This document shows positions 1-64,000 of a DNA stretch of 64,000 nt, piece by piece; the first letter of the stretch is position 1, and each line of letters opens with the position of its first letter. The position numbers and the translations under genes were made by a program. Origin of the DNA: a virus; the IMG/VR virus record IMGVR_UViG_3300020579_000009, positions 14,748-78,747 of that record; one strand, given 5' to 3'. The notes under the pieces are model-generated. The model saw only the letters and a program-made list of their open reading frames with translations. It was not told the origin of the DNA and searched no databases.

Positions 1-1680
1 CTGACGGTTTGACCAGATGATGAGCCCGGTTGGGAGATTCGCCATGCCGTTAAGTTGCCCGTCACCCAAAGGCATCGTCACTGTGTTCAGCGGAGAGAAG
101 CATTCTGGCGGCTGGCCGATGACTGTAGCTTCGATGTTGCTATAGAAAAAGGTTTGGAGATTAGCCACGACTCCATAAACGAGCACTCGCCCTTGGTAGT
201 CTTGACAGAATGCCCCAATGGGCGGAGGAACATTGTAAATTTGCGCAATCTCGCTGGTGAATGGAGGGTTGGGCGGTTCGGAGTTGGCGGTATCGTTGAA
301 TTCCAGTCCCGCAAGCAACGCTGTATTCCCTATCGGGTTGAAGGCATTCCTGCCAATTAGGAAATAAACTGGCTGGCCATCGCCAGTAGCATAGAGTTTT
401 ACGAATCCCTGTGCTGGAGAGGAATTTAGTAATTGCGGATCGTAAACCTGAAAACGCGCTCCGCCAATTCCACCGCCGTTATAAGGGAGATGCAATGTCA
501 TGGAAGTGGCGCTAGCAACCGCCGATATGTAATTCCCTGTAAAGGCGGAACCTTCAACCCAAATAGCCCGTCCAATCCATGCCGATGTGAATGCGGTGCC
601 GACTCCGGTAACGGTGGCGTTGCCGTTCACGACTGTAACCGTTCCGACTTCCACAAGGTCTATGGTTCCGGTTTGGGACGCATACTTCACGAATTGCGAA
701 GCGGGGGAAGGGGCGGAAGTCTCTCCATTTACATCTGCCTCCCAAGCCCATTGATAGGAACGCCCGACTGTTTTGGTGATACCTAGCGTCACCGTTCCAG
801 CTCCGCTCGTAGCTGCTGGCCCTACTTGCACGAAGGTAAAAGTCGAAGCTCCGGTCTTGGTAATTTGAACTGCTACACCTGCCGCTGTGTTGAAAGTGGT
901 ATCGGTCACGCCTGAGATGCCAACATAAACCCCCGTCACCATTCCGGCTGGTAGTGGCGCGGTCGTGGTAATGGTCACGATGTTATTTGCGCGTACTGCT
1001 CCTGTGGGAGCGGCCTGAATCGTTGCCGTAGAGCCAGCTACGAGCGTGATGCTTGGAGAAACGTCAGGCGCATCCAATCCCCAAAACATGAAGAGAGGAG
1101 AAGCCTCGGCAAGCGTGTTTGGCACAGTCTTAGAACGAAATTGCCCATTTGTCTCATAAATAGCATTTCCGATTCTGGTTCTCATCCACGGGCCGTTAAG
1201 AACGGAAAGCGCAAAAGGGAAGTCCGCACTAGGAGATTGACCATTAAACCTATCCCATACTTCATCGAGTGGCTGTACTAGTGTTGCGGCAACCATTCCA
1301 GAAATAGAAAGCGGGTTATTACAAATCCAACGCGGCCAGAATGCGTCATCATTATTGTCGAAGAGTACGCGGTTAACCAAAGTCGCCGGGGAACCAAATC
1401 CAGTCGGGTCCAGGAAGGAATACATGGAAATAATACGATTGCCATTGGCCGTGAATCCACTAGCGGTGGAGTTGAAAAATGGTGCCCAGCGAGCCCTGCG
1501 AATCGTGCCGAACTGCCCGGCGTAGACCTGCGAGGAAGCCGCCCAGAATTGCGGCGTAAGCAAGTCGGGACTGGTGTAGCCGTTATATCCTCCTACAAGG
1601 GAATCCAGCGTAAGGACTCGCGGCCCTGTCTCGTTCTGTGTCTGCTCGAACTCCGCTGGTGCTCTGCGTCTCTCGGCCAT
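1..1680 (-). CDS. Tail nozzle/DNA-stabilisation-like protein, module A (runs off window edge)
   Basis: Not in ORF track because no stop lies in the window. ATG at 1680 gives MAERRRAPAEF...GGYNGYTSPDLLTPQFWAASSQVYAGQFG; near the edge YNVPPPIGAFCQDYQGRVLVYG...LIIWSNRQ matches 44710..47460 (FNVPPPVGAFIKEYQSRLLIYG...LIIWSDKQ). Both ends read in the same frame; the middle was not fully checked. Position follows the adaptor gene. Confidence 0.75.
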   Translation of the reverse strand, partial: MAERRRAPAEFEQTQNETGPRVLTLDSLVGGYNGYTSPDLLTPQFWAASSQVYAGQFGTIRRARWAPFFNSTASGFTANGNRIISMYSFLDPTGFGSPATLVNRVLFDNNDDAFWPRWICNNPLSISGMVAATLVQPLDEVWDRFNGQSPSADFPFALSVLNGPWMRTRIGNAIYETNGQFRSKTVPNTLAEASPLFMFWGLDAPDVSPSITLVAGSTATIQAAPTGAVRANNIVTITTTAPLPAGMVTGVYVGISGVTDTTFNTAAGVAVQITKTGASTFTFVQVGPAATSGAGTVTLGITKTVGRSYQWAWEADVNGETSAPSPASQFVKYASQTGTIDLVEVGTVTVVNGNATVTGVGTAFTSAWIGRAIWVEGSAFTGNYISAVASATSMTLHLPYNGGGIGGARFQVYDPQLLNSSPAQGFVKLYATGDGQPVYFLIGRNAFNPIGNTALLAGLEFNDTANSEPPNPPFTSEIAQIYNVPPPIGAFCQDYQGRVLVYGVVANLQTFFYSNIEATVIGQPPECFSPLNTVTMPLGDGQLNGMANLPTGLIIWSNRQ

Positions 1681-2651
1681 TAGCGTGACCCGCTAGGAGA
1701 AACGGTGTAGCGCAAAAGCCTTTGCGGGAAAGGGCGTACCCTTGCTGGTTCCTGCCGCTGGCGAACCATGATACTGTCGCGCATGGAGTCCAGCTCCGTC
1801 TTGGCTAGAGCCGCCCAAGAAGTGAAGCGCGAATCATTGCCCGGCGTGGACATGAAGTTACGCGTGGCGATGGTCGAAATGACGTTGTGATGCCCATCTG
1901 GAATATCAGGAACGGAACAAAGATTGTAGTTCGTAAGCGCCGGGATTACAGGGTTTGGAGCGGTCAAGAGTGTCAAAGCCGTGTCGCTGGCAATAGCTTT
2001 TACCCGGAACGTTTGGTTGTTCGCACCTTGATTGAAAACCAGTTCCATCCCGATGTCGGTGTCCTGGTCATTGCCGGGCAGGGCGGAAATAAAATCAGCG
2101 GGGACTACTTGCGTGAAGTTCGTCCCTGCTCCCGTGATTGCTGTTCCGGCGCTCGACACCGTGCCGTTGAACACGATGGCCAGCGGCATGAAAATGAAGC
2201 TGTAGGTCACTTCAATCTGCGTGCCTACTGGCAGAGGTTGAGCAAAGAGCACGCTGAACTTGCTGAATAGAATGTAATAGTATGGCCCGCTAGTGGCCGC
2301 TATCTGCGGAGTGATTTGCTGCTGCGCCTGAAAGTCATCGTCGTTCCAGCTGCGCGGCTGACCCTTGCTCCAGTTTGTGTCGCCGGGCTGAAGGATGCGG
2401 AGGCGGTCAATCTGGAAGGCGCGAAGCGAAACAGCGGTATTGAGATTCCCGTTAAAGTTAGCGAGGAAGTCAAACTCTACCGCTGAGGTTGCAACGGTTA
2501 CGATTTTCTGGTCGGTGAAATAGCTGTCCTCAAGCTGGAGGATATAATCCCAAGTCTCTTTGTACGCAGCGTTTACTTCGTCCAGATACTCGGAAATATC
2601 GTAGGACGGATTACGCCGCTGCACTCGCTGGCAAAGAGAAAGGGCATTCAC
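1680..2651 (-). CDS. Head-tail adaptor-like protein, module A
   Basis: Helical N-terminus YDISEYLDEVNAAY, C-terminal PDIPDGHHNVI typical of adaptors; paralog of 47460..48473; position before nozzle. Confidence 0.65.
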   Translation of the reverse strand: MNALSLCQRVQRRNPSYDISEYLDEVNAAYKETWDYILQLEDSYFTDQKIVTVATSAVEFDFLANFNGNLNTAVSLRAFQIDRLRILQPGDTNWSKGQPRSWNDDDFQAQQQITPQIAATSGPYYYILFSKFSVLFAQPLPVGTQIEVTYSFIFMPLAIVFNGTVSSAGTAITGAGTNFTQVVPADFISALPGNDQDTDIGMELVFNQGANNQTFRVKAIASDTALTLLTAPNPVIPALTNYNLCSVPDIPDGHHNVISTIATRNFMSTPGNDSRFTSWAALAKTELDSMRDSIMVRQRQEPARVRPFPQRLLRYTVSPSGSR

Positions 2652-2657
2652 TCACTG

Positions 2658-3275
2658 TTACCTCTTGGGTGCCGTTAGTTCCGCCATGCGTTTCTCGACT
2701 TCCGCAGCGACAAGCTGAGAAATCTGCGCGGGGTCGGGCTGGATAATCTGGATGTTTGCCGGAACCTGCGCGGCGGGACGGTTCACCACTTCCGGTCGCG
2801 CCATTCCGAGGATGTCGTAGCATTCCTGCTCGTAGGTAGTGGGACTCCAGCGCCCCGGCCCACCCTGCATCTTCACGCGGAACTGCAATTCAAAAGCCTC
2901 TACCACTTTCTTCCTGAAAACAAGATTCCGCTTCTTGCCTTCGGCGGCCAGTATTTCCATCTCTTTTTCTGACGTATGGTCGCTGTTGCAGAACATCAAG
3001 CCCACAGGATAGAACGTGCCATTGAACTCCATGCCCTTGTCGCGGCAGATGCGCGTGGCCAGTTCGCGGGCGGAGATGGTGATTTCCTTCTGGTCGGCTT
3101 CCTTGTCCACCCAGCTTGTAACGTAGGTGTCCTTGTAAAAACCATCAGGGTCAAGCGCCGTCCAAGCCCCAGCAGATAGCGGAACCTGAATGCGATAGGC
3201 TTGAACGTAATCGACCAAAAACCCCTGGTCGCCTCGCTTCGGAAAATCTTCTGGACTCCAAATTGCCCACGGCAT
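2658..3275 (-). CDS. Hypothetical virion-module protein
   Basis: Paralog of 49242..49868 (MPWAIWS/MPYWIYS; PTTYEQECY/PTPYEDLCY). Confidence 0.7.
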   Translation of the reverse strand: MPWAIWSPEDFPKRGDQGFLVDYVQAYRIQVPLSAGAWTALDPDGFYKDTYVTSWVDKEADQKEITISARELATRICRDKGMEFNGTFYPVGLMFCNSDHTSEKEMEILAAEGKKRNLVFRKKVVEAFELQFRVKMQGGPGRWSPTTYEQECYDILGMARPEVVNRPAAQVPANIQIIQPDPAQISQLVAAEVEKRMAELTAPKR

Positions 3276-3610
3276 TATTTTGTTCCTTTCTCTTCAAATG
3301 GCATCCATGCTGGTTTCGGTGGCCCTTGATTGGCTACCGTCACGGTGTCGGCAATCTTGTCATTCAGGGCGATGCCGTCCGATTCTTCCATCTTGTCCTG
3401 CCCGTAGACCACGACACTGAACTTTGCACGCATATCTTCCGTCCGCATGGGAGGCGTGGTATAGGTTTTGGCGCTGGGCGCTCCGGCGATGAAGGCTCCG
3501 TCTTTCTTCCAGAGATACTTGTAAGGAGCAACGAGGTCGGTATCGACGGCAAACGTCGCCATCGTGCCGGGAACTGCCGCTGGTGTGGTGCTAATTACTT
3601 TGGTTGCCAT
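3275..3610 (-). CDS. Ig-like domain protein
   Basis: YKYLWKKDGAFIAGA...TYTTPP...D...FSVVV resembles an immunoglobulin I-set pattern. Confidence 0.55.
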   Translation of the reverse strand: MATKVISTTPAAVPGTMATFAVDTDLVAPYKYLWKKDGAFIAGAPSAKTYTTPPMRTEDMRAKFSVVVYGQDKMEESDGIALNDKIADTVTVANQGPPKPAWMPFEEKGTK

Positions 3611-3965
3611 AAACCCTTTCCCATGCTTCGGCGTAAGAGCGGCTGTACCCTACCCGGCTTTCGCTGAGATGCAACCCAGCCCGTACTACCCGCTCCGCTC
3701 CGTCCATGTAGCTGTCGGTCATTTCATCGGCCTTGCGCTTGTTGTAGTCCTCGCGTTCCTTTTTGTAGAAGTTCACAAGCTCTGCCGCTGAACTCGTTTC
3801 CCGGTTGCCCACGGAAAGAATCTGTAAGTCACGTTCCGTGACGCCCGGTCCTTCGGTCGTGCGGGCTACATAGTCCTTGCCCGTCACGTCCTTGCCAATT
3901 AAGTCGAGCTTGCCATCAGAACGCTTTTTTGGCTTGAGCTTCCAAGACTCAGGAAGCGCGGCCAT
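3591..3965 (-). CDS. Hypothetical protein
   Basis: Tightly packed ORF in the late operon. Confidence 0.6.
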   Translation of the reverse strand: MAALPESWKLKPKKRSDGKLDLIGKDVTGKDYVARTTEGPGVTERDLQILSVGNRETSSAAELVNFYKKEREDYNKRKADEMTDSYMDGAERVVRAGLHLSESRVGYSRSYAEAWERVYGNQSN

Positions 3966-4204
3966 CAGGCGACCTGGTACAAACCTTGGAGCGGCGATTC
4001 GGCAGCCGCGAAGTCAAAGTTCGTGGTCGTGCCCGCAGCAGCAGCTAGCGCCGTTGAGAGAGCCGCGTTCTGTGCCGCCGTCAGTTCCATGTCCACAAGA
4101 ATGGACTGGTTCGGAAGCGTGCCTGTCCAGACCTGTAAACGGCAAGCGCCGCTGGCGCTGACGAGGTTCGTGCAAACTAGCCTTGTTGCAACCAAAGTCG
4201 CCAT
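3965..4204 (-). CDS. Small putative structural protein
   Basis: SD AAGGAG upstream; paralog of 50134..50361. Confidence 0.65.
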   Translation of the reverse strand: MATLVATRLVCTNLVSASGACRLQVWTGTLPNQSILVDMELTAAQNAALSTALAAAAGTTTNFDFAAAESPLQGLYQVA

Positions 4205-4216
4205 CTGATTCTCCTT

Positions 4217-4672
4217 TTAACCGATTCGAGCAAAAACGTTAAATCCTGTTGCCGTGCCGAGCGTTACGGTCAAAAAATTCAGCCGCATTTTCCCGTTACC
4301 ACCCAACCCTGAAACATCTAAAGCAATGGGTATATTATTCGTCGAAGATTCGAAAGCAATTCCTGAATAAGGTGATAACCCCGCTGCTGCGCCACTTACC
4401 GGAGTGAGCTTATTGAAAATGCCGAATACCGGAGTGAATGCCGGAATCCCTTCTGGAACAATGGCTGCTTCAAGCTGCCCCACTACCGAAGTCAGCGTTC
4501 CGGCAATAGGGATAGGAACAACCTGCACAAGCAAGACGCCGCGATAGTTCGAGGACTGAGGAATAATCCCGAACGGCGCTTGTGCTCCCGTCGTCTGAAT
4601 GTTGCTGTAGAGCCACTCATCCACGCCAAGGCGCAGAGTGAAGCTCGTTATCCCTGGACTGTTTGCTGGCAT
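4217..4672 (-). CDS. Putative beta-rich capsid-associated protein
   Basis: RGVLLVQV matches QGVLIVQV of 50361..50774. Confidence 0.6.
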   Translation of the reverse strand: MPANSPGITSFTLRLGVDEWLYSNIQTTGAQAPFGIIPQSSNYRGVLLVQVVPIPIAGTLTSVVGQLEAAIVPEGIPAFTPVFGIFNKLTPVSGAAAGLSPYSGIAFESSTNNIPIALDVSGLGGNGKMRLNFLTVTLGTATGFNVFARIG

Positions 4673-5017
4673 TTAGTGTCCAAAAGCGCAGATGAGCGTC
4701 TTTACCGCCGTGACGTTGGTGGTGTTGGCCACTTCAAGTCCTGTAGAACTGACGGCGAAGCCAAGATTCCCAGTGGCACTGAAAATTATAGAGTAAGTTG
4801 CTACTTGCCCATCTGCCCAGATACCAACCGGGCCGAACACCGGAGGAATCTGTAACTGGAAATCGGAAGTAGCCGCGTAAGTGTTGAAAAAGAAAGTCGA
4901 GGCAGGAAGCGCATATCCGCCAGTTGGATAGCTAGCATCGCCGTCCACTTCCACGATGGCGAAGAACTCGGACGCGCCCCAAGCCCATTTGTATTTCGGA
5001 ATGATTGTCAGAGCCAT
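4673..5017 (-). CDS. Putative capsid decoration protein
   Basis: DASYPTGGY motif; paralog 51193..51564 has DNSYPAGGY; lies just downstream of MCP. Confidence 0.6.
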   Translation of the reverse strand: MALTIIPKYKWAWGASEFFAIVEVDGDASYPTGGYALPASTFFFNTYAATSDFQLQIPPVFGPVGIWADGQVATYSIIFSATGNLGFAVSSTGLEVANTTNVTAVKTLICAFGH

Positions 5018-5020
5018 CCG

Positions 5021-5209
5021 TTACTTCCCTTCTTCCGGGTTGTACTCCACGTCGTCGGATTTGAGCCCGCCGTTGATGGTGTTGCTGAACGAATCGTCCA
5101 GGTCATCCATCGCCTGTTTCAAGGCTTTGGAAGCCTGCCCGCCAAGTTCAGGAACCTGCCCCGTAATCGAAGTCCCGTCGCCGCTGGTATTCACTTTCCC
5201 CATTGCCAT
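5021..5209 (-). CDS. Small acidic hypothetical protein
   Basis: SD AAGGAG, packed in operon. Confidence 0.6.
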   Translation of the reverse strand: MAMGKVNTSGDGTSITGQVPELGGQASKALKQAMDDLDDSFSNTINGGLKSDDVEYNPEEGK

Positions 5210-5215
5210 TCTCCT

Positions 5216-5392
5216 TTAGGGCTTTGCCCGATCTTTCACCATGTCTCTTGTGTCGGACACATCAGGGCCATCTGATTCCGCTGCCTTGTCCGTGACGCTG
5301 AGTGATCCCATACGGCGGAGCGCTTCTGCTGCTGCGTCTTTCGCTCCGCCGTCAGGATCAGCACCGTAAATGTCCTTGTTGCACTTAGCCAT
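5216..5392 (-). CDS. Small disordered protein after MCP (58 aa, not in ORF track)
   Basis: Translated by hand: MAKCNKDIYGADPDGGAKDAAAEALRRMG...; N-terminus resembles 51564..51794. Confidence 0.65.
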   Translation of the reverse strand: MAKCNKDIYGADPDGGAKDAAAEALRRMGSLSVTDKAAESDGPDVSDTRDMVKDRAKP

Positions 5393-5394
5393 TT

Positions 5395-6687
5395 TTAGTA
5401 GCCAGCCGGAACGCTCAAGCCAACGACTGCGGTGTTGGCGTTCGGGAAATAGGCTCCTAGGTTTCCACGGAACTCCAGATAGGCCACAAATGCATCGTTG
5501 TAGCCGCCCGTGGTAGTCGGCACGCGGTTCAGAATCGAACCTGTCCGGTCATCAAAGCTAAGTTTCCGCGCCGTGACCTTGAGCAAGGATTCCTTGTTCA
5601 CGAAATACAGTGTGTCGCGCGGGGCGTCCGTGTCGATGACCCAGGGGATGCCTTCAAACTCATAGGCGGTGTAGCCCAAGTCCATCTTCATGGCCGTGCC
5701 GTTGAACTGCTTGAGCGTCCAGCCCATGTCGGCATAGGCGTGAAGTTGGCTGCCGTGGCTCCAGATGCGGAGCTTCGACAGGTCAACCGCGCCGCGAACT
5801 TGCTGAATCGTCCAGATGCCGCGCCGGAGGAAATCACGGGTTAGGGCAGGCGTCCCGGCCAGCGTAATGACGTTGGCGTTGTACTGCGGATTGGCTGCCC
5901 GGTTAATGTTCTGGAAGTTGGCCGCGAACGTGCCGTTGTCGACGATGACCTTAAGGCCCGCCATCGCCTTGTTGAAAGAGCCCGAAGAAATGATGGCATC
6001 GCCTGATACTAGTACGCCAGCCGCAGAAGCCGGGCCGACTACGATAGTGACCGCGCCGCCTGCCGCCGTCAGGTTCGTTGTGCCAGCCACGCCTAAAAGG
6101 TTCGAGACGGACACGATGGTTGCCGTGCCCTTGACGGTGTTGACCGTGCCAGTAAGGAAGTCCACTGTCAGGCCGGGACGCAAATAACGCGCACCGTCTC
6201 CCAACCCCGTCACGTCCACAGTGGTGTTGGCAACCGTCGAGAGGGTGACGCCAGCGCCGACTTTGGCAAGAGTGCCGGAGCCGTCGAGGAAGGAATACCA
6301 GTTCAGTTCCTTGATGGCATCCACGACGCCGTTGCGGACGTTAAAGGCAAGGGACTTCACATAGTTGGTAGCGTCTCCGCCACCGCCTGCGTCGAGCGCC
6401 GCCCCGGTAAACTGAATGGGCTTGACGTAGCTGTAGAAGCCCACGATGGCGCGGTTCACGCGCTGGGAGTCGCCAGCCGGAAGCGCTCCGCCATCGCCAT
6501 ACCATGCGTGCTGGCCGTTACCTGCCATGTGGACGGGGATTTCTAGTCCACGGTTCGAAATCATGGTGCCCGCGCCTTCGAATACATCGTTCCAAAGGAC
6601 GGCGGCGGTATTGAACTGTTTTTCTACGCGAGGATTGAAAACGACCTTGAAAATCGGGTCTGCTGCGGACAAATCGAATTGTGCCAC
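5395..6687 (-). CDS. Major capsid protein, module A (HK97-fold likely)
   Basis: 430 aa after scaffold; C-terminal FEGIPWVIDTDAP...AYLEFRGNLG...PNAN pattern; GTG start; paralog 51805..53085. Confidence 0.85.
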   Translation of the reverse strand: MAQFDLSAADPIFKVVFNPRVEKQFNTAAVLWNDVFEGAGTMISNRGLEIPVHMAGNGQHAWYGDGGALPAGDSQRVNRAIVGFYSYVKPIQFTGAALDAGGGGDATNYVKSLAFNVRNGVVDAIKELNWYSFLDGSGTLAKVGAGVTLSTVANTTVDVTGLGDGARYLRPGLTVDFLTGTVNTVKGTATIVSVSNLLGVAGTTNLTAAGGAVTIVVGPASAAGVLVSGDAIISSGSFNKAMAGLKVIVDNGTFAANFQNINRAANPQYNANVITLAGTPALTRDFLRRGIWTIQQVRGAVDLSKLRIWSHGSQLHAYADMGWTLKQFNGTAMKMDLGYTAYEFEGIPWVIDTDAPRDTLYFVNKESLLKVTARKLSFDDRTGSILNRVPTTTGGYNDAFVAYLEFRGNLGAYFPNANTAVVGLSVPAGY

Positions 6688-6704
6688 TTGAGCCTGCTAG
6701 GCCG

Positions 6705-7586
6705 CTATTTGTATGCCGATTTCAGTTCTGAGTCGGAGATATTGCCCCAGATGGGGTCGTGCCCGTGGCCCTCTTGTTTCGAGGACGCGCTGCCGTTTAC
6801 GTTATCGGCGGCAGCGGGAATCTCTCTTACGCCGTTCGCTTCCACTGTGGAGCGGCGGGTATGCTCGGCATTCGATGCGGCTTTGGTTTCAGCAGTAACG
6901 AGGCCAGAAGCCTTCGAGAAGTAGGTCGGCACATCCACGTAGACGCCAGCGGCTATCCGGTCACGGGCCTTTGCATCTCCCCAGAGCATTTCATTCGTTT
7001 TCAGCCGGATATAGTCTCTATCCTTCTGCGAAACAGATTCAGGGAGCTTCGCCAGCAGACCATCCACGGACACCTTATAACCTTCTGAGATTGCCGTCTG
7101 CCTGCGTGCGGACTCTTCCTGATTCTCTTTCTGAATGAACCTGTCCAGTTTGGCCTCGATTGCGGTGAGTCGCGGGTCAACTGCGGGTGCCGAATCAGCA
7201 GTTCTGCTCGAACTGCCGTTCGCGCTGCCATTGCGGACTTCGGCGGGGAGACGGTTAAACCAGCGGTCGGATACTCGCTCCAGCAGTTGCTTATGCAACG
7301 CCGGATTGTTCTTCTCAATTTCATCGAGCAATAGGTCAGGATTATTTTCGAGAAGTGCGGGCAGGTTATCAAGAGCAGTTTTGGCTGCCTTGAACTCCGC
7401 TGCGGTAGCCGGAGTAATGCCCATATCGACCAGTGATTTATACGCCTCTACGTCTGCTTCCGTGAACTGAGGTTTCGTTTCCACGGTTTCCGCCGTGGTC
7501 GTTGCCGCAGTTGTTTCAGTAGAGGTAGCGGTGGTCTGCTGAGTCGCTGCGGTCTCTAGTTCGGTGAAAGTCAGATTACCTTCCAT
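6705..7586 (-). CDS. Scaffolding protein, module A
   Basis: Low-complexity N-terminus, coiled coil, between portal and MCP; paralog 53105..53965. Confidence 0.7.
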   Translation of the reverse strand: MEGNLTFTELETAATQQTTATSTETTAATTTAETVETKPQFTEADVEAYKSLVDMGITPATAAEFKAAKTALDNLPALLENNPDLLLDEIEKNNPALHKQLLERVSDRWFNRLPAEVRNGSANGSSSRTADSAPAVDPRLTAIEAKLDRFIQKENQEESARRQTAISEGYKVSVDGLLAKLPESVSQKDRDYIRLKTNEMLWGDAKARDRIAAGVYVDVPTYFSKASGLVTAETKAASNAEHTRRSTVEANGVREIPAAADNVNGSASSKQEGHGHDPIWGNISDSELKSAYK

Positions 7587-7629
7587 GCTGTTCCTTGTAG
7601 ACTACAAACAAGCGATAGTCAAGACAATT

Positions 7630-10011
7630 TCATCCGTTGCGTCCGTTGCGCCTTCTTTGCTGCGCGGAGTGAGACTGTCCGCGAGGGCCAGTATGGTGTT
7701 GGTTGCCTCCTGATGGCTGCGGCTGATGGGGTTTCATGGCATTGCCTTTTTGCTGTCCGGCAACCTGCCGCTGCTGTGGAGAAGTCTGTTCGGCGGGTTT
7801 CCCGCCTTGCTGTGGCGTACCTCCGGCTTCCTGTCCCGCTCCCTGAATAGCCCCTTGAATCTGCGCCATCTTCTGCATATTCAGCAGATGTTTGTGCAGA
7901 TGGTCTTGCGCTCCGGCCTTCACTTGCGGCGGTTGGTCGTCCCAATCGTCCGACTTCATCCAGTCCGTGAGCGTCTGGATATGCACAGGGTCATTGTCGC
8001 GGGCAAGCATGGGGTCGGGGAATTGGCCCGTAGCTTTTGCTCCCTGAATCTCTTTGGTCTGCACTTTCGAGTCCCGCGAGTTCGGGCTTAGGTCAGGAGA
8101 AAGCTGATACAACTCCAAGACTTTGTTCTGTACTGCTTGCGGTAGTTGCGGATTGAATGCTCCGGCTGAAATCGCTTGCACGAGATTCTGCTGCTTAGAT
8201 GGGTCGAGCGGAACGATTCTGGCCACCCACCGAATACCATCGAGTTTCAACATCTCTCCGCGCAGCATCTTAAATTCCCACTGTCCATTTTGTCCCATTG
8301 TGGCTTGCACGCGGTCATCGAGCCAGTTTTCTGCGGCCAGTTTCGTCATCTGCATAGCCCAGAGTTCGTTTTCTTCCTTGTACATAAGCTGCAAGGGCGC
8401 AAGCATTCCTTGCGCTTGAGCGGCTGCTGTTTGCTGCCCGCCAAAAGTATTGATACCCGTTTCGTGCTGGCCGATTGCTGCGGGAGAAACGCCGGAATGG
8501 AACGTCATATCCTGCAAGCGGGTGTTTTTCCATTGCCAAACGTCAGAGGAAATCTGCCCTCCGGGGTGCCATTTCACGGCTTGGTCGATGTTTCTTTGCC
8601 CCAGGTTCTTGCACTCAATCATGTAGCCGCCGTCGCGGATGATGTTGTTCTTATCGATTTTCTGCGTGTCGGCTAGAAGCAGAGGCATGGTGTTGTAATC
8701 GACGTGGCGCATCAGCATGCGGTCGCATTCATCGAATTGCATCTGTAGAGGAATCAAATCGTCGTCGCCGTCGCCCCAGAATCTTCCTTCGACGTGGATG
8801 TGTTTGAAATGCGTCCAGTGGTCGTCCATCGACTCGTTACGCGTTTCAAGCAGGCAGTCATCGGCTTTCCCGGCATACATTCCAACCGGAAACAGCTTCC
8901 TCATCTCATCATCAAAGAAGTATTGGCTTGGCCGAATCCAGCCTTGAATCAGAATCTTTTTCTGCTGCGCTACCGCCCGTTCATACCAACCCGGATATTG
9001 CGTCGGGTCGCTCGGCAAATCAGGAATGGCTTCCTGGTAGACAAGTCCGATGTCCTCGCTGACGTTCACGCCTTCGCCCGCCGACTGCATCCCGCCGAAT
9101 TTGGCTTTCGGGAAATTCGCATGGAGCGCCACGGAATCAACCATCCGTACACGTAGAAACTCCGGCGCTTCTCTTAGCGTCTTGACACTAGAACGGACGT
9201 AAGCCTCGAACGGCCAAACCACTTCGCAGATTTCTTGTCCTTTGGGGTAGGCTACTTTTCCTTTCATCTGCGGGACTTGGGCCGTTTGTGGCGGAGTGTT
9301 TATAGGTGGTGCGGGAGCATCCGGCCCACAGGCAGGGCAGACCTGCGCTTGCCCTTCGCCCTGTAACTGACAGACCGGGCATTGCCAACTGCCTTCGCTG
9401 ATTTGCACTTCGACATCTTCGTAGACTGGCTGGGTAAAAAAACCGTATCTTGGATCAACGGAATAATAGTTGTACCGGAAGGAGTTTCCAAAGAGACGAA
9501 GGTTAGTTGCCTCGCGCGCCCGAATTGCATCATAGCCAATATTTTCTTTCTGTATGTCCAGTGAAGCCCTAGCCGCCGCTGCAATGCCTTGAGATTCCGC
9601 ATCAGGGCTGGTCGGTTGAGCAATAAACTCCGGGGCCGTCTGGACGTACATGGCTGCGCCATAGCGGATATAGCTCCTGTAGTAGTTCGAAGCGAACCCA
9701 TACTCAGCGGAATTTACGCCAATGCTGTCGAAGGAAAACCCGATGTCGGAAAGAACGGAATCATGGTAGCCAGTGAAGAACAGGTGATTGCGGAACCACT
9801 TCCGATGGAGTTGCAATTTCTCGTACTGTAGCTGCCAGTAGCGCTGGTCGAGCATCCATTTAATTCGTTCCTCAATGGGCCGTCCCCACGGGTAGGACGG
9901 AAGGATTGCCCGTTTGTCCTGCTTTTCCTGTTTGTCGCGGACAAGCGAATCGCTACCCCCCTTGAACATCGAGGTAACTTTCTGCATTATTCCGCTGACT
10001 GTTCCGCCCAC
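7630..10011 (-). CDS. Portal protein, module A, with double-CxxC insert
   Basis: 793 aa between TerL and scaffold; Q/P-rich C-terminus like P22-type portals; CPVC...CPAC; paralog 54018..56483. Confidence 0.8.
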   Translation of the reverse strand: MGGTVSGIMQKVTSMFKGGSDSLVRDKQEKQDKRAILPSYPWGRPIEERIKWMLDQRYWQLQYEKLQLHRKWFRNHLFFTGYHDSVLSDIGFSFDSIGVNSAEYGFASNYYRSYIRYGAAMYVQTAPEFIAQPTSPDAESQGIAAAARASLDIQKENIGYDAIRAREATNLRLFGNSFRYNYYSVDPRYGFFTQPVYEDVEVQISEGSWQCPVCQLQGEGQAQVCPACGPDAPAPPINTPPQTAQVPQMKGKVAYPKGQEICEVVWPFEAYVRSSVKTLREAPEFLRVRMVDSVALHANFPKAKFGGMQSAGEGVNVSEDIGLVYQEAIPDLPSDPTQYPGWYERAVAQQKKILIQGWIRPSQYFFDDEMRKLFPVGMYAGKADDCLLETRNESMDDHWTHFKHIHVEGRFWGDGDDDLIPLQMQFDECDRMLMRHVDYNTMPLLLADTQKIDKNNIIRDGGYMIECKNLGQRNIDQAVKWHPGGQISSDVWQWKNTRLQDMTFHSGVSPAAIGQHETGINTFGGQQTAAAQAQGMLAPLQLMYKEENELWAMQMTKLAAENWLDDRVQATMGQNGQWEFKMLRGEMLKLDGIRWVARIVPLDPSKQQNLVQAISAGAFNPQLPQAVQNKVLELYQLSPDLSPNSRDSKVQTKEIQGAKATGQFPDPMLARDNDPVHIQTLTDWMKSDDWDDQPPQVKAGAQDHLHKHLLNMQKMAQIQGAIQGAGQEAGGTPQQGGKPAEQTSPQQRQVAGQQKGNAMKPHQPQPSGGNQHHTGPRGQSHSAQQRRRNGRNG

Positions 10012-10284
10012 TTACTTTTTCTCCACATACTGCGGCATCCCAGGAATCTTGAAGCGCACTCGCTCCAGCATTTCCATTTTGCGTTTCTCCGTGAGCGGTT
10101 CCGGCTTCGCCAGTTGCTTCACCGCTTCCGCCAGCGGGTGCTCGTCAGGCAGGGGATTTAGTCCCTTGCTTTCCAGTATCTTGTCTATCAGTCCCCGGTT
10201 TGTCCGGTTGTGCTGATACTGCTGGACTGCCAACAGAAGTGCCAAAAGTCCGCTTGAGATATAACAGGCTAGGTGCGACTCCAA
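10012..10284 (-). CDS. Small membrane-anchored protein
   Basis: N-terminal hydrophobic helix; positional homolog 56476..56772. Confidence 0.6.
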   Translation of the reverse strand: MESHLACYISSGLLALLLAVQQYQHNRTNRGLIDKILESKGLNPLPDEHPLAEAVKQLAKPEPLTEKRKMEMLERVRFKIPGMPQYVEKK

Positions 10285-10323
10285 GCAGTTCCTCCTTTTC
10301 GTAATTGTCCCAATCTTTTTCGC

Positions 10324-10539
10324 TCATCGTGTCCTCTCTGGATGGCAGCGCGGGCACGCATGCCGCGTTCCTCCTTGCACATGCGTATCGAAGGGCTTGA
10401 GGTCATTGCGCGAGAAGCATTGCCCACAGATACTACACCGCATTACTTGACCGACAATCGGCTTGATGGCCGGAGCTTCTTTCAGCTCTTTCGCTTCCTG
10501 CGCAATTTGTGCTTCGAGCGCCGTTCTAGCGTCATCCAT
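10324..10539 (-). CDS. Small zinc-finger protein
   Basis: CSIC...CPRC; ELKEAPAI matches ELKEIQNAPPI of 56806..56997. Confidence 0.55.
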   Translation of the reverse strand: MDDARTALEAQIAQEAKELKEAPAIKPIVGQVMRCSICGQCFSRNDLKPFDTHVQGGTRHACPRCHPERTR

Positions 10540-10660
10540 GTTTCACTTTGACTTTCATCTTCATCTTGGCTTCGACTTTGGCTTTCTTCTTGTCGGGAGT
10601 TTTACCTTTTTGCGCCAGCTTCATCGCGGCCATGACCATCGGCTTCATCAGGTTGCCCAT
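10532..10660 (-). CDS. Small Lys-rich basic protein (42 aa, not in ORF track)
   Basis: MGNLMKPMVMAAMKLAQKGK...KMKVKVKHG; counterpart at 57640..57750. Confidence 0.5.
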   Translation of the reverse strand: MGNLMKPMVMAAMKLAQKGKTPDKKKAKVEAKMKMKVKVKHG

Positions 10661-10664
10661 GCCG

Positions 10665-11315
10665 CTAAGGTCTGCCATTGATTTCTCCTAGTAGGCGCTG
10701 CGCATCCTGCCACTGGAGCGTATCATCGTCGCGCCACTGACAGCATACGTCTCCCGCTGCAACTTCCGTTTGGAGCGCACGGCAAAATCCAGTTGCCGAT
10801 TCCCATTTCTCTTCTTTGCCTTCCGTCTGGTAGTGGTCGCAATCGTCGCCGCCGTTTATACCTCCGCAATTGGCTCCGCCGTATTTCTGGCCCGGCTTAG
10901 GAGCGTTAATCCAGATGAGCCCCATGTAATCGGGGTCGGAAGCAAACACCCGATAGAACGCTTCGCCCTTGTTCGTCTTGCCATAGAACTGCATGGAGCA
11001 GCACGGCCAGTACTCAATCTGCTTGGCGTCGGCAGTCGCTTCTTTCGGCCATATCAATTTCTTTATGATTTTGCGCGGGCCGATAAGCGAACAGGTTTCC
11101 GCTGTTTCGTTGTAGAACTGGCAGTTGTAGCAGGAGGCTGGTTCGTCGTTCATTTCCTCGGACGTGGTGAAAAGCGCTTCGCCTTTGGTGTTGACGACGG
11201 GAGATAGACTTGTAGGCGCTGAGAAGGCCATACGCATGGCGTTGACTTTCCTAAGCTGCTCCGGCCCGTAGACCGGAAAGCCGCCTTCGATGATTTTAAG
11301 ATCGCTTCTGCTCAC
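10665..11315 (-). CDS. Cys-rich protein with tandem HiPIP-like motifs
   Basis: CYNCQFY..C..WPCC and C..DDCDHY..GFC..CCQW; paralog 56978..57643. Confidence 0.7.
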   Translation of the reverse strand: MSRSDLKIIEGGFPVYGPEQLRKVNAMRMAFSAPTSLSPVVNTKGEALFTTSEEMNDEPASCYNCQFYNETAETCSLIGPRKIIKKLIWPKEATADAKQIEYWPCCSMQFYGKTNKGEAFYRVFASDPDYMGLIWINAPKPGQKYGGANCGGINGGDDCDHYQTEGKEEKWESATGFCRALQTEVAAGDVCCQWRDDDTLQWQDAQRLLGEINGRP

Positions 11316-11440
11316 GTTTCGCTCTGGCCTTGTCCACTCCTGAAATCGTGCCTTTATTTCTGCTAGCGTAGAAAACTGATTCCGCCTTTTTAGGGTCTTT
11401 ATACGTTCGCCGCATCGCGGCCATGATTTTATTCCCCTTC

Positions 11441-11758
11441 TCAGTTAAGGGCATGGTTCACGGGCTCAGGAATGTCGTCGCTGACCGATTGATTCAGTTC
11501 GCGCTGCATGGCGTGAAGGGCTTTGGTGATTTTCAGAATGAATTGCCCTTCGAGGAAAACAGGGGTGAAGTTCGCGGCGTCGATGAAGTCGGTGTCTTTC
11601 TTGTGGAGAAGTAGCCGCCAGCGGTCTTGGCCGAAAACCGGGAAAAGCAACTGGCCATTCGAGCCGTGATATTCGTAGCCTTCGGGGGGCAAGAGGACTT
11701 CAGCGAAAAGCGTTTCTACTAGTTCATCGGGCGTGGGCGGCGGAGGTGCCATGTTCAT
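11441..11758 (-). CDS. Hypothetical protein
   Basis: ATGA overlap with TerL stop; no counterpart seen in module B. Confidence 0.55.
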   Translation of the reverse strand: MNMAPPPPTPDELVETLFAEVLLPPEGYEYHGSNGQLLFPVFGQDRWRLLLHKKDTDFIDAANFTPVFLEGQFILKITKALHAMQRELNQSVSDDIPEPVNHALN

Positions 11759-13242
11759 TGCGGAGGAATCTCCCTAGCCTGTTGTACTCTTAAATCCTTA
11801 ATTCTCAAAGTGGAAAATCCGTGGCGGCGCAAAGGTTCCTTTTCCTTGTGTTCCTCGACGCGCTGCCAGTAGAGCCGTGAGGCTACGTCAAGCTTTGGAT
11901 TCTCCCACTTTTTCGGCAAAACAAGTTCGCTCGGAAGCGGCCTAAAGGTGTGAATCAGGTAGCGGATAGCGTCAGGACAATGGGAATTGGCGTGGCTCGG
12001 CTCGTTTTTCGGATTACCGGATTTGTCTTTTGCCCATTTATAAGTCGTTAGTTCGCGGATGGTGTTGGTGCAGGACTTGGCTACGAAGTAGCGCGGAGAG
12101 CCTTCTTTTCCGGTGAAAGGATGCTTTAGGCGAGGGTCGATGTGCATGTATTGGGCGACTTTGAAAAGGCCGGGTTTCACGTCCTTGATGGCTGCTTGGC
12201 CGGAGATGCCGTAATCTTCCAGCTCAATCGCCGCCGCTCTTTGGGCATAGTCGTAGGCCATGCCTTCGAGCTGACGGCCATCCATTTTTTCGTGGAACTG
12301 TTCGGCAATGGGTTTTACGCGGAGTTCCGAGCCGTAGATTTCGGCAAACTGGTAGAGATTGCCGTCCGGGGCCAAGCTCGCTATGGGGATAGCCCAAGGA
12401 TCGCCTTCTTCGCCGCCGCCAACGTCCGTGCCGACAAAAACAGGCCATTCTACGGGCGGTCTCTGGTGCCCGGAAAACACTTCCCAATCCCGCGCGTCAT
12501 CCCAGACGTGGGTATTATCGCCAAATTCCTTATAAATCAGGTCGGTAAAGTCGGTGAAACTTCCGTTTACGAAGCGGTCGTACCAGTCCGGTGGATAGAG
12601 GCATTTTCTGCGGATGTGATATTCCTCCGGCAGAAAGACGTTCTCCATCGAAGTCGCGCCGATGCCAAGATTCAGGCTTTTCATTTCCGCCGAGCGGTCG
12701 GGGTCGAAGAAATACCGCCACTGGTAGTCGTGCCCGGCTGGGTTTGAGGCGCTACGGTAGATTCTTCGTGAAACGTTTTTGCGTCTCAGGCGTCCGGTAA
12801 GCATCAGGAACACTTCTTCGGAGACTTCGCTGGCCTCATCTACCCCGGCAAAGCTCAAATTTAAGCTGCGGATGTGGCCTGTCACTTTAGGGTCGGAAAT
12901 ATCGAGATGCCGGAAAATGACTTGATGGCCGTTAGAGAATGTCCAAGTCTTTTTGGCTTCCGCCCAATCGCCCATGCTAGATGGCACTAGTTCAAGGAAC
13001 GTTTTCATGGTGGTGGATTCAAGGGCTGGCATATTGAGGCGTCCGAGGAGGGAAAAACCGTTCGGCTCGATAACGGCGTTGCAGATACAGGACGTACAGA
13101 GGGAGACGGATTTGCTTGCGCCTTCTCCGCCGACGAAGGCTACTGCGAAATACTTCGAGGTTACGAATTCCTTGGCTTTTGGTAACTTTTCAAGTCCCGC
13201 GATTGCGTCAGCGAGTTCTAGTTCTCCGGTGTAGAAGCCCAC
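11755..13242 (-). CDS. terL: Terminase large subunit, module A (atypical ATPase motifs)
   Basis: Walker A-like GGEGASKS, Walker B FAGVDEA, motif III SNP, nuclease GTDVG, YDYA, HCPDAIRY. Confidence 0.9.
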   Translation of the reverse strand: MGFYTGELELADAIAGLEKLPKAKEFVTSKYFAVAFVGGEGASKSVSLCTSCICNAVIEPNGFSLLGRLNMPALESTTMKTFLELVPSSMGDWAEAKKTWTFSNGHQVIFRHLDISDPKVTGHIRSLNLSFAGVDEASEVSEEVFLMLTGRLRRKNVSRRIYRSASNPAGHDYQWRYFFDPDRSAEMKSLNLGIGATSMENVFLPEEYHIRRKCLYPPDWYDRFVNGSFTDFTDLIYKEFGDNTHVWDDARDWEVFSGHQRPPVEWPVFVGTDVGGGEEGDPWAIPIASLAPDGNLYQFAEIYGSELRVKPIAEQFHEKMDGRQLEGMAYDYAQRAAAIELEDYGISGQAAIKDVKPGLFKVAQYMHIDPRLKHPFTGKEGSPRYFVAKSCTNTIRELTTYKWAKDKSGNPKNEPSHANSHCPDAIRYLIHTFRPLPSELVLPKKWENPKLDVASRLYWQRVEEHKEKEPLRRHGFSTLRIKDLRVQQAREIPPQ

Positions 13243-13406
13243 TTATGCCAGCCTTCGACTAACGCCTGCCTATGAATCTTGCGCTGTTTCTCTTCCCAGC
13301 GGCTTGCGCCGTCTATCTTATCCCAAATATAGAATCCCACTAGCGTCCAAAAGGCTACCGTGAACATCTGGCCCCAGGTGGCTTCGAAGTTCGGTTGATG
13401 GTACAT
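13218..13406 (-). CDS. Small membrane protein
   Basis: Single hydrophobic helix, overlaps terL start. Confidence 0.5.
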   Translation of the reverse strand: MYHQPNFEATWGQMFTVAFWTLVGFYIWDKIDGASRWEEKQRKIHRQALVEGWHKWASTPEN

Positions 13407-13930
13407 CAGATTCCTCCATGCCGCGCGGTAAATGCTATGCCGTAGGCGTTGCCGGAGCCCAAATATAGTCTCGGCAACCGTTCAAGTTTGTGATGGCCTG
13501 TCCTATGGAGCAAAAACGAAAGACCCTCACCGGCCCCGTAGAAGGCAAGCTGAAAGCCCACCATCCCAGCGCAACTCTGAGTAGGCAGGTTCATCTCGCG
13601 CTCGCCCCGTGCCAGAAAACGGCAGGTAATCGCTGAATCCGTCGCGGCCAAAGTCCCGGCTGCGGCTAGTTCCAGTTTTGCGAAGCGGTCGTAAAAGCGA
13701 TGTTTGGTGAAAGGGCTTTCCGGTTCGGCGTGATAGGCCGTGCCACTATCCTTTGGAGGGTTCCCCGCGCGCCTTTCGGCAAGCACTACTGGCTTCACCT
13801 CTCGGCTAAGCGCCCACGGTTCACCTTGTCTCGCCAACCCCGTACTTACCCTCTCCTCATGCGCTGGCTCAGTCTGTGCGCCACAGAATTGAGCCATAGC
13901 TCCAAGAGCAAAAAGCAAAAGTCCGCTCAT
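13406..13930 (-). CDS. Secreted/membrane hypothetical protein
   Basis: Likely start MSGLLLFALG at 13930 (ATGA overlap); C-terminal half nearly identical to 60320..60730. Confidence 0.65.
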   Translation of the reverse strand: MSGLLLFALGAMAQFCGAQTEPAHEERVSTGLARQGEPWALSREVKPVVLAERRAGNPPKDSGTAYHAEPESPFTKHRFYDRFAKLELAAAGTLAATDSAITCRFLARGEREMNLPTQSCAGMVGFQLAFYGAGEGLSFLLHRTGHHKLERLPRLYLGSGNAYGIAFTARHGGI

Positions 13931-14289
13931 TCGATTATCGCCAGTCCCCCGCATTGCCAGCAGCGGAAACTCTTTGCGACCCCGTGCTTGCATGTTTTAG
14001 CAGTATGTCTATGTTCACCAACTCCACCCGATGTGGATTCGGATTCTGCGTTATTAGCAGGTAAAGCTGCTGCCGTAGGTCGCTCAGGCGCACTAATCCG
14101 CCGTTTTGCCACACGTACTGACGTAGGCCGTGGCAGTCCCGAATTGTCCTCAAGTTCTCCAAGTAGTGTCTCCCGCATCCACTCCACCAGCGTCTTGCCC
14201 TCTCCCCGCGCCCGCTTCTCCATCCTGTCGGCGTCTCCTGATTCTACGTAAACCACTAATCGAGCCCGCTGGTCGAAGATTCTTCGCAC
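13927..14289 (-). CDS. Ribbon-helix-helix-like DNA-binding protein with C-terminal Cys/His knuckle
   Basis: RLVVYVE...MEKRARGEGKTLVEWMRETL is CopG/Arc-like; CKHG...CWQC; paralog 60727..61080. Confidence 0.55.
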   Translation of the reverse strand: MRRIFDQRARLVVYVESGDADRMEKRARGEGKTLVEWMRETLLGELEDNSGLPRPTSVRVAKRRISAPERPTAAALPANNAESESTSGGVGEHRHTAKTCKHGVAKSFRCWQCGGLAIIE

Positions 14290-14294
14290 TCGCC

Positions 14295-14326
14295 AAACCT
14301 ATAGCATGTCGTATATATGTGTCAAG
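14295..14326 (-). promoter_or_regulatory. Sigma70-type promoter for the regulator/terL operon (A)
   Basis: Minus strand TTGACA followed by TATAGG/TAGGTT just before the GTG start; same -35 context conserved in module B (61113-61137). Confidence 0.5.
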
Positions 14327-14402
14327 AGAATTCGCAAAAGTTGTGGATGAAGATATGCATTGGCAAAGGGGTCCCCCTCTTTTCGGCTGCTTCCCTTAGC
14401 CA

Positions 14403-14517
14403 GTACTGGTAGTCCTGAGGCGTCCCATAAGACTTATTGTGTTAACTAGGATGTGATGATACTAAAGGACTTAGCTTACACTTGCACAATTATGGTGCAA
14501 TGGTACACTATTTGTCT
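14403..14517. repeat. Conserved non-coding block, copy 1
   Basis: Near-identical to 61206..61320, with exact 32 nt and 25 nt stretches. Confidence 0.9.
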
Positions 14518-14963
14518 GGAGTAACGTCTATTGCGGAGTCTTGCTTAACTGGAGTGTTTGGCTGTACTTGCATAAGATTCTGGATAGCAATCGTCAGACC
14601 GGGATCAGGGGCTTTGCCTTGCTTCGAGTTTAATGGCCAGATAGTATTTTCAAGGACCTTAATTGCCATGTTTTCAGAGTTTTGCGAGAGTCTATGCTTT
14701 GCGACGCGAATGCTTTCCGGGATCAGGTCCATACTCGCAAGTCTTTCTCTCTGAAGTGTCTCATCGAAATTGTTCAGGTCTATCACGTTTGTAACCGTGT
14801 TATAGGCTATGCCTAGGTCTCTTTTAATCTTTAGCTTAGACTGCCCATTAGCTCTTTTTGCCAGAATTGCAGACTGAATAGCAGGGGCTTTCCTTGAGGA
14901 CTTTGGCCGATACGCTTTCTTATTGGCTGTAACAGTCTCTAATTGCGGAGAATCGGTGCTCAT
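14508..14963 (-). CDS. Putative terminase small subunit (HTH), module A
   Basis: HTH ANGQSKLKIKRDLGIAYNTV, C-terminal IDVTPDK, upstream of terL; paralog 61311..61802. Confidence 0.55.
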   Translation of the reverse strand: MSTDSPQLETVTANKKAYRPKSSRKAPAIQSAILAKRANGQSKLKIKRDLGIAYNTVTNVIDLNNFDETLQRERLASMDLIPESIRVAKHRLSQNSENMAIKVLENTIWPLNSKQGKAPDPGLTIAIQNLMQVQPNTPVKQDSAIDVTPDK

Positions 14964-14969
14964 GCCTGG

Positions 14970-14999
14970 AGTATCGCGCGGACCTGCCTGCTATTGCAA
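14970..14999 (-). promoter_or_regulatory. Promoter giving a probably leaderless terS-like transcript
   Basis: TTGCAA-18nt-GATACT, then ATG 6 nt later. Confidence 0.45.
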
Positions 15000-15000
15000 G

Positions 15001-15034
15001 AAAAAAAGGCCAGAGTTTTTAGGCTCTGGCCTTT
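15001..15034 (-). terminator. Intrinsic terminator of the AAA/vWA operon
   Basis: AAAGGCCAGAG/CTCTGGCCTTT stem followed by a T-run on the minus strand. Confidence 0.75.
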
Positions 15035-15052
15035 GGGTTTGAGTGTTTTCTG

Positions 15053-15247
15053 CTACTTGCGCGTGTAGGCTAGGAATTTTTCGCGCTGAAAATAGGGGTT
15101 GAATTGCCTGCAAACGTCTGCGATCTTGCGGCAGTCTACGTCCCACTGACTTTCGGCCATGTCTGTTAGGACGTTTGGGTTGATAGGCTTTAACGGTCTC
15201 GCGGACCGTAGCGCATCTGCTAGGGCAATGAAGTGTTTGCGTGTCAT
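15053..15247 (-). CDS. Small hypothetical phage protein
   Basis: MTRKHFIALADAL...FNPYFQREKFL resembles a recurrent early phage small protein. Confidence 0.65.
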   Translation of the reverse strand: MTRKHFIALADALRSARPLKPINPNVLTDMAESQWDVDCRKIADVCRQFNPYFQREKFLAYTRK

Positions 15248-16482
15248 GGTTTGGCCGCCAGTCGGAAGTACTCTGGTAGGCTGGAAACATAGAGAATATT
15301 ATTCTCCGCGCATTTGTTGCGGCATTCGAGCGTAAGCAAGGGGTGTGGCGCGTCCCCTACTCCCGTTACCACGCCGTCACATATCCAGACTTTTGGTCCG
15401 CGCTGTCTGGCAAGCCAGTCTAGGGCAGGTCCGTCCACCCCGTTACCGTCGCCCATTCTTTCCGGGTTGGACGCGTATCGTCCGTTTTGCGCGAAGATAA
15501 TGAGCCAGCCGTCCCTTTTGCCGTCTGAACAGTATCCCGCTATGGTTGCGGCTGGCGCTGTCTTTAGCAGTTCTACCAGGTCCCCGCTGGATAGGTTCAT
15601 CGATCCCGATATGTCTATTAGGATATTTCCGCCAATGCTAGGGACCTTGCGATCCCATGCCATGCCATCAAACGCCGGGAGTAAGGCGCGTAAGGGATTA
15701 CGGAATGCTCCCATAAACCCTGCCTTGCGTTTGTGGCCTAGTCTCATCCGCGAAATAGACTTGTCTAGGTTAGGTTTGACAATTTCCATGTCGCACCATT
15801 CCGGGGTTTCGTTGAAAAGACGCGGCAGGGTAGTACTGCCCTTGGCGTCCAATTTGGACAGGTCCTCGCGTTCCGTTTGGGGTTTGCCAAAATAAGATTC
15901 TAGGGTTTTGGCCGTGAGGATTATTTTGTCGGTAACTTCAGACGGGATGCGTGTTTTGCCTTTCATGCTTGCGCCGATAGCGCGAAGCGTTAGGCTGGCC
16001 GTTTTGAGCACGGCCATGTCACGCGCGTTCAGTACTTTATCGGTTATCTTGTTTTTTACGCTGAGAATCTGCAAGGCGCGCTGTGCGTGTATCTCGCGGA
16101 TGAATTCTTGCGGTATCTCGCCGTCAATTTTCGGCATGGGCAGGTTTTTAATGCTGTCCACACCTTGCGCAAAGGCAAACCCGTTAACGATGTTATCTAG
16201 GACGGGTTGTACCCATTCATTCTTGGCGCAATGGAACGTCCGGTCTATATCTGGGGTTATCGCGTCAACGGCAAGGTGAGCGTATTCATGCGCGCGGATC
16301 GCTATGTCCTTATCTTCATTTGTCAGTGGCACGCCAAAGGCACGGCCAGTGTAAGAGGTAGTTCCAGCCGTGCCTTGCATCGGATCGCAGACCGTGTATT
16401 CTCCGTTTCCCCTGCCTGCTACGGCTGGAACTGGAATGTACTTACGGTCCTTGGCGCGTTTTTTGAGTATTTGAGGTATCAC
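15244..16482 (-). CDS. HExxH metallopeptidase-like plus vWA (MIDAS) protein
   Basis: AHEYAH, ILIDISGSM (DxSxS), WICDG; coupled to AAA gene. Confidence 0.75.
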   Translation of the reverse strand: MIPQILKKRAKDRKYIPVPAVAGRGNGEYTVCDPMQGTAGTTSYTGRAFGVPLTNEDKDIAIRAHEYAHLAVDAITPDIDRTFHCAKNEWVQPVLDNIVNGFAFAQGVDSIKNLPMPKIDGEIPQEFIREIHAQRALQILSVKNKITDKVLNARDMAVLKTASLTLRAIGASMKGKTRIPSEVTDKIILTAKTLESYFGKPQTEREDLSKLDAKGSTTLPRLFNETPEWCDMEIVKPNLDKSISRMRLGHKRKAGFMGAFRNPLRALLPAFDGMAWDRKVPSIGGNILIDISGSMNLSSGDLVELLKTAPAATIAGYCSDGKRDGWLIIFAQNGRYASNPERMGDGNGVDGPALDWLARQRGPKVWICDGVVTGVGDAPHPLLTLECRNKCAENNILYVSSLPEYFRLAAKP

Positions 16483-17177
16483 GCGACACCCCGCAGTTTG
16501 AGGGTGTCGGTTATGTCCTTGGCGCGTTCCGCATAAGCAAGGACAGAGGCAGTTTCCATGTCCACCCCTGCATTGCGAAGCTTGGCGTAGGCGAAGCTAG
16601 CGCGGGTGGAAATAGCGCGGGAGCTGTCTTTCCAGGAGTCCTTTACCGCGTCCCCTAACCCTGCCCATGCCGAATTCAGCGCGGAAATTAGTCCGGGATG
16701 AGGATCAACCAAATTGATTACACACTCGCACCTATCCCGCAAGGCAGGATCAAGCTCATCGGCTGTATCGTTGGAAGTAATCACGGCGCGAAAATTCCTG
16801 TTCGCCGTTACGGTCTCGCCGTCCGCCAAGGTAATTCTCGCGGAGTCCTTGCTGTCTAGGACGGCCAGTAATGCATCCTTTACAGCACCAGACGCGCGGG
16901 ACAGCTCATTAATTACCAGAGTCTTTCCTTCCCGGAATGCCGTCACTACAGGTCCATCATGGTAGACAAAGGCATTTCCTTCCGGGATATAGTGGCCAAA
17001 CAATTCCTGCACAACAGTATCCTCTGAGAGATTCAGGGACACCGTATTACTTGGATTCTCTCCCCCTTGCGCTGTGAACGTTTTTCCGATACCGGGTTTC
17101 CCGCAAACGCAAACAACCCGCAAGTGTTGGATCGCGGTATCCAGTAAGGACCATGCATTTAGATTAGTAGTAGTCAT
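16479..17177 (-). CDS. MoxR/CobS-like AAA+ ATPase
   Basis: Walker A GKPGIGKT, Walker B-like LVINE, ITSN, LDPALRDR; likely start MTTTN at 17177 with SD AAGGA. Confidence 0.85.
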   Translation of the reverse strand: MTTTNLNAWSLLDTAIQHLRVVCVCGKPGIGKTFTAQGGENPSNTVSLNLSEDTVVQELFGHYIPEGNAFVYHDGPVVTAFREGKTLVINELSRASGAVKDALLAVLDSKDSARITLADGETVTANRNFRAVITSNDTADELDPALRDRCECVINLVDPHPGLISALNSAWAGLGDAVKDSWKDSSRAISTRASFAYAKLRNAGVDMETASVLAYAERAKDITDTLKLRGVA

Positions 17178-17239
17178 GTCGGTTTTTCCTTTTCTTGATT
17201 CAGATTCGGGTTGCCCATGCGAGGACACCCCGTAGGCAT

Positions 17240-17268
17240 AGAGTAGACTGTAGCGTGTAGCAATGCAA
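17240..17268 (-). promoter_or_regulatory. Promoter of AAA/vWA operon
   Basis: TTGCAT-17nt-TACTCT. Confidence 0.55.
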
Positions 17269-17600
17269 GTGAATAATCGCCTGTCTCGACAAATGTAACT
17301 AGTAGTACGCGTATGAATTACGCGAATTGTCTTGACATGGGAAAACAATAGGGTGTAAAAACTACAGTGTAGTTTGTCGGTTCCATGCGAGTACGGGATA
17401 TCGGGAGTTTAACGGTACTGGTATCCCGTTACTATCCAAACGTACAGTACTACGCCATTAAGGGGAGTTTTTGTTACTCTCAAAAAAGCCGGGGGTTTTT
17501 GGAAAATTTCCTATATATGGCCCGCAAAAATTTTTGAAATTCATCCTGTGGGAAGTAGGACCCATGCCAAGGGACCCTCTCTGCCCGATTGGAGCCGAAC

Positions 17601-17885
17601 ATGCCCATTAAACTAATGGAAAATGAAAAAGATTCTATTCCCAAGCCTAAAGTGAAAGCGGTTATACGCCAAACGAAGATTTGGCAAGAAGCCGTAGAGT
17701 TCCTTGCTGGCGGCAAGCCGTTTGAAATCAAGCTGCCCAAGAATTTCCTGCTCGCGCAGGGCATCACCGATCCGGTGGTATCTTTTAAGGTTTCGCTTCA
17801 GCGCTTTGCGGAACGCAAGGGTTTCCGCTACCGCATCTATATCGTGGACGCTGTGATCTATTGCGTCCCAGTACTCACATCCTGA
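17601..17885 (+). CDS. Hypothetical (possible DNA-binding) protein
   Basis: SD GGAG before MPIKL. Confidence 0.55.
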   Translation: MPIKLMENEKDSIPKPKVKAVIRQTKIWQEAVEFLAGGKPFEIKLPKNFLLAQGITDPVVSFKVSLQRFAERKGFRYRIYIVDAVIYCVPVLTS

Positions 17886-17895
17886 AAATTGGTAC

Positions 17896-17924
17896 TTGAC
17901 GTAGTAGTAGCAGTAGCACATAGT
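17896..17924 (+). promoter_or_regulatory. Promoter with (TAG)n spacer
   Basis: TTGACG-17nt-CATAGT; region contains GTAGTAGTAG. Confidence 0.6.
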
Positions 17925-17942
17925 CGGCGGCAGGAGGCAATC

Positions 17943-18245
17943 ATGCCGAAAGCATCATTGAGTAATGACAAGCGCCAAGCACTGATGGACGACATCAGGC
18001 AGGGCTTGAGAATGAAAGACATTGAAAAGAAGTACGGAGTCACTGGTGGTACGGTCAGCTATTATCAGAACAAGATTGGCAAGCCTGGACGTAACGGGCA
18101 TCGCCGCATCGCTCCCATCGTTCTAGGCTCTACGATTGACAACGCCCGCTCCAGTAAAGAACAAGTCGCTGAACTGGTGGATTTGCTGTGGACGCGGCTG
18201 CCGTTGCCGGAGAAGCTGGCTATCCTCAAAGGAATAAGCCGATGA
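17943..18245 (+). CDS. HTH DNA-binding protein
   Basis: QGLRMKDIEKKYGVTGGTVSYY; SD AGGAGG. Confidence 0.7.
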   Translation: MPKASLSNDKRQALMDDIRQGLRMKDIEKKYGVTGGTVSYYQNKIGKPGRNGHRRIAPIVLGSTIDNARSSKEQVAELVDLLWTRLPLPEKLAILKGISR

Positions 18246-18721
18246 AAAGGAAAGAGAAGTCCCTAAGTCTGGCCACCGTCAGGAAATTCTTCCCAGACGT
18301 AACCAGCGTAACCGACGCCGACGACAACACCATCCTTGAAGTCACCCGCACAGATTCCAGTTCCGGTACTACCAAGAGTCATAACCATTGCGCCTTTGCC
18401 AAGGCTTGCCAACGCAAGTTCCAAGCCCGTGGAGTGATTGTCTCTGTGAAAACCTGCTACATCATCAAAAAGGACGCGGCTATACGCTTCATTCTGCCGG
18501 AGAGCGTCAGCCGAGAGATTGTTTCCTTTGACCGCAAGGGCGGGTTTGCCGAAGGCCACTACCAACTGAACGCCCCTACCAGCTCACATCGTCTTGGTGC
18601 TCGCCAGGAACGCGCCGAAGGCGTGCATGTAACGAAAAATGCCAGCAAGCGCAAATTTCGCCACTTTACTTCCGGTATCAGGGCTATGCTGCACGGCAAG
18701 AGGATTGACGAGGTTGCGTAA
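18242..18721 (+). CDS. Hypothetical protein (TDADD family, copy 1)
   Basis: Paralog of 23436..23915 (VTDADD, PESVSREIVSFDR / PEAVSKEVVSFDR). Confidence 0.75.
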   Translation: MKRKEKSLSLATVRKFFPDVTSVTDADDNTILEVTRTDSSSGTTKSHNHCAFAKACQRKFQARGVIVSVKTCYIIKKDAAIRFILPESVSREIVSFDRKGGFAEGHYQLNAPTSSHRLGARQERAEGVHVTKNASKRKFRHFTSGIRAMLHGKRIDEVA

Positions 18722-18862
18722 AAGCAAGAAAAAGCCGCTCTATCGCTGCACGTTTTGCGGGCATCGCTCGCGCCGTACTGGGGAATGCCCCTTCTGCGGA
18801 CAGCTTAGGAAGGACCCTTTGGGCCGTGAACTAGAGCGCAGAAGGGCTAGGAGATACCAGGA

Positions 18863-19207
18863 ATGACGCCGGAAGAACACAAAATCGCTCTAGCGGAGAT
18901 TGAAAGGCTCATGGACGGAGACCCTGCCAAGGACAGTGTGGAAGGCATGCTCTTAGCGCAACTGGCCGAGAAGGTCCAGAAGCACGAAACGGCTGTTTAT
19001 GCCGAAAGACTAGAAATCTGGAGCCGCATCACCAAAGAACCCCTCTTTCAGTTCTTAAAGCACGATCCCGTAGGCCGTACCATCCTATGCCTGTTTGCTA
19101 ACGGCCAAATCTCGCATGGCAAATGCGCGCAGGCCATAACCGAGAAGTTTTGCTTGAATCTTGAACCAGATTTGCCGGAATGGAAGGGCTACGATGTCCA
19201 AGAGTAA
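18863..19207 (+). CDS. Protein with HigA-antitoxin-like N-terminal segment
   Basis: EEHKIALAEIERLMDGDPAKDSVEGMLLAQLAEKVQKHE resembles the HigA N-terminus. Confidence 0.5.
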   Translation: MTPEEHKIALAEIERLMDGDPAKDSVEGMLLAQLAEKVQKHETAVYAERLEIWSRITKEPLFQFLKHDPVGRTILCLFANGQISHGKCAQAITEKFCLNLEPDLPEWKGYDVQE

Positions 19208-19361
19208 TGGAACTATGGGTGTCTACAAGTTCGCGCGCGAAATGCGCTGGAGCGTGGATTGGGTGTACAAGCAGATTCAGGCGGGAAACCTAAAGGCCGT
19301 GAAGGAAGGCCGTAAATGGGCTATCCCTGAAAAAGAGCTGGAGAGATGCCGCGCCAAGTAG
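19194..19361 (+). CDS. Xis/MerR-like winged HTH (HTH_17), copy 1
   Basis: VYKQIQAGNLKAVKEGRKWAIP. Confidence 0.7.
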   Translation: MSKSNGTMGVYKFAREMRWSVDWVYKQIQAGNLKAVKEGRKWAIPEKELERCRAK

Positions 19362-19386
19362 GACCCCAATGTGTGCGATTTAGCCG

Positions 19387-19575
19387 CTAGGCTCGTTCTC
19401 CCGGTGCTGCCCTCAGTTCAGGGCTACGCTCGTACAGTGTCTTGCAACCCATGCAAAGCCACCCATCTGCTATCCAAAATGCCGCTGTGTAGTTGTCGCC
19501 TGGCTCAAAAGGGTCAACGCGCCGCACGTAGGCTCTCCCATGAATATGGCACTCTGGCTCATTCGGCTCGCTCAT
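19387..19575 (-). CDS. Small Cys-containing early protein
   Basis: MSEPNEPECH...CMGC...RAAPGERA. Confidence 0.5.
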   Translation of the reverse strand: MSEPNEPECHIHGRAYVRRVDPFEPGDNYTAAFWIADGWLCMGCKTLYERSPELRAAPGERA

Positions 19576-20036
19576 TCCGTCTCTCCCGGTGCTGCTTTGC
19601 GCCCCGCTTCCCATTCAGAAAAAGTATCGTTTAGCGCGGGGGTTTCATCCCAGCTGAACTCCACGCTCCACATCGGCCACTTGCCATCATCCTGCATTCC
19701 TTCTACAGAATCATTTGTGCCGAAGTCGCGCAAATATCGCAGGAGTAGTTTGCCGTCGTCTGTAAGCCATGCCCAGCCAATCCCCGTTCCATGCTCGACA
19801 AGCCCCCAGCTATCAAGAACTTTCGCGCCGAACTCTACCCAGGAATCGCGCACGTCTTCTGAATCATTGCCAAGCTGGAACTTGTAGAAGCTGCCGTTTT
19901 TATCGTGATTCTCGGCGCGTTCAAGCAAATGCAGAACGGTTTCCCAGTGGGCATCAGTTCCGCAGCCACACAGCCCCATCTTTTCGATTATCCCGCGCAC
20001 CTTCAAGGCATCAGCCCTATTCCAGTTTTCGCTCAC
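19572..20036 (-). CDS. Hypothetical early protein
   Basis: Likely GTG start at 20036 after GGAGAGG; GLCGCG and EHGTGIGWAWLT motifs. Confidence 0.6.
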   Translation of the reverse strand: MSENWNRADALKVRGIIEKMGLCGCGTDAHWETVLHLLERAENHDKNGSFYKFQLGNDSEDVRDSWVEFGAKVLDSWGLVEHGTGIGWAWLTDDGKLLLRYLRDFGTNDSVEGMQDDGKWPMWSVEFSWDETPALNDTFSEWEAGRKAAPGETE

Positions 20037-20073
20037 AATTCCTCTCCCGGTGCTTTTTGCTGCGCCGCGCGAA

Positions 20074-20223
20074 TCACGGCCTACACTTCCACAGTAGTCG
20101 TGCGAAAAAGTAAGCTGTGCCGCCAACGATAGCGATACCGATAACCCCGGCAAGCGCCACAATCAAAGTGCTCGTAACTCGTATCAGCGTGTCCCGCGCT
20201 CTCTCGCTCGACTCTGTGCTCAT
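20074..20223 (-). CDS. Small membrane protein
   Basis: MSTESSERAR plus a TM helix; N-terminus like 62086..62355. Confidence 0.5.
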   Translation of the reverse strand: MSTESSERARDTLIRVTSTLIVALAGVIGIAIVGGTAYFFARLLWKCRP

Positions 20224-20396
20224 GGTTGCACCTTTTTCCTGCTTCCCCATTCTTCGCCAGGATAGCAGTCCCATCGTCGCTCCCTTCCGCGCTCCTCGTG
20301 CCAAAGCCAGAGAATCAAAAGGGTGTCTCGCCGCACGCAGAGTTCTTAGCCCAAGCCGTGCAACCTGTTAGCGTCACTCCGCGCGAGACACCCATC

Positions 20397-20579
20397 TCAT
20401 TTTCCGACTTGAATCTCATCTTGAATCCTCATGTAAAGTTTGTAACTCAGAAGCACCGCCACGGGTTCATCGCCATCTTGAATCACGAATAGTTCATCGT
20501 CCAATTCTCGCAGCGTATCGGCATTGAAATGGCGCAGCTTTGTTATCCCGACGTGCTTAACGCGCTCGTCTATGTACAT
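20397..20579 (-). CDS. Phd/YefM antitoxin-like small protein
   Basis: VGITKLR...FVIQDGDEPVAVLLSYKLY matches the Phd DNA-binding domain pattern. Confidence 0.55.
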   Translation of the reverse strand: MYIDERVKHVGITKLRHFNADTLRELDDELFVIQDGDEPVAVLLSYKLYMRIQDEIQVGK

Positions 20580-21415
20580 CGTTTCCCTCGCTTGCCTGCT
20601 GGCTCCGTGGCGCTGCGCTCCTGGCTGGCGGCGAGGGGTGCTTTGATGGAATCCAGTCCAGCATCCACGCGTGGATTTGTCCGACAAAGAATGTTCTTGG
20701 CTTCTGGGTGCTCGCTGGCGAATATCGCTTCAAGCCAATCGCTTGCGTGCTGTAACGCCGCTCGCAGTTCCGTGGATTCGCCTGCCGCCGCGACGTTGTT
20801 GCCCCTTCGCCAGCCAAGTGAGTAAGCCTCGGAAGCCGTTAATCCGCAAATGTGCTCACCGTCAACTATTTCCAGTATCGCGCTACAGACCTTGCACACT
20901 ACGGGCGGCGCTGCCTCGGCCCCCGGCTTAACCAGCGTCAGGTCAGGACGAAACTTGCGAGCCTCCTTAGCTGATTCGTTCAGTGGCGTAGTTGGCTCCT
21001 GTTTGCCCTCGACGGGCGGGGCGGCGCTGTCATGGAATACATCAAAGCAACGCGCTCCAACACCGCTCAATGGCATCGGACTTTCCTTTGTTCCCTTGCA
21101 ATGGGGGCAACGGGCTGGCGCTGGCGGCTCCTGTTTGCTGGAGAGAGCGGCGTTCCAGGCTGTTCGAGCTAAGTCTTTGGGCACATGAGATTTTCCATTG
21201 TCCACGATTTTTGCCCACCATTCTTCAAACGTTCGCGTCCCCGGCTCCCGCAGGGCTTCGCGCACGACCCCTTCTAGTTCATCGGCGCAAAGAGTAACCA
21301 TCCATCGAGCGCCGTGTGTCTGCATATCGCTTGTGCCCACACGCACTTTCCCTTCGCGCCACTTCGCAATCAGTTCCCGCAACGTGCGCTCTACATCCAT
21401 TGGCTTGTCGGTCAT
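20570..21415 (-). CDS. Modular mosaic early protein (linker-cassette type), copy 1
   Basis: Shares only linker peptides with 62664..63626. Confidence 0.75.
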   Translation of the reverse strand: MTDKPMDVERTLRELIAKWREGKVRVGTSDMQTHGARWMVTLCADELEGVVREALREPGTRTFEEWWAKIVDNGKSHVPKDLARTAWNAALSSKQEPPAPARCPHCKGTKESPMPLSGVGARCFDVFHDSAAPPVEGKQEPTTPLNESAKEARKFRPDLTLVKPGAEAAPPVVCKVCSAILEIVDGEHICGLTASEAYSLGWRRGNNVAAAGESTELRAALQHASDWLEAIFASEHPEAKNILCRTNPRVDAGLDSIKAPLAASQERSATEPAGKRGKRCT

Positions 21416-21816
21416 GCGATTCCCCTAACTTTGCAACAATCCAGCTTTGGTTTCAGCCGGTCTCCATCTAATTCTCGCGCAATCTGACGGTCGATGCGCT
21501 TCCGTAGGTTGACGTGCGCTCCTGTTGGCCTGTAGCCATTCTGAATCAGGTCGTTGCGCTCCAGTAGCGTGTAGCAGCGATGCGTCCATGAACAATGCCG
21601 AATCGCAAAGAAAACGTGAACGCGACTACGGCCCTGACTCACACGGCGCACGACTCGAAGCGTCCCAGAGCGCGAACGTAGAACGTCTCCAGCCCTGACT
21701 TTCCATATCCAGGAGAATCCGCGCTGTTTGTCGCTCTCCATTTTCATACGCTTTGTGCGCTCAATGTACCAATCGTCGCTCGTGGCTACATCCATTGGCT
21801 CCTCCGATGTCGTCAT
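21412..21816 (-). CDS. Hypothetical basic protein
   Basis: Start MTTSEEPMDV shared with 63623..63838; body unrelated. Confidence 0.6.
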   Translation of the reverse strand: MTTSEEPMDVATSDDWYIERTKRMKMESDKQRGFSWIWKVRAGDVLRSRSGTLRVVRRVSQGRSRVHVFFAIRHCSWTHRCYTLLERNDLIQNGYRPTGAHVNLRKRIDRQIARELDGDRLKPKLDCCKVRGIA

Positions 21817-22337
21817 GGCTGCGATGTCTCCTTCCAAAATGGTATCGGCTTTGCATCCTTCGGCAGATAGAGCGGATGACGCGGCGAGCCATCTTTGTTC
21901 CTGCCAAAACATTTGAAGTCCGTCCGCAGAATTTGTGAAAACTTTACGATTACTTTCTCATCCCGCTTTAGATAATGGCCGTGCTTTCCCCACGCCGCGA
22001 TGATGATTCCAGCTTCTCTAGCCGAATCCTCAATCCATGTATCGTTGTCTGGGCCTATCGGGTCTTTCGCTGCCATCATCTCTTTGGGATTGGTCGCCCG
22101 AAACGCAAACAGATTCGTCATGCACAACGCTCCGTAGCCCCACGCATTAGCGAAGCCTACGCAGCGACGAATCGTAGGGTCGTCTTGGATTTCATCAGCG
22201 GTAGACGGGTTCAGCCCCACAAACATCGCATAGGCTCGCTTGCGCCCGAATCCTTGACGCTCCTCTCCGTCAAGCATCGGCCAGTCGCGCCAAAGCGTAT
22301 AGCGATAAACTCTATCCTCGCTGAGAATTGCGCTCAC
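21813..22337 (-). CDS. DUF1643 family protein
   Basis: FVGLNPSTAD...DDPTIRRC...NLFAFRAT...AAWG...PRHPLY. Confidence 0.85.
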   Translation of the reverse strand: MSAILSEDRVYRYTLWRDWPMLDGEERQGFGRKRAYAMFVGLNPSTADEIQDDPTIRRCVGFANAWGYGALCMTNLFAFRATNPKEMMAAKDPIGPDNDTWIEDSAREAGIIIAAWGKHGHYLKRDEKVIVKFSQILRTDFKCFGRNKDGSPRHPLYLPKDAKPIPFWKETSQP

Positions 22338-22565
22338 CCTCTGCTCCCCGCTCTCACTTTGAACCTTTAGCTGGATTGCACCAGCAAACAGCTATGGCAT
22401 GAGTATCGTCAAGGTTTAGAACGTGATTTTTGCTTTCACAGCTTGGGCAATAAGGAATAGAAGTTCCTTCCCTTGCTTCCAACTCTCCCCCGCATTCGCG
22501 ACAATGCAATTTAATTGTTCTCCGTTCCATTGTTCTGCTCCCCGCTCTCTTGGTAGTAGGATGGG

Positions 22566-22826
22566 TCACGGGCGTAGCCTCACTTCTTTTTTGCCGCGCG
22601 TCGTGCGCTGGACTTGCGTGATTGACTCGTAGACGATAAACTTTTTCTCAGCAGAATCTTCTTCTGCGAAGTGAACAGTGTCTCCGTTGAGGAAAAACTG
22701 GCCTCTGCCGATACCACGCTCATCAACAGGGATTTGCCTCATCACTTCGCTGCAAGGCATGCCCTTGCGATAAATCAGCACTCGCGCAACCATGCCGATA
22801 GTCGGTTTAGTCCGTCGCTCGCTCAT
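22566..22826 (-). CDS. Hypothetical protein
   Basis: Likely start MSERRTKP with ATGA coupling. Confidence 0.5.
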   Translation of the reverse strand: MSERRTKPTIGMVARVLIYRKGMPCSEVMRQIPVDERGIGRGQFFLNGDTVHFAEEDSAEKKFIVYESITQVQRTTRGKKEVRLRP

Positions 22827-23257
22827 TTCTGTCTCCCACGCGGTTTGCGCTTGGTGCTGGGCTTCGCGCCTAAAGTCCCCGCCTGTGCATCTCTTGCTGC
22901 TCGCGCCATACAACATAAAATCATTTCCCGGTAGAACATCGGAGGCGTCCCCTTGTGTCCTTCTCCTGCTTCGCCGTGCATGCAAGGAAGCTCTCGGAGC
23001 GTTTCCCCTATCTCGAATATGATTCCTTCGCCCATGTCCTTGTTGACCTTCTCGCACCATTGTTTCTCCGCAAATTCTTCCAACTTCGCCAGCACAGTCC
23101 CATGCGCCAAGTCTGCCTTGAGCTGATTCTTGCCTTGCTCCACCTGTATCGCCGTCAGCTTCGTCTCCAGCGCATTAATCCCTGCCAGCAACTTGCCTTG
23201 CGATTCGGCCACGCTCTTCAGCAATACCGCATGCGTCTTGTGCCATTCCTCGCTCAT
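22823..23257 (-). CDS. Hypothetical coiled-coil protein
   Basis: Likely start MSEEWHK overlapping the upstream stop. Confidence 0.55.
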   Translation of the reverse strand: MSEEWHKTHAVLLKSVAESQGKLLAGINALETKLTAIQVEQGKNQLKADLAHGTVLAKLEEFAEKQWCEKVNKDMGEGIIFEIGETLRELPCMHGEAGEGHKGTPPMFYREMILCCMARAARDAQAGTLGAKPSTKRKPRGRQK

Positions 23258-23430
23258 TGTTGCTTCGCCTGCCGTGATTCCAGCTCGCCAATCGGTATCT
23301 GCCACTTGCGGCCTAGCTTCTTTGCCGGGAGTTTGCCCAGATAGATTTGCTGATAGATGTGATTCAGCGACATCCCCGTTGCTCTGGCGAAAGCGTAGAC
23401 GCCCACGTATCCATTGCTATTCTTCGACAT
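23254..23430 (-). CDS. Xis/MerR-like winged HTH, copy 2 (58 aa, not in ORF track)
   Basis: Translated by hand: MSKNSNGYVGVYAFARATGMSLNHIYQQIYLGKLPAKKLGRKWQIP; paralog of 19194..19361. Confidence 0.75.
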   Translation of the reverse strand: MSKNSNGYVGVYAFARATGMSLNHIYQQIYLGKLPAKKLGRKWQIPIGELESRQAKQQ

Positions 23431-23435
23431 CTATT

Positions 23436-23915
23436 TTATCCCCTTGTACTCAATCCCTCTCGAATGTTCGCTGTGTGGTGGATGAATCGCTTTGCGGCTC
23501 CGCCAGTCTTTGGACGGCTGTTGTCCTCCCGCGTGTCTTTGCCGCGATAGGTTCCAAGACGCCCAGACTTCGGCATGGCTTTGAGTTTGTAATCGCCCGG
23601 CTCGAACGATGCGCCACGGTCAAAGGAAACTACTTCCTTGCTGACCGCTTCGGGAACCTTGTAGCGCGTGGCATGCGTTCCTTTGATGACGTAAGCGATC
23701 GAAGCGGAGATGATGACACTCGCTGCGCTCTCTTGCCGCTTCACCGCCGTTGCCATCGCGCATTCCCCGTGATTCTTCTTGACGCTTGTTTTGTAGTCCT
23801 TCTCCGTGACGTTGACGAGCAAATCGTCGTCCGCATCCGTAACTGTTTTAACTTTCGGCGCGAACTTCTGAACCACGCCAAGAGCTACTCGGCCAATCCT
23901 GTTGCGATTCTTCAT
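23436..23915 (-). CDS. Hypothetical protein (TDADD family, copy 2)
   Basis: Paralog of 18242..18721. Confidence 0.75.
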   Translation of the reverse strand: MKNRNRIGRVALGVVQKFAPKVKTVTDADDDLLVNVTEKDYKTSVKKNHGECAMATAVKRQESAASVIISASIAYVIKGTHATRYKVPEAVSKEVVSFDRGASFEPGDYKLKAMPKSGRLGTYRGKDTREDNSRPKTGGAAKRFIHHTANIREGLSTRG

Positions 23916-23939
23916 GTAGCGCCCCCCTTATGAGGGCTG

Positions 23940-24066
23940 GCATACTTCTACTACTACTCGGCCAAACCTGTCAAGGACATAAAGTGTCACTTTAGCGATT
24001 ATCCACAGACACTTTTTGGCTGGTACTTTCGTACTATTGCATAGCCTGTTTTGGTAGTAGTAGTAT
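23940..24066. promoter_or_regulatory. Divergent promoter pair
   Basis: Minus TTGACA at 23974-23969 and plus TTGCAT-18nt-TAGTAT from 24037; both -10 regions overlap GTAGTAGTAG. Confidence 0.55.
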
Positions 24067-24086
24067 GTTGCCAGCGGGAGGCGCAC

Positions 24087-24305
24087 ATGGACGGATTGGA
24101 CTTCATGGCAATCAGTGCTTGGGAACTCGACGAGGAACAGGGCATGCGCGGGTGGCTCTTGTGGCTCAAACAGGCCGAAAAGCTCATGCACAAGCGCACT
24201 CTCGACGGCTGCGAGGATGAGGACGGCTATTCGCTGGACTCCGCGCACGATGCTTTTGAGGCAGAAATCTCACCCGAAGATTACGCAGCAGGGAAACGAG
24301 CCTAG
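24087..24305 (+). CDS. Small acidic hypothetical protein
   Basis: SD GGGAGG; LDGCEDEDGYSLD. Confidence 0.6.
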   Translation: MDGLDFMAISAWELDEEQGMRGWLLWLKQAEKLMHKRTLDGCEDEDGYSLDSAHDAFEAEISPEDYAAGKRA

Positions 24306-24339
24306 TTCGCAGCCCCCTGCACTAGAAAGAGGAGCCGAA

Positions 24340-24624
24340 ATGAAACACTTTCCAGAGAAAATCTACGATATGCGCGGCAACAACAATGGCTTGTATCGCG
24401 TCGCTGTGGTCTGGTGCGCGGTTTGCCGCCAGCAATGGGGCGAAGGCTCTTGGCTAGAGGGCATGAAGGGCTACGACAAGGCCCACCAACCCACCTTCTC
24501 CGAGGGTATGACCCGCTTGAATTCCGTGCTAAAGCGTGTCGCTGAGGCCGCCGTGCCGGATACCGAGCGCGAGGATTACAAAGCCTATGAGCGGTGGCGC
24601 GAAGATAGGGCGGTGCGCGGATGA
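24340..24624 (+). CDS. Hypothetical protein
   Basis: SD AGGAG before MKHFPEK. Confidence 0.55.
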   Translation: MKHFPEKIYDMRGNNNGLYRVAVVWCAVCRQQWGEGSWLEGMKGYDKAHQPTFSEGMTRLNSVLKRVAEAAVPDTEREDYKAYERWREDRAVRG

Positions 24625-25019
24625 TTCACTCCATCCCTTGCCCTGATTGCTCGAAGCGCATGGATTCGTTCCTCTGGTGCGAGCGATGCCTTGGAAGCGG
24701 ACGTATCGCGCTTATCGCCAAGCCCCAGCCCAGCGGGAAAGCCCTGCTACGCGCGGCGGGGATATGGTTTGGCTTTTTTCTGCTTGGTATTTTGCTGGTG
24801 CTGCGGCAGTTGAGGTTGCTCTAATGGACGCCTTCTTTCAAGCGCATGAAGCGTGGATTCTAGTTTTCATAATCGCTGGCAGCGTCAAGTTCGTCTTTGA
24901 CGTATTCGACGTGATGAAGTGGTGGAGCAAAGAATGACCAGCGCGGAAGTGACCTGGAAATCCATCGGCAAGTTCCTGCTCGCGGTCTTGGGGGCTTTGG
25001 CCTATGTCTACGGTCTGCT

Positions 25020-25394
25020 GTGGCTGCGGGGGCTGGGCCAGTGAAAAAGCTCTGCCTGTTATGCAAGAAGCGTTTCTCTGATGGCCTTTTCTGCGCTCAT
25101 TGCACGTTTGAGAAACACATGAAGTCTATGAATCTCACTATCGAACCGGAATTTCTTTTTCACCCGCAACGCAAGTGGCGATGGGACTACATCCTTTCCG
25201 GTCATAGAATCGCCGTGGAAATTCAGGGCCAGATTTGGCACAAAGGCGGTCACACGTCCGGCAAGGGAATGCAGCGCGATATGGACAAGAGAAATGCCGG
25301 AGTCATGCTGGGCTGGCGCGTGCTTACGTTTTCGACTGACGATGTAATCAGAGGCCGCGCAAAAGCGTTTATCTACGAACATCTCTTCACCTAA
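25020..25394 (+). CDS. PD-(D/E)XK endonuclease (DUF559/Vsr-like)
   Basis: EFLFHPQRKWRWDY...AVEIQG...H...RDMDKRN...GWRVL. Confidence 0.75.
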   Translation: MAAGAGPVKKLCLLCKKRFSDGLFCAHCTFEKHMKSMNLTIEPEFLFHPQRKWRWDYILSGHRIAVEIQGQIWHKGGHTSGKGMQRDMDKRNAGVMLGWRVLTFSTDDVIRGRAKAFIYEHLFT

Positions 25395-25407
25395 AAGGAG
25401 CTTTTCA

Positions 25408-26226
25408 ATGGCAAATGAGCAACTGGAAATCCCTAGCGAGAAGCACCGCTTCAGCAACACAAAAGAAGTGCGAGACGAAATCAAGGCTCTTGCCGCGAAT
25501 GGCGAGACGAAAGAGCTTCCTAAGCTGAACCTGCTGCAAAAGCTCGCTGCCATCGTTGCGGAAATCGACAACGTGGACAAGCGCGGGCGCAACGAGTTCC
25601 AAAAATATGCATATGTCAAGGCCACGGATGTCGCTTGGCTTGTCAGGAAAGCCCTGTCCAGCCGGAATATCTACCTGGTGGCCGACGTGGTGGAAGTGCG
25701 GAACTACGAAATCCCTGCTAGGGAAGGCTCCATGCAAGCCGTGGACGTGAAGATGCAGTTCAGCTTCTTTGATGGCGATGTGGTGGATGGCATGCCCGTT
25801 GTGCTCCATGCCTTCGGTACGGGCACCGACAAAGGCGACAAGGCCATCTACAAGGCCATGACCGGCGCTTTGAAGTATGGGCTTCGCCATGCTTTCCTCA
25901 TCCCAGATGAGTCTGACCCCGAAGGCGATGCCAGCGTGGACAAGCTGACCGCCAATGCCAAGAAAGTCGGCGAAGAGAAGGCCAAAGCCATCAAGGAAGG
26001 CAAGAATCCACCTGTCCTTAGCCTCTTCTACATCTGGAACGATGAGAACCAGACGGCTGAGATTGTGGGGGCCGAAGAGCTGAAAACGGCCAACAAGGAC
26101 ATCCTCAAGCAGTTCTGGAGCAATGCGGCAAAGGCCATCATCGTCACCGGTGAGCAGTTGGAAGGGCTGAAGTACCAGTTTGAGCAGCGGGAAGTGCCGT
26201 TTAGCCCATTGAAGGCGAAGGCATGA
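25408..26226 (+). CDS. erf: ERF-family single-strand annealing protein
   Basis: KRGRNEFQKYAY...GTDKGDKAIYKAMTGALKY..F.IP..DPE. Confidence 0.85.
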   Translation: MANEQLEIPSEKHRFSNTKEVRDEIKALAANGETKELPKLNLLQKLAAIVAEIDNVDKRGRNEFQKYAYVKATDVAWLVRKALSSRNIYLVADVVEVRNYEIPAREGSMQAVDVKMQFSFFDGDVVDGMPVVLHAFGTGTDKGDKAIYKAMTGALKYGLRHAFLIPDESDPEGDASVDKLTANAKKVGEEKAKAIKEGKNPPVLSLFYIWNDENQTAEIVGAEELKTANKDILKQFWSNAAKAIIVTGEQLEGLKYQFEQREVPFSPLKAKA

Positions 26227-26368
26227 GATTGCATGGCCAAAGTGTGACGAGCTATAGAGGCAGGAACAACCTCCGGCAATGGCGTAGCAAGAGTGATGAG
26301 CGGGCAGGCATGCCCGTAGCTTCACAAATTGGATGGGAAGTCACACCCTTAGCGCGGGTTCCTGTCCA

Positions 26369-26677
26369 ATGAAATTCTCTGAACTCAAAGCGAACTGGGC
26401 GTGGTTTCTGGAGCATATGCCGGACGATGAGCCTTGCTCGTTCCCGCGCAGAGAGGTCAAGCGCAGAATCGCCAACAAAGAGAAACGGAGCAGGGTTTCC
26501 TTTGCCTGCGACCCGGATACCTACTCCGAGTTCCACCGGGAGCGGGAACGCATCATGCGCGTGCTCGATGAAAACCCCACGCTGTTCGGCCTGTTTATGA
26601 TTAAGTGCTTGGGCCATTGGGATGACATCGACATCGCAGAGTGGAAGAAAGAGCAGGAAGGGCCAGATGAAAGCTGA
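26369..26677 (+). CDS. Hypothetical protein
   Basis: ORF in plus-strand operon. Confidence 0.5.
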   Translation: MKFSELKANWAWFLEHMPDDEPCSFPRREVKRRIANKEKRSRVSFACDPDTYSEFHRERERIMRVLDENPTLFGLFMIKCLGHWDDIDIAEWKKEQEGPDES

Positions 26678-27014
26678 TAGGCAGGCGACGGAAGCCGCTC
26701 GCTTCGAGGACGATAGGAGCTATATTGCGAAGGACGGCAGGCACGTCCTGCGTGGATACGATTGGGACGAACGCAAGCGGGAACTGTTTAAGCGCAGCGG
26801 AGGACGGTGCGAGTTCCTGAACTGTCAGGGCTATCGCTGCTCTGCCGAAGGCGCTATCCCGGCGCACATCATTCCGAGGCACCCGTTGCGCGATGACCGC
26901 TTATCAAATTTGAAGCATTACTGCATCCCGCACGACAAGCAGATGGAGAAACAGGCTTGGCGGAGAATACGGAGCGACAAAGCCGAGAGGATAGCAAATG
27001 GTCAAATACCCTAG
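26667..27014 (+). CDS. HNH-like nuclease
   Basis: RSGGRCE...C...HIIPR...D..SNL..YC..H. Confidence 0.6.
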   Translation: MKADRQATEAARFEDDRSYIAKDGRHVLRGYDWDERKRELFKRSGGRCEFLNCQGYRCSAEGAIPAHIIPRHPLRDDRLSNLKHYCIPHDKQMEKQAWRRIRSDKAERIANGQIP

Positions 27015-27234
27015 AATGAGGCACTTCCGGTCTGGCGATACGAACCACGTGGAAACCTGGTGGAGCAGAACCACGGAGATTGGCGTGGGCGTGGTGCCCG
27101 TCAAGAGCGATAACTTAGAGCCTGTGCGCTTGCCTGTGGGCCTAGAAGTGACCGTGGCTACCATGCTGCGCCATTTGCCGAGCAAGCGCGAGCGGGAAGC
27201 AAAACGCTTTCTCGCCCTCACGGAGCGCAGCTAG
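26998..27234 (+). CDS. Hypothetical protein
   Basis: Overlapping operon ORF. Confidence 0.45.
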   Translation: MVKYPRMRHFRSGDTNHVETWWSRTTEIGVGVVPVKSDNLEPVRLPVGLEVTVATMLRHLPSKREREAKRFLALTERS

Positions 27235-27235
27235 A

Positions 27236-27778
27236 ATGCGACTGTATTTTATTCGCCGGGACATGGAAATTAGCGATGCTTTGCCGCTAGATATGCCCTA
27301 TTTGCGAAAACTCCAGAAGGAAGAATCTTTCGCGCTTGGCTGGATTCCTGAGCAAATCTTTGACAGGGTTTGGGCTGGAACTTTCACGGGATGGATTTTG
27401 CTTTGCCGCGTGAATGGCGACCCTGTGGGTTTTTGTTTTTGCGCTCCGGGCTATAAAGCCCCTTTTTATGGAAGAATCTATCAACTCGCGGTGCAAGCCG
27501 ATGCGCGGCGCTATGACTATGGAACATTCCTTGCCGACACAGCGCATTCGCTTATTTCGGAATCAGGCTCGCAGGGAACAACGCTGCGATGCGCCCATGA
27601 TTTGCCGTCGAACTTCTTTTGGGATGCTCTGGGGTGGAAGCTGCTAGGGATTATTCCCGAAGGTTCCAGCGTGGGGGACTCGCCGCGCAAGACAAAGCGA
27701 GCCTTGCACAAGCGATTGAAAGTAGGCACGTCGCTATTCCCGTTGGTCGGCCTTGAACGTGAACTGGCTCGCAGCTAG
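27236..27778 (+). CDS. GNAT-family acetyltransferase
   Basis: QLAVQADARRYDYGT (motif A), LPSNFFWDALGW (motif B). Confidence 0.75.
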   Translation: MRLYFIRRDMEISDALPLDMPYLRKLQKEESFALGWIPEQIFDRVWAGTFTGWILLCRVNGDPVGFCFCAPGYKAPFYGRIYQLAVQADARRYDYGTFLADTAHSLISESGSQGTTLRCAHDLPSNFFWDALGWKLLGIIPEGSSVGDSPRKTKRALHKRLKVGTSLFPLVGLERELARS

Positions 27779-27919
27779 GGGGCGCGGATTTTGCTTGCAA
27801 AGGGAGCGAAAAAAGCTCTTGTAGAGAAAGGAGTTTTGCTCTTGCGCGGCCCCCGGAGCGGTGAGGGGGGAGCCAGCGTTTCGCTATTTCTTCTACCGTA
27901 AAATAGTTTGAGAATTAGC

Positions 27920-27948
27920 TTGACAAACCTAACGCTAGGTTGTAGGAT
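27920..27948 (+). promoter_or_regulatory. Near-consensus promoter with palindromic operator in the spacer
   Basis: TTGACA-17nt-TAGGAT; spacer contains AACCTA-ACGC-TAGGTT. Confidence 0.7.
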
Positions 27949-28078
27949 GGGGTTAGAAAGTGAGGCACGCCATGACATACGAAACGCCATTCGGAACCTT
28001 CAACACCTGGGAAGAAGCTGCTATAGCTTGCGAGCGCTGTGACATGGACCCTGTTACCTGCATCAAGATGGTGCGGCC

Positions 28079-28366
28079 ATGAACCAATGCGGCTTTCGAG
28101 GACTTGGCCATTACTGCACACTCGGCAAGGTGCAGTTTATTTCTCGCTATCAGGAGACGAACGATTACTGCGTTGACGGGCGGCGCGTTTCTGTGACTGA
28201 TGCTGGCGACGTTCACCATGACGAAGAAGGCGATATTGCTCGCATCTACGCATTTGAGCTTTCTAAGCATCAAGAGTATCTACGCTGGCATTCTGAGAAT
28301 GTCTCTTGGCTGAAGAATAAGCCATTCAAATTCAGTGCGGGAATCTGCAAGGCGTTCGCGGCATGA
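28079..28366 (+). CDS. Hypothetical protein
   Basis: ATGA-coupled ORF. Confidence 0.5.
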   Translation: MNQCGFRGLGHYCTLGKVQFISRYQETNDYCVDGRRVSVTDAGDVHHDEEGDIARIYAFELSKHQEYLRWHSENVSWLKNKPFKFSAGICKAFAA

Positions 28367-28608
28367 GACGCAGGGGCACGCATCCTTTGAGCGGCAAGAA
28401 ATATGCCGCTATGTTGGCGAAAATAAGTGAACCTAGATTTGTTGCTGAAGGGGCTTGCGGCGGTGAATATGCCGTCGTGTGGGACAGAAAGCGCCAGCGA
28501 ATCGTATTTCCTTATCTGCGCACTGGCGTAAGCCTATCGGACGACCAAATTAGAGCCATTGCAGAAGAATTGAATGGTTTAATGGGAGACGCCAATGAGC
28601 GGCTCTGA
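28363..28608 (+). CDS. Hypothetical protein
   Basis: ATGA-coupled ORF. Confidence 0.5.
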   Translation: MRRRGTHPLSGKKYAAMLAKISEPRFVAEGACGGEYAVVWDRKRQRIVFPYLRTGVSLSDDQIRAIAEELNGLMGDANERL

Positions 28609-29059
28609 CAAAGTTTATATCCCTGAGTGGATGCCGGAGCGCCGCCAGGACTTCATGGTGACTTGCGATGAAGTACCCACTCCTCATTCCTATGCCATTT
28701 GCTGTTGCACGGCGAACCACAAAAATCCCAATCCAGTGCCATCGTGGACTTCGCATGACCCATTGACCAGATGGGCAGACAGTATCGTATATGCGTTTTC
28801 GACCGGACAGTATGGAGATTTGCACGTTGATGAGAACTTCGCCAAGGCAGTATTGGATGTGAAGAATCGCATCAAGGCATCCCAAGCGACGAAGCAATTA
28901 AAGCAGTGCCATACCTTGGCTTGCAGATGCGGGAAGAAAATTGAAATTGAGACGTTCGGTTGGGGACCGGGAGAGCATGGCGAATCTTGGATGTGTCCTG
29001 ACTGCAAGAAGCGATACATGGAGTTATGCGAAAGGCAAATTGATGAATCAGGAACATAG
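28595..29059 (+). CDS. Cys-rich hypothetical protein
   Basis: SD GGGAG; C-terminal CRC...CPDC. Confidence 0.55.
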   Translation: MSGSDKVYIPEWMPERRQDFMVTCDEVPTPHSYAICCCTANHKNPNPVPSWTSHDPLTRWADSIVYAFSTGQYGDLHVDENFAKAVLDVKNRIKASQATKQLKQCHTLACRCGKKIEIETFGWGPGEHGESWMCPDCKKRYMELCERQIDESGT

Positions 29060-29150
29060 CGAGAATCATTACAACTGTAATGCTTGCGTGGCGTTTAACG
29101 TTTATTGGATTAGTGGACAAGGAAAGATGGTCAATTTGAGGCAGCGTTAC

Positions 29151-29285
29151 ATGAGCGATACACCTAAGAATCCCGCCGCAGTAGCTCTCGGCAGCATAAA
29201 GAGCAAGAAAAAAGCTAAGTCCTCGCGCAAGAACGGCAAGCTAGGCGGCAGGCCAAAGAAAGTAGTTGACAAGGCGGCGCAATGA
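29151..29285 (+). CDS. Small basic protein (NGKLGGRP type)
   Basis: KNPAAVALGSIKSKKKAKSSRKNGKLGGRPKK. Confidence 0.6.
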   Translation: MSDTPKNPAAVALGSIKSKKKAKSSRKNGKLGGRPKKVVDKAAQ

Positions 29286-29493
29286 TTTACAATTTCCGCA
29301 GATATCTGTGGTCGGGCTTGTGGCGTACCCCACTTTGCCGTGAGCCGTTGCAAGCCCACCACGCATATCTGGAAAGACTCACGGCAAATGTCCTCAAAAT
29401 TGACCACGTACTTTGTGACCATCACGAGAGAGTCATTCGCCGCGCTGTGAAGCGATTTTGCTTGACATTCGATAGCGTTATACTGTAACTTCC

Positions 29494-30237
29494 ATGCTCA
29501 TGGCGAACACAAAAGTAGGACTTGCGTACCGCAGCACTCGGCGGAATTGGGTAAAACTGTGGACGCATGAATGGTTGCGCGGCACTTCGCGGTTTGAGTT
29601 GAATCCAGCGCAGCGGAGCGCGTTTGTGGACTTACTGGCGATGGCCGGAGACTCAAAAGTACCGGGGAAGGTCTGCGCTGGAATTGATGTTGATGGGTCG
29701 ATTCTCGGCTTTCCGCTGGATTACATTGCTGGCGTTCTGACGATGGATAAGCCGTATCTCAGGGACACGCTATTCCTTCTTGAAAAGCAGGGAAGAATTG
29801 AGACTTCACTGGACGCCAGAGGTAACTCGATTATCACTCTCACAAGCTGGGTGAAATATCAGTCGGAGTATCATCGCCAGAAAAGTTACAGGTCAAACTC
29901 CGATGAGGTGACAGGCAAAGTTACAAGTGAAACTCCTGCGAAGTTACCAGTAGAGGGAGAAGTAGAGGTAGATGGAGAAATAGAAGAAGAAACATCTTTT
30001 GGTGTGTTTTGGGATTTGTATCCTCGCAAAGTCGGAAAGGCAAAGGCAACTGTCCTGTGGAAGAAACTAAGCTCTAGACCGGAGCTTCAAAAGAACGCCT
30101 TGCATGGGCTGAAACTTTGGAAACAATCCGAGCAATGGAACCGCGACGACGGAAAGTACATCCCGTACTGTTCTACTTTTCTGGCGCGAGAGCAATGGGC
30201 CGATGAGCCGTGGACTGGAGCTTTTGAAGGGCGCTAG
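29494..30237 (+). CDS. Replication initiator / replisome-organizer-like protein
   Basis: N-terminal WVKLW wHTH with I.LTSWVKYQ, acidic linker, C-terminal FWDLYPRKVGK..YIPY.STFL; upstream TTGACA promoter at 29462. Confidence 0.75.
   Translation: MLMANTKVGLAYRSTRRNWVKLWTHEWLRGTSRFELNPAQRSAFVDLLAMAGDSKVPGKVCAGIDVDGSILGFPLDYIAGVLTMDKPYLRDTLFLLEKQGRIETSLDARGNSIITLTSWVKYQSEYHRQKSYRSNSDEVTGKVTSETPAKLPVEGEVEVDGEIEEETSFGVFWDLYPRKVGKAKATVLWKKLSSRPELQKNALHGLKLWKQSEQWNRDDGKYIPYCSTFLAREQWADEPWTGAFEGR
29883..29951 (+). repeat. Iteron-like direct repeats inside the initiator gene
   Basis: AAGTTACAGGTCAAACTCC (29883), AAGTTACAAGTGAAACTCC (29918), partial AAGTTACCAGT (29941). Confidence 0.55.
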
Positions 30238-30345
30238 GCGCTGCGGGAAGGTTGGCGCGGCGCGGGCCAGAAGTGAGGTGAGCGCAGATTTAGCTTGTAA
30301 CGGGCCAAGCATGTAAGTACGATTCGCGCAGCAAAGGAGAAAAGC

Positions 30346-30789
30346 ATGAGACCTAGAAGGGCATTTCCGACCATCGCTTTGCTGATTCCGCTGATGCTGC
30401 TGACGCAGGCTTACGCTTGCACGGGTGGCGTGGTTCACAAAGTCACCGTGGCGCAGCACGACTTCCGCATCGCGGTACAGGCGTTTCAGGACACGGAGAT
30501 TGCGCTCTACAACCAGGGCGGAGTTATCTCACCGGACACGCACCGGGAGATTCAGGAATACATCGGCAAAGTGGCGCTGGCGGGCGTAGACCTAGACCAA
30601 GCCTTAGCCTCAAACGCTCCCACTTCGACGCTCAAGACCAAGCTCGACAGCATCATGGCCTTACTTGACCAGCTCAATACGCAAGGGCTTCTGGGAGTGA
30701 AGAGCCAGAACGCCAAACTTGCGCTGACCTCTGCTCTGCTTGCCATAAAGGGCATTGTCGCTGGCGCGGAAGCGTGGGTGACGCAATGA
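30346..30789 (+). CDS. Putative lipoprotein (possibly lysis-related)
   Basis: Signal peptide ending AYAC; helical body; SD AAGGAG. Confidence 0.55.
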   Translation: MRPRRAFPTIALLIPLMLLTQAYACTGGVVHKVTVAQHDFRIAVQAFQDTEIALYNQGGVISPDTHREIQEYIGKVALAGVDLDQALASNAPTSTLKTKLDSIMALLDQLNTQGLLGVKSQNAKLALTSALLAIKGIVAGAEAWVTQ

Positions 30790-30995
30790 ATCCTTTGCTC
30801 ATAGTCCAGATTCTCCAAGCCCTGCTCGCGGCTGAGCCTACGGTAGTCCAAGCAATTCATAACCTGCTCTCCGGCACGGGCACCGCCGATGATTTGGCCG
30901 TCCTCGGCGCGGACAAGATTGCTTGGCAAGCCATCGCAGACAAGGCAGCGGCGGAAGTGGCAAAGATACCGCCGACTACCACCAAGATTCCGTGA
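30786..30995 (+). CDS. Small amphipathic protein
   Basis: ATGA-coupled to the lipoprotein gene. Confidence 0.55.
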   Translation: MNPLLIVQILQALLAAEPTVVQAIHNLLSGTGTADDLAVLGADKIAWQAIADKAAAEVAKIPPTTTKIP

Positions 30996-30998
30996 GTT

Positions 30999-31170
30999 TC
31001 GCGCTAAGGGGCTTGGCGCGATAGGACGGCTCCCCACCTTCCCCAAGAGGCTAACTAGGGCCGTCCGACTTTTGCGCTCGACACGATGGGCGCTGGAAAG
31101 GTGAGCGTTACCACGACATGCCCAAGGGAGCGGAACGTTTCAATGGCTTTGAACCCGCCGCTCCCTGGGC
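30999..31170 (+). ncRNA. Candidate structured RNA element (four consecutive hairpins)
   Basis: Stems 30999-31021, 31024-31066, 31074-31093, 31120-31170. Confidence 0.4.
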
Positions 31171-31188
31171 CTCCTAAAAGGAAAACTT

Positions 31189-31443
31189 ATGAAACGCAGA
31201 GCGGAAGAAGCGGAAGTCATAGTACGGCTGGACTATCTGGACAAGCAGGCGCATATCTGCGTAGGCTCTTGGCCGCGCATGGCAGCCAAAATGAAGAAGA
31301 TGTACGGAGAGAGCATGGACAAGGGCGTTCGCAACCAGTCCCAGCGATGGCTGATTCCGCTCCGGTGTATCAGTTTCCGTTCCTTGAAGCCCACCACAAG
31401 GCCTAACGTCGTTCAACCACGCCGTTCAGCAACGCATTCCTGA
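31189..31443 (+). CDS. Hypothetical protein
   Basis: SD AAAGGA. Confidence 0.55.
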   Translation: MKRRAEEAEVIVRLDYLDKQAHICVGSWPRMAAKMKKMYGESMDKGVRNQSQRWLIPLRCISFRSLKPTTRPNVVQPRRSATHS

Positions 31444-31452
31444 GATTATCTC

Positions 31453-31932
31453 GTGGAACTGGTACTCCAACGCCTGACGCTGACGCCAAACTCCACCGAA
31501 GGGGAACTTCGGGGCGGGGGCAAGGTTTGGGACACGCTGGAGCTGCCTGTGAAAGACGGTCTACCCGGTTCCGCCATTCCACCGGGGAAGTTTTTAGTGG
31601 TGCTTAGTCAGTCGCCTAAATTTAGCCGCAGTACGGATTCTTGGGTGATGCAATACGCGATGGAGATTCCGCATGTGCTTGGGATTCCGAGCAGGTCAAA
31701 TATCCTCATCCATTGGGGCAATTCCGCCGTAGACACGGAGGGCTGCGTCCTCGTGGGCGACACGGCGGCACAGGACTACATTGGGCAGAGCCGGAAAGCC
31801 TTTTCTGAACTTTGGGCGCTTCTCAAGGCAGCAAAAGACGCAGGCGAAGCTATCAGCCTGACCGTGCAAGGCGGGATACCGCAAACGCCTAATACCTCTG
31901 GCGACGTAGCCGATGCTCTGGCGAGCGACTGA
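31453..31932 (+). CDS. DUF5675 family protein (possible cell-wall enzyme)
   Basis: STEGEL...TLELP...AIPPG...ILIHWGN...DTEGCVLVG...S.KAF. Confidence 0.8.
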   Translation: MELVLQRLTLTPNSTEGELRGGGKVWDTLELPVKDGLPGSAIPPGKFLVVLSQSPKFSRSTDSWVMQYAMEIPHVLGIPSRSNILIHWGNSAVDTEGCVLVGDTAAQDYIGQSRKAFSELWALLKAAKDAGEAISLTVQGGIPQTPNTSGDVADALASD

Positions 31933-31968
31933 TGCCAGTGGAATGGGTATTCGCGGGGCTAGGCGTGG

Positions 31969-32346
31969 CTATGCTGCTTCTGCTGGCCTACCTGCTCGAC
32001 CGCGCGAGAAGGCGCTAGGCTGTGGACGGTACATCGTCCCCTTCTGCCCAGCGTCTCTAAGATTGTCCGCTTGAGTTCCAAGGAAAAGATGATTCGGATT
32101 CACGCATTGCCGAATATCGCAATGATGAAGAACCTGTTGGCCTGTCGGGATATCTCCACGATGAATCATCCAAGAGAATTTGTGAGCATAGATATTCCCC
32201 TTGCCCACAATTAGATGACCGTATCCTTTGGCACTTTTAGAGCCAATCCAAAACCAACAGGAATCCGTCTTGTAGACCTTCTGCCAGAAACGCTCTTCCG
32301 CAGTGCCGCGAAAACCTGTTTTCGGGCCGGGTTTCATGCAACGCAT
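31969..32346 (-). CDS. HNH (HNH_3-type) endonuclease
   Basis: ERFWQKV..CWFW..GYG..AH..VLHHCD..CVNPNHLFLGT..DN. Confidence 0.85.
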   Translation of the reverse strand: MRCMKPGPKTGFRGTAEERFWQKVYKTDSCWFWIGSKSAKGYGHLIVGKGNIYAHKFSWMIHRGDIPTGQQVLHHCDIRQCVNPNHLFLGTQADNLRDAGQKGTMYRPQPSAFSRGRAGRPAEAA

Positions 32347-32369
32347 TTTAGCACAGTTCTCGCTGCTTT

Positions 32370-32888
32370 TTACGCAGGCGGAGCTGTGACTTGGCTGAGC
32401 GAGAAGTCCGTGACCTGAACAGGCGCGGCAGCCAGAATCGGCACATTGAACACATGGCTGATAGCCGTTCCAGCCCCATTCACGCCGGAGATGGTCAGGT
32501 TATAGGAAGCTCCGGTGTCGGTAGCTGCCACGGACGCCGTGAACTGGAGCGTCTTGGGGTCTACCGGGCCGAGCGTTACGAGCGTGTCATCCACGGTAAC
32601 GACCGGGCCAGAGGTAAGTGGTACAAAGTTCGTTGCCGGGACAAGCCCGATAACGAAGGTGCTAGTGGTTCCTTGCTGAGTTCCCTGAATAGCCATGTTT
32701 CCTCCTGAGATTTGAAACAACTGAAAATCCGTTACTTCATCTTGCGGCGGAATCAGTACTGCTAAAAGCTGGTCAATCTTGGCGCTCTGGTCGGCAACAG
32801 CGGCCTCGATGGAGTTCAGGCGGTCATTGGCCTCATTCAGCGCCTGCTCGATCTCCCGGAGTTCCCGGTACTCCCGCCATTCGGTCAT
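32370..32888 (-). CDS. Coiled-coil plus beta-sandwich hypothetical protein
   Basis: Last long ORF of the module B late operon. Confidence 0.6.
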   Translation of the reverse strand: MTEWREYRELREIEQALNEANDRLNSIEAAVADQSAKIDQLLAVLIPPQDEVTDFQLFQISGGNMAIQGTQQGTTSTFVIGLVPATNFVPLTSGPVVTVDDTLVTLGPVDPKTLQFTASVAATDTGASYNLTISGVNGAGTAISHVFNVPILAAAPVQVTDFSLSQVTAPPA

Positions 32889-33049
32889 CGGACTATCGAA
32901 AGAGCGTGTCCGCCTGCCACTTCAAGCAGGAAGCACAGAAGTCCGGCGAAGTAGCTGATACGCCCGATTTCCTGCAACTTGGGATTGGCGCTGAGCGCAT
33001 ACATGAGAACGCCGACGAGCGCGACCAATAAGCTGAGATAGATAATCAT
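32885..33049 (-). CDS. Small two-TM protein (54 aa, not in ORF track)
   Basis: MIIYLSLLVALVGVLMYAL...ISYFAGLLCFLL; SD GGAGG. Confidence 0.55.
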   Translation of the reverse strand: MIIYLSLLVALVGVLMYALSANPKLQEIGRISYFAGLLCFLLEVAGGHALSIVR

Positions 33050-33061
33050 GGATTCATCCTC

Positions 33062-33406
33062 CTATGGTTTGGGCGGTGGTGCTGCTTCTTTCTGAACAGA
33101 AGCCTGCGCATCGGCAATGGCCGCACTCGCTTGCTTTGTGGCCGTGGCAGCAGTTTGCATGGAATCGGCAATCGGTGTGGTCTTTCCGCTGTTGGCCCAT
33201 TGCTGCCAGAAACGCGCTTCACTGACTACCACTACCAGCCCGGTAGCGACGAGTACATGCCGGAACCAAGGCCAGCTAAACAGTGCCTGTGGGATGTCCA
33301 CAAGATTGGCAAGAATGACGCCCGTAGCGGCGCTAACCGCCGATTTGATGGAGCCAATTACGAGGTCGCTCTGCTTGACATTCATTGCTTTCCTCGTTTC
33401 TCCCAC
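33062..33406 (-). CDS. Holin-like two-TM protein
   Basis: Two hydrophobic helices near the end of the late operon. Confidence 0.45.
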   Translation of the reverse strand: MGETRKAMNVKQSDLVIGSIKSAVSAATGVILANLVDIPQALFSWPWFRHVLVATGLVVVVSEARFWQQWANSGKTTPIADSMQTAATATKQASAAIADAQASVQKEAAPPPKP

Positions 33407-33436
33407 TTCGGATATTTCTTCATTTGCTCTTTTATC

Positions 33437-34072
33437 TCAGCCACGCATCCCGCGCAAGGAGAAAGAACGCCTTCCTTCATGACTTCCTGCCCCTTGGGGA
33501 TGTCCTTGCCGCACTTCGGGCATTTCATGCGCCAGTCCTCCTACGATGAGAAACGCCACGATTCCGAGCATCGGCGGTACGCTCCAGTTGTACGGCAGCC
33601 AGGATTCCAGATGCAGGATAAAGCCCATCCGGAAGAATGCTTGGGACAGCCAGAGCAGAGCCAGCACCAGCGACACCGCGCCATTCCTGACGTAAGGCGC
33701 TCGCCCGCCGATGCACAAGGCCCCCCAGAGCAGAATTCCGGCTTCTACAAGTTGCACCCACTCGTAGACCTTTGCAGGATGTCCCAGCGAGACGTAGGCC
33801 ATGCGTGCAACCGTCATAGCAAGAACCGAGGCAAACCCAGCCGACCTGTAACTCAGTCCCTCACTGGCAATCCACACCACGCAGGTTAGAATAAAACCTG
33901 TCATTACGGCATAAGCGGTTAGATATTCCAGCGACGTATCGCCGGAGAGCCGCTCGACGCCCCAGATAACCGGGACGTAGGCTGCCTGAACGCAGAAGTA
34001 AGCGAAGAGGCTCGCCTGGTGCCGCGTGCGCCGGCCAGCAAAGAGAACAGCAGCAAGAACCAGTACCGCCAT
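33437..34072 (-). CDS. Multi-pass membrane protein
   Basis: About 6-7 hydrophobic segments. Confidence 0.6.
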   Translation of the reverse strand: MAVLVLAAVLFAGRRTRHQASLFAYFCVQAAYVPVIWGVERLSGDTSLEYLTAYAVMTGFILTCVVWIASEGLSYRSAGFASVLAMTVARMAYVSLGHPAKVYEWVQLVEAGILLWGALCIGGRAPYVRNGAVSLVLALLWLSQAFFRMGFILHLESWLPYNWSVPPMLGIVAFLIVGGLAHEMPEVRQGHPQGAGSHEGRRSFSLRGMRG

Positions 34073-34232
34073 TAGCTCTCAACTTGGCCTGTAGCCTGCT
34101 TAATCTTCACAGTGACCGCGCCTTCTGGTTTCATCACCGTCACTGTGATTACTCCGCCTGTGACTGCCAGTTTCACGTTCTCATAGAGCACTACAACCCC
34201 ACCGGGGTGCGGCCCTCCTCCGGTTCCCATAA

Positions 34233-34454
34233 TCAGTCCTCCTGACGTTTCCAGTGTTTGCCGTTCAAAATGCCCTGGATGTACTTGATTTGCCCCCGCA
34301 GCACCACTACATCCCTGCGAAGCTCTTCGATGTCGTCACGCGGTTCCTGCTCCTGAAGTTTCCATCTGAATAGATACCGCGCTAGGGCAAAGTTGCAAAC
34401 CAATGAGAATGCTGTGCCTGCGAAAATCAAACCAATCTGTTGCCAGAAGGTCAT
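34233..34454 (-). CDS. Single-TM coiled-coil protein
   Basis: SD GAGGA; TM plus coil. Confidence 0.55.
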   Translation of the reverse strand: MTFWQQIGLIFAGTAFSLVCNFALARYLFRWKLQEQEPRDDIEELRRDVVVLRGQIKYIQGILNGKHWKRQED

Positions 34455-34460
34455 GGTTCC

Positions 34461-34964
34461 TCATTTCCCTGTCAACAAACGGCTTACCAAGTTTGCCACA
34501 AAGATTCCTATCACGACGATGATTCCGATGACCCACTGATTCTGCTGTCGCCCCTCCACCCGCTGCCCGCTTGCTCCCACGCCCTGATACTGGTTCTGCT
34601 CCAAGGCGGCAATGCGTTTGTCCTGGGCCTGTGCTTGTGCGCCCTGCTTTTCGAGCGCCAGCGCGACGTTGTTGGTATTGGCAACCAGTAAGGCATCGAT
34701 GCGCCCTGCCTCTGCTCTCTTCGCCTCTCCATCGGCTATCCGGCGTTCAGCAAAGAGCTTTTCCGTGAAGCGTTCCGCCTGTTCCCTCAAATCATCTTGC
34801 CGCTTCTGGGCAGCTACGGCCATTTCGTTATGGTGCCGCCTCTCCATCTCCACCAGTTCCTTGACGTTGGCGGTAGGGTCGATAAGCGGAATCTGTGGAG
34901 TCTTCTCTTTCAGGGCATCCAGCCGCAGCAGAATCTCCCGATATTCGCTGAGCTGCTCCGTCAT
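34461..34964 (-). CDS. Coiled-coil protein with C-terminal TM (lysis-accessory-like)
   Basis: KRIAALE coil then WVIGIIVVIGIFV. Confidence 0.6.
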   Translation of the reverse strand: MTEQLSEYREILLRLDALKEKTPQIPLIDPTANVKELVEMERRHHNEMAVAAQKRQDDLREQAERFTEKLFAERRIADGEAKRAEAGRIDALLVANTNNVALALEKQGAQAQAQDKRIAALEQNQYQGVGASGQRVEGRQQNQWVIGIIVVIGIFVANLVSRLLTGK

Positions 34965-35197
34965 TCAAGAATCCCCATTCGGAATCCATTGGCTACCGCT
35001 TCCGCTGCGTTGCTGGCTCCGAGTTTCCAGCACAGGCGATGCACCAAATCCCTCACCGAAGCAATGCTGACATGCAGGAGCGAGGCAATTTCCTTGCGCG
35101 TCATGCCCTTGCTCAGCAGGTTCAGCACTTCTCCCTCGCGTTCAGTGACCCTGACCTTGACGGAAACTTCCGCCGTAAGATTCACTGGCAGCGCCAT
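34961..35197 (-). CDS. Stand-alone LuxR-type HTH regulator
   Basis: VTEREGEVLNLLSKGMTRKEIASLL.VS..SV...KLGASN. Confidence 0.8.
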   Translation of the reverse strand: MALPVNLTAEVSVKVRVTEREGEVLNLLSKGMTRKEIASLLHVSIASVRDLVHRLCWKLGASNAAEAVANGFRMGILE

Positions 35198-35582
35198 GCG
35201 ATGCGTTCTCCGGGCTTCCCCTGAAGCTCCACCCACTCTCTGCTTACAGAGCGAATCTGAATAGGCTTGTCCGCTGAACAGGCAGGAAACTTCTTGAAGA
35301 ATTTGTGAAAGCCCACAACCACCGTACCGCCTTGCGGGATATGCACGACCCCGCTCTCAACGTGCAAAAAGGGCCAGGAGAGCAGAGCGATAAGAGACCA
35401 TGTAGCGGTTCCATTTCGTCCGGTGTTCCTGTTTCCATAGCGCATCTTTACATCTCCGGCTGCAAAACTTTACAGGGCCACCATAACGGCGCATGAAGGG
35501 CTTCGCACAGTTGTTGCAGTACCCAATGCTGAACTTCCGGCACCGGCACTTGCGCCTTCGGCACCTGCTACACTGCCCCGCA

Positions 35583-36500
35583 TCAATTGAGCACGCCTTG
35601 ATTGGTTCCTGATGCGGTGACACAAATAGGCACGCTCCCCGGTATGGGATTCCCATTGATGGGGTCTATCGGCAACGCGCAACTCAGCATGAGCACGAAG
35701 CCAGAGATGCCGTGAAGATTAGCAAGGAACGACCCCGGAAACGGCATGATGCTGCCCTGATTGATGAGCTTTGCTAAGCCGTCATAGTTGTAGACGTTCA
35801 GCGAAACGATGTCGGAAAGAGCGAGAGCCACGGTTCCTGAGATGTTTCCGCTGGCATCCGGCGTGACGTTGGCGACTTGCTGCGATGCTCCGCTGGATAA
35901 CTGGTAGATGCCTATGGTTCCTGTAGCTGGAGCGCCGTTAATCAACACCTGCCCGGAGAAGCTGAAGTTGACGGTTTGCGGTGGAGTGGTGGGCTTGGCG
36001 GTCAGCGTGACGTTATCGAAGTCCAGTTGCGACGGCCCGGTAGACGTGATAAGCACTCCCAGATTCCCCGTGGGTTGCGAGGCTCCTACGGGACAAGGAA
36101 GCGTCACCGTAATCCATGCTCCCAAGGGAATCGTGGAACTATCGCCGCTCGTAGCGCAGAATGAAGCCCCGGCATCGGTCAGGGCAATCTCATAGGCGCT
36201 GGAATGGCCGTCATTTCTGTGGCCGATGGAGAGAGTCAGCGTGTAGGTCGTGTTGATGCGCGGAGCCACGCCGAAATCCTGCGAGCAGGTTCCCCCGTTC
36301 ATCCAAGCTATGGAGGCTCCATCCGGCAAAGTAGCGAAGTAGCCTACGGGCTTCCATGTGGCGCAGTTCCCTTTCCATCCGGTAGGAGCCGTTCCGTTCC
36401 AGGTGCCAGCGGCAATGGTGTTGCTTTCAAAGCTGCCGTTGGTCACGCTCTGCGCTGCCGCCAGCCCCGGCAAGAGAAGCAAGAGAAGGATTAGTCTCAC
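35583..36500 (-). CDS. Secreted protein with CBM-like jelly-roll domain
   Basis: GTG start at 36500: RLILLLLLLPGLAAA|QSV; NGSFE...FDNVTL. Confidence 0.65.
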   Translation of the reverse strand: MRLILLLLLLPGLAAAQSVTNGSFESNTIAAGTWNGTAPTGWKGNCATWKPVGYFATLPDGASIAWMNGGTCSQDFGVAPRINTTYTLTLSIGHRNDGHSSAYEIALTDAGASFCATSGDSSTIPLGAWITVTLPCPVGASQPTGNLGVLITSTGPSQLDFDNVTLTAKPTTPPQTVNFSFSGQVLINGAPATGTIGIYQLSSGASQQVANVTPDASGNISGTVALALSDIVSLNVYNYDGLAKLINQGSIMPFPGSFLANLHGISGFVLMLSCALPIDPINGNPIPGSVPICVTASGTNQGVLN

Positions 36501-36538
36501 GATTCCACCGTCACATTGAACACCGTAGATTCGAGATA

Positions 36539-36895
36539 TCAATTCATATCCTCAACGACGTAATAAACATTGTAAGTAACGCCTGCTGGAGGCCCTCCTG
36601 TTGCTGAGGTGATGGGCTGTCCGGCTTTTACCCGAACTAGAACGGAAAAACCCGCCGCAGCCACATTGTTAATTGGGTCTACCGATTGGAATTGCCCCGA
36701 ACCTCCAACGGTCTGAGAACCCAAATCATCTGTGTACATAACAGGCACTGTGAAAGGAGTTGCTGGCGAGGCTTCAAGATATTCCGATATCCTGAATAGG
36801 CCAGAACTACTAGGCGTAAACAAGGTGGCACTAAACGCTCCAGTCTGATTTAGAGACTGGATTGAAGCTACAATGGTTGGGACTTCAGCTTTCAT
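36539..36895 (-). CDS. Small beta-sandwich protein (paralog of the 48476 C-terminal domain)
   Basis: TLFTPSSSGLFRISEY vs TLLIPTANGYYRISCY; SD AAGGAG. Confidence 0.6.
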   Translation of the reverse strand: MKAEVPTIVASIQSLNQTGAFSATLFTPSSSGLFRISEYLEASPATPFTVPVMYTDDLGSQTVGGSGQFQSVDPINNVAAAGFSVLVRVKAGQPITSATGGPPAGVTYNVYYVVEDMN

Positions 36896-36908
36896 ATCTT
36901 CTCCTTTT

Positions 36909-39215
36909 TTATTTGCTATCACAACTGATTTGAATGACTTCAGTGTCGTTGACTGTCGGTGTCCCATTATAGGTAAAAACTACGCCGGTAGTCGTCAAAG
37001 AACTAGGAGTCAAAATACTTTGATTATCCGTAATGAGCGGCTGGTTTCCACCAACTTCTATAGCCGAACACACCACGCTCGATACATCAACGAATGGCGT
37101 CGGAAAAGTGTAGGTAATCGTGGGGTTTGCCGCTTGTCCTGCTCCGGTGTTGGTGATGGTTCCTTGAACGAGGCGGGTGTTGCCGGAGAGTGCTGTCCAT
37201 GCCGCCGATGCTCCCCAGCCCGCGCTGAGAACGAGTTTTGCCGCCGTGATGGTTGTTCCGCTGATGGAGTTTGAACCGAAGTAGGTTCCTGCGGCGATGC
37301 TGTTTGCAGAGCCGCCCTGTATAAATGTATTGCCGCCGTCATCATAGAATTGCGAGCCAGCAGTGGTGATAAGAAATTGATTGTTAGCGCCTGCCGCTTT
37401 TACGGTGGTGCCGCGAACGTGCATCTGCGTTACCGTGCTGTTCAGCCAAATGGCCGCGCCGCCAGCCGACGTAGATAACATGCCCAGAGAATCATTGGTG
37501 AGATTCACGGTGCAGGCTGCGACACATTGTGTTTTCATGACGGTACACGCAGTGCTGAAAGCGCAATTGAGGAAATCCCCGTTGGAATTAAGCATGCCTG
37601 TAGAAGTAGCGTCATTGACTAAAACGATGGGGGTCAGGAAGTTCTGTCCGTAGTAACTACCGTTTGAGTTGATGATGGATGGCTGGCCGTTGGTGCCTGC
37701 CAGCAAATTAAAAACGATGGAAGTCCCATTTGAGCCGAAGCAGGCAATCTGGGCAAGCTGCATGACTACTCCCGCGTTTGTGGCGGTGCAGTTGATTGCG
37801 CCGAACAATTCCGAAATGTCGTTGAAATATACCGGGTCGCCGCACGAAGAACGCCCCATATCAAACCCTACGGCGTTGGGGTCAAGTATTCCCCAGTTGG
37901 AAAACGTGAGATTGAATCCCGTAGAGCCTGTGCACCCGCCGCCGAATGGTGAGCCGTCAAGTTCAAACAGGTTGATAGTGGGATTCCCAGAAATCGAAGC
38001 CTGTCCCAATCCATTGATGCCAAAATCGTGAGCCGCAAGATTGGGAATTCCGCCATTGCAGGCGTGGGCGCTGAATCCGTTCGTGCATCCAGCATAGTTG
38101 TAATTCGGCGTTGGAATCAGGACGGAGTTTGCTGGCCCTTGTCCAAAGACTTCCGGGCCTGTTTGGTTCACGTCGATGGGGGAATTGCCGGAAACGCCAG
38201 TCCATCCACCGCACGGAACGCTTAAAGAAGCGCCCGCGATATTCATTACCGGCCCGCCGATAAAAGCATTGCCTTCCGGGAACTGCAAAGCCTTGCAAGC
38301 GCCGGGAGTTGAGAAGGCTGCCGTCGCCGCTGCGTTAATGGCCGTAGCGTCGTCTTGGCTGCCCCATGCGAGAGCGCAAAGAGGATTCCCTGCCGGGACG
38401 CAATTGGCGAGCGCGGTTGCGGCTGCGGTGATGCTGGTCGCGCTGTTGACGGTCGTGATGGTCGTTTGAGCTAGGAGCGCAGCGTAGTTGCCCGTGCCAT
38501 TGTTCGCGCTGTTCGGCCCTGCGTAGCCGAAAACAATTTTCCCGACATCCGTCCCCGCAACTCCCGCTGTCGAGCAAGGATAGACCGCCCCCGGACATTG
38601 GAAATTGCAATCCCCTGCTCCGCAAGTAACCGTGGCGCTGCCGATGGAGAACGTTGCGTTCATGGTATATTTCGCATCCCACTTCGCACCATAGGCGAGC
38701 GGAGAAATTGTCTGCGAAGGGTTGGATGGAAACCAGGTATTCGTGGCGGTGCAGATAAAAACGCCGTAGCCCGTGCCATTGATAGTCAAGTTTACCGGAG
38801 CCGTAGTTCCCGGTGTGCAAGTAGCAGGCAGTACAGAGACACTGGTAATGGCGGAGCCGCCACCACCGCTAGGCCCTGTGAGTGTGATATTGGTTAGGAC
38901 GGTGGAATAGCCAGTGCCGAAACTCTGGACGACATAGGAACCTGCCGGGGCAAAGAACGTGTAGTGCCCGTTGGCCTGTACGGAGAATGGGTTAGCTTGC
39001 TGCGTGGTGCCGCTCTGGTCGCTGTAGATAAGCGTCAGGGGGGAGCACGGAGGCCCACCAGACCCACCAGAAGCGCATACAGCGATGCTTGCAGGGCCAT
39101 TGGGGAATCCGGCAGGAGCTACGCTGCCATCAAACCTCACGACCGCAGGTGTCGTTTGCTGCGCCCTTGCCAGAGGAGCCAGTAGCAGCAACATAAAAAA
39201 TAGTATTTTCCTCAT
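36909..39215 (-). CDS. Tailspike/fibre-like protein with signal peptide
   Basis: MRKILFFMLLLLAPLARA|QQ; NPFSVQANGHYTFFAP head-binding-like domain; YGAKWD...DDATAINAA beta-helix entry motif. Confidence 0.7.
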   Translation of the reverse strand: MRKILFFMLLLLAPLARAQQTTPAVVRFDGSVAPAGFPNGPASIAVCASGGSGGPPCSPLTLIYSDQSGTTQQANPFSVQANGHYTFFAPAGSYVVQSFGTGYSTVLTNITLTGPSGGGGSAITSVSVLPATCTPGTTAPVNLTINGTGYGVFICTATNTWFPSNPSQTISPLAYGAKWDAKYTMNATFSIGSATVTCGAGDCNFQCPGAVYPCSTAGVAGTDVGKIVFGYAGPNSANNGTGNYAALLAQTTITTVNSATSITAAATALANCVPAGNPLCALAWGSQDDATAINAAATAAFSTPGACKALQFPEGNAFIGGPVMNIAGASLSVPCGGWTGVSGNSPIDVNQTGPEVFGQGPANSVLIPTPNYNYAGCTNGFSAHACNGGIPNLAAHDFGINGLGQASISGNPTINLFELDGSPFGGGCTGSTGFNLTFSNWGILDPNAVGFDMGRSSCGDPVYFNDISELFGAINCTATNAGVVMQLAQIACFGSNGTSIVFNLLAGTNGQPSIINSNGSYYGQNFLTPIVLVNDATSTGMLNSNGDFLNCAFSTACTVMKTQCVAACTVNLTNDSLGMLSTSAGGAAIWLNSTVTQMHVRGTTVKAAGANNQFLITTAGSQFYDDGGNTFIQGGSANSIAAGTYFGSNSISGTTITAAKLVLSAGWGASAAWTALSGNTRLVQGTITNTGAGQAANPTITYTFPTPFVDVSSVVCSAIEVGGNQPLITDNQSILTPSSLTTTGVVFTYNGTPTVNDTEVIQISCDSK

Positions 39216-39847
39216 TGTGTCAACTTCCTCCCCAAATAAACACCTCCGCCGCTCCCTCCACCCCCAGCGTTGGTCGCTGGCGTATTGCCAGCCGCTGGTG
39301 TTGTGATTCCAGTAACGGCAAGGTCGGAAGCGAGTTGCAATCGCCCTCGTAATATCTGCTGCTGAGCCACGGCGATAGTCGCAGCGGTATATGCGATGGG
39401 CGGAGAACCTACAGCCGGAGGGACACTTACAAATAATACGCGCTGCAAGGATTCATCGAAGTAGGGATAAAAGAAGTATTGCGTGTTGGCGAGAAGCCCA
39501 GTGATGGTTTGATTGCCGGGGAAAGGGCCAGCTACGGTGTTGTCATCCCGGTATATCCGCAGGATAGAAGAATTGTTGGTGCCGTCCCAGAAAAGGGAGA
39601 TGGACGTAGTAGAAGGACATGTAAAACCGAAATTTGTAGCCAGCGCGGTGGTGCGGCTACCGGCAGACTTTAACTGCGTGCTGGTAGGGTCAACCACAGG
39701 CTTGTTAAGAGAGCTAAACCCTGCGCCGGAAAGGTTCTGTCCCACAAGGATATTGAGTGAGGTTTGAACCCAGTCCAGAAACTCATGCGTGCCGTGACTC
39801 AGATTCTCGTCGTGCGGTCGCAAGCTATATTGTCGTAACCTGCCCAT
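39212..39847 (-). CDS. Tail-associated protein with FN3-like domain
   Basis: TSISLFWD...TITGLLANTQYFF. Confidence 0.55.
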   Translation of the reverse strand: MGRLRQYSLRPHDENLSHGTHEFLDWVQTSLNILVGQNLSGAGFSSLNKPVVDPTSTQLKSAGSRTTALATNFGFTCPSTTSISLFWDGTNNSSILRIYRDDNTVAGPFPGNQTITGLLANTQYFFYPYFDESLQRVLFVSVPPAVGSPPIAYTAATIAVAQQQILRGRLQLASDLAVTGITTPAAGNTPATNAGGGGSGGGVYLGRKLTQ

Positions 39848-40354
39848 CTATCCGCCCCACTCGTAAATCCTACCCCGCTCGAACTTCGTCGCCACGCCCG
39901 TTAGGTTCTCTATCTCAAAAGGTGCCGCGACAACGACGTAAGTAGCTCCATTCCGCTTGAGTTTGTCTTTAGATGCCGCCAGTCTATTCTTGAAACTGGT
40001 CAGCGAATCTCCCCCTGGTATGGGAATATCGGGATTGGCTTTCCAGCGTTCGCGCATATCGGAGAGCAGTTTTTCCGCTTTGTCCTTGCTCTGGCCGTGC
40101 GCGTTGGCAAAGTTGAAGCGTCTGAGACTTTTCCATTCCTCGCAAGGCACGCCAAGATTGCGGGCAAGGAAGAACCCGCTCTGCCCATCCAAGTCCGAGC
40201 ACACTACCTTCTGAGCGCCGAGTTCCTTGAGGCGCGGGGTCAATTCCTTGAGTTTTTTGAGCTTTTCCCGTGGAGCAGGTGTCTGCCGCCAGCCCATGAC
40301 TCTTTGCTGTTGGTCGTAGATGGATTCCGCTGGGAGTACGAAAAGCACCTTCAT
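39848..40354 (-). CDS. Histidine-phosphatase-fold protein lacking catalytic residues
   Basis: RVMGW..TP, VVCSDL, PGGDSL..F..R retained; RHG replaced by LPA. Confidence 0.6.
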   Translation of the reverse strand: MKVLFVLPAESIYDQQQRVMGWRQTPAPREKLKKLKELTPRLKELGAQKVVCSDLDGQSGFFLARNLGVPCEEWKSLRRFNFANAHGQSKDKAEKLLSDMRERWKANPDIPIPGGDSLTSFKNRLAASKDKLKRNGATYVVVAAPFEIENLTGVATKFERGRIYEWGG

Positions 40355-42330
40355 GGCGCTTGCTCCTCTCTGAGAATGCTTGCGATTCTTCCGGCCTTCC
40401 CGGCCTTTGAACCTTTAGACTTGGTTTCCGCTTTCTGTTCTTTGGTCATTTCCTTAATCATGTCGGCGTTTTGCTGCATACGCTGCTCCGCTTGCTGAAT
40501 CTCTGCATCGGAGAATACGCCTTCTCCTGCCACGCGCAACCTGTCTTTGATGTGCGCGTTCTCGACGCGTAGAGCTTGCAGTTTGTCAGCCAGGCTCACG
40601 GGCTTCAGTGTTTCTTCCACGCCCTTCGGGTTGATTCCGCCCTTCCAATCGCCTCCAGGACTAGGCGGAGGGTTTGCCGCAACTCCTCCCGGAGATGGAC
40701 TACCGCTACTAGGTGTTCCACGTGGAACATTTGGAGTGCCTGACGGGGGTTTCTGTATCGGCCCTTCGAGCGGTGGCCCTGTTCGCTCCGAGCCTGCCGC
40801 AGTAGTCTTTTGAATCTCTTTGAGGAGTTTTCCCATGTCGGCAGCGTCCAGCATGTTCGCCACTTTGCCAGCCACAATGATAGGCAGAACAAGCCCCAAC
40901 CCCGGCAAGCCCGATGCCTGCCCTACAGCTGCCGCTCCTATCGCCGCTGGCCCCGCCGTCAGCGGGTGACGGATGATGGCCTTGATTTTCCCCATGAAGT
41001 TCGCTTTGGTTTCCTGCGAGTAACGGTCAAGGTCAACGCCCAACTCCTGAGCTTTGGCAAACGACTTCGCGTCAATGCCGTACTTGTCGAGGGCTTGCTT
41101 GATTTCTCCTGCCGCCGTGGCGTTCTTTGGGTCAATGAGCTTTGAAAGAGCATTCGAGTGGTTCGGCTCGTCTACCAACTGGCCTAGCAATCCGCTCTGC
41201 ATTCCCTTATAAGTCCGCGTTTCATCGATGTAGTGCTGCCAGAGTTTCGCCTGCTGTGTACCCAATTCCTGCGCCCTGTCTCCAGTGGCTTTGTGGAGAC
41301 CGTCATAAAGAGCGTTGAGCGCAGCGGCTTCGCGGAACTTCCCTGCACGTTCTAGGGCCGCAGCATCCCTGCCTACGTCGGTCGTAAAAGACTTTGCCTC
41401 TCTCAGCGGAATCATGGGCCTGGATTCCGCTCTAAGAATCTGTCCTTCCGCCCCTTCTGGCAGCGCCTTCATGGTCTTGCCCATCACGTCTCTAGCCGCC
41501 CCTGCCGCTTTGGACACATCGACAAAACCCGTCTGATTGCCTTTACTCTGCATGTCCATCTCATCGGCGGATAGGACGCTATTCACGCTCTGGCTGATTT
41601 CTCCATTCGGCCCCATAATGCGCTCGTTGAGCATAGCCAGAGGCTTACGCAACATGTCGTTTACGACACTGACTTTGCCCTTGTCGATAGCAAGATTCCG
41701 GTGGATGAGTTTCTCCGATGCGCTAATCTTGGCCTTCAATCCCTCATCTATCGCTTCCGGCCCCGCCATCTGCATCTTAAGTCCAGAGAGGCCGCCAATC
41801 CCAGAAGCGATTGAACGAGGGTCGCCGCGCTTGATTCCCTGCTCGATGTCGCTAGAACCACTTTCAATCCCCGAAGCCACCCCTTCAATCCCTTTTGCCG
41901 CCATGTCGAACGGAGTCATCAAGGCAGCGCCAACGGAAGCTAGTGGCAGGTATTTCTCCATCGGCTCATTGCCACCCAGAGCCTTTTTCCAGTTGCCGAA
42001 GGAATCTTTGGCCATTCCGCCGAAAGCCGTCCCTGCCTGTTTAGCGGCATCTCCGAGCGTGTCGGCGTCTTTGATTCCGAAGGCTCCCAAAGCTGCCTGC
42101 GTAGCGGAATGAACGGGACTATCCCCGGCGTTTAGGATTGGCCCGCCCTTGCGGTTCTGGTAGGAGCCTGCTGGCACCGCGCCTTGATGCACGCCTAGCT
42201 GTTCTTCGGTGGGCTCATTAGCAGGATGGAACACACCGACAGGATTCCCGTTTGCATCCCATCGCTGTCCACTCGGAGGCGGCGGGGTATCGGAGACCGG
42301 GTTGCCTTGTGCGTCCCAGCGTTGCGGCAT
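40351..42330 (-). CDS. Putative DNA ejection/internal virion protein
   Basis: 659 aa, A/G-rich helical, after nozzle; N-terminal WDAxGNPV repeat. Confidence 0.55.
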   Translation of the reverse strand: MPQRWDAQGNPVSDTPPPPSGQRWDANGNPVGVFHPANEPTEEQLGVHQGAVPAGSYQNRKGGPILNAGDSPVHSATQAALGAFGIKDADTLGDAAKQAGTAFGGMAKDSFGNWKKALGGNEPMEKYLPLASVGAALMTPFDMAAKGIEGVASGIESGSSDIEQGIKRGDPRSIASGIGGLSGLKMQMAGPEAIDEGLKAKISASEKLIHRNLAIDKGKVSVVNDMLRKPLAMLNERIMGPNGEISQSVNSVLSADEMDMQSKGNQTGFVDVSKAAGAARDVMGKTMKALPEGAEGQILRAESRPMIPLREAKSFTTDVGRDAAALERAGKFREAAALNALYDGLHKATGDRAQELGTQQAKLWQHYIDETRTYKGMQSGLLGQLVDEPNHSNALSKLIDPKNATAAGEIKQALDKYGIDAKSFAKAQELGVDLDRYSQETKANFMGKIKAIIRHPLTAGPAAIGAAAVGQASGLPGLGLVLPIIVAGKVANMLDAADMGKLLKEIQKTTAAGSERTGPPLEGPIQKPPSGTPNVPRGTPSSGSPSPGGVAANPPPSPGGDWKGGINPKGVEETLKPVSLADKLQALRVENAHIKDRLRVAGEGVFSDAEIQQAEQRMQQNADMIKEMTKEQKAETKSKGSKAGKAGRIASILREEQAP

Positions 42331-43398
42331 CTATTTATACCAAGTCTTTGTTTTGGCATCCCATTGAGCGTCGGCAGGCACACCCTTTGGCCGGGCGGGT
42401 GCTGAACCTTGCGGCGCGGCTGCCGTGCCTGCCTTTGGCGTTGGCCGGAACTCCGGCGACGGCGCACTTTGCACCTGCGGAACATCTACTCCAAGAGCAT
42501 TGAAGAGCCACGATTTCACGCTAGGGTCACGCGCTGCGGCTTCGTTGGCAATCTGCGTCCGCGTTCCCGACATGACCTGAGCAACATCTTCCGTGGTCGC
42601 ATCCTTGTGTAGAGAACGGTAGTTCCTACCTGCTTCGTTAGCCGCTGCTTGCGCCTCATCCACGATGTTATGGCGGACTTTCTCATCCGTGGCGGCTTGC
42701 TTGAAGTTCCAGTTATGCACCATGTTGTCGTGCTGGTTCTTGACACTCTGAACGTAGGCATCGGCGCGTTCTTTCATGCTATCCGCGCGAGATGCAGCCG
42801 CAGCGCCCATCTGGCCGCGATAGTTGGCCAGTCCGGCTGCCTGAGTGAGTCCGGTAGTGGCGCGGAGTTCCTCTGTAGGGATGGCTTCCTGGTCTTTGAG
42901 AGCTGCAAGCTGGTCGCCCAGAGATTTCTGTTGTGCTCCGTACTGCCGTATGCCCGGCCCGTAGACAACGCCCTGTACATCTTGACCGGGGCGTGTAGCA
43001 GCTCCTAACGTGATAAGGGCCTGCCCTAGATTGTGAAAAAATCCCTTCACCCCTTCCCCGTGCCGAATGTCGGGCGTCCAACCCATCTTTGGCGGTTGCA
43101 TCGCAGCCATTTTTTTCTGGATGTCCTGCTCTTGGCTGCCGATTTGTTCTAGCCTTCCGCTGGCCTGCTGATATTGAGGAAGGTTAGATACTTGGCTGAC
43201 CATCGAAGCTAGGTCTGTCCCACCAGTAGCCGGAGCACCTCCTTGTGGCTGGACAGGACTGGTCGGAGGAATAGCGGAAGGCCCCGGTGCAATAGGCACT
43301 CCAGCTTGTGGCTGCCCACCGCCCATCATCCCCATCAGTTGCATGAGCTGCGGAGGAAGTGGGCTATCCGTTGCTTGGGTTACGTCGCCTTCAGCCAT
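42331..43398 (-). CDS. Putative ejection protein
   Basis: Q/A-rich; RHN..DE motif; C-terminal PKGVPADAQWD. Confidence 0.55.
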   Translation of the reverse strand: MAEGDVTQATDSPLPPQLMQLMGMMGGGQPQAGVPIAPGPSAIPPTSPVQPQGGAPATGGTDLASMVSQVSNLPQYQQASGRLEQIGSQEQDIQKKMAAMQPPKMGWTPDIRHGEGVKGFFHNLGQALITLGAATRPGQDVQGVVYGPGIRQYGAQQKSLGDQLAALKDQEAIPTEELRATTGLTQAAGLANYRGQMGAAAASRADSMKERADAYVQSVKNQHDNMVHNWNFKQAATDEKVRHNIVDEAQAAANEAGRNYRSLHKDATTEDVAQVMSGTRTQIANEAAARDPSVKSWLFNALGVDVPQVQSAPSPEFRPTPKAGTAAAPQGSAPARPKGVPADAQWDAKTKTWYK

Positions 43399-44123
43399 TA
43401 TTTCCCCTGACCTGTTGGAATGCCGCCAGCACCGAAGATGCCGCCAGCCATTTGCCCGATTGCGCTCATCGTTTCAGCGGCGGTATTTGTCGGCTGCTGA
43501 ATGCTAGTGCTCGTTTGCCCCAGCAAAGAGGCTGGATTAAAGAGTTGCGCGAGCGAAGAAAGTCCTTGCGCTCCGCCCATCTGCATCATTTCGTTCTGGA
43601 AAAGATTCTGCAAATACATCTGCGAAAGATTTTGGGCTTGTCCGGTAGCTTCTCCACCAAGCATGGCAGCCTGCATTCCCGATGGTGCGGCACCATAGCC
43701 GGAAGCGTTCAGTCTTTGTTTCGACAGAGCCGCTGCATTTTCTCCATGGTTCACGCCTTGCCCGAAACTGGCTTGCTGCTGTTGCTGATAATACGGCGAA
43801 CCAAGATTCATCAGTTGCTTGAAAAAATCCATTGCCGGGCCTGCGGAACCGCCCATCATCTTCGTAAACCAAGGAATCAAGGCGTTTCTTGCCAAGCCCG
43901 TTTGCAGGTTGGTTTCCGCAAGGTTGGCAGCCAAAGCTCCACCATCCTTAGTGCCAAAGCCATAAGGATTTGTCGTTCCCGTCGCGCCAGCCGGACTGGC
44001 GGAAGGCGGAGAACCAAACAAGGAAGGCCCGCCAGGAATACCGGGCATGTTTGTGCCTGTCTGTCCCGGCCATCCAAGAGGATTAGAGCCTTGTCCCTGT
44101 AACGGGTTAGGCATCGTACTCAT
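43398..44123 (-). CDS. Putative ejection/pilot protein
   Basis: G/Q/M-rich, as expected for P22/T7-type internal proteins. Confidence 0.55.
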   Translation of the reverse strand: MSTMPNPLQGQGSNPLGWPGQTGTNMPGIPGGPSLFGSPPSASPAGATGTTNPYGFGTKDGGALAANLAETNLQTGLARNALIPWFTKMMGGSAGPAMDFFKQLMNLGSPYYQQQQQASFGQGVNHGENAAALSKQRLNASGYGAAPSGMQAAMLGGEATGQAQNLSQMYLQNLFQNEMMQMGGAQGLSSLAQLFNPASLLGQTSTSIQQPTNTAAETMSAIGQMAGGIFGAGGIPTGQGK

Positions 44124-44707
44124 TCAAACGCCATCCTTCCTCCGCGCTGGCTTCCACTACCTTGCTGCAAAAACTGCTGTAGCCACGCCTGCATGGGATT
44201 CGGAGTTTGCGCCGGTGCTTTAGGTGCCGGAGGCGCGTAGCTGAAAGGATTCCCTCCAAGAGCGTTCTGCAAGAGTGTGTTCGGCATTCCCAGAACAGGG
44301 TCGCTGCCGGCGCCTGTAGCGGCTCCGCCAAAGGGGTCGTTGCTCGTCGGATTGAAAGACAGGTTCCCTCCAGGCCGTCCGAAGAGTCCTCCCGCATAGG
44401 TAGCAAGGTCTTGACGATAGGCAGAATCAAACGGCCCTGTGCCCGTAGCCCGCACCGACTCAGCGCCCATTACATTCGCAGGAGGAGGCGGAGCTTGGTA
44501 GGCCGGAGTACCACCGGGAGGATTTTGCGCTGTAAACTGCCCTGCTCTTACCATCTGCGATGTCCCACCAGAAGTAGGCGTTTGGTTTTGCGCCATGGGC
44601 TTTGCGCCGACAGGGCCAACGGAGGGGCTTTTCCCGCCAAAGTAAGGCACGCCAGTCTTGCCGGGTTGCCCCATCATCACATTCATAGGGTTAAACATTG
44701 TTCCCAT
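44120..44707 (-). CDS. G/P-rich virion-module protein
   Basis: Packed after the nozzle gene. Confidence 0.55.
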   Translation of the reverse strand: MGTMFNPMNVMMGQPGKTGVPYFGGKSPSVGPVGAKPMAQNQTPTSGGTSQMVRAGQFTAQNPPGGTPAYQAPPPPANVMGAESVRATGTGPFDSAYRQDLATYAGGLFGRPGGNLSFNPTSNDPFGGAATGAGSDPVLGMPNTLLQNALGGNPFSYAPPAPKAPAQTPNPMQAWLQQFLQQGSGSQRGGRMAFE

Positions 44708-44709
44708 AA

Positions 44710-47460
44710 TTATCTCGGCGGGCTTGGCCCAAAGCCCAACTGAATGCTCCTCAATGCGTAATTTACACCCGTTCCACTTGGGAAGTTAACAACAAACTGA
44801 ATGCGCCGTCCCATCACGAAGTTGACTCCGCCAATCTTAAATAATTCCGGGCTATGCCGGAACGGAGCGCCGCTCGATAGATTTGGATTTCCGCAAAGGG
44901 AACTCGAATCATTCACTCCCGGTATAAGCGAAAGCGATAGCGGCGAAGCAAAAGTATAAAAGTCATCATCTATGCCCAGGGCTCCAAAACTCCATCCGCT
45001 CGCCACTGTTCCTCCGGTGCTGGATGCGTTAGCGCCGACCTGGGTGTAAGTGAAAGTTGTTGGCGTCGGAGTAGTCTGAACAGTGAATGCCCCGGCAGGA
45101 AAGTTCAGCCCGGTCACTCCCACGACAAAAGCCGTGTTATTTGGCGAGAGTCCGTGAGGCGTTGCCGTTGTCACCGTGACCGTGTTCAGGGCTCGCGCTA
45201 TTGTTGCGATGGCTACCGTCGTGGAATTGGCAAGCGTGGATGGGTCTTGGTTGGTCGTGAAGCGTAGCCACGTTGGCCGCTTAATCATAAATGCGGAATC
45301 GTTTCCCCACGGTTGGGTCGTGAATCCAGCTCCCGTAACAACCGTTTCCGTGCCAAAGAGTCCAGTCTGGTAGTCTGCATCCTGAATCAAGTCCGTCGAA
45401 CCGACGACCATCCTCACTGCCCCGCCAGTTTCATAGAGCACTTCGAGCGAATTGCAGTTGATGTTGAAAACCCAGAAGGCCGGGTGATTCGTAGCCATGT
45501 CGAACGTGAAGAAAGACGCTTGTCCATTCGAGGCCAGCAAGTCCAAATCGAGGCTCACAAGAACATTGTTCGATGCTCCATTCGATAGCGCGATGGATAC
45601 CCAATTCCTGTCGAGCGAGTGATAGTAGGTCAAGCGCACGTTCGCCAGTTGGTTGAGCGGGATGTTTCGCAGGATATTCTGAATCGGCCTGCCGATATTT
45701 CTGGGAGCATACTTGTCCGTGTAGAGCCACAATTCCCGGTTCGATGTAACCCAAATGGCTCCAAGCGACGTGACGGCCACGGCGAAGGGATTCGCACATC
45801 CCAAGCTATAGGGGAGGCTGGTTATCTGCGTGCCTAGACCGACAGCAGTATTCGCCGCCCCCAAGCCTAGAGGGGTGTTGTCAGAGAGAAGACCGGTTAG
45901 CCGGAACATGTCCTGCTTGTCGCTCCAGATAATGAGTGAACCGGGCAGGTCGGCCATGCCTGAAATGTTGGCATTCTGAATCGGGAGCGTAACCTGATTG
46001 AGGGGAGCAACGGATTCTTGCGTAAGCCCAACCGTGGTGCTCTCGATGTTCGTAAAGAAAAAGGTTTGTCCCGGAATGGTTCCACCGTAGATAAGTAAGC
46101 GTGACTGGTATTCCTTGATGAAAGCTCCTACGGGTGGAGGAACGTTAAAAAGCTGGCTGACTTCCGTGGTGAATGGAAAGTTTGGAGGCTCGGAGTTGGC
46201 GACATCCAGATAAGAGATACCTTGCCCAAAAGCAGAACCGGCAGTTGGAGCGAACGCATTCCTCGCTATACGGAAATAAGTCGCTCCGCCATCGGCGGTT
46301 GCATAGAACCGGATGTGCGTGGTTTGCGGGTCATACACTAGAAAGTTTAATGTTGGAAACACCCCCAAGGAAGTCGCTACCGTAAGCTGCGTAGTGCTCT
46401 GCACGCTCAAGATGCGGCTCGCTGTGTTCACGCCGCCGCCGATAGTCATAATGGAACGCCCTACCCAAGCCTGCGAAAACTGCGTATTCGTCCCGGTGAC
46501 GGTCGTTCCAGCCGATGCTATCGTTCCAGGTTCTTGGGCGAAAAGTGTTCCAAACTGAAGATTGTAAAGAACGAATTGCGTGGCAGGCGAAGGAGCTGAA
46601 ACGTGGTTTTTGTTGACATTCTCAAAAGCATAGGCATAGGAACGTCCCACGGACTTCGTAATCTGCGTGGTCAGGTTCCCGCTTCCAACGATTAACGCCG
46701 TATCAAAACCAGCCTGCGGCCAAGTGTAGGTAAAAGGCCCGGCACCGCTTACCTGGACACCGCCGAATGTTCCATTAAAACTAATATCGCTGACCAGTGT
46801 TACATTGATTACACCGTTCTGGTTGGAAAATCCGACCACCAACGCCGCAGTTGTTGCGGTCACTATGCCGTTTTGCCTGCGAATATTCGTAAGTGCCTTG
46901 CTGTCGCCGGAACTGATGGTTATTTGGAGGCTTGAGTCAGGGGCATCCAGCCCAAAGCCTTCAATGGTCGCTGCGTTGGCGAGCCTTCCTGCCATTTTGA
47001 TTGCGCCATTCATCTCATAGACGATGTTTTGCAGGACTTCCCGCGAGAATGGCCCGGCGAGCGATGGTGCTGGAGTGGTGTCGGCTGTACCAGACCCGGT
47101 AGGGTCGTAATAAGGATTGAATCGCTGCGTCTTAGCATAAGAAGCGCCCGTATCGAAGCTGAAGAACTTCCCATTGTTATCTCCCAGCAGATAGTTGGAC
47201 AAGCCCGGTAAGGCAAAGAACTTCAGTGTAGTGAATGGTTGGTTCTGGTTCGTCCAGTTTCCTTGTGCCTGTGATACAAGATTGGCGAAACGCGCTCTCT
47301 GCACAAACCCATAAGCCCCTGAGTAGACGTTTGAAGCCGCTGACCATTGGCGCGGAGTCTGGAGCGTTGGGTCGGTGTAGGTGTTGTAACCCAAGTTCAA
47401 AGACGCCAGTACTTCCGCTGGAGCGGATTGCTGTGCGCGAACTGGAGAGCGTTGTGCCAT
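44710..47460 (-). CDS. Tail nozzle/DNA-stabilisation-like protein, module B
   Basis: 916 aa beta-rich, follows adaptor; paralog of <1..1680. Confidence 0.7.
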   Translation of the reverse strand: MAQRSPVRAQQSAPAEVLASLNLGYNTYTDPTLQTPRQWSAASNVYSGAYGFVQRARFANLVSQAQGNWTNQNQPFTTLKFFALPGLSNYLLGDNNGKFFSFDTGASYAKTQRFNPYYDPTGSGTADTTPAPSLAGPFSREVLQNIVYEMNGAIKMAGRLANAATIEGFGLDAPDSSLQITISSGDSKALTNIRRQNGIVTATTAALVVGFSNQNGVINVTLVSDISFNGTFGGVQVSGAGPFTYTWPQAGFDTALIVGSGNLTTQITKSVGRSYAYAFENVNKNHVSAPSPATQFVLYNLQFGTLFAQEPGTIASAGTTVTGTNTQFSQAWVGRSIMTIGGGVNTASRILSVQSTTQLTVATSLGVFPTLNFLVYDPQTTHIRFYATADGGATYFRIARNAFAPTAGSAFGQGISYLDVANSEPPNFPFTTEVSQLFNVPPPVGAFIKEYQSRLLIYGGTIPGQTFFFTNIESTTVGLTQESVAPLNQVTLPIQNANISGMADLPGSLIIWSDKQDMFRLTGLLSDNTPLGLGAANTAVGLGTQITSLPYSLGCANPFAVAVTSLGAIWVTSNRELWLYTDKYAPRNIGRPIQNILRNIPLNQLANVRLTYYHSLDRNWVSIALSNGASNNVLVSLDLDLLASNGQASFFTFDMATNHPAFWVFNINCNSLEVLYETGGAVRMVVGSTDLIQDADYQTGLFGTETVVTGAGFTTQPWGNDSAFMIKRPTWLRFTTNQDPSTLANSTTVAIATIARALNTVTVTTATPHGLSPNNTAFVVGVTGLNFPAGAFTVQTTPTPTTFTYTQVGANASSTGGTVASGWSFGALGIDDDFYTFASPLSLSLIPGVNDSSSLCGNPNLSSGAPFRHSPELFKIGGVNFVMGRRIQFVVNFPSGTGVNYALRSIQLGFGPSPPR

Positions 47461-48473
47461 TAGCGGAGAAACGCCCTATTCTTTCTGCCGATTCCATACG
47501 GAAATCTTTGCTTGGTCGGAGGGTTGTTGCTTTGCCGCTCTATGAGAGAATCGCACATCATCTGGATGTTCTTCTGGCTGATGGCTGTCCACTCGGAAAC
47601 TCTCGAGTCATCTCCTGCCACGGAGTACATTTTGGATAGAGCCACGGCGGCAATCACGCGAATATGTTCGCGCGGAATCTCCGGCAGCGCGGAGAGGATG
47701 TAAGGAGAGCCAGCAGTAAGGGCTGGGGCAATCGCTGTTTGTGTAGTAAGCGACGTATCGCTTGGGATGGTCACGATGCGGTAGATTTGGTTTGGCCCGC
47801 CTGTTTCTCCGGCAACTATAAGCTCCGCTTGAATCTCTTCCTGCTGAGCCGTGGCGGGCTGCGAGCCTTGAAAGTCGGGCTGCAAAAGTTGCGTAAAATT
47901 GGTTCCGTTGCCAGTGACCGTAATGCCAGCCGATGAGATAGTTCCGCCGAAAAGATAGCTCAAGGATAGCGGCCAGAACGTGTAAGAGGCTTCAATCTGT
48001 GAGCCTATGGCTAGTGGCAATGCGAATCTCAGATTATTTCTGCCGTTCAGCCACCAGTAGTATGGCCCGGTCTGTGTTGGCTGAGAGGTCGGGTTGGCGG
48101 ATAGCGCCACAAAGTCAGGCTCGTTTGGAGTCATGGAGCGCGAGGATTGAAAGAACCCTCCAGAGGGAGGCAGCACGCGAATGCGGGTAAGCTGATAAAG
48201 CCTATTGCTTACCGGGGACGAAAGAGCGCCATCGGCGTTGAATTGCAGGTCATAGCTGAATTGCGCCGTCACAACCGTCACAACCTTGATGTTGGTGAAG
48301 TAGTGGTTCTTGAGCTTCGATACTTCCTCCCAGACGTGAATGTAAGCGGCGTTTATTTCGCGTAGATACTCACTAAAGTCATATCCGGGAACTCTCTGAG
48401 CTACATACTGCACAAGCCCAAAGACGTTCGTTGGCGGCGATAGAAGGGCCGGAACTTGCTGGGCAACTGGCAT
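47460..48473 (-). CDS. Head-tail adaptor-like protein, module B
   Basis: YDFSEYLREINAAY, PEIPREH; paralog of 1680..2651. Confidence 0.65.
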   Translation of the reverse strand: MPVAQQVPALLSPPTNVFGLVQYVAQRVPGYDFSEYLREINAAYIHVWEEVSKLKNHYFTNIKVVTVVTAQFSYDLQFNADGALSSPVSNRLYQLTRIRVLPPSGGFFQSSRSMTPNEPDFVALSANPTSQPTQTGPYYWWLNGRNNLRFALPLAIGSQIEASYTFWPLSLSYLFGGTISSAGITVTGNGTNFTQLLQPDFQGSQPATAQQEEIQAELIVAGETGGPNQIYRIVTIPSDTSLTTQTAIAPALTAGSPYILSALPEIPREHIRVIAAVALSKMYSVAGDDSRVSEWTAISQKNIQMMCDSLIERQSNNPPTKQRFPYGIGRKNRAFLR

Positions 48474-48475
48474 AT

Positions 48476-49288
48476 TTAGAATGGCCCCTCTACGCGAACG
48501 TGAACCGCATACTGCATAACTGTCCCGCCGACCGATGCGTAACCGCTCGTAGCGAACTGGATAGCCGCTCCTGACTTGGCGAAGAACGTATTATTATTGG
48601 CGTTTGTAGGCCCGATGGTGCCGACCGTATTGGCGCTACTCGTGGAGACGATGAGCGATGACTGAGCCACGGAACTGTCGGCATCCGTCCATAGGATAGT
48701 GCAGGATGGCAGGGTTGAACTAGTCGTTGCCGCCTGAGTGACCACCGTGTAGCAGGATATACGGTAGTAGCCGTTCGCAGTAGGTATCAGGAGCGTGGTC
48801 GTGCCGACGTTGGCTGTCTGCGCCGTGAGATTCGATACAGCCGACTGCTGCACCACCAAGTTTGGGCTAGGTATACTAGCGCCGTTAATGACGGGGCTAG
48901 TGAGCGTGACTACTCCGGTAATGGTACATGGCCCAGTGACAGGGCAAGCCAGCTCCGTGTCTGCCTGAACGAATGGCGTTACTATTGCTGGCCCGTAAAT
49001 CTGGATGGTGTAGCGCCCTGGCGCGGCATAGAAAAAGAAATTCCCATTGATGTCGGTAAGGAACGGGTTGGTTCCTCCACTGGTCGTGGCATTGCTTGTG
49101 GCCAGCGTGGCGAGAGTCGAGCAGGGAGTTGTGGTTGTATTGGCTGGCTGCGTGCATACCGCTACAAACTGGAACGCCAGCGGAGTTCCACGGGAGCCGA
49201 TAACCTGCGATTGATAGCGGACGCTCTGAGCGAAGGCGCAGCTAGGGAGCAGGAACAGGAACAGGCTTGGTATGAGAAGCCTTCTCAT
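48476..49288 (-). CDS. Spike/fibre-like protein with signal peptide (B-specific position)
   Basis: MRRLLIPSLFLFLLPSCAFA|QS; NPFLTDINGNFFFYAAPG domain shared with 36909..39215. Confidence 0.65.
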   Translation of the reverse strand: MRRLLIPSLFLFLLPSCAFAQSVRYQSQVIGSRGTPLAFQFVAVCTQPANTTTTPCSTLATLATSNATTSGGTNPFLTDINGNFFFYAAPGRYTIQIYGPAIVTPFVQADTELACPVTGPCTITGVVTLTSPVINGASIPSPNLVVQQSAVSNLTAQTANVGTTTLLIPTANGYYRISCYTVVTQAATTSSTLPSCTILWTDADSSVAQSSLIVSTSSANTVGTIGPTNANNNTFFAKSGAAIQFATSGYASVGGTVMQYAVHVRVEGPF

Positions 49289-49868
49289 TCTTAGCCTCCT
49301 GCTGCTGTTCGGCGCGTCGCTTGTCCAAACGGTCAAGAGCCGCAACAATCTGTTCGCCTACTGCTTCTCCCGGATGTCTTTGCGCCCGCATGGCCTCGAC
49401 GGAGTAGGGCTTGGTGAGTTCGAGGAACGAATAGCACAAGTCCTCATAGGGCGTCGGTTTCGTTCTGCCGTGCCCGGTGACTTCCTTCTCTCTGACCTGC
49501 CCTTCGTACCACTCCACCTGTGACATCATAAATGCGCGGCTGGCGTTCTCTGACTTCAGTTCGTAAACCGCTTTCTCTTTGGCGTCCGGCTCATGGTCAA
49601 GCAGAACGACTCCGCGCTTCTCGAATTTCTCCGTAAGTGGCTTTACGATGTCCTCCATGTGAATCGCTTCAGGAGTGCCCTTCCTGTCCGTCCAGTCGCG
49701 GTGCCGGATGGTTCGGGAGATGTCCGGCAGCTTCGTCCAGGTCTTTGCCGGGAGAAATGCCAGCGTGAACCCACCATGCCGGATGTATTCGGCATCAGGG
49801 GTGTAACCAGGCTTCCCCATGAGGTCAGGATTCGGCAAGGCTTCGTGCGAATAAATCCAGTAAGGCAT
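49242..49868 (-). CDS. Hypothetical virion-module protein
   Basis: Paralog of 2658..3275. Confidence 0.7.
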   Translation of the reverse strand: MPYWIYSHEALPNPDLMGKPGYTPDAEYIRHGGFTLAFLPAKTWTKLPDISRTIRHRDWTDRKGTPEAIHMEDIVKPLTEKFEKRGVVLLDHEPDAKEKAVYELKSENASRAFMMSQVEWYEGQVREKEVTGHGRTKPTPYEDLCYSFLELTKPYSVEAMRAQRHPGEAVGEQIVAALDRLDKRRAEQQQEAKNEKASHTKPVPVPAP

Positions 49869-50134
49869 CAATCCCTCCAGATTGCATCCCACTTCTTTTG
49901 CGGGATGTGTGAAAAGCTGAATTGCGAATCTCCGCGCATGCGCTTTGCCACTTCTAGCGCAGCGTCAAAGTAATCCGCTTCCATGTCCGTCTCAAACTTC
50001 TCTTTCACTTTATCCTGGGCTGCCTTGTATTTGCCGACAAGGTTCCCAATGTCTCTTTGCTTCTGGGCATGGCGCGGGTTCTTCGGGTCGGATGCTTCGC
50101 GCCAGCCTTCTTCGGAACCGATAATCTCAGCCAT
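49868..50134 (-). CDS. Hypothetical protein
   Basis: Positional and weak sequence counterpart of 3591..3965. Confidence 0.55.
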   Translation of the reverse strand: MAEIIGSEEGWREASDPKNPRHAQKQRDIGNLVGKYKAAQDKVKEKFETDMEADYFDAALEVAKRMRGDSQFSFSHIPQKKWDAIWRD

Positions 50135-50361
50135 CAGTGGTCAGCATTCCCTTTTTCGGCAACTTCCTTTGCATGCGTTGCATTCGAGGAAGTACCTGTT
50201 CCGCCAGAGAGTACCGCGCTCAATGCCGTGACATCTACCGCAGTCAGCGTCATTACCACGCGGTTCGTGCTCAATGGAAAGTTACCCTCCGCAAATTCCA
50301 GCGATACCGTTCCATCTGCGTTCTTCGTGGCCACTAGCCAGCGCCCTGTGAGCGTCGGCAT
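50134..50361 (-). CDS. Small putative structural protein
   Basis: Paralog of 3965..4204. Confidence 0.6.
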   Translation of the reverse strand: MPTLTGRWLVATKNADGTVSLEFAEGNFPLSTNRVVMTLTAVDVTALSAVLSGGTGTSSNATHAKEVAEKGNADH

Positions 50362-50774
50362 CAGCCTACCAAAGCCCAGACTACCGCTGTCGGCACACCG
50401 GCACCGGCGAAGCCAAACTTAAAGAGTAGCCCGGAACCCATGCCGGAAACGGTGTAGCTAAAGGCCAGAGTTGCCGCCGTGTCTCCGGTGAGCTGCCCGG
50501 TTACGGCAAATGTTTGCAGCGGGGGAATGATGAACCACGTCACGCCACCGTCAATCGAGCCTTCAAGGGTTGCTGTCGTTCCCGCCGTGCCCGTCACTTG
50601 CACGATGAGCACGCCCTGATTGTCTCGCGTCGGCTCTGGAACGGTGAAAGCCACAGCCGTATTCGCAGCAACGAGCGTACCGAGTTGGGCAGGCTTCCCG
50701 CGAGTCAGTTTCGTGACCAGCGTTGGGACTGCTACTCCACCCGGAGCTAGAATATCAACTGTGGCTGAAGGCAT
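50361..50774 (-). CDS. Putative beta-rich capsid-associated protein
   Basis: LEGSIDGGVTW; paralog of 4217..4672. Confidence 0.6.
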   Translation of the reverse strand: MPSATVDILAPGGVAVPTLVTKLTRGKPAQLGTLVAANTAVAFTVPEPTRDNQGVLIVQVTGTAGTTATLEGSIDGGVTWFIIPPLQTFAVTGQLTGDTAATLAFSYTVSGMGSGLLFKFGFAGAGVPTAVVWALVG

Positions 50775-51193
50775 TAGCTAACACCGCCTCCCGTGTCGGT
50801 GACTTTCCGGCTGAAAGCTGGACCAGGCAGTTTCCCTGGTCGCCCTGTCTGGTTCTTCGGCGGAGGATACTTGATGGCCGCGCCTTCGTCTGTGCTAGTG
50901 GATGGGCCTTTGCGATGGCGGAAGTCAGGGCCTTTGTAATCTTCCGGCATGTTCAAGGCTTCGTTGTCCCCAAAGTTCCCGGCGTCTTGCTGAGTCCTTA
51001 GAGTCGGTGTATCGGGGTCGCTCGGCCCGGTAGACTCGCGGCCTACGTTGGCCTTTGCTACACCCCGTTCATCCTGAATGCCGCCCCAGAAGTCAGCGGT
51101 TCCCGCAGTGTTTGTGAGGGCATACGTAGCAATGCCCTCCGCAAACGAAGTGGAATCCGTCCCGTAGATGTTCGAGTCTACGCTCTTGGGCAT
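50774..51193 (-). CDS. Disordered protein with IYGxD N-terminal motif
   Basis: MPKSVDSNIYGTD; low complexity. Confidence 0.6.
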   Translation of the reverse strand: MPKSVDSNIYGTDSTSFAEGIATYALTNTAGTADFWGGIQDERGVAKANVGRESTGPSDPDTPTLRTQQDAGNFGDNEALNMPEDYKGPDFRHRKGPSTSTDEGAAIKYPPPKNQTGRPGKLPGPAFSRKVTDTGGGVS

Positions 51194-51564
51194 TAGCAGA
51201 ACCATACCCTTAGAGTGCAAACGAACCCCGTAAGGTTCGTGGCGGCGGTGACATCCACCTGCGCGGTGCCTCCACCAGCCACAGCCTGAGCGAACGCATG
51301 CACTTTATTGTTGGCCTTATCGAACCCAGCCATGTAGGCCGTACCGTTGGCGGCGGTGTTTATCCAGGGATTCACCACGTCAACCGCGTCAATCGTGGTG
51401 AATGCTCCACCGGAAAGCGTGTTGAGATTGGCAATGCCGAATGGATAGCCACCAGCAGGGTAGCTGTTGTCGGCGGTTATCTCGATGAGCGCACTCAGAA
51501 ATGCTCCCGGCACCTTCTCGGCATGGAACATCGAGGATGCCCGGTATGCGTAGGAGGCTGCCAT
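51193..51564 (-). CDS. Putative capsid decoration protein
   Basis: SYPAGGY; paralog of 4673..5017. Confidence 0.6.
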   Translation of the reverse strand: MAASYAYRASSMFHAEKVPGAFLSALIEITADNSYPAGGYPFGIANLNTLSGGAFTTIDAVDVVNPWINTAANGTAYMAGFDKANNKVHAFAQAVAGGGTAQVDVTAATNLTGFVCTLRVWFC

Positions 51565-51794
51565 TAGGTCTTACCGTCTTTGCTGACATCGGAAGCGTCG
51601 TTGCCGGAGGCAGGTTCGCTCTGGCTGGATTTTCCTCCGCCCTGGGTGCCATGATTCCCCTCGCTTACGGCGCGTTCATCACGCTCACCGTTGATGTCGA
51701 GAGTCGGGTCAGGCACGCCAAGGATACGGCTGGCAATCGCTTCGGCTGTCCCTGTCGGGTCGCCGCCATAGAGTTCTGGATTGAGTTTCGGCAT
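51564..51794 (-). CDS. Small disordered protein after MCP
   Basis: MPKLNPELYGGDP; SD AAGGAG. Confidence 0.6.
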   Translation of the reverse strand: MPKLNPELYGGDPTGTAEAIASRILGVPDPTLDINGERDERAVSEGNHGTQGGGKSSQSEPASGNDASDVSKDGKT

Positions 51795-51804
51795 TTCGTC
51801 TCCT

Positions 51805-53085
51805 TTAGTATCCGGTTGGGACAGACAAGCCCAAAGTTTTGACATGCGCGTTTGGCACATAAGTGCCCAAATTTCCTCTGAAAATCAGGTAAGCCACAAA
51901 CGCATCCGTGTACTGGCCTGCGGTGGAGCTTGGCACCTGGCGCAGAATCGAGCCCGTGCGGTCATCGAAACTGAGTTCTCTTGCCACAACCTTGAACAGT
52001 ACGTCGCGGTCAACGGCAAAGAGATGGTCTTTCGGGCAGTCGGTGTCGATAATCCATGGGAAACCTTCCCATTCGACAGCCGTGTAGCCTAGGTCGAGCT
52101 TCTTGTTGGCGTCGTTGAATCGCTTAAGCGTCCAGCCCATGTCCATGTAGGCGTGAAGCTGAGATGGATGGCTCCAGAATTCGAGCGACGGAGAAACGCG
52201 TCCTTGCAGGATTTGCACGGTCGCAAGCATGCGGCGCAGGTGGTCGCGGGCAAGAGCCGGAGACCCGGCTAATGTGATAACCCCGGCATTGTATTGCGGG
52301 TTGGTGGAGCGGTTAATGTTCTGGAACGTCGCGGCAATCGTGCCGTTATCGATGATGAACTTCAGCCCGGAAATGACGTTGTTGAAAGAATCGGATGCGC
52401 CCGTCGAGGCCGTCACGGTGATGATATCGCCGGAGGCGGTCGTGAAAGCTACGTTGGTCGGCCCAATGACAAAGTTCGTTTGGGTCGCATCTTCAATCGC
52501 GCCCGTCATGCTGATGATGGTTCCCGTGCCGCGCACGGCGGAGGTCGCGCCTACATGGACGGCAATGGTCATGCCAGGTCGCAGCCAGTGCGTTCCTTCA
52601 ATTGACCCTGACGCTACCAGCGTCGTGTTGACGGTCGTGGAAGTCAGGACGGCGGTTCCAAGAATGGCGAGAGACCCTGTGCCGTCGAGGAACCCGTAGA
52701 TGTTCAGGTACTTGATGGCATTGATGGTCGCCATCTTGATGTTGAAAGCCAGTGCGCGGGCATAGGTAACGGCATCGTTGCCAGCCGCGTCCAGAGCCGC
52801 GCCAGTGAGCTGCACGGCCTCGACAAAGGAAAAGAAGGAAACCAGAGCCGACGCCATGCCTTCAGACCCGCCAACGGGGAGTGTGCCGCCGTCAGAGAAC
52901 CAGTCGAAGTTGGCGTTCGGGTTAAGGTGCGTCGGGATTTCCATGCCGCGATTGCTGATGGGGATGCCCTTGCCGTCAGCGTAACGGTTCCATAGCACGG
53001 CTGCGGAGTTGAACTGCTTGGAAATTCTGGGATTAAAGAAAATCTTCATCAGCGGGGCTGCCGCTGTGAGGTTGAAAACGGCCAA
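51805..53085 (-). CDS. Major capsid protein, module B
   Basis: TTG start; aligns end to end with 5395..6687. Confidence 0.85.
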   Translation of the reverse strand: MAVFNLTAAAPLMKIFFNPRISKQFNSAAVLWNRYADGKGIPISNRGMEIPTHLNPNANFDWFSDGGTLPVGGSEGMASALVSFFSFVEAVQLTGAALDAAGNDAVTYARALAFNIKMATINAIKYLNIYGFLDGTGSLAILGTAVLTSTTVNTTLVASGSIEGTHWLRPGMTIAVHVGATSAVRGTGTIISMTGAIEDATQTNFVIGPTNVAFTTASGDIITVTASTGASDSFNNVISGLKFIIDNGTIAATFQNINRSTNPQYNAGVITLAGSPALARDHLRRMLATVQILQGRVSPSLEFWSHPSQLHAYMDMGWTLKRFNDANKKLDLGYTAVEWEGFPWIIDTDCPKDHLFAVDRDVLFKVVARELSFDDRTGSILRQVPSSTAGQYTDAFVAYLIFRGNLGTYVPNAHVKTLGLSVPTGY

Positions 53086-53104
53086 GTGGCCTCTTATCTG
53101 CTAC

Positions 53105-53965
53105 TTAGCGGGCGTTGGTCAGGGCTTTGGCGAGTGCATCTTCTGTTGCTTCCCAGCTCTCGGATACCGCAGCCGGGATGTCAAGCGGGTTCGGCCCGCC
53201 CGGAAAAGTAAAGTTTGCGCCAGCCTGTACAGCGTCTCGCTGTTTTCGCTCCGCCTCTGAGGCGGATTTTCTATCGGCTGCCCAGCTCTCGATGATGGAC
53301 TTGAATCGCGGCGCGACATCCACGAAGTTACCGTTGCTAACACGCTGGACGGCGTTCGGGTCTTGCGCCAACTGAGTGTTCAAGAGGGCACGCATCCCGG
53401 CTTTCTCGCTGGGCGTAAGGTTCAATGCCTTCACGCCTTCCTGAGAAAAGAAATCATCCACACGCGCATCGTAACGCTGTTGCGTCGAGGCCAGCGCCGC
53501 AGCGTTTGCACGCTGTTGCTCCCGTGTCTCGAAGCCAGTAACCTTTTCGCGGAGCGCCGCGACTTCGCTCATCAACGCGGAGTCCGGTGCTTTGCCGTTA
53601 CCTGCTGGCGTTTTGTCCTTTGAAGCATGGCGGTCGATGTACAGCTCGGCGAGCTTCTCTTGGAAGTTCTCGGCTGTCTTGGAGTCCGTCTGTTCTAGGA
53701 GCCGGAGGAATTGCTGAGGGTCGTTGGCAATGAGGTAGCGAAGGTTTCCTAGCGCCGCAGGCGCTTGCAAGATGTCGTTAATCTTGTCCTTCGTTACGCC
53801 GCTATCGATTAAGATGCGGCCCAACTCCGCAGCCTCACTCGCACCGGGGTCGGTGACCACGGGTAGCGGGGCATCAGCTTGTTTCGTTGGTTCCTTCGGC
53901 TCGGCAGCGTCCGCAGGATTCGGCGAAACGGTTACATCTCGAAGTGTAGCGTTCTCTTCGGGCAT
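53105..53965 (-). CDS. Scaffolding protein, module B
   Basis: Position and similarity to 6705..7586. Confidence 0.7.
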   Translation of the reverse strand: MPEENATLRDVTVSPNPADAAEPKEPTKQADAPLPVVTDPGASEAAELGRILIDSGVTKDKINDILQAPAALGNLRYLIANDPQQFLRLLEQTDSKTAENFQEKLAELYIDRHASKDKTPAGNGKAPDSALMSEVAALREKVTGFETREQQRANAAALASTQQRYDARVDDFFSQEGVKALNLTPSEKAGMRALLNTQLAQDPNAVQRVSNGNFVDVAPRFKSIIESWAADRKSASEAERKQRDAVQAGANFTFPGGPNPLDIPAAVSESWEATEDALAKALTNAR

Positions 53966-54017
53966 GCAATCTCCTTGGGAGGGAATATAAACTCATTGTT
54001 CCTAAAGTCAAGTCTTT

Positions 54018-56483
54018 TCACGATTGCCTCTGAACGTGGTGCTGGTTGCCGCTCGGCGGCTGCGGTCTATGAGGTTTTGCGGTCTGCCCTTTTTCCGCCC
54101 TTTGCTGCCTTACGATTGGATTTTTAGGGACTTGCCCGCCCGTCTTTCCGCTCTGCGTTCCTTCCGGTTGCCGTGGCCCTCCTTGCGCCGGAGGCTGCCC
54201 TGCTGTCTGAGCGGCGGCCTCTTGGCCAGCTCCTTGCACCACAGCCATCATCTGTTGCTGTTTCATTTCCGTAATCATGTGGAGTTGCGCGTGCTGCAAG
54301 ATGAGTTGGGTCAATTGCGGGTCGTCGTCGGCCTCATCCGAATTAAGCCACACACGGCAGATGTTGATGTGCGCGGGATTGTTGTCCCGAATGAGCATAG
54401 GCTGAATCTGTTGCTTTGTTTGCTTCATCTGCTCGATTTCTTTCCACTGTTTCTTGTCGTCCATGTAGGAAGAACCGAGTTCCGCGTCCAGATGGTACAA
54501 GTCGAGCGACTTCCTGACTACGCGCGGGTCTTGCGGATTGAGGACACCGGAAGCTACCGCTTGAGCGAAGGCTTCCTGCTCGGCTGGGTCAATCGGCAAA
54601 ATCCTTGTTTCAATAGTGAACTTGTCAGGGTCAAGCGCGGAGCCTCTGAGCTTACTGAACTCCCACCTGCCGTTGATTCCGTTCACCGCATGAATCCGGT
54701 CATCCACCCAATTCTCAGCGGCGAGTTTCAGGACTTGCTTGGCCCAATTCTCATCTGACACTTTCCAGAGCATGAGATTCGGGAGCAGCGCATTGTCGCT
54801 CTTGGCCGCTGCCGATTCCTGCCCGCCGTAAGTATTCGTTCCGGTTTCGTGCTGCCCCATCGCCGCTGGGCTGACCTGTGCATGGAACTGCATGTCCTGA
54901 AGCTGGGAATTCCTCCATTGCCACGTTTCAGGTGTTAACGGCTGGGCTTTGATGGTTTCAAACGCATCGCGCACGGGCCGTCCGGCGCTCTTCACTTCAA
55001 TCACTGTAGAGGGGTCGTTGATAATTTCGTTCTTGTCGATACGCTGAGAATCGATAGCCAGCAGTGGCACGGAGTTGTAACCCTGATTCCTGCCAATCAG
55101 GCGGTCGGTCTCATCTAGTTTCAACTGCGGTGGAATCAAATCATCGTCGCCATCGGCCCAGATTCTTCCCGGCACGGGGTTGAAAACGTAGTGCGTCCAG
55201 TGGTCGTCTATCGATTCGTTCCTCGCCTCGCAAAGAACATCTCCGGTCTTGCAGATGTAGAGGCCATCGGGGAATTTCTTTGCTAGTTCCTTATCGAAAA
55301 AGTAGGTGGATGGCCGCAGCCAGCATTCAATCAGCAGGGCTTTTGCTGCGGCGGTAGCGCGTTCATACCAGGCTGCGTATTGGGTTGGGTCTCCAGGGAG
55401 GTCAGCAAGAGATTGAAGATATATAAGTCCCAGATCGCCGCCAGTTGCATACGCCTCTCCGCCTCCCTCATCGCCGCTCGGCGCAAGCTGTACGTCAGGG
55501 AAGCACGCTTGTAGAGCCAGGCGGTCAACAACCCGGTTGCGAACCAGAAAAGGGGCATGCCATAGGTCATAGCTGGAACTCCTGATATAGATTTCAAGCG
55601 GGTTTACAGCTTCGGTGATGATTTCGCCTTTAGGATAACGCACATTCCCTGCAACAAATGGGAGCCTGCTGACGACGGGTGGCATATGCTGAGTAATTGG
55701 GGTTTGGCAACCGGGACATTGGCTGAAGTTCCCCTCAAGAGGCCCGCAAGTTCCGCACACGCTGGCCCCTGGTGAAAGAAGAACATCCGCATCCTGATAC
55801 ACAGGGCTGGTGACATAGCCGTACCTCGTATCCTTGCTGAAATAGCTGAAGCGGAAACTGTTGCCAAAGAGGCGCAGGTTCAGTGCTTCGATGACCCGGA
55901 GGTAGTCGTACTTGACCGATTTCTTGATGATTTCGAGCGCCGTTCGCGCGGCCTTGGCCGCCCCTTGCGCTTCCGCATCGTCGTTCGATGGCACGGGCTC
56001 GATGAGCGGCTCGTTCTGGACATAGGCTCTTACGCCTTGCCGGATGAGCGAGCGGTAGTAATTGTTCGGGAAAGCATAGTCTCCCGAATCTTGCAGCAGC
56101 ACATCCCAGGCAACATTGATTTCGCTCCATTCAAGTTCGTGATAGCCCTGGTAGATAAGGGCGTTCCGCATCCACTTCCTTGCGAACTGAATCTTCTCGA
56201 AGCTGCCTTCCTGGTAGTAGTAATTCGCAAGGCCCAGAATCTTTTTGTCTATCGCTTCATCGAACTTGTACTGCGGCCTGATATCTTCGGGGCGCGGTTT
56301 CTCGGTGGGACTTCTTACGGGCTTGCTGGCGTTGCTGAAAAAATCCTTGATGCTTCCGCCGATGCCACGGATAAGGGACTGGCTTCCGCCTGGAGGGGAT
56401 TTCTTACCATTACCGCCGACACCTGTGCCCACGCTTGGCGAGCCGGAGCCAACCGCTAAACCGCCCTTGGGGACATCAGGCAC
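54018..56483 (-). CDS. Portal protein, module B, with double-CxxC insert
   Basis: Aligns with 7630..10011 (NYYRS, NLRLFGNSFR, DPTQY..WYERA, DGDDDLIP). Confidence 0.8.
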   Translation of the reverse strand: MPDVPKGGLAVGSGSPSVGTGVGGNGKKSPPGGSQSLIRGIGGSIKDFFSNASKPVRSPTEKPRPEDIRPQYKFDEAIDKKILGLANYYYQEGSFEKIQFARKWMRNALIYQGYHELEWSEINVAWDVLLQDSGDYAFPNNYYRSLIRQGVRAYVQNEPLIEPVPSNDDAEAQGAAKAARTALEIIKKSVKYDYLRVIEALNLRLFGNSFRFSYFSKDTRYGYVTSPVYQDADVLLSPGASVCGTCGPLEGNFSQCPGCQTPITQHMPPVVSRLPFVAGNVRYPKGEIITEAVNPLEIYIRSSSYDLWHAPFLVRNRVVDRLALQACFPDVQLAPSGDEGGGEAYATGGDLGLIYLQSLADLPGDPTQYAAWYERATAAAKALLIECWLRPSTYFFDKELAKKFPDGLYICKTGDVLCEARNESIDDHWTHYVFNPVPGRIWADGDDDLIPPQLKLDETDRLIGRNQGYNSVPLLAIDSQRIDKNEIINDPSTVIEVKSAGRPVRDAFETIKAQPLTPETWQWRNSQLQDMQFHAQVSPAAMGQHETGTNTYGGQESAAAKSDNALLPNLMLWKVSDENWAKQVLKLAAENWVDDRIHAVNGINGRWEFSKLRGSALDPDKFTIETRILPIDPAEQEAFAQAVASGVLNPQDPRVVRKSLDLYHLDAELGSSYMDDKKQWKEIEQMKQTKQQIQPMLIRDNNPAHINICRVWLNSDEADDDPQLTQLILQHAQLHMITEMKQQQMMAVVQGAGQEAAAQTAGQPPAQGGPRQPEGTQSGKTGGQVPKNPIVRQQRAEKGQTAKPHRPQPPSGNQHHVQRQS

Positions 56484-56772
56484 TATTGTCTCTCCTCACG
56501 GCGCGGTATACGTCCTTGGTAAAGTCAGGGACTCCGATGGGGACAGTGAGCCGTTTCCGCATGTCCGGCTTGAGCGGAGTCTTTCCCGGTTCTTCACCTT
56601 CCATAGTGATTGCCGGGATTTCTAAGGACTTCACGGAGAAAATCCTCATCCACTTCTCTTCCCGGCTGTTGCTCATCCATATCTGGTAAGCGAGAAGTGC
56701 GGCCAGCGGGAGGCTTCCCGCCAGAAAGCTCAAAAGCGAAATCGTCGCCAGCGTTGTCATCGAAAACCCCAT
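56476..56772 (-). CDS. Small membrane-anchored protein
   Basis: Counterpart of 10012..10284. Confidence 0.55.
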   Translation of the reverse strand: MGFSMTTLATISLLSFLAGSLPLAALLAYQIWMSNSREEKWMRIFSVKSLEIPAITMEGEEPGKTPLKPDMRKRLTVPIGVPDFTKDVYRAVRRDNSA

Positions 56773-56805
56773 ACTTGAACCTCGATTCGATTGGAAATTC
56801 CACGG

Positions 56806-56997
56806 CTAACCTCCTGTAAACCTTTGATGCACCCGGTTGTTTACTTCAAGCGTCTCAATCAGTTTTGTTTCCTTCAAGATTCTTCCCGTCAGATGGCAGG
56901 TTGGAACGGTGGGGCCGTAGGCAATCGGCGGCGCGTTCTGGATTTCTTTTAGCTCCTCGGCAACCTGCCTTACCAGTTCAGGTGTTGGCATCGGCAA
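56806..56997 (-). CDS. Small hypothetical protein
   Basis: Counterpart of 10324..10539, mostly lacking the Cys residues. Confidence 0.5.
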   Translation of the reverse strand: MPMPTPELVRQVAEELKEIQNAPPIAYGPTVPTCHLTGRILKETKLIETLEVNNRVHQRFTGG

Positions 56998-57643
56998 TTT
57001 CTCCTACAATCTTTCTGCCTTCCTTCACGGAAGGATTCTCCAAATCGTTCAGGATGTCCTGCACGCGCATGCGTTCGAGCAAATCATCATCCCGCCACTG
57101 AGCGCAGACCGCTCCATTCTCTATTGTCGTTTGCAGCACACGGCAAAAACCTTTGGGCTCCAGGCGCTTATCGTTGCCTTCCGTCATGTAGTGGTCGCAA
57201 TCATCGCCGCCGTTTTCTCCGCCGCAGCTTGCCCCGCCGATATCCTGTCCCACTTCCGGGGCGTTAATCCAGATGAGTCCTAATAGTTCCGGGTCGTTGG
57301 CTGCCGTGAACATTTCCGGCCCGTAGTTCGGCTCGCCTCTGTCCCACATCGAGCAGCACGGCCAGTACTCAATGGGCTTGGCGTCGGCTGTTTCCCGTAC
57401 TGGGTAAGTGAATTTCTTTACTTTCGTCCACGGGCCGATGAGCATGCAGGACTTCCCGTAGTTGAAGAAATGGCAGTTGTAGCAGGTGGCAGGCTCTCCG
57501 CCCATCGATGCGGACGGCACAAACATGACTTCGCCCTTGCTGGGAGTAGGAACGGTATAGATATCGGGGCGAGACCCGGCGCGGCGCTGGGCGTTAATCT
57601 TTTTCAGCGTCTCCGCCGTGTAGACGAGAAATCCTTTGCTCAC
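56978..57643 (-). CDS. Cys-rich tandem HiPIP-like protein, module B
   Basis: CYNCHFF..C..WPCC..CGGENGGDDCDHY..GFC..CAQW. Confidence 0.7.
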   Translation of the reverse strand: MSKGFLVYTAETLKKINAQRRAGSRPDIYTVPTPSKGEVMFVPSASMGGEPATCYNCHFFNYGKSCMLIGPWTKVKKFTYPVRETADAKPIEYWPCCSMWDRGEPNYGPEMFTAANDPELLGLIWINAPEVGQDIGGASCGGENGGDDCDHYMTEGNDKRLEPKGFCRVLQTTIENGAVCAQWRDDDLLERMRVQDILNDLENPSVKEGRKIVGEIADANT

Positions 57644-57758
57644 TTGTCCTTCATCTTCACCTTGAGTTTAATGCTCTTGAGCTTGCCAGCGGTCGCGGCT
57701 TTCTTGGCCACGTCCACGACAGGCTTCATCATGGAAGTTGAGTTTGCCATAGATTCTC

Positions 57759-58016
57759 CTAAGTAGCGAAGGCCATGCCGTTCGCGTAGTCGCCGCGATT
57801 CAAGTCCTCGGCATAGGTTCTGGTAAGCGTCGCCCCGGTCGCCCCGCCATTCACCGTGGTATTGAAGCTGGTGAAGTCGGCTGCGGGAATGACCACGGCA
57901 AACCGCAAGTCAGCGTTGGGATTCAATCCATCGTTAGTGGAATAAAAATCGAGGCGCACGTTGCCGCTAGCCATTTTTAGAGCGACGACGGAAACACCTG
58001 GGATATTTACGGCCAT
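57759..58016 (-). CDS. Small putative structural protein
   Basis: Start MAVNIPG with SD AAGGAG; ASGNVRL resembles ASGACRL of 3965..4204. Confidence 0.55.
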   Translation of the reverse strand: MAVNIPGVSVVALKMASGNVRLDFYSTNDGLNPNADLRFAVVIPAADFTSFNTTVNGGATGATLTRTYAEDLNRGDYANGMAFAT

Positions 58017-58017
58017 A

Positions 58018-58275
58018 CTAAACTCCTTTGATAATCGGTGAGGTAGCTGCGGCGGCTTTAGCCTGCTCGGCTTTTCGTTCGAGCAGGGCTCCAACCGCTT
58101 CCATGAGTTCGCTGTCCTTGAGGATGCCTTTGGCTACGAGGATTTCTTCGAGTGCTTCTATCGCTACGGCGGTGGAGCCGACATTCGTTACCAGGCGCTC
58201 TTCCATCGCGGAGACTTCGCCGCGCGAGATGGGCTCGCGCATGACTTCTCTCCACTTGGCTTGGCCCGTCAGCAT
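58018..58275 (-). CDS. Helical hypothetical protein
   Basis: Packed ORF. Confidence 0.55.
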   Translation of the reverse strand: MLTGQAKWREVMREPISRGEVSAMEERLVTNVGSTAVAIEALEEILVAKGILKDSELMEAVGALLERKAEQAKAAAATSPIIKGV

Positions 58276-58661
58276 CAGGAAGCCAGTTGGCTCTTGAGCG
58301 ATTCCGCCGTCGCGGTCTTGGCAGCGAGTATCGCATCGGCGGCAGCTTTATCGGCAGAGGCTTTCATGTCTGCTGCTCTTGCGGTTGCAGCGGCTTGCGC
58401 GGCATCGGAAACTTTCTTCGCCGTGTCGGCGCGGTCTTGCGCTGCTTTAGCCTCGGCCTGCGCGGCAAGAGCCGCAGCTTGGGCGCGGGCAAGAGACTCC
58501 TTTGCGGCAGCGTCGGCGGCAGCGGCAGCTTCAGCGGCAAGAGCGGAAGCGGGCTTCGGGTCGGCGTAGAGACGTTCTAATTCGTCGCACATCGCAACTA
58601 CATCGGCGGGAGTAGCCAGTCCTTTATGAACGCGGGCGGAAATGTCAGAGAGATTGAGCAT
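58275..58661 (-). CDS. Ala-rich coiled-coil protein
   Basis: SD AGGAGG; A/K/D-rich helix. Confidence 0.6.
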   Translation of the reverse strand: MLNLSDISARVHKGLATPADVVAMCDELERLYADPKPASALAAEAAAAADAAAKESLARAQAAALAAQAEAKAAQDRADTAKKVSDAAQAAATARAADMKASADKAAADAILAAKTATAESLKSQLAS

Positions 58662-58670
58662 GAAATCCTC

Positions 58671-60161
58671 CTACGGGCGAGACGATACCACATTCGGCCT
58701 TTGAAAACGAGAGAATCTCGGTCGCTGATACTTTTTCTGCGTGGGAACGCCTTCTCCTTCCCGCTTATGTTTGTCGGCTTCATACCAGTAGAGCCGGGAA
58801 GTTTCATCGAGCGCGGGATTTTGCCAGGGCTTCGCGGCGGCTATTTTCTCCGGTTCAGGGCGGAAGGTATGGATGGCATAGCGAATAGCGGAAGGGCAGT
58901 GAGAATTTTCGTGCGCTGGCTCAAACTTAGGATTCCCGCTACGGTCTTTGGCCCATTTGTAGGCTGGAACTTCACGGAGAGTGTTTCGACACCGCGAAGA
59001 GACAAAGTATCGAGGGCTGCCAGCAACGCTGGGATTAAATGGGTGGGACAATCGAGGGTCAACGTGCATGTACTGCTCGGTTTTGAATAACCCCGGTGTG
59101 ACTTCCTTGATGGCGGGCTGGCCGAAGATGCCGTGCTCTTCGAGTTCGAGCGCGGCAGCTCTCTGTGCATAGTCATAAGCGATTCCTTCTATCGGGTGGA
59201 GCCCGATTTTGGTGTGGAGTTCCTCGCTGATGGGCTTGATTCGGAGTCCTGAACCGTAAACTTCATCGAACTGGTAGAGCCGCCCGTCAGGAGCAACTGC
59301 GATAATCGGGATGGCCCACGGGTCGCCATCTTCTCCTCCGCCGATGTCCATGCCCACGATGACCGGCCAGTCGTTCGGAGGGTTAGGTTCGCCTCCAAAG
59401 ATGTCGTAGTGCTTGGTATCGTCCCAGACATGGGTGATTTCCGAGAATTCCTTGAACACCAGGTCGCTGAAGTCGGCAAAAGAGCCGTGAATAAAGCGGT
59501 CTGCCCAATCGGGAGGGTAGGTATTGAGCATGTTTTCGATGGTTTCAGCGGGCAAAAACACGTTGTCCATGCTGGACATGGTGATTCCGAGGTTCGCTTG
59601 AAGTGCTTTTTTCCGGTTGGGGTCGAAAAAGTGTCTCCAGACCCAATCGTGGCCCGCTGGGTTCGATGCCAGCCTTATAATTCTTCGCGGAGCGGTCTTT
59701 CGGCGCACTCCGCCCAAGATTACGAAGTAAATCTCCTCGCTAATCTCCACAGCCTCATCGATAAAGGCCGCAGAGAGGTTCATGCTCTTGATATGCCCGA
59801 CAACTTTGGGGTCGGTGATGTCCAGATGCTTGAAAATCGTCTGATGGCCGTTGCGCCACTGGAAAATCTTCTTCGATTCCTCCCATTTGCCCCATCCTTC
59901 CTCGACCAGCTCCAGAAATATCTGCATGGTGCTCGTCTCAAGGGCGGGCATGTTCAATCGGCCAATGAGAGAGACACCATTCGGGTCGGCATTGGCAAAC
60001 GTGATGGCCGAAGCGCAAAGAACTACGCTCTTTCCCGACCCACGGCCACCGACGATGGCCCCCATGCGGTTATCGGAGGCTAGGAACTGGTATTGTTTGG
60101 GAGCTTTGGGCAGGTTCTCGATGAAAGTTTTGAAGTCGAGTTCGCCGGTGCGAATGCCCAT
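58671..60161 (-). CDS. terL: Terminase large subunit, module B (third nuclease Asp replaced by Ser)
   Basis: PKQ adenine motif, GGRGSGKS, AFIDEA, SNP, GMDIG, YDYA, HCPSAIRY. Confidence 0.9.
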   Translation of the reverse strand: MGIRTGELDFKTFIENLPKAPKQYQFLASDNRMGAIVGGRGSGKSVVLCASAITFANADPNGVSLIGRLNMPALETSTMQIFLELVEEGWGKWEESKKIFQWRNGHQTIFKHLDITDPKVVGHIKSMNLSAAFIDEAVEISEEIYFVILGGVRRKTAPRRIIRLASNPAGHDWVWRHFFDPNRKKALQANLGITMSSMDNVFLPAETIENMLNTYPPDWADRFIHGSFADFSDLVFKEFSEITHVWDDTKHYDIFGGEPNPPNDWPVIVGMDIGGGEDGDPWAIPIIAVAPDGRLYQFDEVYGSGLRIKPISEELHTKIGLHPIEGIAYDYAQRAAALELEEHGIFGQPAIKEVTPGLFKTEQYMHVDPRLSHPFNPSVAGSPRYFVSSRCRNTLREVPAYKWAKDRSGNPKFEPAHENSHCPSAIRYAIHTFRPEPEKIAAAKPWQNPALDETSRLYWYEADKHKREGEGVPTQKKYQRPRFSRFQRPNVVSSRP

Positions 60162-60173
60162 GCGCGAAGTCTA

Positions 60174-60323
60174 TCAGGTTTTCAGCCACACCAGGAACCT
60201 TACTATTCTCGAATCCCAATCGACGGGCTGAACGTTCCAGACAAAACCTAGGAGCGCCGCAAATATCCATGCTCCGCAAGAACAGAGCAAAACGACCAGA
60301 AAAATCTTCCATAGAAAGCTCAT
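60174..60323 (-). CDS. Small membrane protein
   Basis: MSFLWKIFLVVLL; ATGA coupling. Confidence 0.5.
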   Translation of the reverse strand: MSFLWKIFLVVLLCSCGAWIFAALLGFVWNVQPVDWDSRIVRFLVWLKT

Positions 60324-60730
60324 ATCCCACCATGCTTTGCTGTGAACCGAATACCATAGGCATTGCCAGCGCCGAGGTAGAGCCTCGGCAAACGCTCCAG
60401 CTTGTGATGGCCTGTCCTGTGGAGCAAGAACGAAAGCCCCTCCCCTGCTCCGTAGAAGGCAAGCTGAAATCCCACCATCCCGGCGCAACTCTGAGTGGGC
60501 AGGTTCATCTCACGCTGGCCCCTAGCCAGGAAGCGGCAGGTAATTGCTGAGTCCGTCGCGGCCAAAGTCCCTGCTGCGGCTAGTTCCAGTTTGGCGAAGC
60601 GGTCGTAGAACTGGTGGGGGTTTTGGCTCGCGCCGGGCAACCCCCCGCTGCCCTTGAACGTGTTAGTACGCTCCACGCCAAGATTTGGCACAGCCGAGCA
60701 TAGCAAACACCAAAGCAAAAGTCCGCTCAT
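60320..60730 (-). CDS. Secreted/membrane hypothetical protein
   Basis: C-terminal ~85 aa almost identical to 13406..13930. Confidence 0.65.
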   Translation of the reverse strand: MSGLLLWCLLCSAVPNLGVERTNTFKGSGGLPGASQNPHQFYDRFAKLELAAAGTLAATDSAITCRFLARGQREMNLPTQSCAGMVGFQLAFYGAGEGLSFLLHRTGHHKLERLPRLYLGAGNAYGIRFTAKHGGI

Positions 60731-61080
60731 TCGATTATCGCCATCCCTCCGCATTGCCAGCAGCGGTAGCCTTTCTGCGTTCCATGCTTGCAGTACTTTC
60801 CTTTGGCTCGCTTCGTAGGTTTATCCGCCAATACGGGAGCAGCCGATACCCCGCGTCCATGAACCTCTTCCACTCCAACGGTATTAGCCCGCCGTTCAGC
60901 CACACGTACTCGCTCAGGCCGTGGCAACTCCGAATCTGTCTCCAGTTCTCCAAGTAGTGTCTCCCTTGCCCATTCCACTACCGTGCGCCCTTCACTCCGC
61001 GCTTTCTCTGTCAGCCGCGTCAGGTCGCTAGCTTCCACGTAAACCACCAACCGCGTCCGTTCCGTAAACAGCTTCCTCAT
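60727..61080 (-). CDS. RHH-like DNA-binding protein with Cys/His knuckle
   Basis: Paralog of 13927..14289. Confidence 0.55.
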   Translation of the reverse strand: MRKLFTERTRLVVYVEASDLTRLTEKARSEGRTVVEWARETLLGELETDSELPRPERVRVAERRANTVGVEEVHGRGVSAAPVLADKPTKRAKGKYCKHGTQKGYRCWQCGGMAIIE

Positions 61081-61205
61081 CGCACATATGTTTTACATTA
61101 TCGGGCACATGTGTGTCAAGAGAATTCGCAAAAGTTGGGAGGGATTCTGTAAATCTAAATAGCCATACCGGGGGTTTTTGGCTGCTTGGGTCTGGTTCTA
61201 GTTAG

Positions 61206-61320
61206 GTACTGGTAGTTTTGGTGCGTCCCATAAGACTTATTGTGTTAACTAGGACATGATGATACTAAAGGACTTAGCTTATAGTTGCACAATAATGGTG
61301 CAGTGTGACGCTATTTGTCT
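61206..61320. repeat. Conserved non-coding block, copy 2
   Basis: Matches 14403..14517. Confidence 0.9.
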
Positions 61321-61802
61321 TCCGGTGCGGCGTTAACTTCGATGACTGGCTGAGTGGTATCTGCTTGAGTCTGCGGGCCTTGCTGCTTGAACATGATGTT
61401 TATGGCTTGGCTGAGATGGATTTGCTCGGGGCCAGGGCTGTTTTTTGCGTTTTCGCCGATTACTCCCATGTCATTCAAGAACTTACGGCCTAGCTCGCCA
61501 TCGCCCTTTTTAAGCTGAGTTCCTATGGCCGTGATTGCTTCAGGAATCAGCGTGGCACAGGTAAATCTGCCCACTTCCATCTGTCGGTCAATGTCCGATT
61601 CCTCTGCAATTGCCTTGGCTGTGTTTACAGCGATTTTTAAGTCCTTTGCTATGTGCGCCCAAGGCTTACCATTGGCTCTGCTGAGGATAACAGCAGTCTT
61701 AATCGCTGGGGCTTTCCTTGATTTGCTGGTTTTGATGGCTGTGACGGGCTGAGAATCACTTGGTGAGGCATCTGGAGCGAGGGTCTGAGTTGCGGTGCTC
61801 AC
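61311..61802 (-). CDS. Putative terminase small subunit (HTH), module B
   Basis: GTG start at 61802 (MSTATQ, cf. MSTDS) 7 nt after TTGACC-17nt-GATAAT; SRKAPAIK..RANG..IAKDLKIAVNT; ends IEVNAAPEDK. Confidence 0.55.
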   Translation of the reverse strand: MSTATQTLAPDASPSDSQPVTAIKTSKSRKAPAIKTAVILSRANGKPWAHIAKDLKIAVNTAKAIAEESDIDRQMEVGRFTCATLIPEAITAIGTQLKKGDGELGRKFLNDMGVIGENAKNSPGPEQIHLSQAINIMFKQQGPQTQADTTQPVIEVNAAPEDK

Positions 61803-61834
61803 AGGAGGGATTATCTGCTTTGCGCTGCGGGAGG

Positions 61835-62089
61835 TCAAGCCTTTTCTGCCGGGAAGCAAACAGGGCATTTAGGGCTGCCGTACCATGCTCCGCCACACTT
61901 CGGACAATCGCCACCATCCACGTATTGCTGCGTAGCCTGTTCTCCCGGTGCTGCTTTGCGCCCCGCACTCGTTGCCAGCAGAAAGAAAATCGCTACGAAT
62001 AGAGCCGAGAGCATTTTCTCCAAGGTATTTCTGGCCGTCATGCAAGCCATCGCCACACAAAATGAAGCTATAAAACCAAGTGTTCTCAC
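61835..62089 (-). CDS. Small membrane/zinc-finger early protein
   Basis: GTG start after GGAGAGG; internal GRKAAPGE linker; CPKC..CPVC. Confidence 0.5.
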   Translation of the reverse strand: MRTLGFIASFCVAMACMTARNTLEKMLSALFVAIFFLLATSAGRKAAPGEQATQQYVDGGDCPKCGGAWYGSPKCPVCFPAEKA

Positions 62090-62355
62090 GTTCCCTCTCC
62101 CGGTGCTTTTTGCTGCGCCGCGCGCTCTGCTGTGATTCTTAGCGCTAGCCAACGCTCAAAATTTGCTTGCCCTGTTCCCAATACCCTTCTAGCTTCGATT
62201 AGGCCGTCCAGCCTAGCGGCGCTGGCATAACGGGTCAGCAGGTCGGCCAGTTCAGTTACGGTATTAGACATGTAGGTTTCGTGGTGGAATCGGTTGTCTT
62301 GGCGAATCAGCCACTCTCGAGCAACCTGACGCGCTCTCTCGCTCGGCTCACTCAT
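62086..62355 (-). CDS. Hypothetical early protein
   Basis: MSEPSERAR...RAAQQKAPGE linker ends. Confidence 0.6.
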   Translation of the reverse strand: MSEPSERARQVAREWLIRQDNRFHHETYMSNTVTELADLLTRYASAARLDGLIEARRVLGTGQANFERWLALRITAERAAQQKAPGEGT

Positions 62356-62382
62356 TTGTAGCCCCTTCCCCAGCTAGGCGGG

Positions 62383-62667
62383 TCATGGGCGCGACTCCGG
62401 CCAAACGGTTTCGCGGGCTTCATGCGAGCCTAGGCCGCGTTCAAGCAAATAGGTATAATCCTGTAACTTGCTGCACTCATGTTCCGCCATACAAACCTTG
62501 TGCGCTAATTCCAATTGTCCCATGCCGAGTAAGTCGATAGTTTTTATCAGCCGTCTAAGCGTTTTCCGTTCAATCGATATTGAACAATGCTCGACTCGCT
62601 CATCGTCCAAGCAGAACTCTTTTGCCAAAGAATCTAATTCCGGTTGACGCATCGTTTCCTCTATCAT
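62383..62667 (-). CDS. Hypothetical early protein
   Basis: SD GGAGG; occupies the slot held by the Phd-like gene in the other copy. Confidence 0.55.
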   Translation of the reverse strand: MIEETMRQPELDSLAKEFCLDDERVEHCSISIERKTLRRLIKTIDLLGMGQLELAHKVCMAEHECSKLQDYTYLLERGLGSHEARETVWPESRP

Positions 62668-63626
62668 TTCTCCTCCGTGGCGCTGCGCTCCTGGCTGGCG
62701 GCGAGGGCCTTGTCGAGAGCCTTGATGCACAAGCTTAGGGCATCGCGGTAGCCGTCACCATAAGACTCCCTATCTTCGGCGTGTACTCCAAATCGCGGGT
62801 GTTGGCGCAACTCCTTGACGGTCTGCTGTATTCGCGTTCGCAGTTCCGTGGATTCGCCTGCCGCCGCGCGGGGTTCTGCATCATCCAATCGGCTCAATGT
62901 TTGCGCTAAGAAACGCTTCTCGCCGTTGGCTATTACAAATTTATCGCCTACTTCCTTTGGCAGCCCGTTGCGCGTGGGCGGCGCTGCCTCGGCCCCCGGC
63001 TCCTGTTTGCCCTCGACGGGCGGGGCGGCTACAAAGCGTTCATGCTCACGGTCTTGTAGGGCAGACCATTGCTGTTTCATGCTGAGGTACATATCTCGAA
63101 GCGTTTCGATGGCCTCAACGCTAGTCTTGGCTTCAATGTTCAACTCTTCGCAAATATCAGATATTTCGCCAAGCTGCTCTTGAAAACTTTCTCTCAGCAT
63201 TATCTCGCGCTCAAGTCGAGAACCGGCTGGCGCTGGCGGCTCCTGTTTGCTGGCGCGTCCCGCTGGCGTGCAGAATGAATACACAAAGCTGCACAGTTCC
63301 GCTTCGATGATGTCTATTACGGTTTCGCTTCTGCCACAAAACTCATCGCCAATCCTCTTCGCCAATTTCTGTATCTCGGGATGCACCTGCTCCACACTCA
63401 TCGCCCCCGGCTCCCGCAGGGCTTCGAGGTTTACGCAAGCGACAAACAACTCCATTGAAGCTCTCGACTTTTCTCCTGCATATTCGTATTTGAAAAGGAA
63501 TTTACCTTCGCCATCCGTAACTGTAGGCCAGCCGTGATTATCATCACTCAGCGTCCACGGCCTAGGCGCTGCCCTCTCGCTTAGCTCCCGTAACGTGCGC
63601 TCTACATCCATTGGCTTGTCGGTCAT
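62664..63626 (-). CDS. Modular mosaic early protein, copy 2 (Ea22/Ead-like N-terminal cassette)
   Basis: LRELSERAAPRPW resembles the Ead/Ea22 N-terminus; linkers shared with 20570..21415. Confidence 0.7.
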   Translation of the reverse strand: MTDKPMDVERTLRELSERAAPRPWTLSDDNHGWPTVTDGEGKFLFKYEYAGEKSRASMELFVACVNLEALREPGAMSVEQVHPEIQKLAKRIGDEFCGRSETVIDIIEAELCSFVYSFCTPAGRASKQEPPAPAGSRLEREIMLRESFQEQLGEISDICEELNIEAKTSVEAIETLRDMYLSMKQQWSALQDREHERFVAAPPVEGKQEPGAEAAPPTRNGLPKEVGDKFVIANGEKRFLAQTLSRLDDAEPRAAAGESTELRTRIQQTVKELRQHPRFGVHAEDRESYGDGYRDALSLCIKALDKALAASQERSATEEK

Positions 63627-63838
63627 GGCCGAACCCCAAGTTCTCTTTGGGCTACTTCGAGAGAAACGACAATCTCCTCATTCCAGCGCCCGTAATGGTC
63701 GAAATGTTGGCCTTCGTGCCCCTCGCGGCGAACGCAGCTAAAAGTGTGACAGCCGTATTCAAGCGTTCTGCCATCGCGCGTGCTCCATGTCGCTTTACAT
63801 TGCTTGCTCACATCCATTGGCTCCTCCGATGTCGTCAT
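63623..63838 (-). CDS. Small Cys/His early protein
   Basis: MTTSEEPMDV start; CVRREGHEGQH. Confidence 0.55.
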   Translation of the reverse strand: MTTSEEPMDVSKQCKATWSTRDGRTLEYGCHTFSCVRREGHEGQHFDHYGRWNEEIVVSLEVAQRELGVRP

Positions 63839-64000
63839 GGCGCTTGCCGCCGTACTCGAATCCAACCATAGTCACGATAGATTTGCTCATGCGCCCGACA
63901 GACTTTCACTTTGTGCTTATGTGTCACGCGGCCCCACAGCCAAATTCTACCGGGAGTCTTGCCGCCGCAATCACGGAACGGGCACATAATGACTCTCTTC

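Follow-up and report, generated by a model that had tools for sequence, protein, structure and literature searches.

Short exact linkers between variable cassettes in two related soil phages

Linkers shared by two phages on one contig

Why would two phages whose structural proteins have diverged deeply carry a series of short sequences that are identical to the letter, in the same order, with DNA between them that can hardly be aligned? The initial annotation of the window analyzed here, a stretch of 64,000 nucleotides, had listed ten such sequences as exact, colinear matches between two early regions. All ten pairs (10/10) are exact and colinear (Table 1), and a search of the window with k = 16 recovers each of them along with two additional colinear exact matches, given as the 16-nt match and the AAPGE junction in Table 1. 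The intervals 19.3-22 kb and 61.8-64 kb thus share 12 exact matches of at least 16 nt, 10 of them of at least 22 nt, while first-order Markov shuffles yield a mean of 0.007 matches of at least 16 nt. The linker matches are far beyond chance. The two early regions had been treated as those of one genome; they belong to two different, related phage genomes, A and B, which were probably joined by the assembler, making the contig a chimera.

The claimed dissimilarity of the DNA between the linkers is borne out, since these segments are essentially unalignable: sensitive blastn of A versus B returned the linkers only plus one 63% stretch (20577-20928), itself carried by three linkers, and blastp of the A cassette peptides against the B cassette peptides gave no match. 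The deep divergence described for the core structural genes likewise holds, with A and B structural proteins 25-59% identical.

Table 1. Positions of the linkers, junctions, and genes discussed in the text
Feature	Phage A	Phage B	Strand	Remarks
L10	21788..21819	63810..63841	(-)	ATGA overlap with DUF1643 gene, and start MTTSEEPMDV of the single-cassette gene
L9	21381..21416	63592..63627	(-)	ATGA stop/start overlap and mosaic-ORF N-terminus MTDKPMDVERT
L8	21239..21260	63405..63426	(-)	In-frame EALREPG; 22/22 identical in L001
L7	21113..21141	63225..63253	(-)	In-frame SKQEPPAPA; 29/29 identical in L003, 28/29 in L001
L6	20994..21025	62998..63029	(-)	In-frame AAPPVEGKQEP; 32/32 identical in L002
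L5	20903..20928	62976..63001	(-)	In-frame (P)GAEAAPP; 26/26 identical in L001
L4	20762..20792	62838..62868	(-)	In-frame AAAGESTELR; 21-nt core identical in 5 DNAs
L3	20603..20637	62673..62707	(-)	In-frame LAASQERSATE, near ORF end
L2	20041..20071	62094..62124	(-)	AAQQKAPGE tail and SD GGGAGAGG, then GTG start
L1	19582..19607	61941..61966	(-)	AGRKAAPGE
16-nt match outside the initial list	20195..20210	62330..62345	(-)	N-terminal (P/S)SERAR of small genes starting MS(T)E.SERAR
AAPGE junction, third A copy	19395..19410	61939..61954	(-)	End of last array gene
Mosaic ORF, A (P0001, 281 aa)	20570..21415		(-)	Start linker, then six slots split by in-frame L8, L7, L6, L5, L4, L3
Mosaic ORF, B (P0002, 320 aa)		62664..63626	(-)	A's linkers in A's order, different cassettes, slot 4 empty
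Single-cassette gene, A	21412..21816		(-)	Between L10 and L9; starts MTTSEEPMDV
Single-cassette gene, B		63623..63838	(-)	Between L10 and L9; unrelated to A's gene
Small gene after GKRGKR/ATG junction	20397..20579		(-)	Weak Phd/YefM-like match, E 1.8e-4, below Pfam cut-off
Small gene	20074..20223		(-)	Starts MSTESSERAR; hydrophobic stretch that looks membrane-spanning
Cassette gene between L2 and L1	19572..20036		(-)	
Last array gene, CxxC-type	19387..19575		(-)	Ends AAPGERA
Gene after L3		62383..62667	(-)	Fused to slot 1 in natural variant P0015
Gene from MSEPSERAR to AAQQKAPGEGT tail (L2)		62086..62355	(-)	
Gene holding L1 in frame		61835..62089	(-)	
Erf-like single-strand annealing protein	25408..26226		(+)	phrog_155, E 1.4e-20; phrog_2324, E 1.3e-6

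Several linkers had been said to carry a ribosome-binding site with a gene start or end. This is true of L1, L2, L9, and L10 only, while the seven linkers L3-L9 lie in frame within a single minus-strand ORF in both phages. L1, L2, L9, L10, and the GKRGKR junction occupy gene or module boundaries, and L4-L8 are internal to the ORF. In B, L3 leads into an SD (GGAGGAG) and the ATGA with which the next gene starts, and the empty slot 4 leaves L6 and L5 overlapping by 4 nt. The context of two linkers differs between the phages: L2 is intergenic or in another reading frame in A and forms the C-terminal tail of a gene in B, and L1 comprises a C-terminal tail, SD, and the ATG of the next gene in A and connects in frame to a CxxC tail in B. 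L10 and L9 have 13 nt in common. A also uses one separate 16-mer junction in two places.

Only the frame of the mosaic ORF is open: the other five contain 2-11 stops in A, and the other frames in B 4-19. Its in-frame linkers encode Ala/Pro/Glu-rich (also Gln) connector peptides, and the modules that these connect, of 0-64 aa, are unrelated. No Pfam, PHROG, or PDB match was found for the mosaic protein. In an AlphaFold model the low-confidence stretches (low pLDDT or coil) coincide with linkers, and cassettes have predicted secondary structure of their own. The linkers are 74% GC, with a GC3 of 0.81, versus 51-54% GC in the cassettes. They showed no hairpins or other structure beyond shuffles (z-scores of -1.9 to +2.0), which suits annealing, and neither a promoter-like site nor a minus-strand terminator was found in 19000-24700.

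Reassorted cassettes and invariant linker DNA

A profile search of 1.84 billion proteins returned only 18 that carry linkers, and linker order is constant across all 19 linker-bearing proteins analyzed. These contain 80 cassettes of 0-131 aa, which fall into 63 families, 52 of them singletons. Wherever a cassette is reused it sits in the same slot with different neighbors. P0006 combines slot 2 of B with slot 3 of A and slots 5 and 6 of P0012; P0018 has slot 5 of A at 100% identity and nothing else in common with it; and P0005 has its slot-1 cassette in common with B and a different one in common with P0008. In P0008 itself, slot 1 is filled by a whole free-standing protein family of 118 aa, fused in frame, and three natural variants (P0013, P0016, P0019) are without several slots and linkers. 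The fixed slots, exchange, and sub-gene resolution proposed in the initial annotation are all seen. The natural relatives are recombinant by sequence comparison, with their junctions located at linkers.

The initial annotation had given two findings that would count against its reading, diverged homologs between the linkers and synonymous variation within them, and neither check overturned it. Most of the intervening segments are not diverged homologs, as the family count indicates, and a minority are, within a slot: members of one slot-1 family are 38-56% identical, and slot 2 of A is 48% identical to that of L001. The cassette edges beside linkers also have weak common motifs (..AALS-SKQEPP, STE-LRAAL). 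Part of the variability is therefore ordinary divergence.

The linkers themselves are conserved as DNA. At degenerate codons, A and B linkers are identical in 64/64 cases, versus 47.6% (about 48%) of codons at the identical residues of five conserved A/B gene pairs, namely TerL, portal-like, capsid-like, terS-like, and one more (P about 2e-21). In a comparison covering five DNA copies and Logan contigs, linker cores do not differ between the 3-5 independent DNA copies compared, variation is confined to an edge base, and the flanks turn unrelated within one codon; no variation at synonymous sites was thus seen among these relatives. The linkers also recur exactly in other soil runs. Contigs from these runs match A at the linkers only, where they have 0 mismatches, and the DNA to either side does not resemble A, as for L3 in the X3 and X4 contigs; in one contig the space between L3 and L4 is filled by 127 other letters. 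Run X2 contains the single-cassette gene of A with 1 difference in 433 nt; its genes in common with A differ by 0-5%, and the linkers there are still exact. A short conserved sequence with unrelated DNA on either side in relatives is thus a feature of these linkers. The anatomy of the array, the nucleotide invariance of its linkers, the reassortment of its cassettes, and the placement of breakpoints at linkers are established at the level of sequence, and the evidence for recombination is all comparative.

Explanations for the linkers

The best reading is position-specific homologous recombination at the GC-rich linkers, probably aided by Erf, and we consider it probable that the region is an accessory-operon cassette array in which slots are swapped in this way. 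The accessory operon of this uncultivated soil phage lineage is an ordered array of mini-domains and small whole genes. Between them stand GC-rich linkers of about 21-36 nt, each specific to its position, and some of these linkers serve as gene junctions with a C-terminal tail, SD, and stop/start overlap. The mosaic ORF is a beads-on-a-string fusion of unrelated modules via in-frame connector peptides. Since every linker occurs only once in a genome and recurs between genomes, homologous recombination would swap the cassette of a single slot, with co-infecting relatives or resident prophages as partners and with order and reading frame kept. Slot deletions, duplications, and gene fusions would come from shorter microhomologies between different linkers; the observed linker-to-linker joins lie at the longest shared microhomologies (L9/L10, 13 nt; L6/L7, 13 nt; L5/L8, 8 nt). 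We infer that the linkers are kept identical by recurrent exchange combined with selection on new combinations, and each cassette may work on its own as a binding or enzymatic module directed at variable host targets.

The ERF-type annealase gene annotated in phage A is real, judging by its match to phrog_155, and its product is a candidate catalyst of the short-homology exchange. The homology length for efficient recombination is usually at or above 22-36 nt. Since the linkers are only that long, at or below the usual need, exchange rates may be low.

A bolder version, which we regard as tentative and rather unlikely, is that the linkers evolved as a platform for exchange and are kept identical by selection for evolvability, allowing in-frame gene capture and a combinatorial multi-effector protein that is re-dealt among co-infecting phages. 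If this were true, GC-rich, unstructured, position-specific handles would capture whole small genes in frame, the multi-effector protein would perhaps be processed at its Ala/Pro-rich connectors while its modules track variable host defenses, and the array would be a recombination-based counterpart of the integron working inside a single reading frame.

Two other explanations seem to us improbable, and equally so. The linkers could be kept for a nucleotide or translation job, as ribosome-binding sites, stop/start couplings, or internal SD-like pause sites, with recombination as a by-product. An SD and stop/start overlap do lie a few bases before start codons at L1, L2, L9, L10, the L3 extension, and the GKRGKR junction, AGGAG or GGGAG occurs within several in-frame linkers, and A retains L2 despite its other reading frame. 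However, an SD takes about 6 nt and not 22-36 exact ones, the in-frame L4-L8 have no downstream start codon, and the array lacks the promoter, minus-strand terminator, or hairpins that were searched for; the slot-specific reassortment would be left unexplained and needs exchange anyway. Exchange alone, for its part, is no obvious cause of linker identity at every synonymous site. Some nucleotide-level function (SD, translational coupling) is likely for the junction linkers, and the in-frame linkers could conceivably have one as well.

Alternatively, the linkers could be passive remnants of a recent spread from one ancestor, in which cassettes were replaced singly by illegitimate recombination and the linkers are unreplaced leftovers that do not promote exchange. 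This would fit the varying insertion points in the long block AAPPVEGKQEPGAEAAPP, which fall after EP in A, EPGA in L001 and L002, and EPGAE in P0005, and the whole-gene capture in P0008 must first have been non-homologous. Identical sharp edges nevertheless recur in many independent combinations and samples, and the same cassette in the same slot beside different neighbors requires exchange between existing arrays. A recent spread is also at odds with the common cassettes in X2, which diverge by 0 to 5% beside linkers that are still exact, and with the remaining genome, which is at saturation.

It is very unlikely that the mosaic ORF encodes a scaffold protein of the gp38 adhesin type, with hypervariable loops, in which the conserved peptides form the core and the segments diversify on a common fold. 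The invariant linker peptides in fixed order within one ORF are formally like the gp38 GRM/HVS layout (PMC3157838), but the cassettes range from 0 to 131 aa with their own predicted secondary structure, one being a complete free-standing protein; P0013, P0016, and P0019 dispense with several slots and linkers; the linkers are predicted as low-confidence or coil; and selection at the protein level can't account for 64/64 identical synonymous sites.

Dedicated programmed variation, whether integron-, shufflon-, or DGR-like or by gene conversion from silent cassettes, is scarcely credible. The array has a superficial likeness to these in its ordered cassettes between short conserved sites, but there is no donor library, since each listed linker occurs once per phage genome and neither donor copies nor template repeats were found; the linkers are mutually different, with no common core and no hairpin beyond shuffles; and the cassettes are unrelated rather than mutated copies. 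No integrase, invertase, reverse transcriptase, or IntI-type tyrosine recombinase was found among the neighbors scanned, many of whose small ORFs are unannotated. The word "system" in the initial annotation was too strong in this respect, as dedicated machinery was not found. Equally hard to credit is a mosaic pattern produced by chimeric contigs: the contig itself is probably a two-phage chimera and Logan unitigs break at every linker of at least 31 nt, but the linkers have different fillings in separate assemblies from several studies and sources, they are far below the 127-nt overlap (the assembler word size) so that neighboring cassettes are probably linked by spanning words, and the open reading frames stay intact through all combinations.

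Comparison with known systems

Recombination at position-specific linkers has a close precedent in a known idea. Susskind and Botstein reportedly proposed in 1978 a modular theory of phage evolution with linker or boundary sequences, and Juhala in 2000 and Clark in 2001 are said to have described short conserved boundary sequences in lambdoid phages. As in that theory, a short conserved sequence here flanks unrelated DNA and marks module exchange, and 4/10 linkers are gene junctions. The difference is that seven linkers are translated inside an ORF, position-specific, and exact over 22-36 nt across samples, and that the resolution is one of protein mini-domains of 0-131 aa instead of genes or gene blocks.

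The gp38 adhesin, with its GRM/HVS organization, and motif swapping in T-even tail fibers also have ordered conserved motifs and variable segments in one ORF, with a restricted palette at each variable position that is reshuffled by recombination between relatives (PMC3157838). The gp38 motifs together make up a single structural core, and none of the motifs or segments tested by deletion could be spared (PMC3157838), whereas natural variants of the present protein do without several slots and linkers, its cassettes appear to be autonomous folds (one of them a whole gene), and it is not a virion adhesin; no homology to gp38 or a tail-fiber adhesin was found in Pfam, PHROG, or PDB. PeSL cassettes of T4-type phages resemble the linkers as short conserved elements between small accessory ORFs that mediate gene insertion, deletion, and replacement. 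Each consists of an intergenic promoter and stem-loop, however, in many copies per genome (PMC2839356, PMC4122927), while the linkers lack promoter, terminator, and hairpin, are present only once in each genome, and lie mostly in coding sequence.

An integron cassette array was considered and rejected, given no attC-type hairpins (z -1.9 to +2.0) and no IntI-type recombinase among the neighbors scanned. The lambda exo-xis/Ea22 region (PMC7093339, PMC10834534) offers a likeness in that a non-structural phage operon there encodes a variable accessory protein made of several parts; an Ead/Ea22-like identity was rejected, with no Pfam PF13935 match, no PDB match, and an Atlas TM of only 0.21-0.28, a weak structural lead.

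Rad52-like annealases such as Red-beta, RecT, and Erf carry out relaxed homologous recombination, and those of the Erf and Red type are efficient on short and diverged homologies (PMC2327257, PMC3945230). Phage A has an Erf-like gene, and the exchange that we propose would likewise proceed at short homologies during co-infection or with prophages; the experiments in these studies concerned homologies of hundreds of bases, whereas the natural array offers islands of 22-36 nt. Read in this way, the locus would be a clear example from nature of genes and domains being shuffled at short homologies, in which the idea is known and the scale is unusually fine.

Two arrays, probably in two separate phages

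All ten linkers (L1-L10, 22-36 nt) common to arrays A and B are exact where the initial annotation had placed them, and a k=16 search of the window, independent of that annotation, returned the same pairs in colinear order together with two further colinear exact matches (19395-19410/61939-61954 and 20195-20210/62330-62345). Exact matches of at least 16 nt between the two regions number 12, against 0.007 expected from Markov shuffles. The DNA between the linkers had been described as dissimilar, which largely stands: sensitive blastn gave no other match, except for one 63% stretch that is itself carried by three linkers.

The arrays had been described as two early regions. There are indeed two regions, but the record suggests two co-occurring phages rather than a single molecule. 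It is one contig of 78,747 nt (the window being its bases 14748-78747) containing two diverged, colinear phage genomes whose structural proteins share 25-59% identity. No cultured phage has a TerL more than 27% identical, and blastn of 19300-22400 against GenBank phages returned nothing relevant. Contig bases 1-127 are an exact repeat of 44883-45009 (window 30136-30262), 44,882 nt downstream, and depth in the probable source run is 32-43 for A-type pieces versus 15-19 for several linker-to-linker joints fitting the spacing of B. Because of this repeat and this difference in depth, we consider that phage A is probably a circular genome of ~44.9 kb and that the assembler ran from A into B through the common 127-mer, the tandem probably being a join of circular A and a partial B genome.

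The minus strand carries the array. A divergent region near 24 kb lies upstream of it and the terS/terL genes follow downstream, a layout repeated in L001, a linker-matching locus in other DNA. The peptides encoded by L3-L9 in the mosaic ORF are MTDKPMDVERTLREL, EALREPG, SKQEPPAPA, AAPPVEGKQEP, GAEAAPP, AAAGESTELR, and LAASQERSATE. This frame is the only open one, with 2-19 stops in the others. The segments between the in-frame linkers in A and B are unrelated and 0-64 aa long, and slot 4 holds a cassette in A that is absent from B. Gene junctions are built into other linkers: both L9 and L10 contain ATGA stop/start overlaps and related N-termini, while an encoded ..APGE tail precedes the SD GGGAGA and the next start in L1, L2, and a third copy in A. 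A and the loci L002 and L003 also have in common a junction in which ATG follows GKRGKR. L1 ends a gene in A yet connects in frame in B, and L2 is out of frame in A but a C-terminal tail in B, so the same DNA is usable as junction or connector.

Features in and around the arrays (window coordinates)
Feature	Position	Strand	Remarks
Mosaic ORF of A	20570..21415	minus	281 aa; L3-L9 in frame
Mosaic ORF of B	62664..63626	minus	320 aa; L3-L9 in frame
DUF1643 (PF07799) gene	21813-22337	minus	directly upstream of array; ATGA overlap with L10 start; ~95% identity to copy in soil run X2
Small gene directly after A mosaic ORF	20397-20579	minus	weak Phd/YefM antitoxin match (E 1.8e-4, below Pfam cut-off)
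A-specific insert	14964-19386		~4.4 kb; between array and gene homologous to B's 61311..61868
AAA_5 ATPase in A-specific insert	16479..17348	minus	adjoins 412-aa ORF without family
Insert gene	18188..18721	plus	inverted paralog (39%) of 23436..23915
Insert gene	19161..19361	plus	inverted paralog (55%) of 23254..23430

The paralogs of the two plus-strand insert genes lie on the other side of the array from the insert. Upstream of the ten-linker array, A uses the 16-mer GAGAGCGGGGAGCAGA (coding orientation) twice (window 22340-22355 and 22534-22549) as a junction linker with an SD, its copies standing a few bases before the starts at 22337 (the DUF1643 gene) and 22531 (a small CxxC protein). At 22355, contigs of the soil-metagenome runs X1 and X2 break.

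Nucleotide identity of the linkers in independent DNA

Nucleotide-level tests cover A, B, L001-L003, and metagenome contigs. Across 3-5 independent DNAs (A, B, L001, L002, L003), the linker cores are constant, with variation solely at the last edge base, and relatives thus show no free synonymous variation; the flanks are unrelated within one codon of the edge. For the in-frame linkers, 64/64 degenerate codons are identical between A and B; the corresponding figure for residues that agree within five pairs of conserved genes (TerL, portal-like, capsid-like, terS-like, and a fifth) is 47.6% (P ~2e-21 against the linkers). Composition differs as well, with 74% GC and a GC3 of 0.81 in linkers versus 51-54% GC and a GC3 of 0.52-0.54 in cassettes. 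In IMG/VR, scans for exact linkers found L001 only. Degenerate-pattern scans found only one viral and two metagenome loci, with no match in prokaryote genomes. A 20-nt exact match to the L6 core (peptide VEGKQEP) at 2608-2627 of L004, where an unrelated IMG/VR phage has its portal gene, was taken as chance.

Five studies contributed the seven soil-metagenome runs that contain parts of region A. In runs X3 and X4, contigs agree with A at linkers only, with 0 mismatches and with DNA unlike A on either side, and one of them has 127 other letters between L3 and L4. In run X2, some A cassettes are found at 100% and neighboring genes at 95-99.8%, with little or no cover of other slots, and the changes fall at linkers; uncovered parts of A in X2-X4 are not evidence of absence. 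The joints in these three runs are mostly colinear linkers with the filling unread, and as such do not prove deletions.

Reassortment of cassettes in the mosaic protein

Word-based searching and a profile search of 1.84 billion representatives together yielded 19 linker-bearing proteins (18 in the profile search), and linker order is identical in all of them. Their 80 parsed cassettes fall into 63 families, 52 of which are singletons. Reused cassettes always keep their slot while their neighbors differ. The metagenomic protein P0006 has the cassette of B in slot 2 (88% identity), that of A in slot 3 (83%), and those of P0012 in slots 5 and 6 (100% and 97%); slot 3 of P0012 is common to P0007 too. 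P0018 has slot 5 alone in common with A, at 100%, and P0005 has slot 1 in common with B and another cassette with P0008. Since the alternative cassettes are non-homologous, this reassortment requires exchange at L8, L7, L6/L5, and L4. The alternative that the intervening segments are diverged homologs applies to a minority, namely one family in slot 1, with 38-56% identity, and slot 2, where A and L001 are 48% identical.

Joins between different linkers were also found: EALREPG/AEAAPP in P0013 and P0016, SKQEP/GAEAAPP in P0019, and MTTSEEPMDVER in L001 and P0018. An out-of-frame L8-to-L3 join in P0015 fuses slot 1 to the next gene. These joins of unlike linkers sit at the longest inter-linker microhomologies, 8-13 nt.

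The slot-1 cassette of P0008 (131 aa) matches a free-standing family of more than 1,700 members, with 73% identity, gapless, to residues 3-116 of a 118-aa example, which indicates that whole small genes can be absorbed in frame. For slots 1 and 2 of B, no free-standing homolog other than P0015 was found. Residues 24-137 of P0008, the protein P0043, and their relatives (~118-190 aa) are widespread and highly conserved, with >1,700 matches at ~70-87% identity that include Sphingomonas, Massilia, Roseiarcus, and Roseibium records; they have no Pfam family and are labelled NTP pyrophosphatase in some sources. A cassette of P0010 (residues ~226-256) has an HExxH motif and a weak SprT-like match (E 0.24), and from this motif small enzymes may be among the cassettes.

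The mosaic protein has no relative in Pfam, PHROGs, or PDB sequences and received no family from the ESM Atlas; an Ea22 lead was rejected. Its AlphaFold model is weak (pLDDT 55.6), with low-confidence stretches (71-74, 118-135, and 200-258) that coincide with L8, L7, and L6/L5/L4 and cassettes predicted as helices or a small sheet. We take the connector peptides to resemble classical Ala/Pro-rich inter-domain linkers, and we read the mosaic ORF as a string of autonomous modules. A role against host defences is our speculation.

Exchange at linkers and comparison with known systems

Evidence for exchange is comparative throughout. A silent donor library is absent, each linker being single-copy in a phage genome. 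The linkers have no common core among themselves, fold no better than shuffles, and yielded no promoter or minus-strand terminator, and no integrase, invertase, or reverse transcriptase occurs among the neighbors scanned. This leaves general homologous recombination between different phage genomes, which would swap cassettes at the linkers. At 25408..26226, phage A encodes an Erf-like annealase, a candidate catalyst of this exchange; on short and diverged homologies, Rad52-like annealases far outperform RecA (PMC3945230, PMC2327257). Position-specific linkers would keep cassette order and frame, while microhomology between unlike linkers would give slot deletions and fusions. Single strands of L3 (20598-20642) and L4 (20757-20797) fold clearly worse than shuffles (z +2.0 and +1.9), and such low self-structure would favor strand annealing.

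We favor the reading that repeated exchange, with selection on new combinations, maintains the synonymous identity of the linkers. The junction linkers clearly have an extra nucleotide-level function (SD, translational coupling), and the in-frame ones may have one. Synonymous recoding of linkers can separate DNA-level from protein-level constraint.

Whether phage mosaicism arises through special conserved linkers or through random illegitimate joining and selection is an old, unsettled question. At ~2 kb, the array is a compact natural test bed in which linker-dependent exchange is directly measurable: roughly a dozen linkers are defined, alternative cassettes are known, and the genome that carries it also encodes Erf. 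The array shows that parts of a gene for a non-structural protein can be shuffled and that entire genes can be taken up in frame, which matters for phage ORFan annotation and the reading of fused multi-domain accessory proteins. It also matters for phage metagenome assembly, where graphs become tangled at such linkers and different genomes can be joined through them.

The closest concepts are the linker or boundary sequences of the modular theory of phage evolution, the PeSL cassettes of T4-type phages (PMC2839356, PMC4122927), and the GRM/HVS design of gp38 adhesins (PMC3157838). The array differs from these in that its linkers, for the most part coding, are each position-specific and found once per genome, remain exact from sample to sample, and work at mini-domain scale within a non-structural protein.
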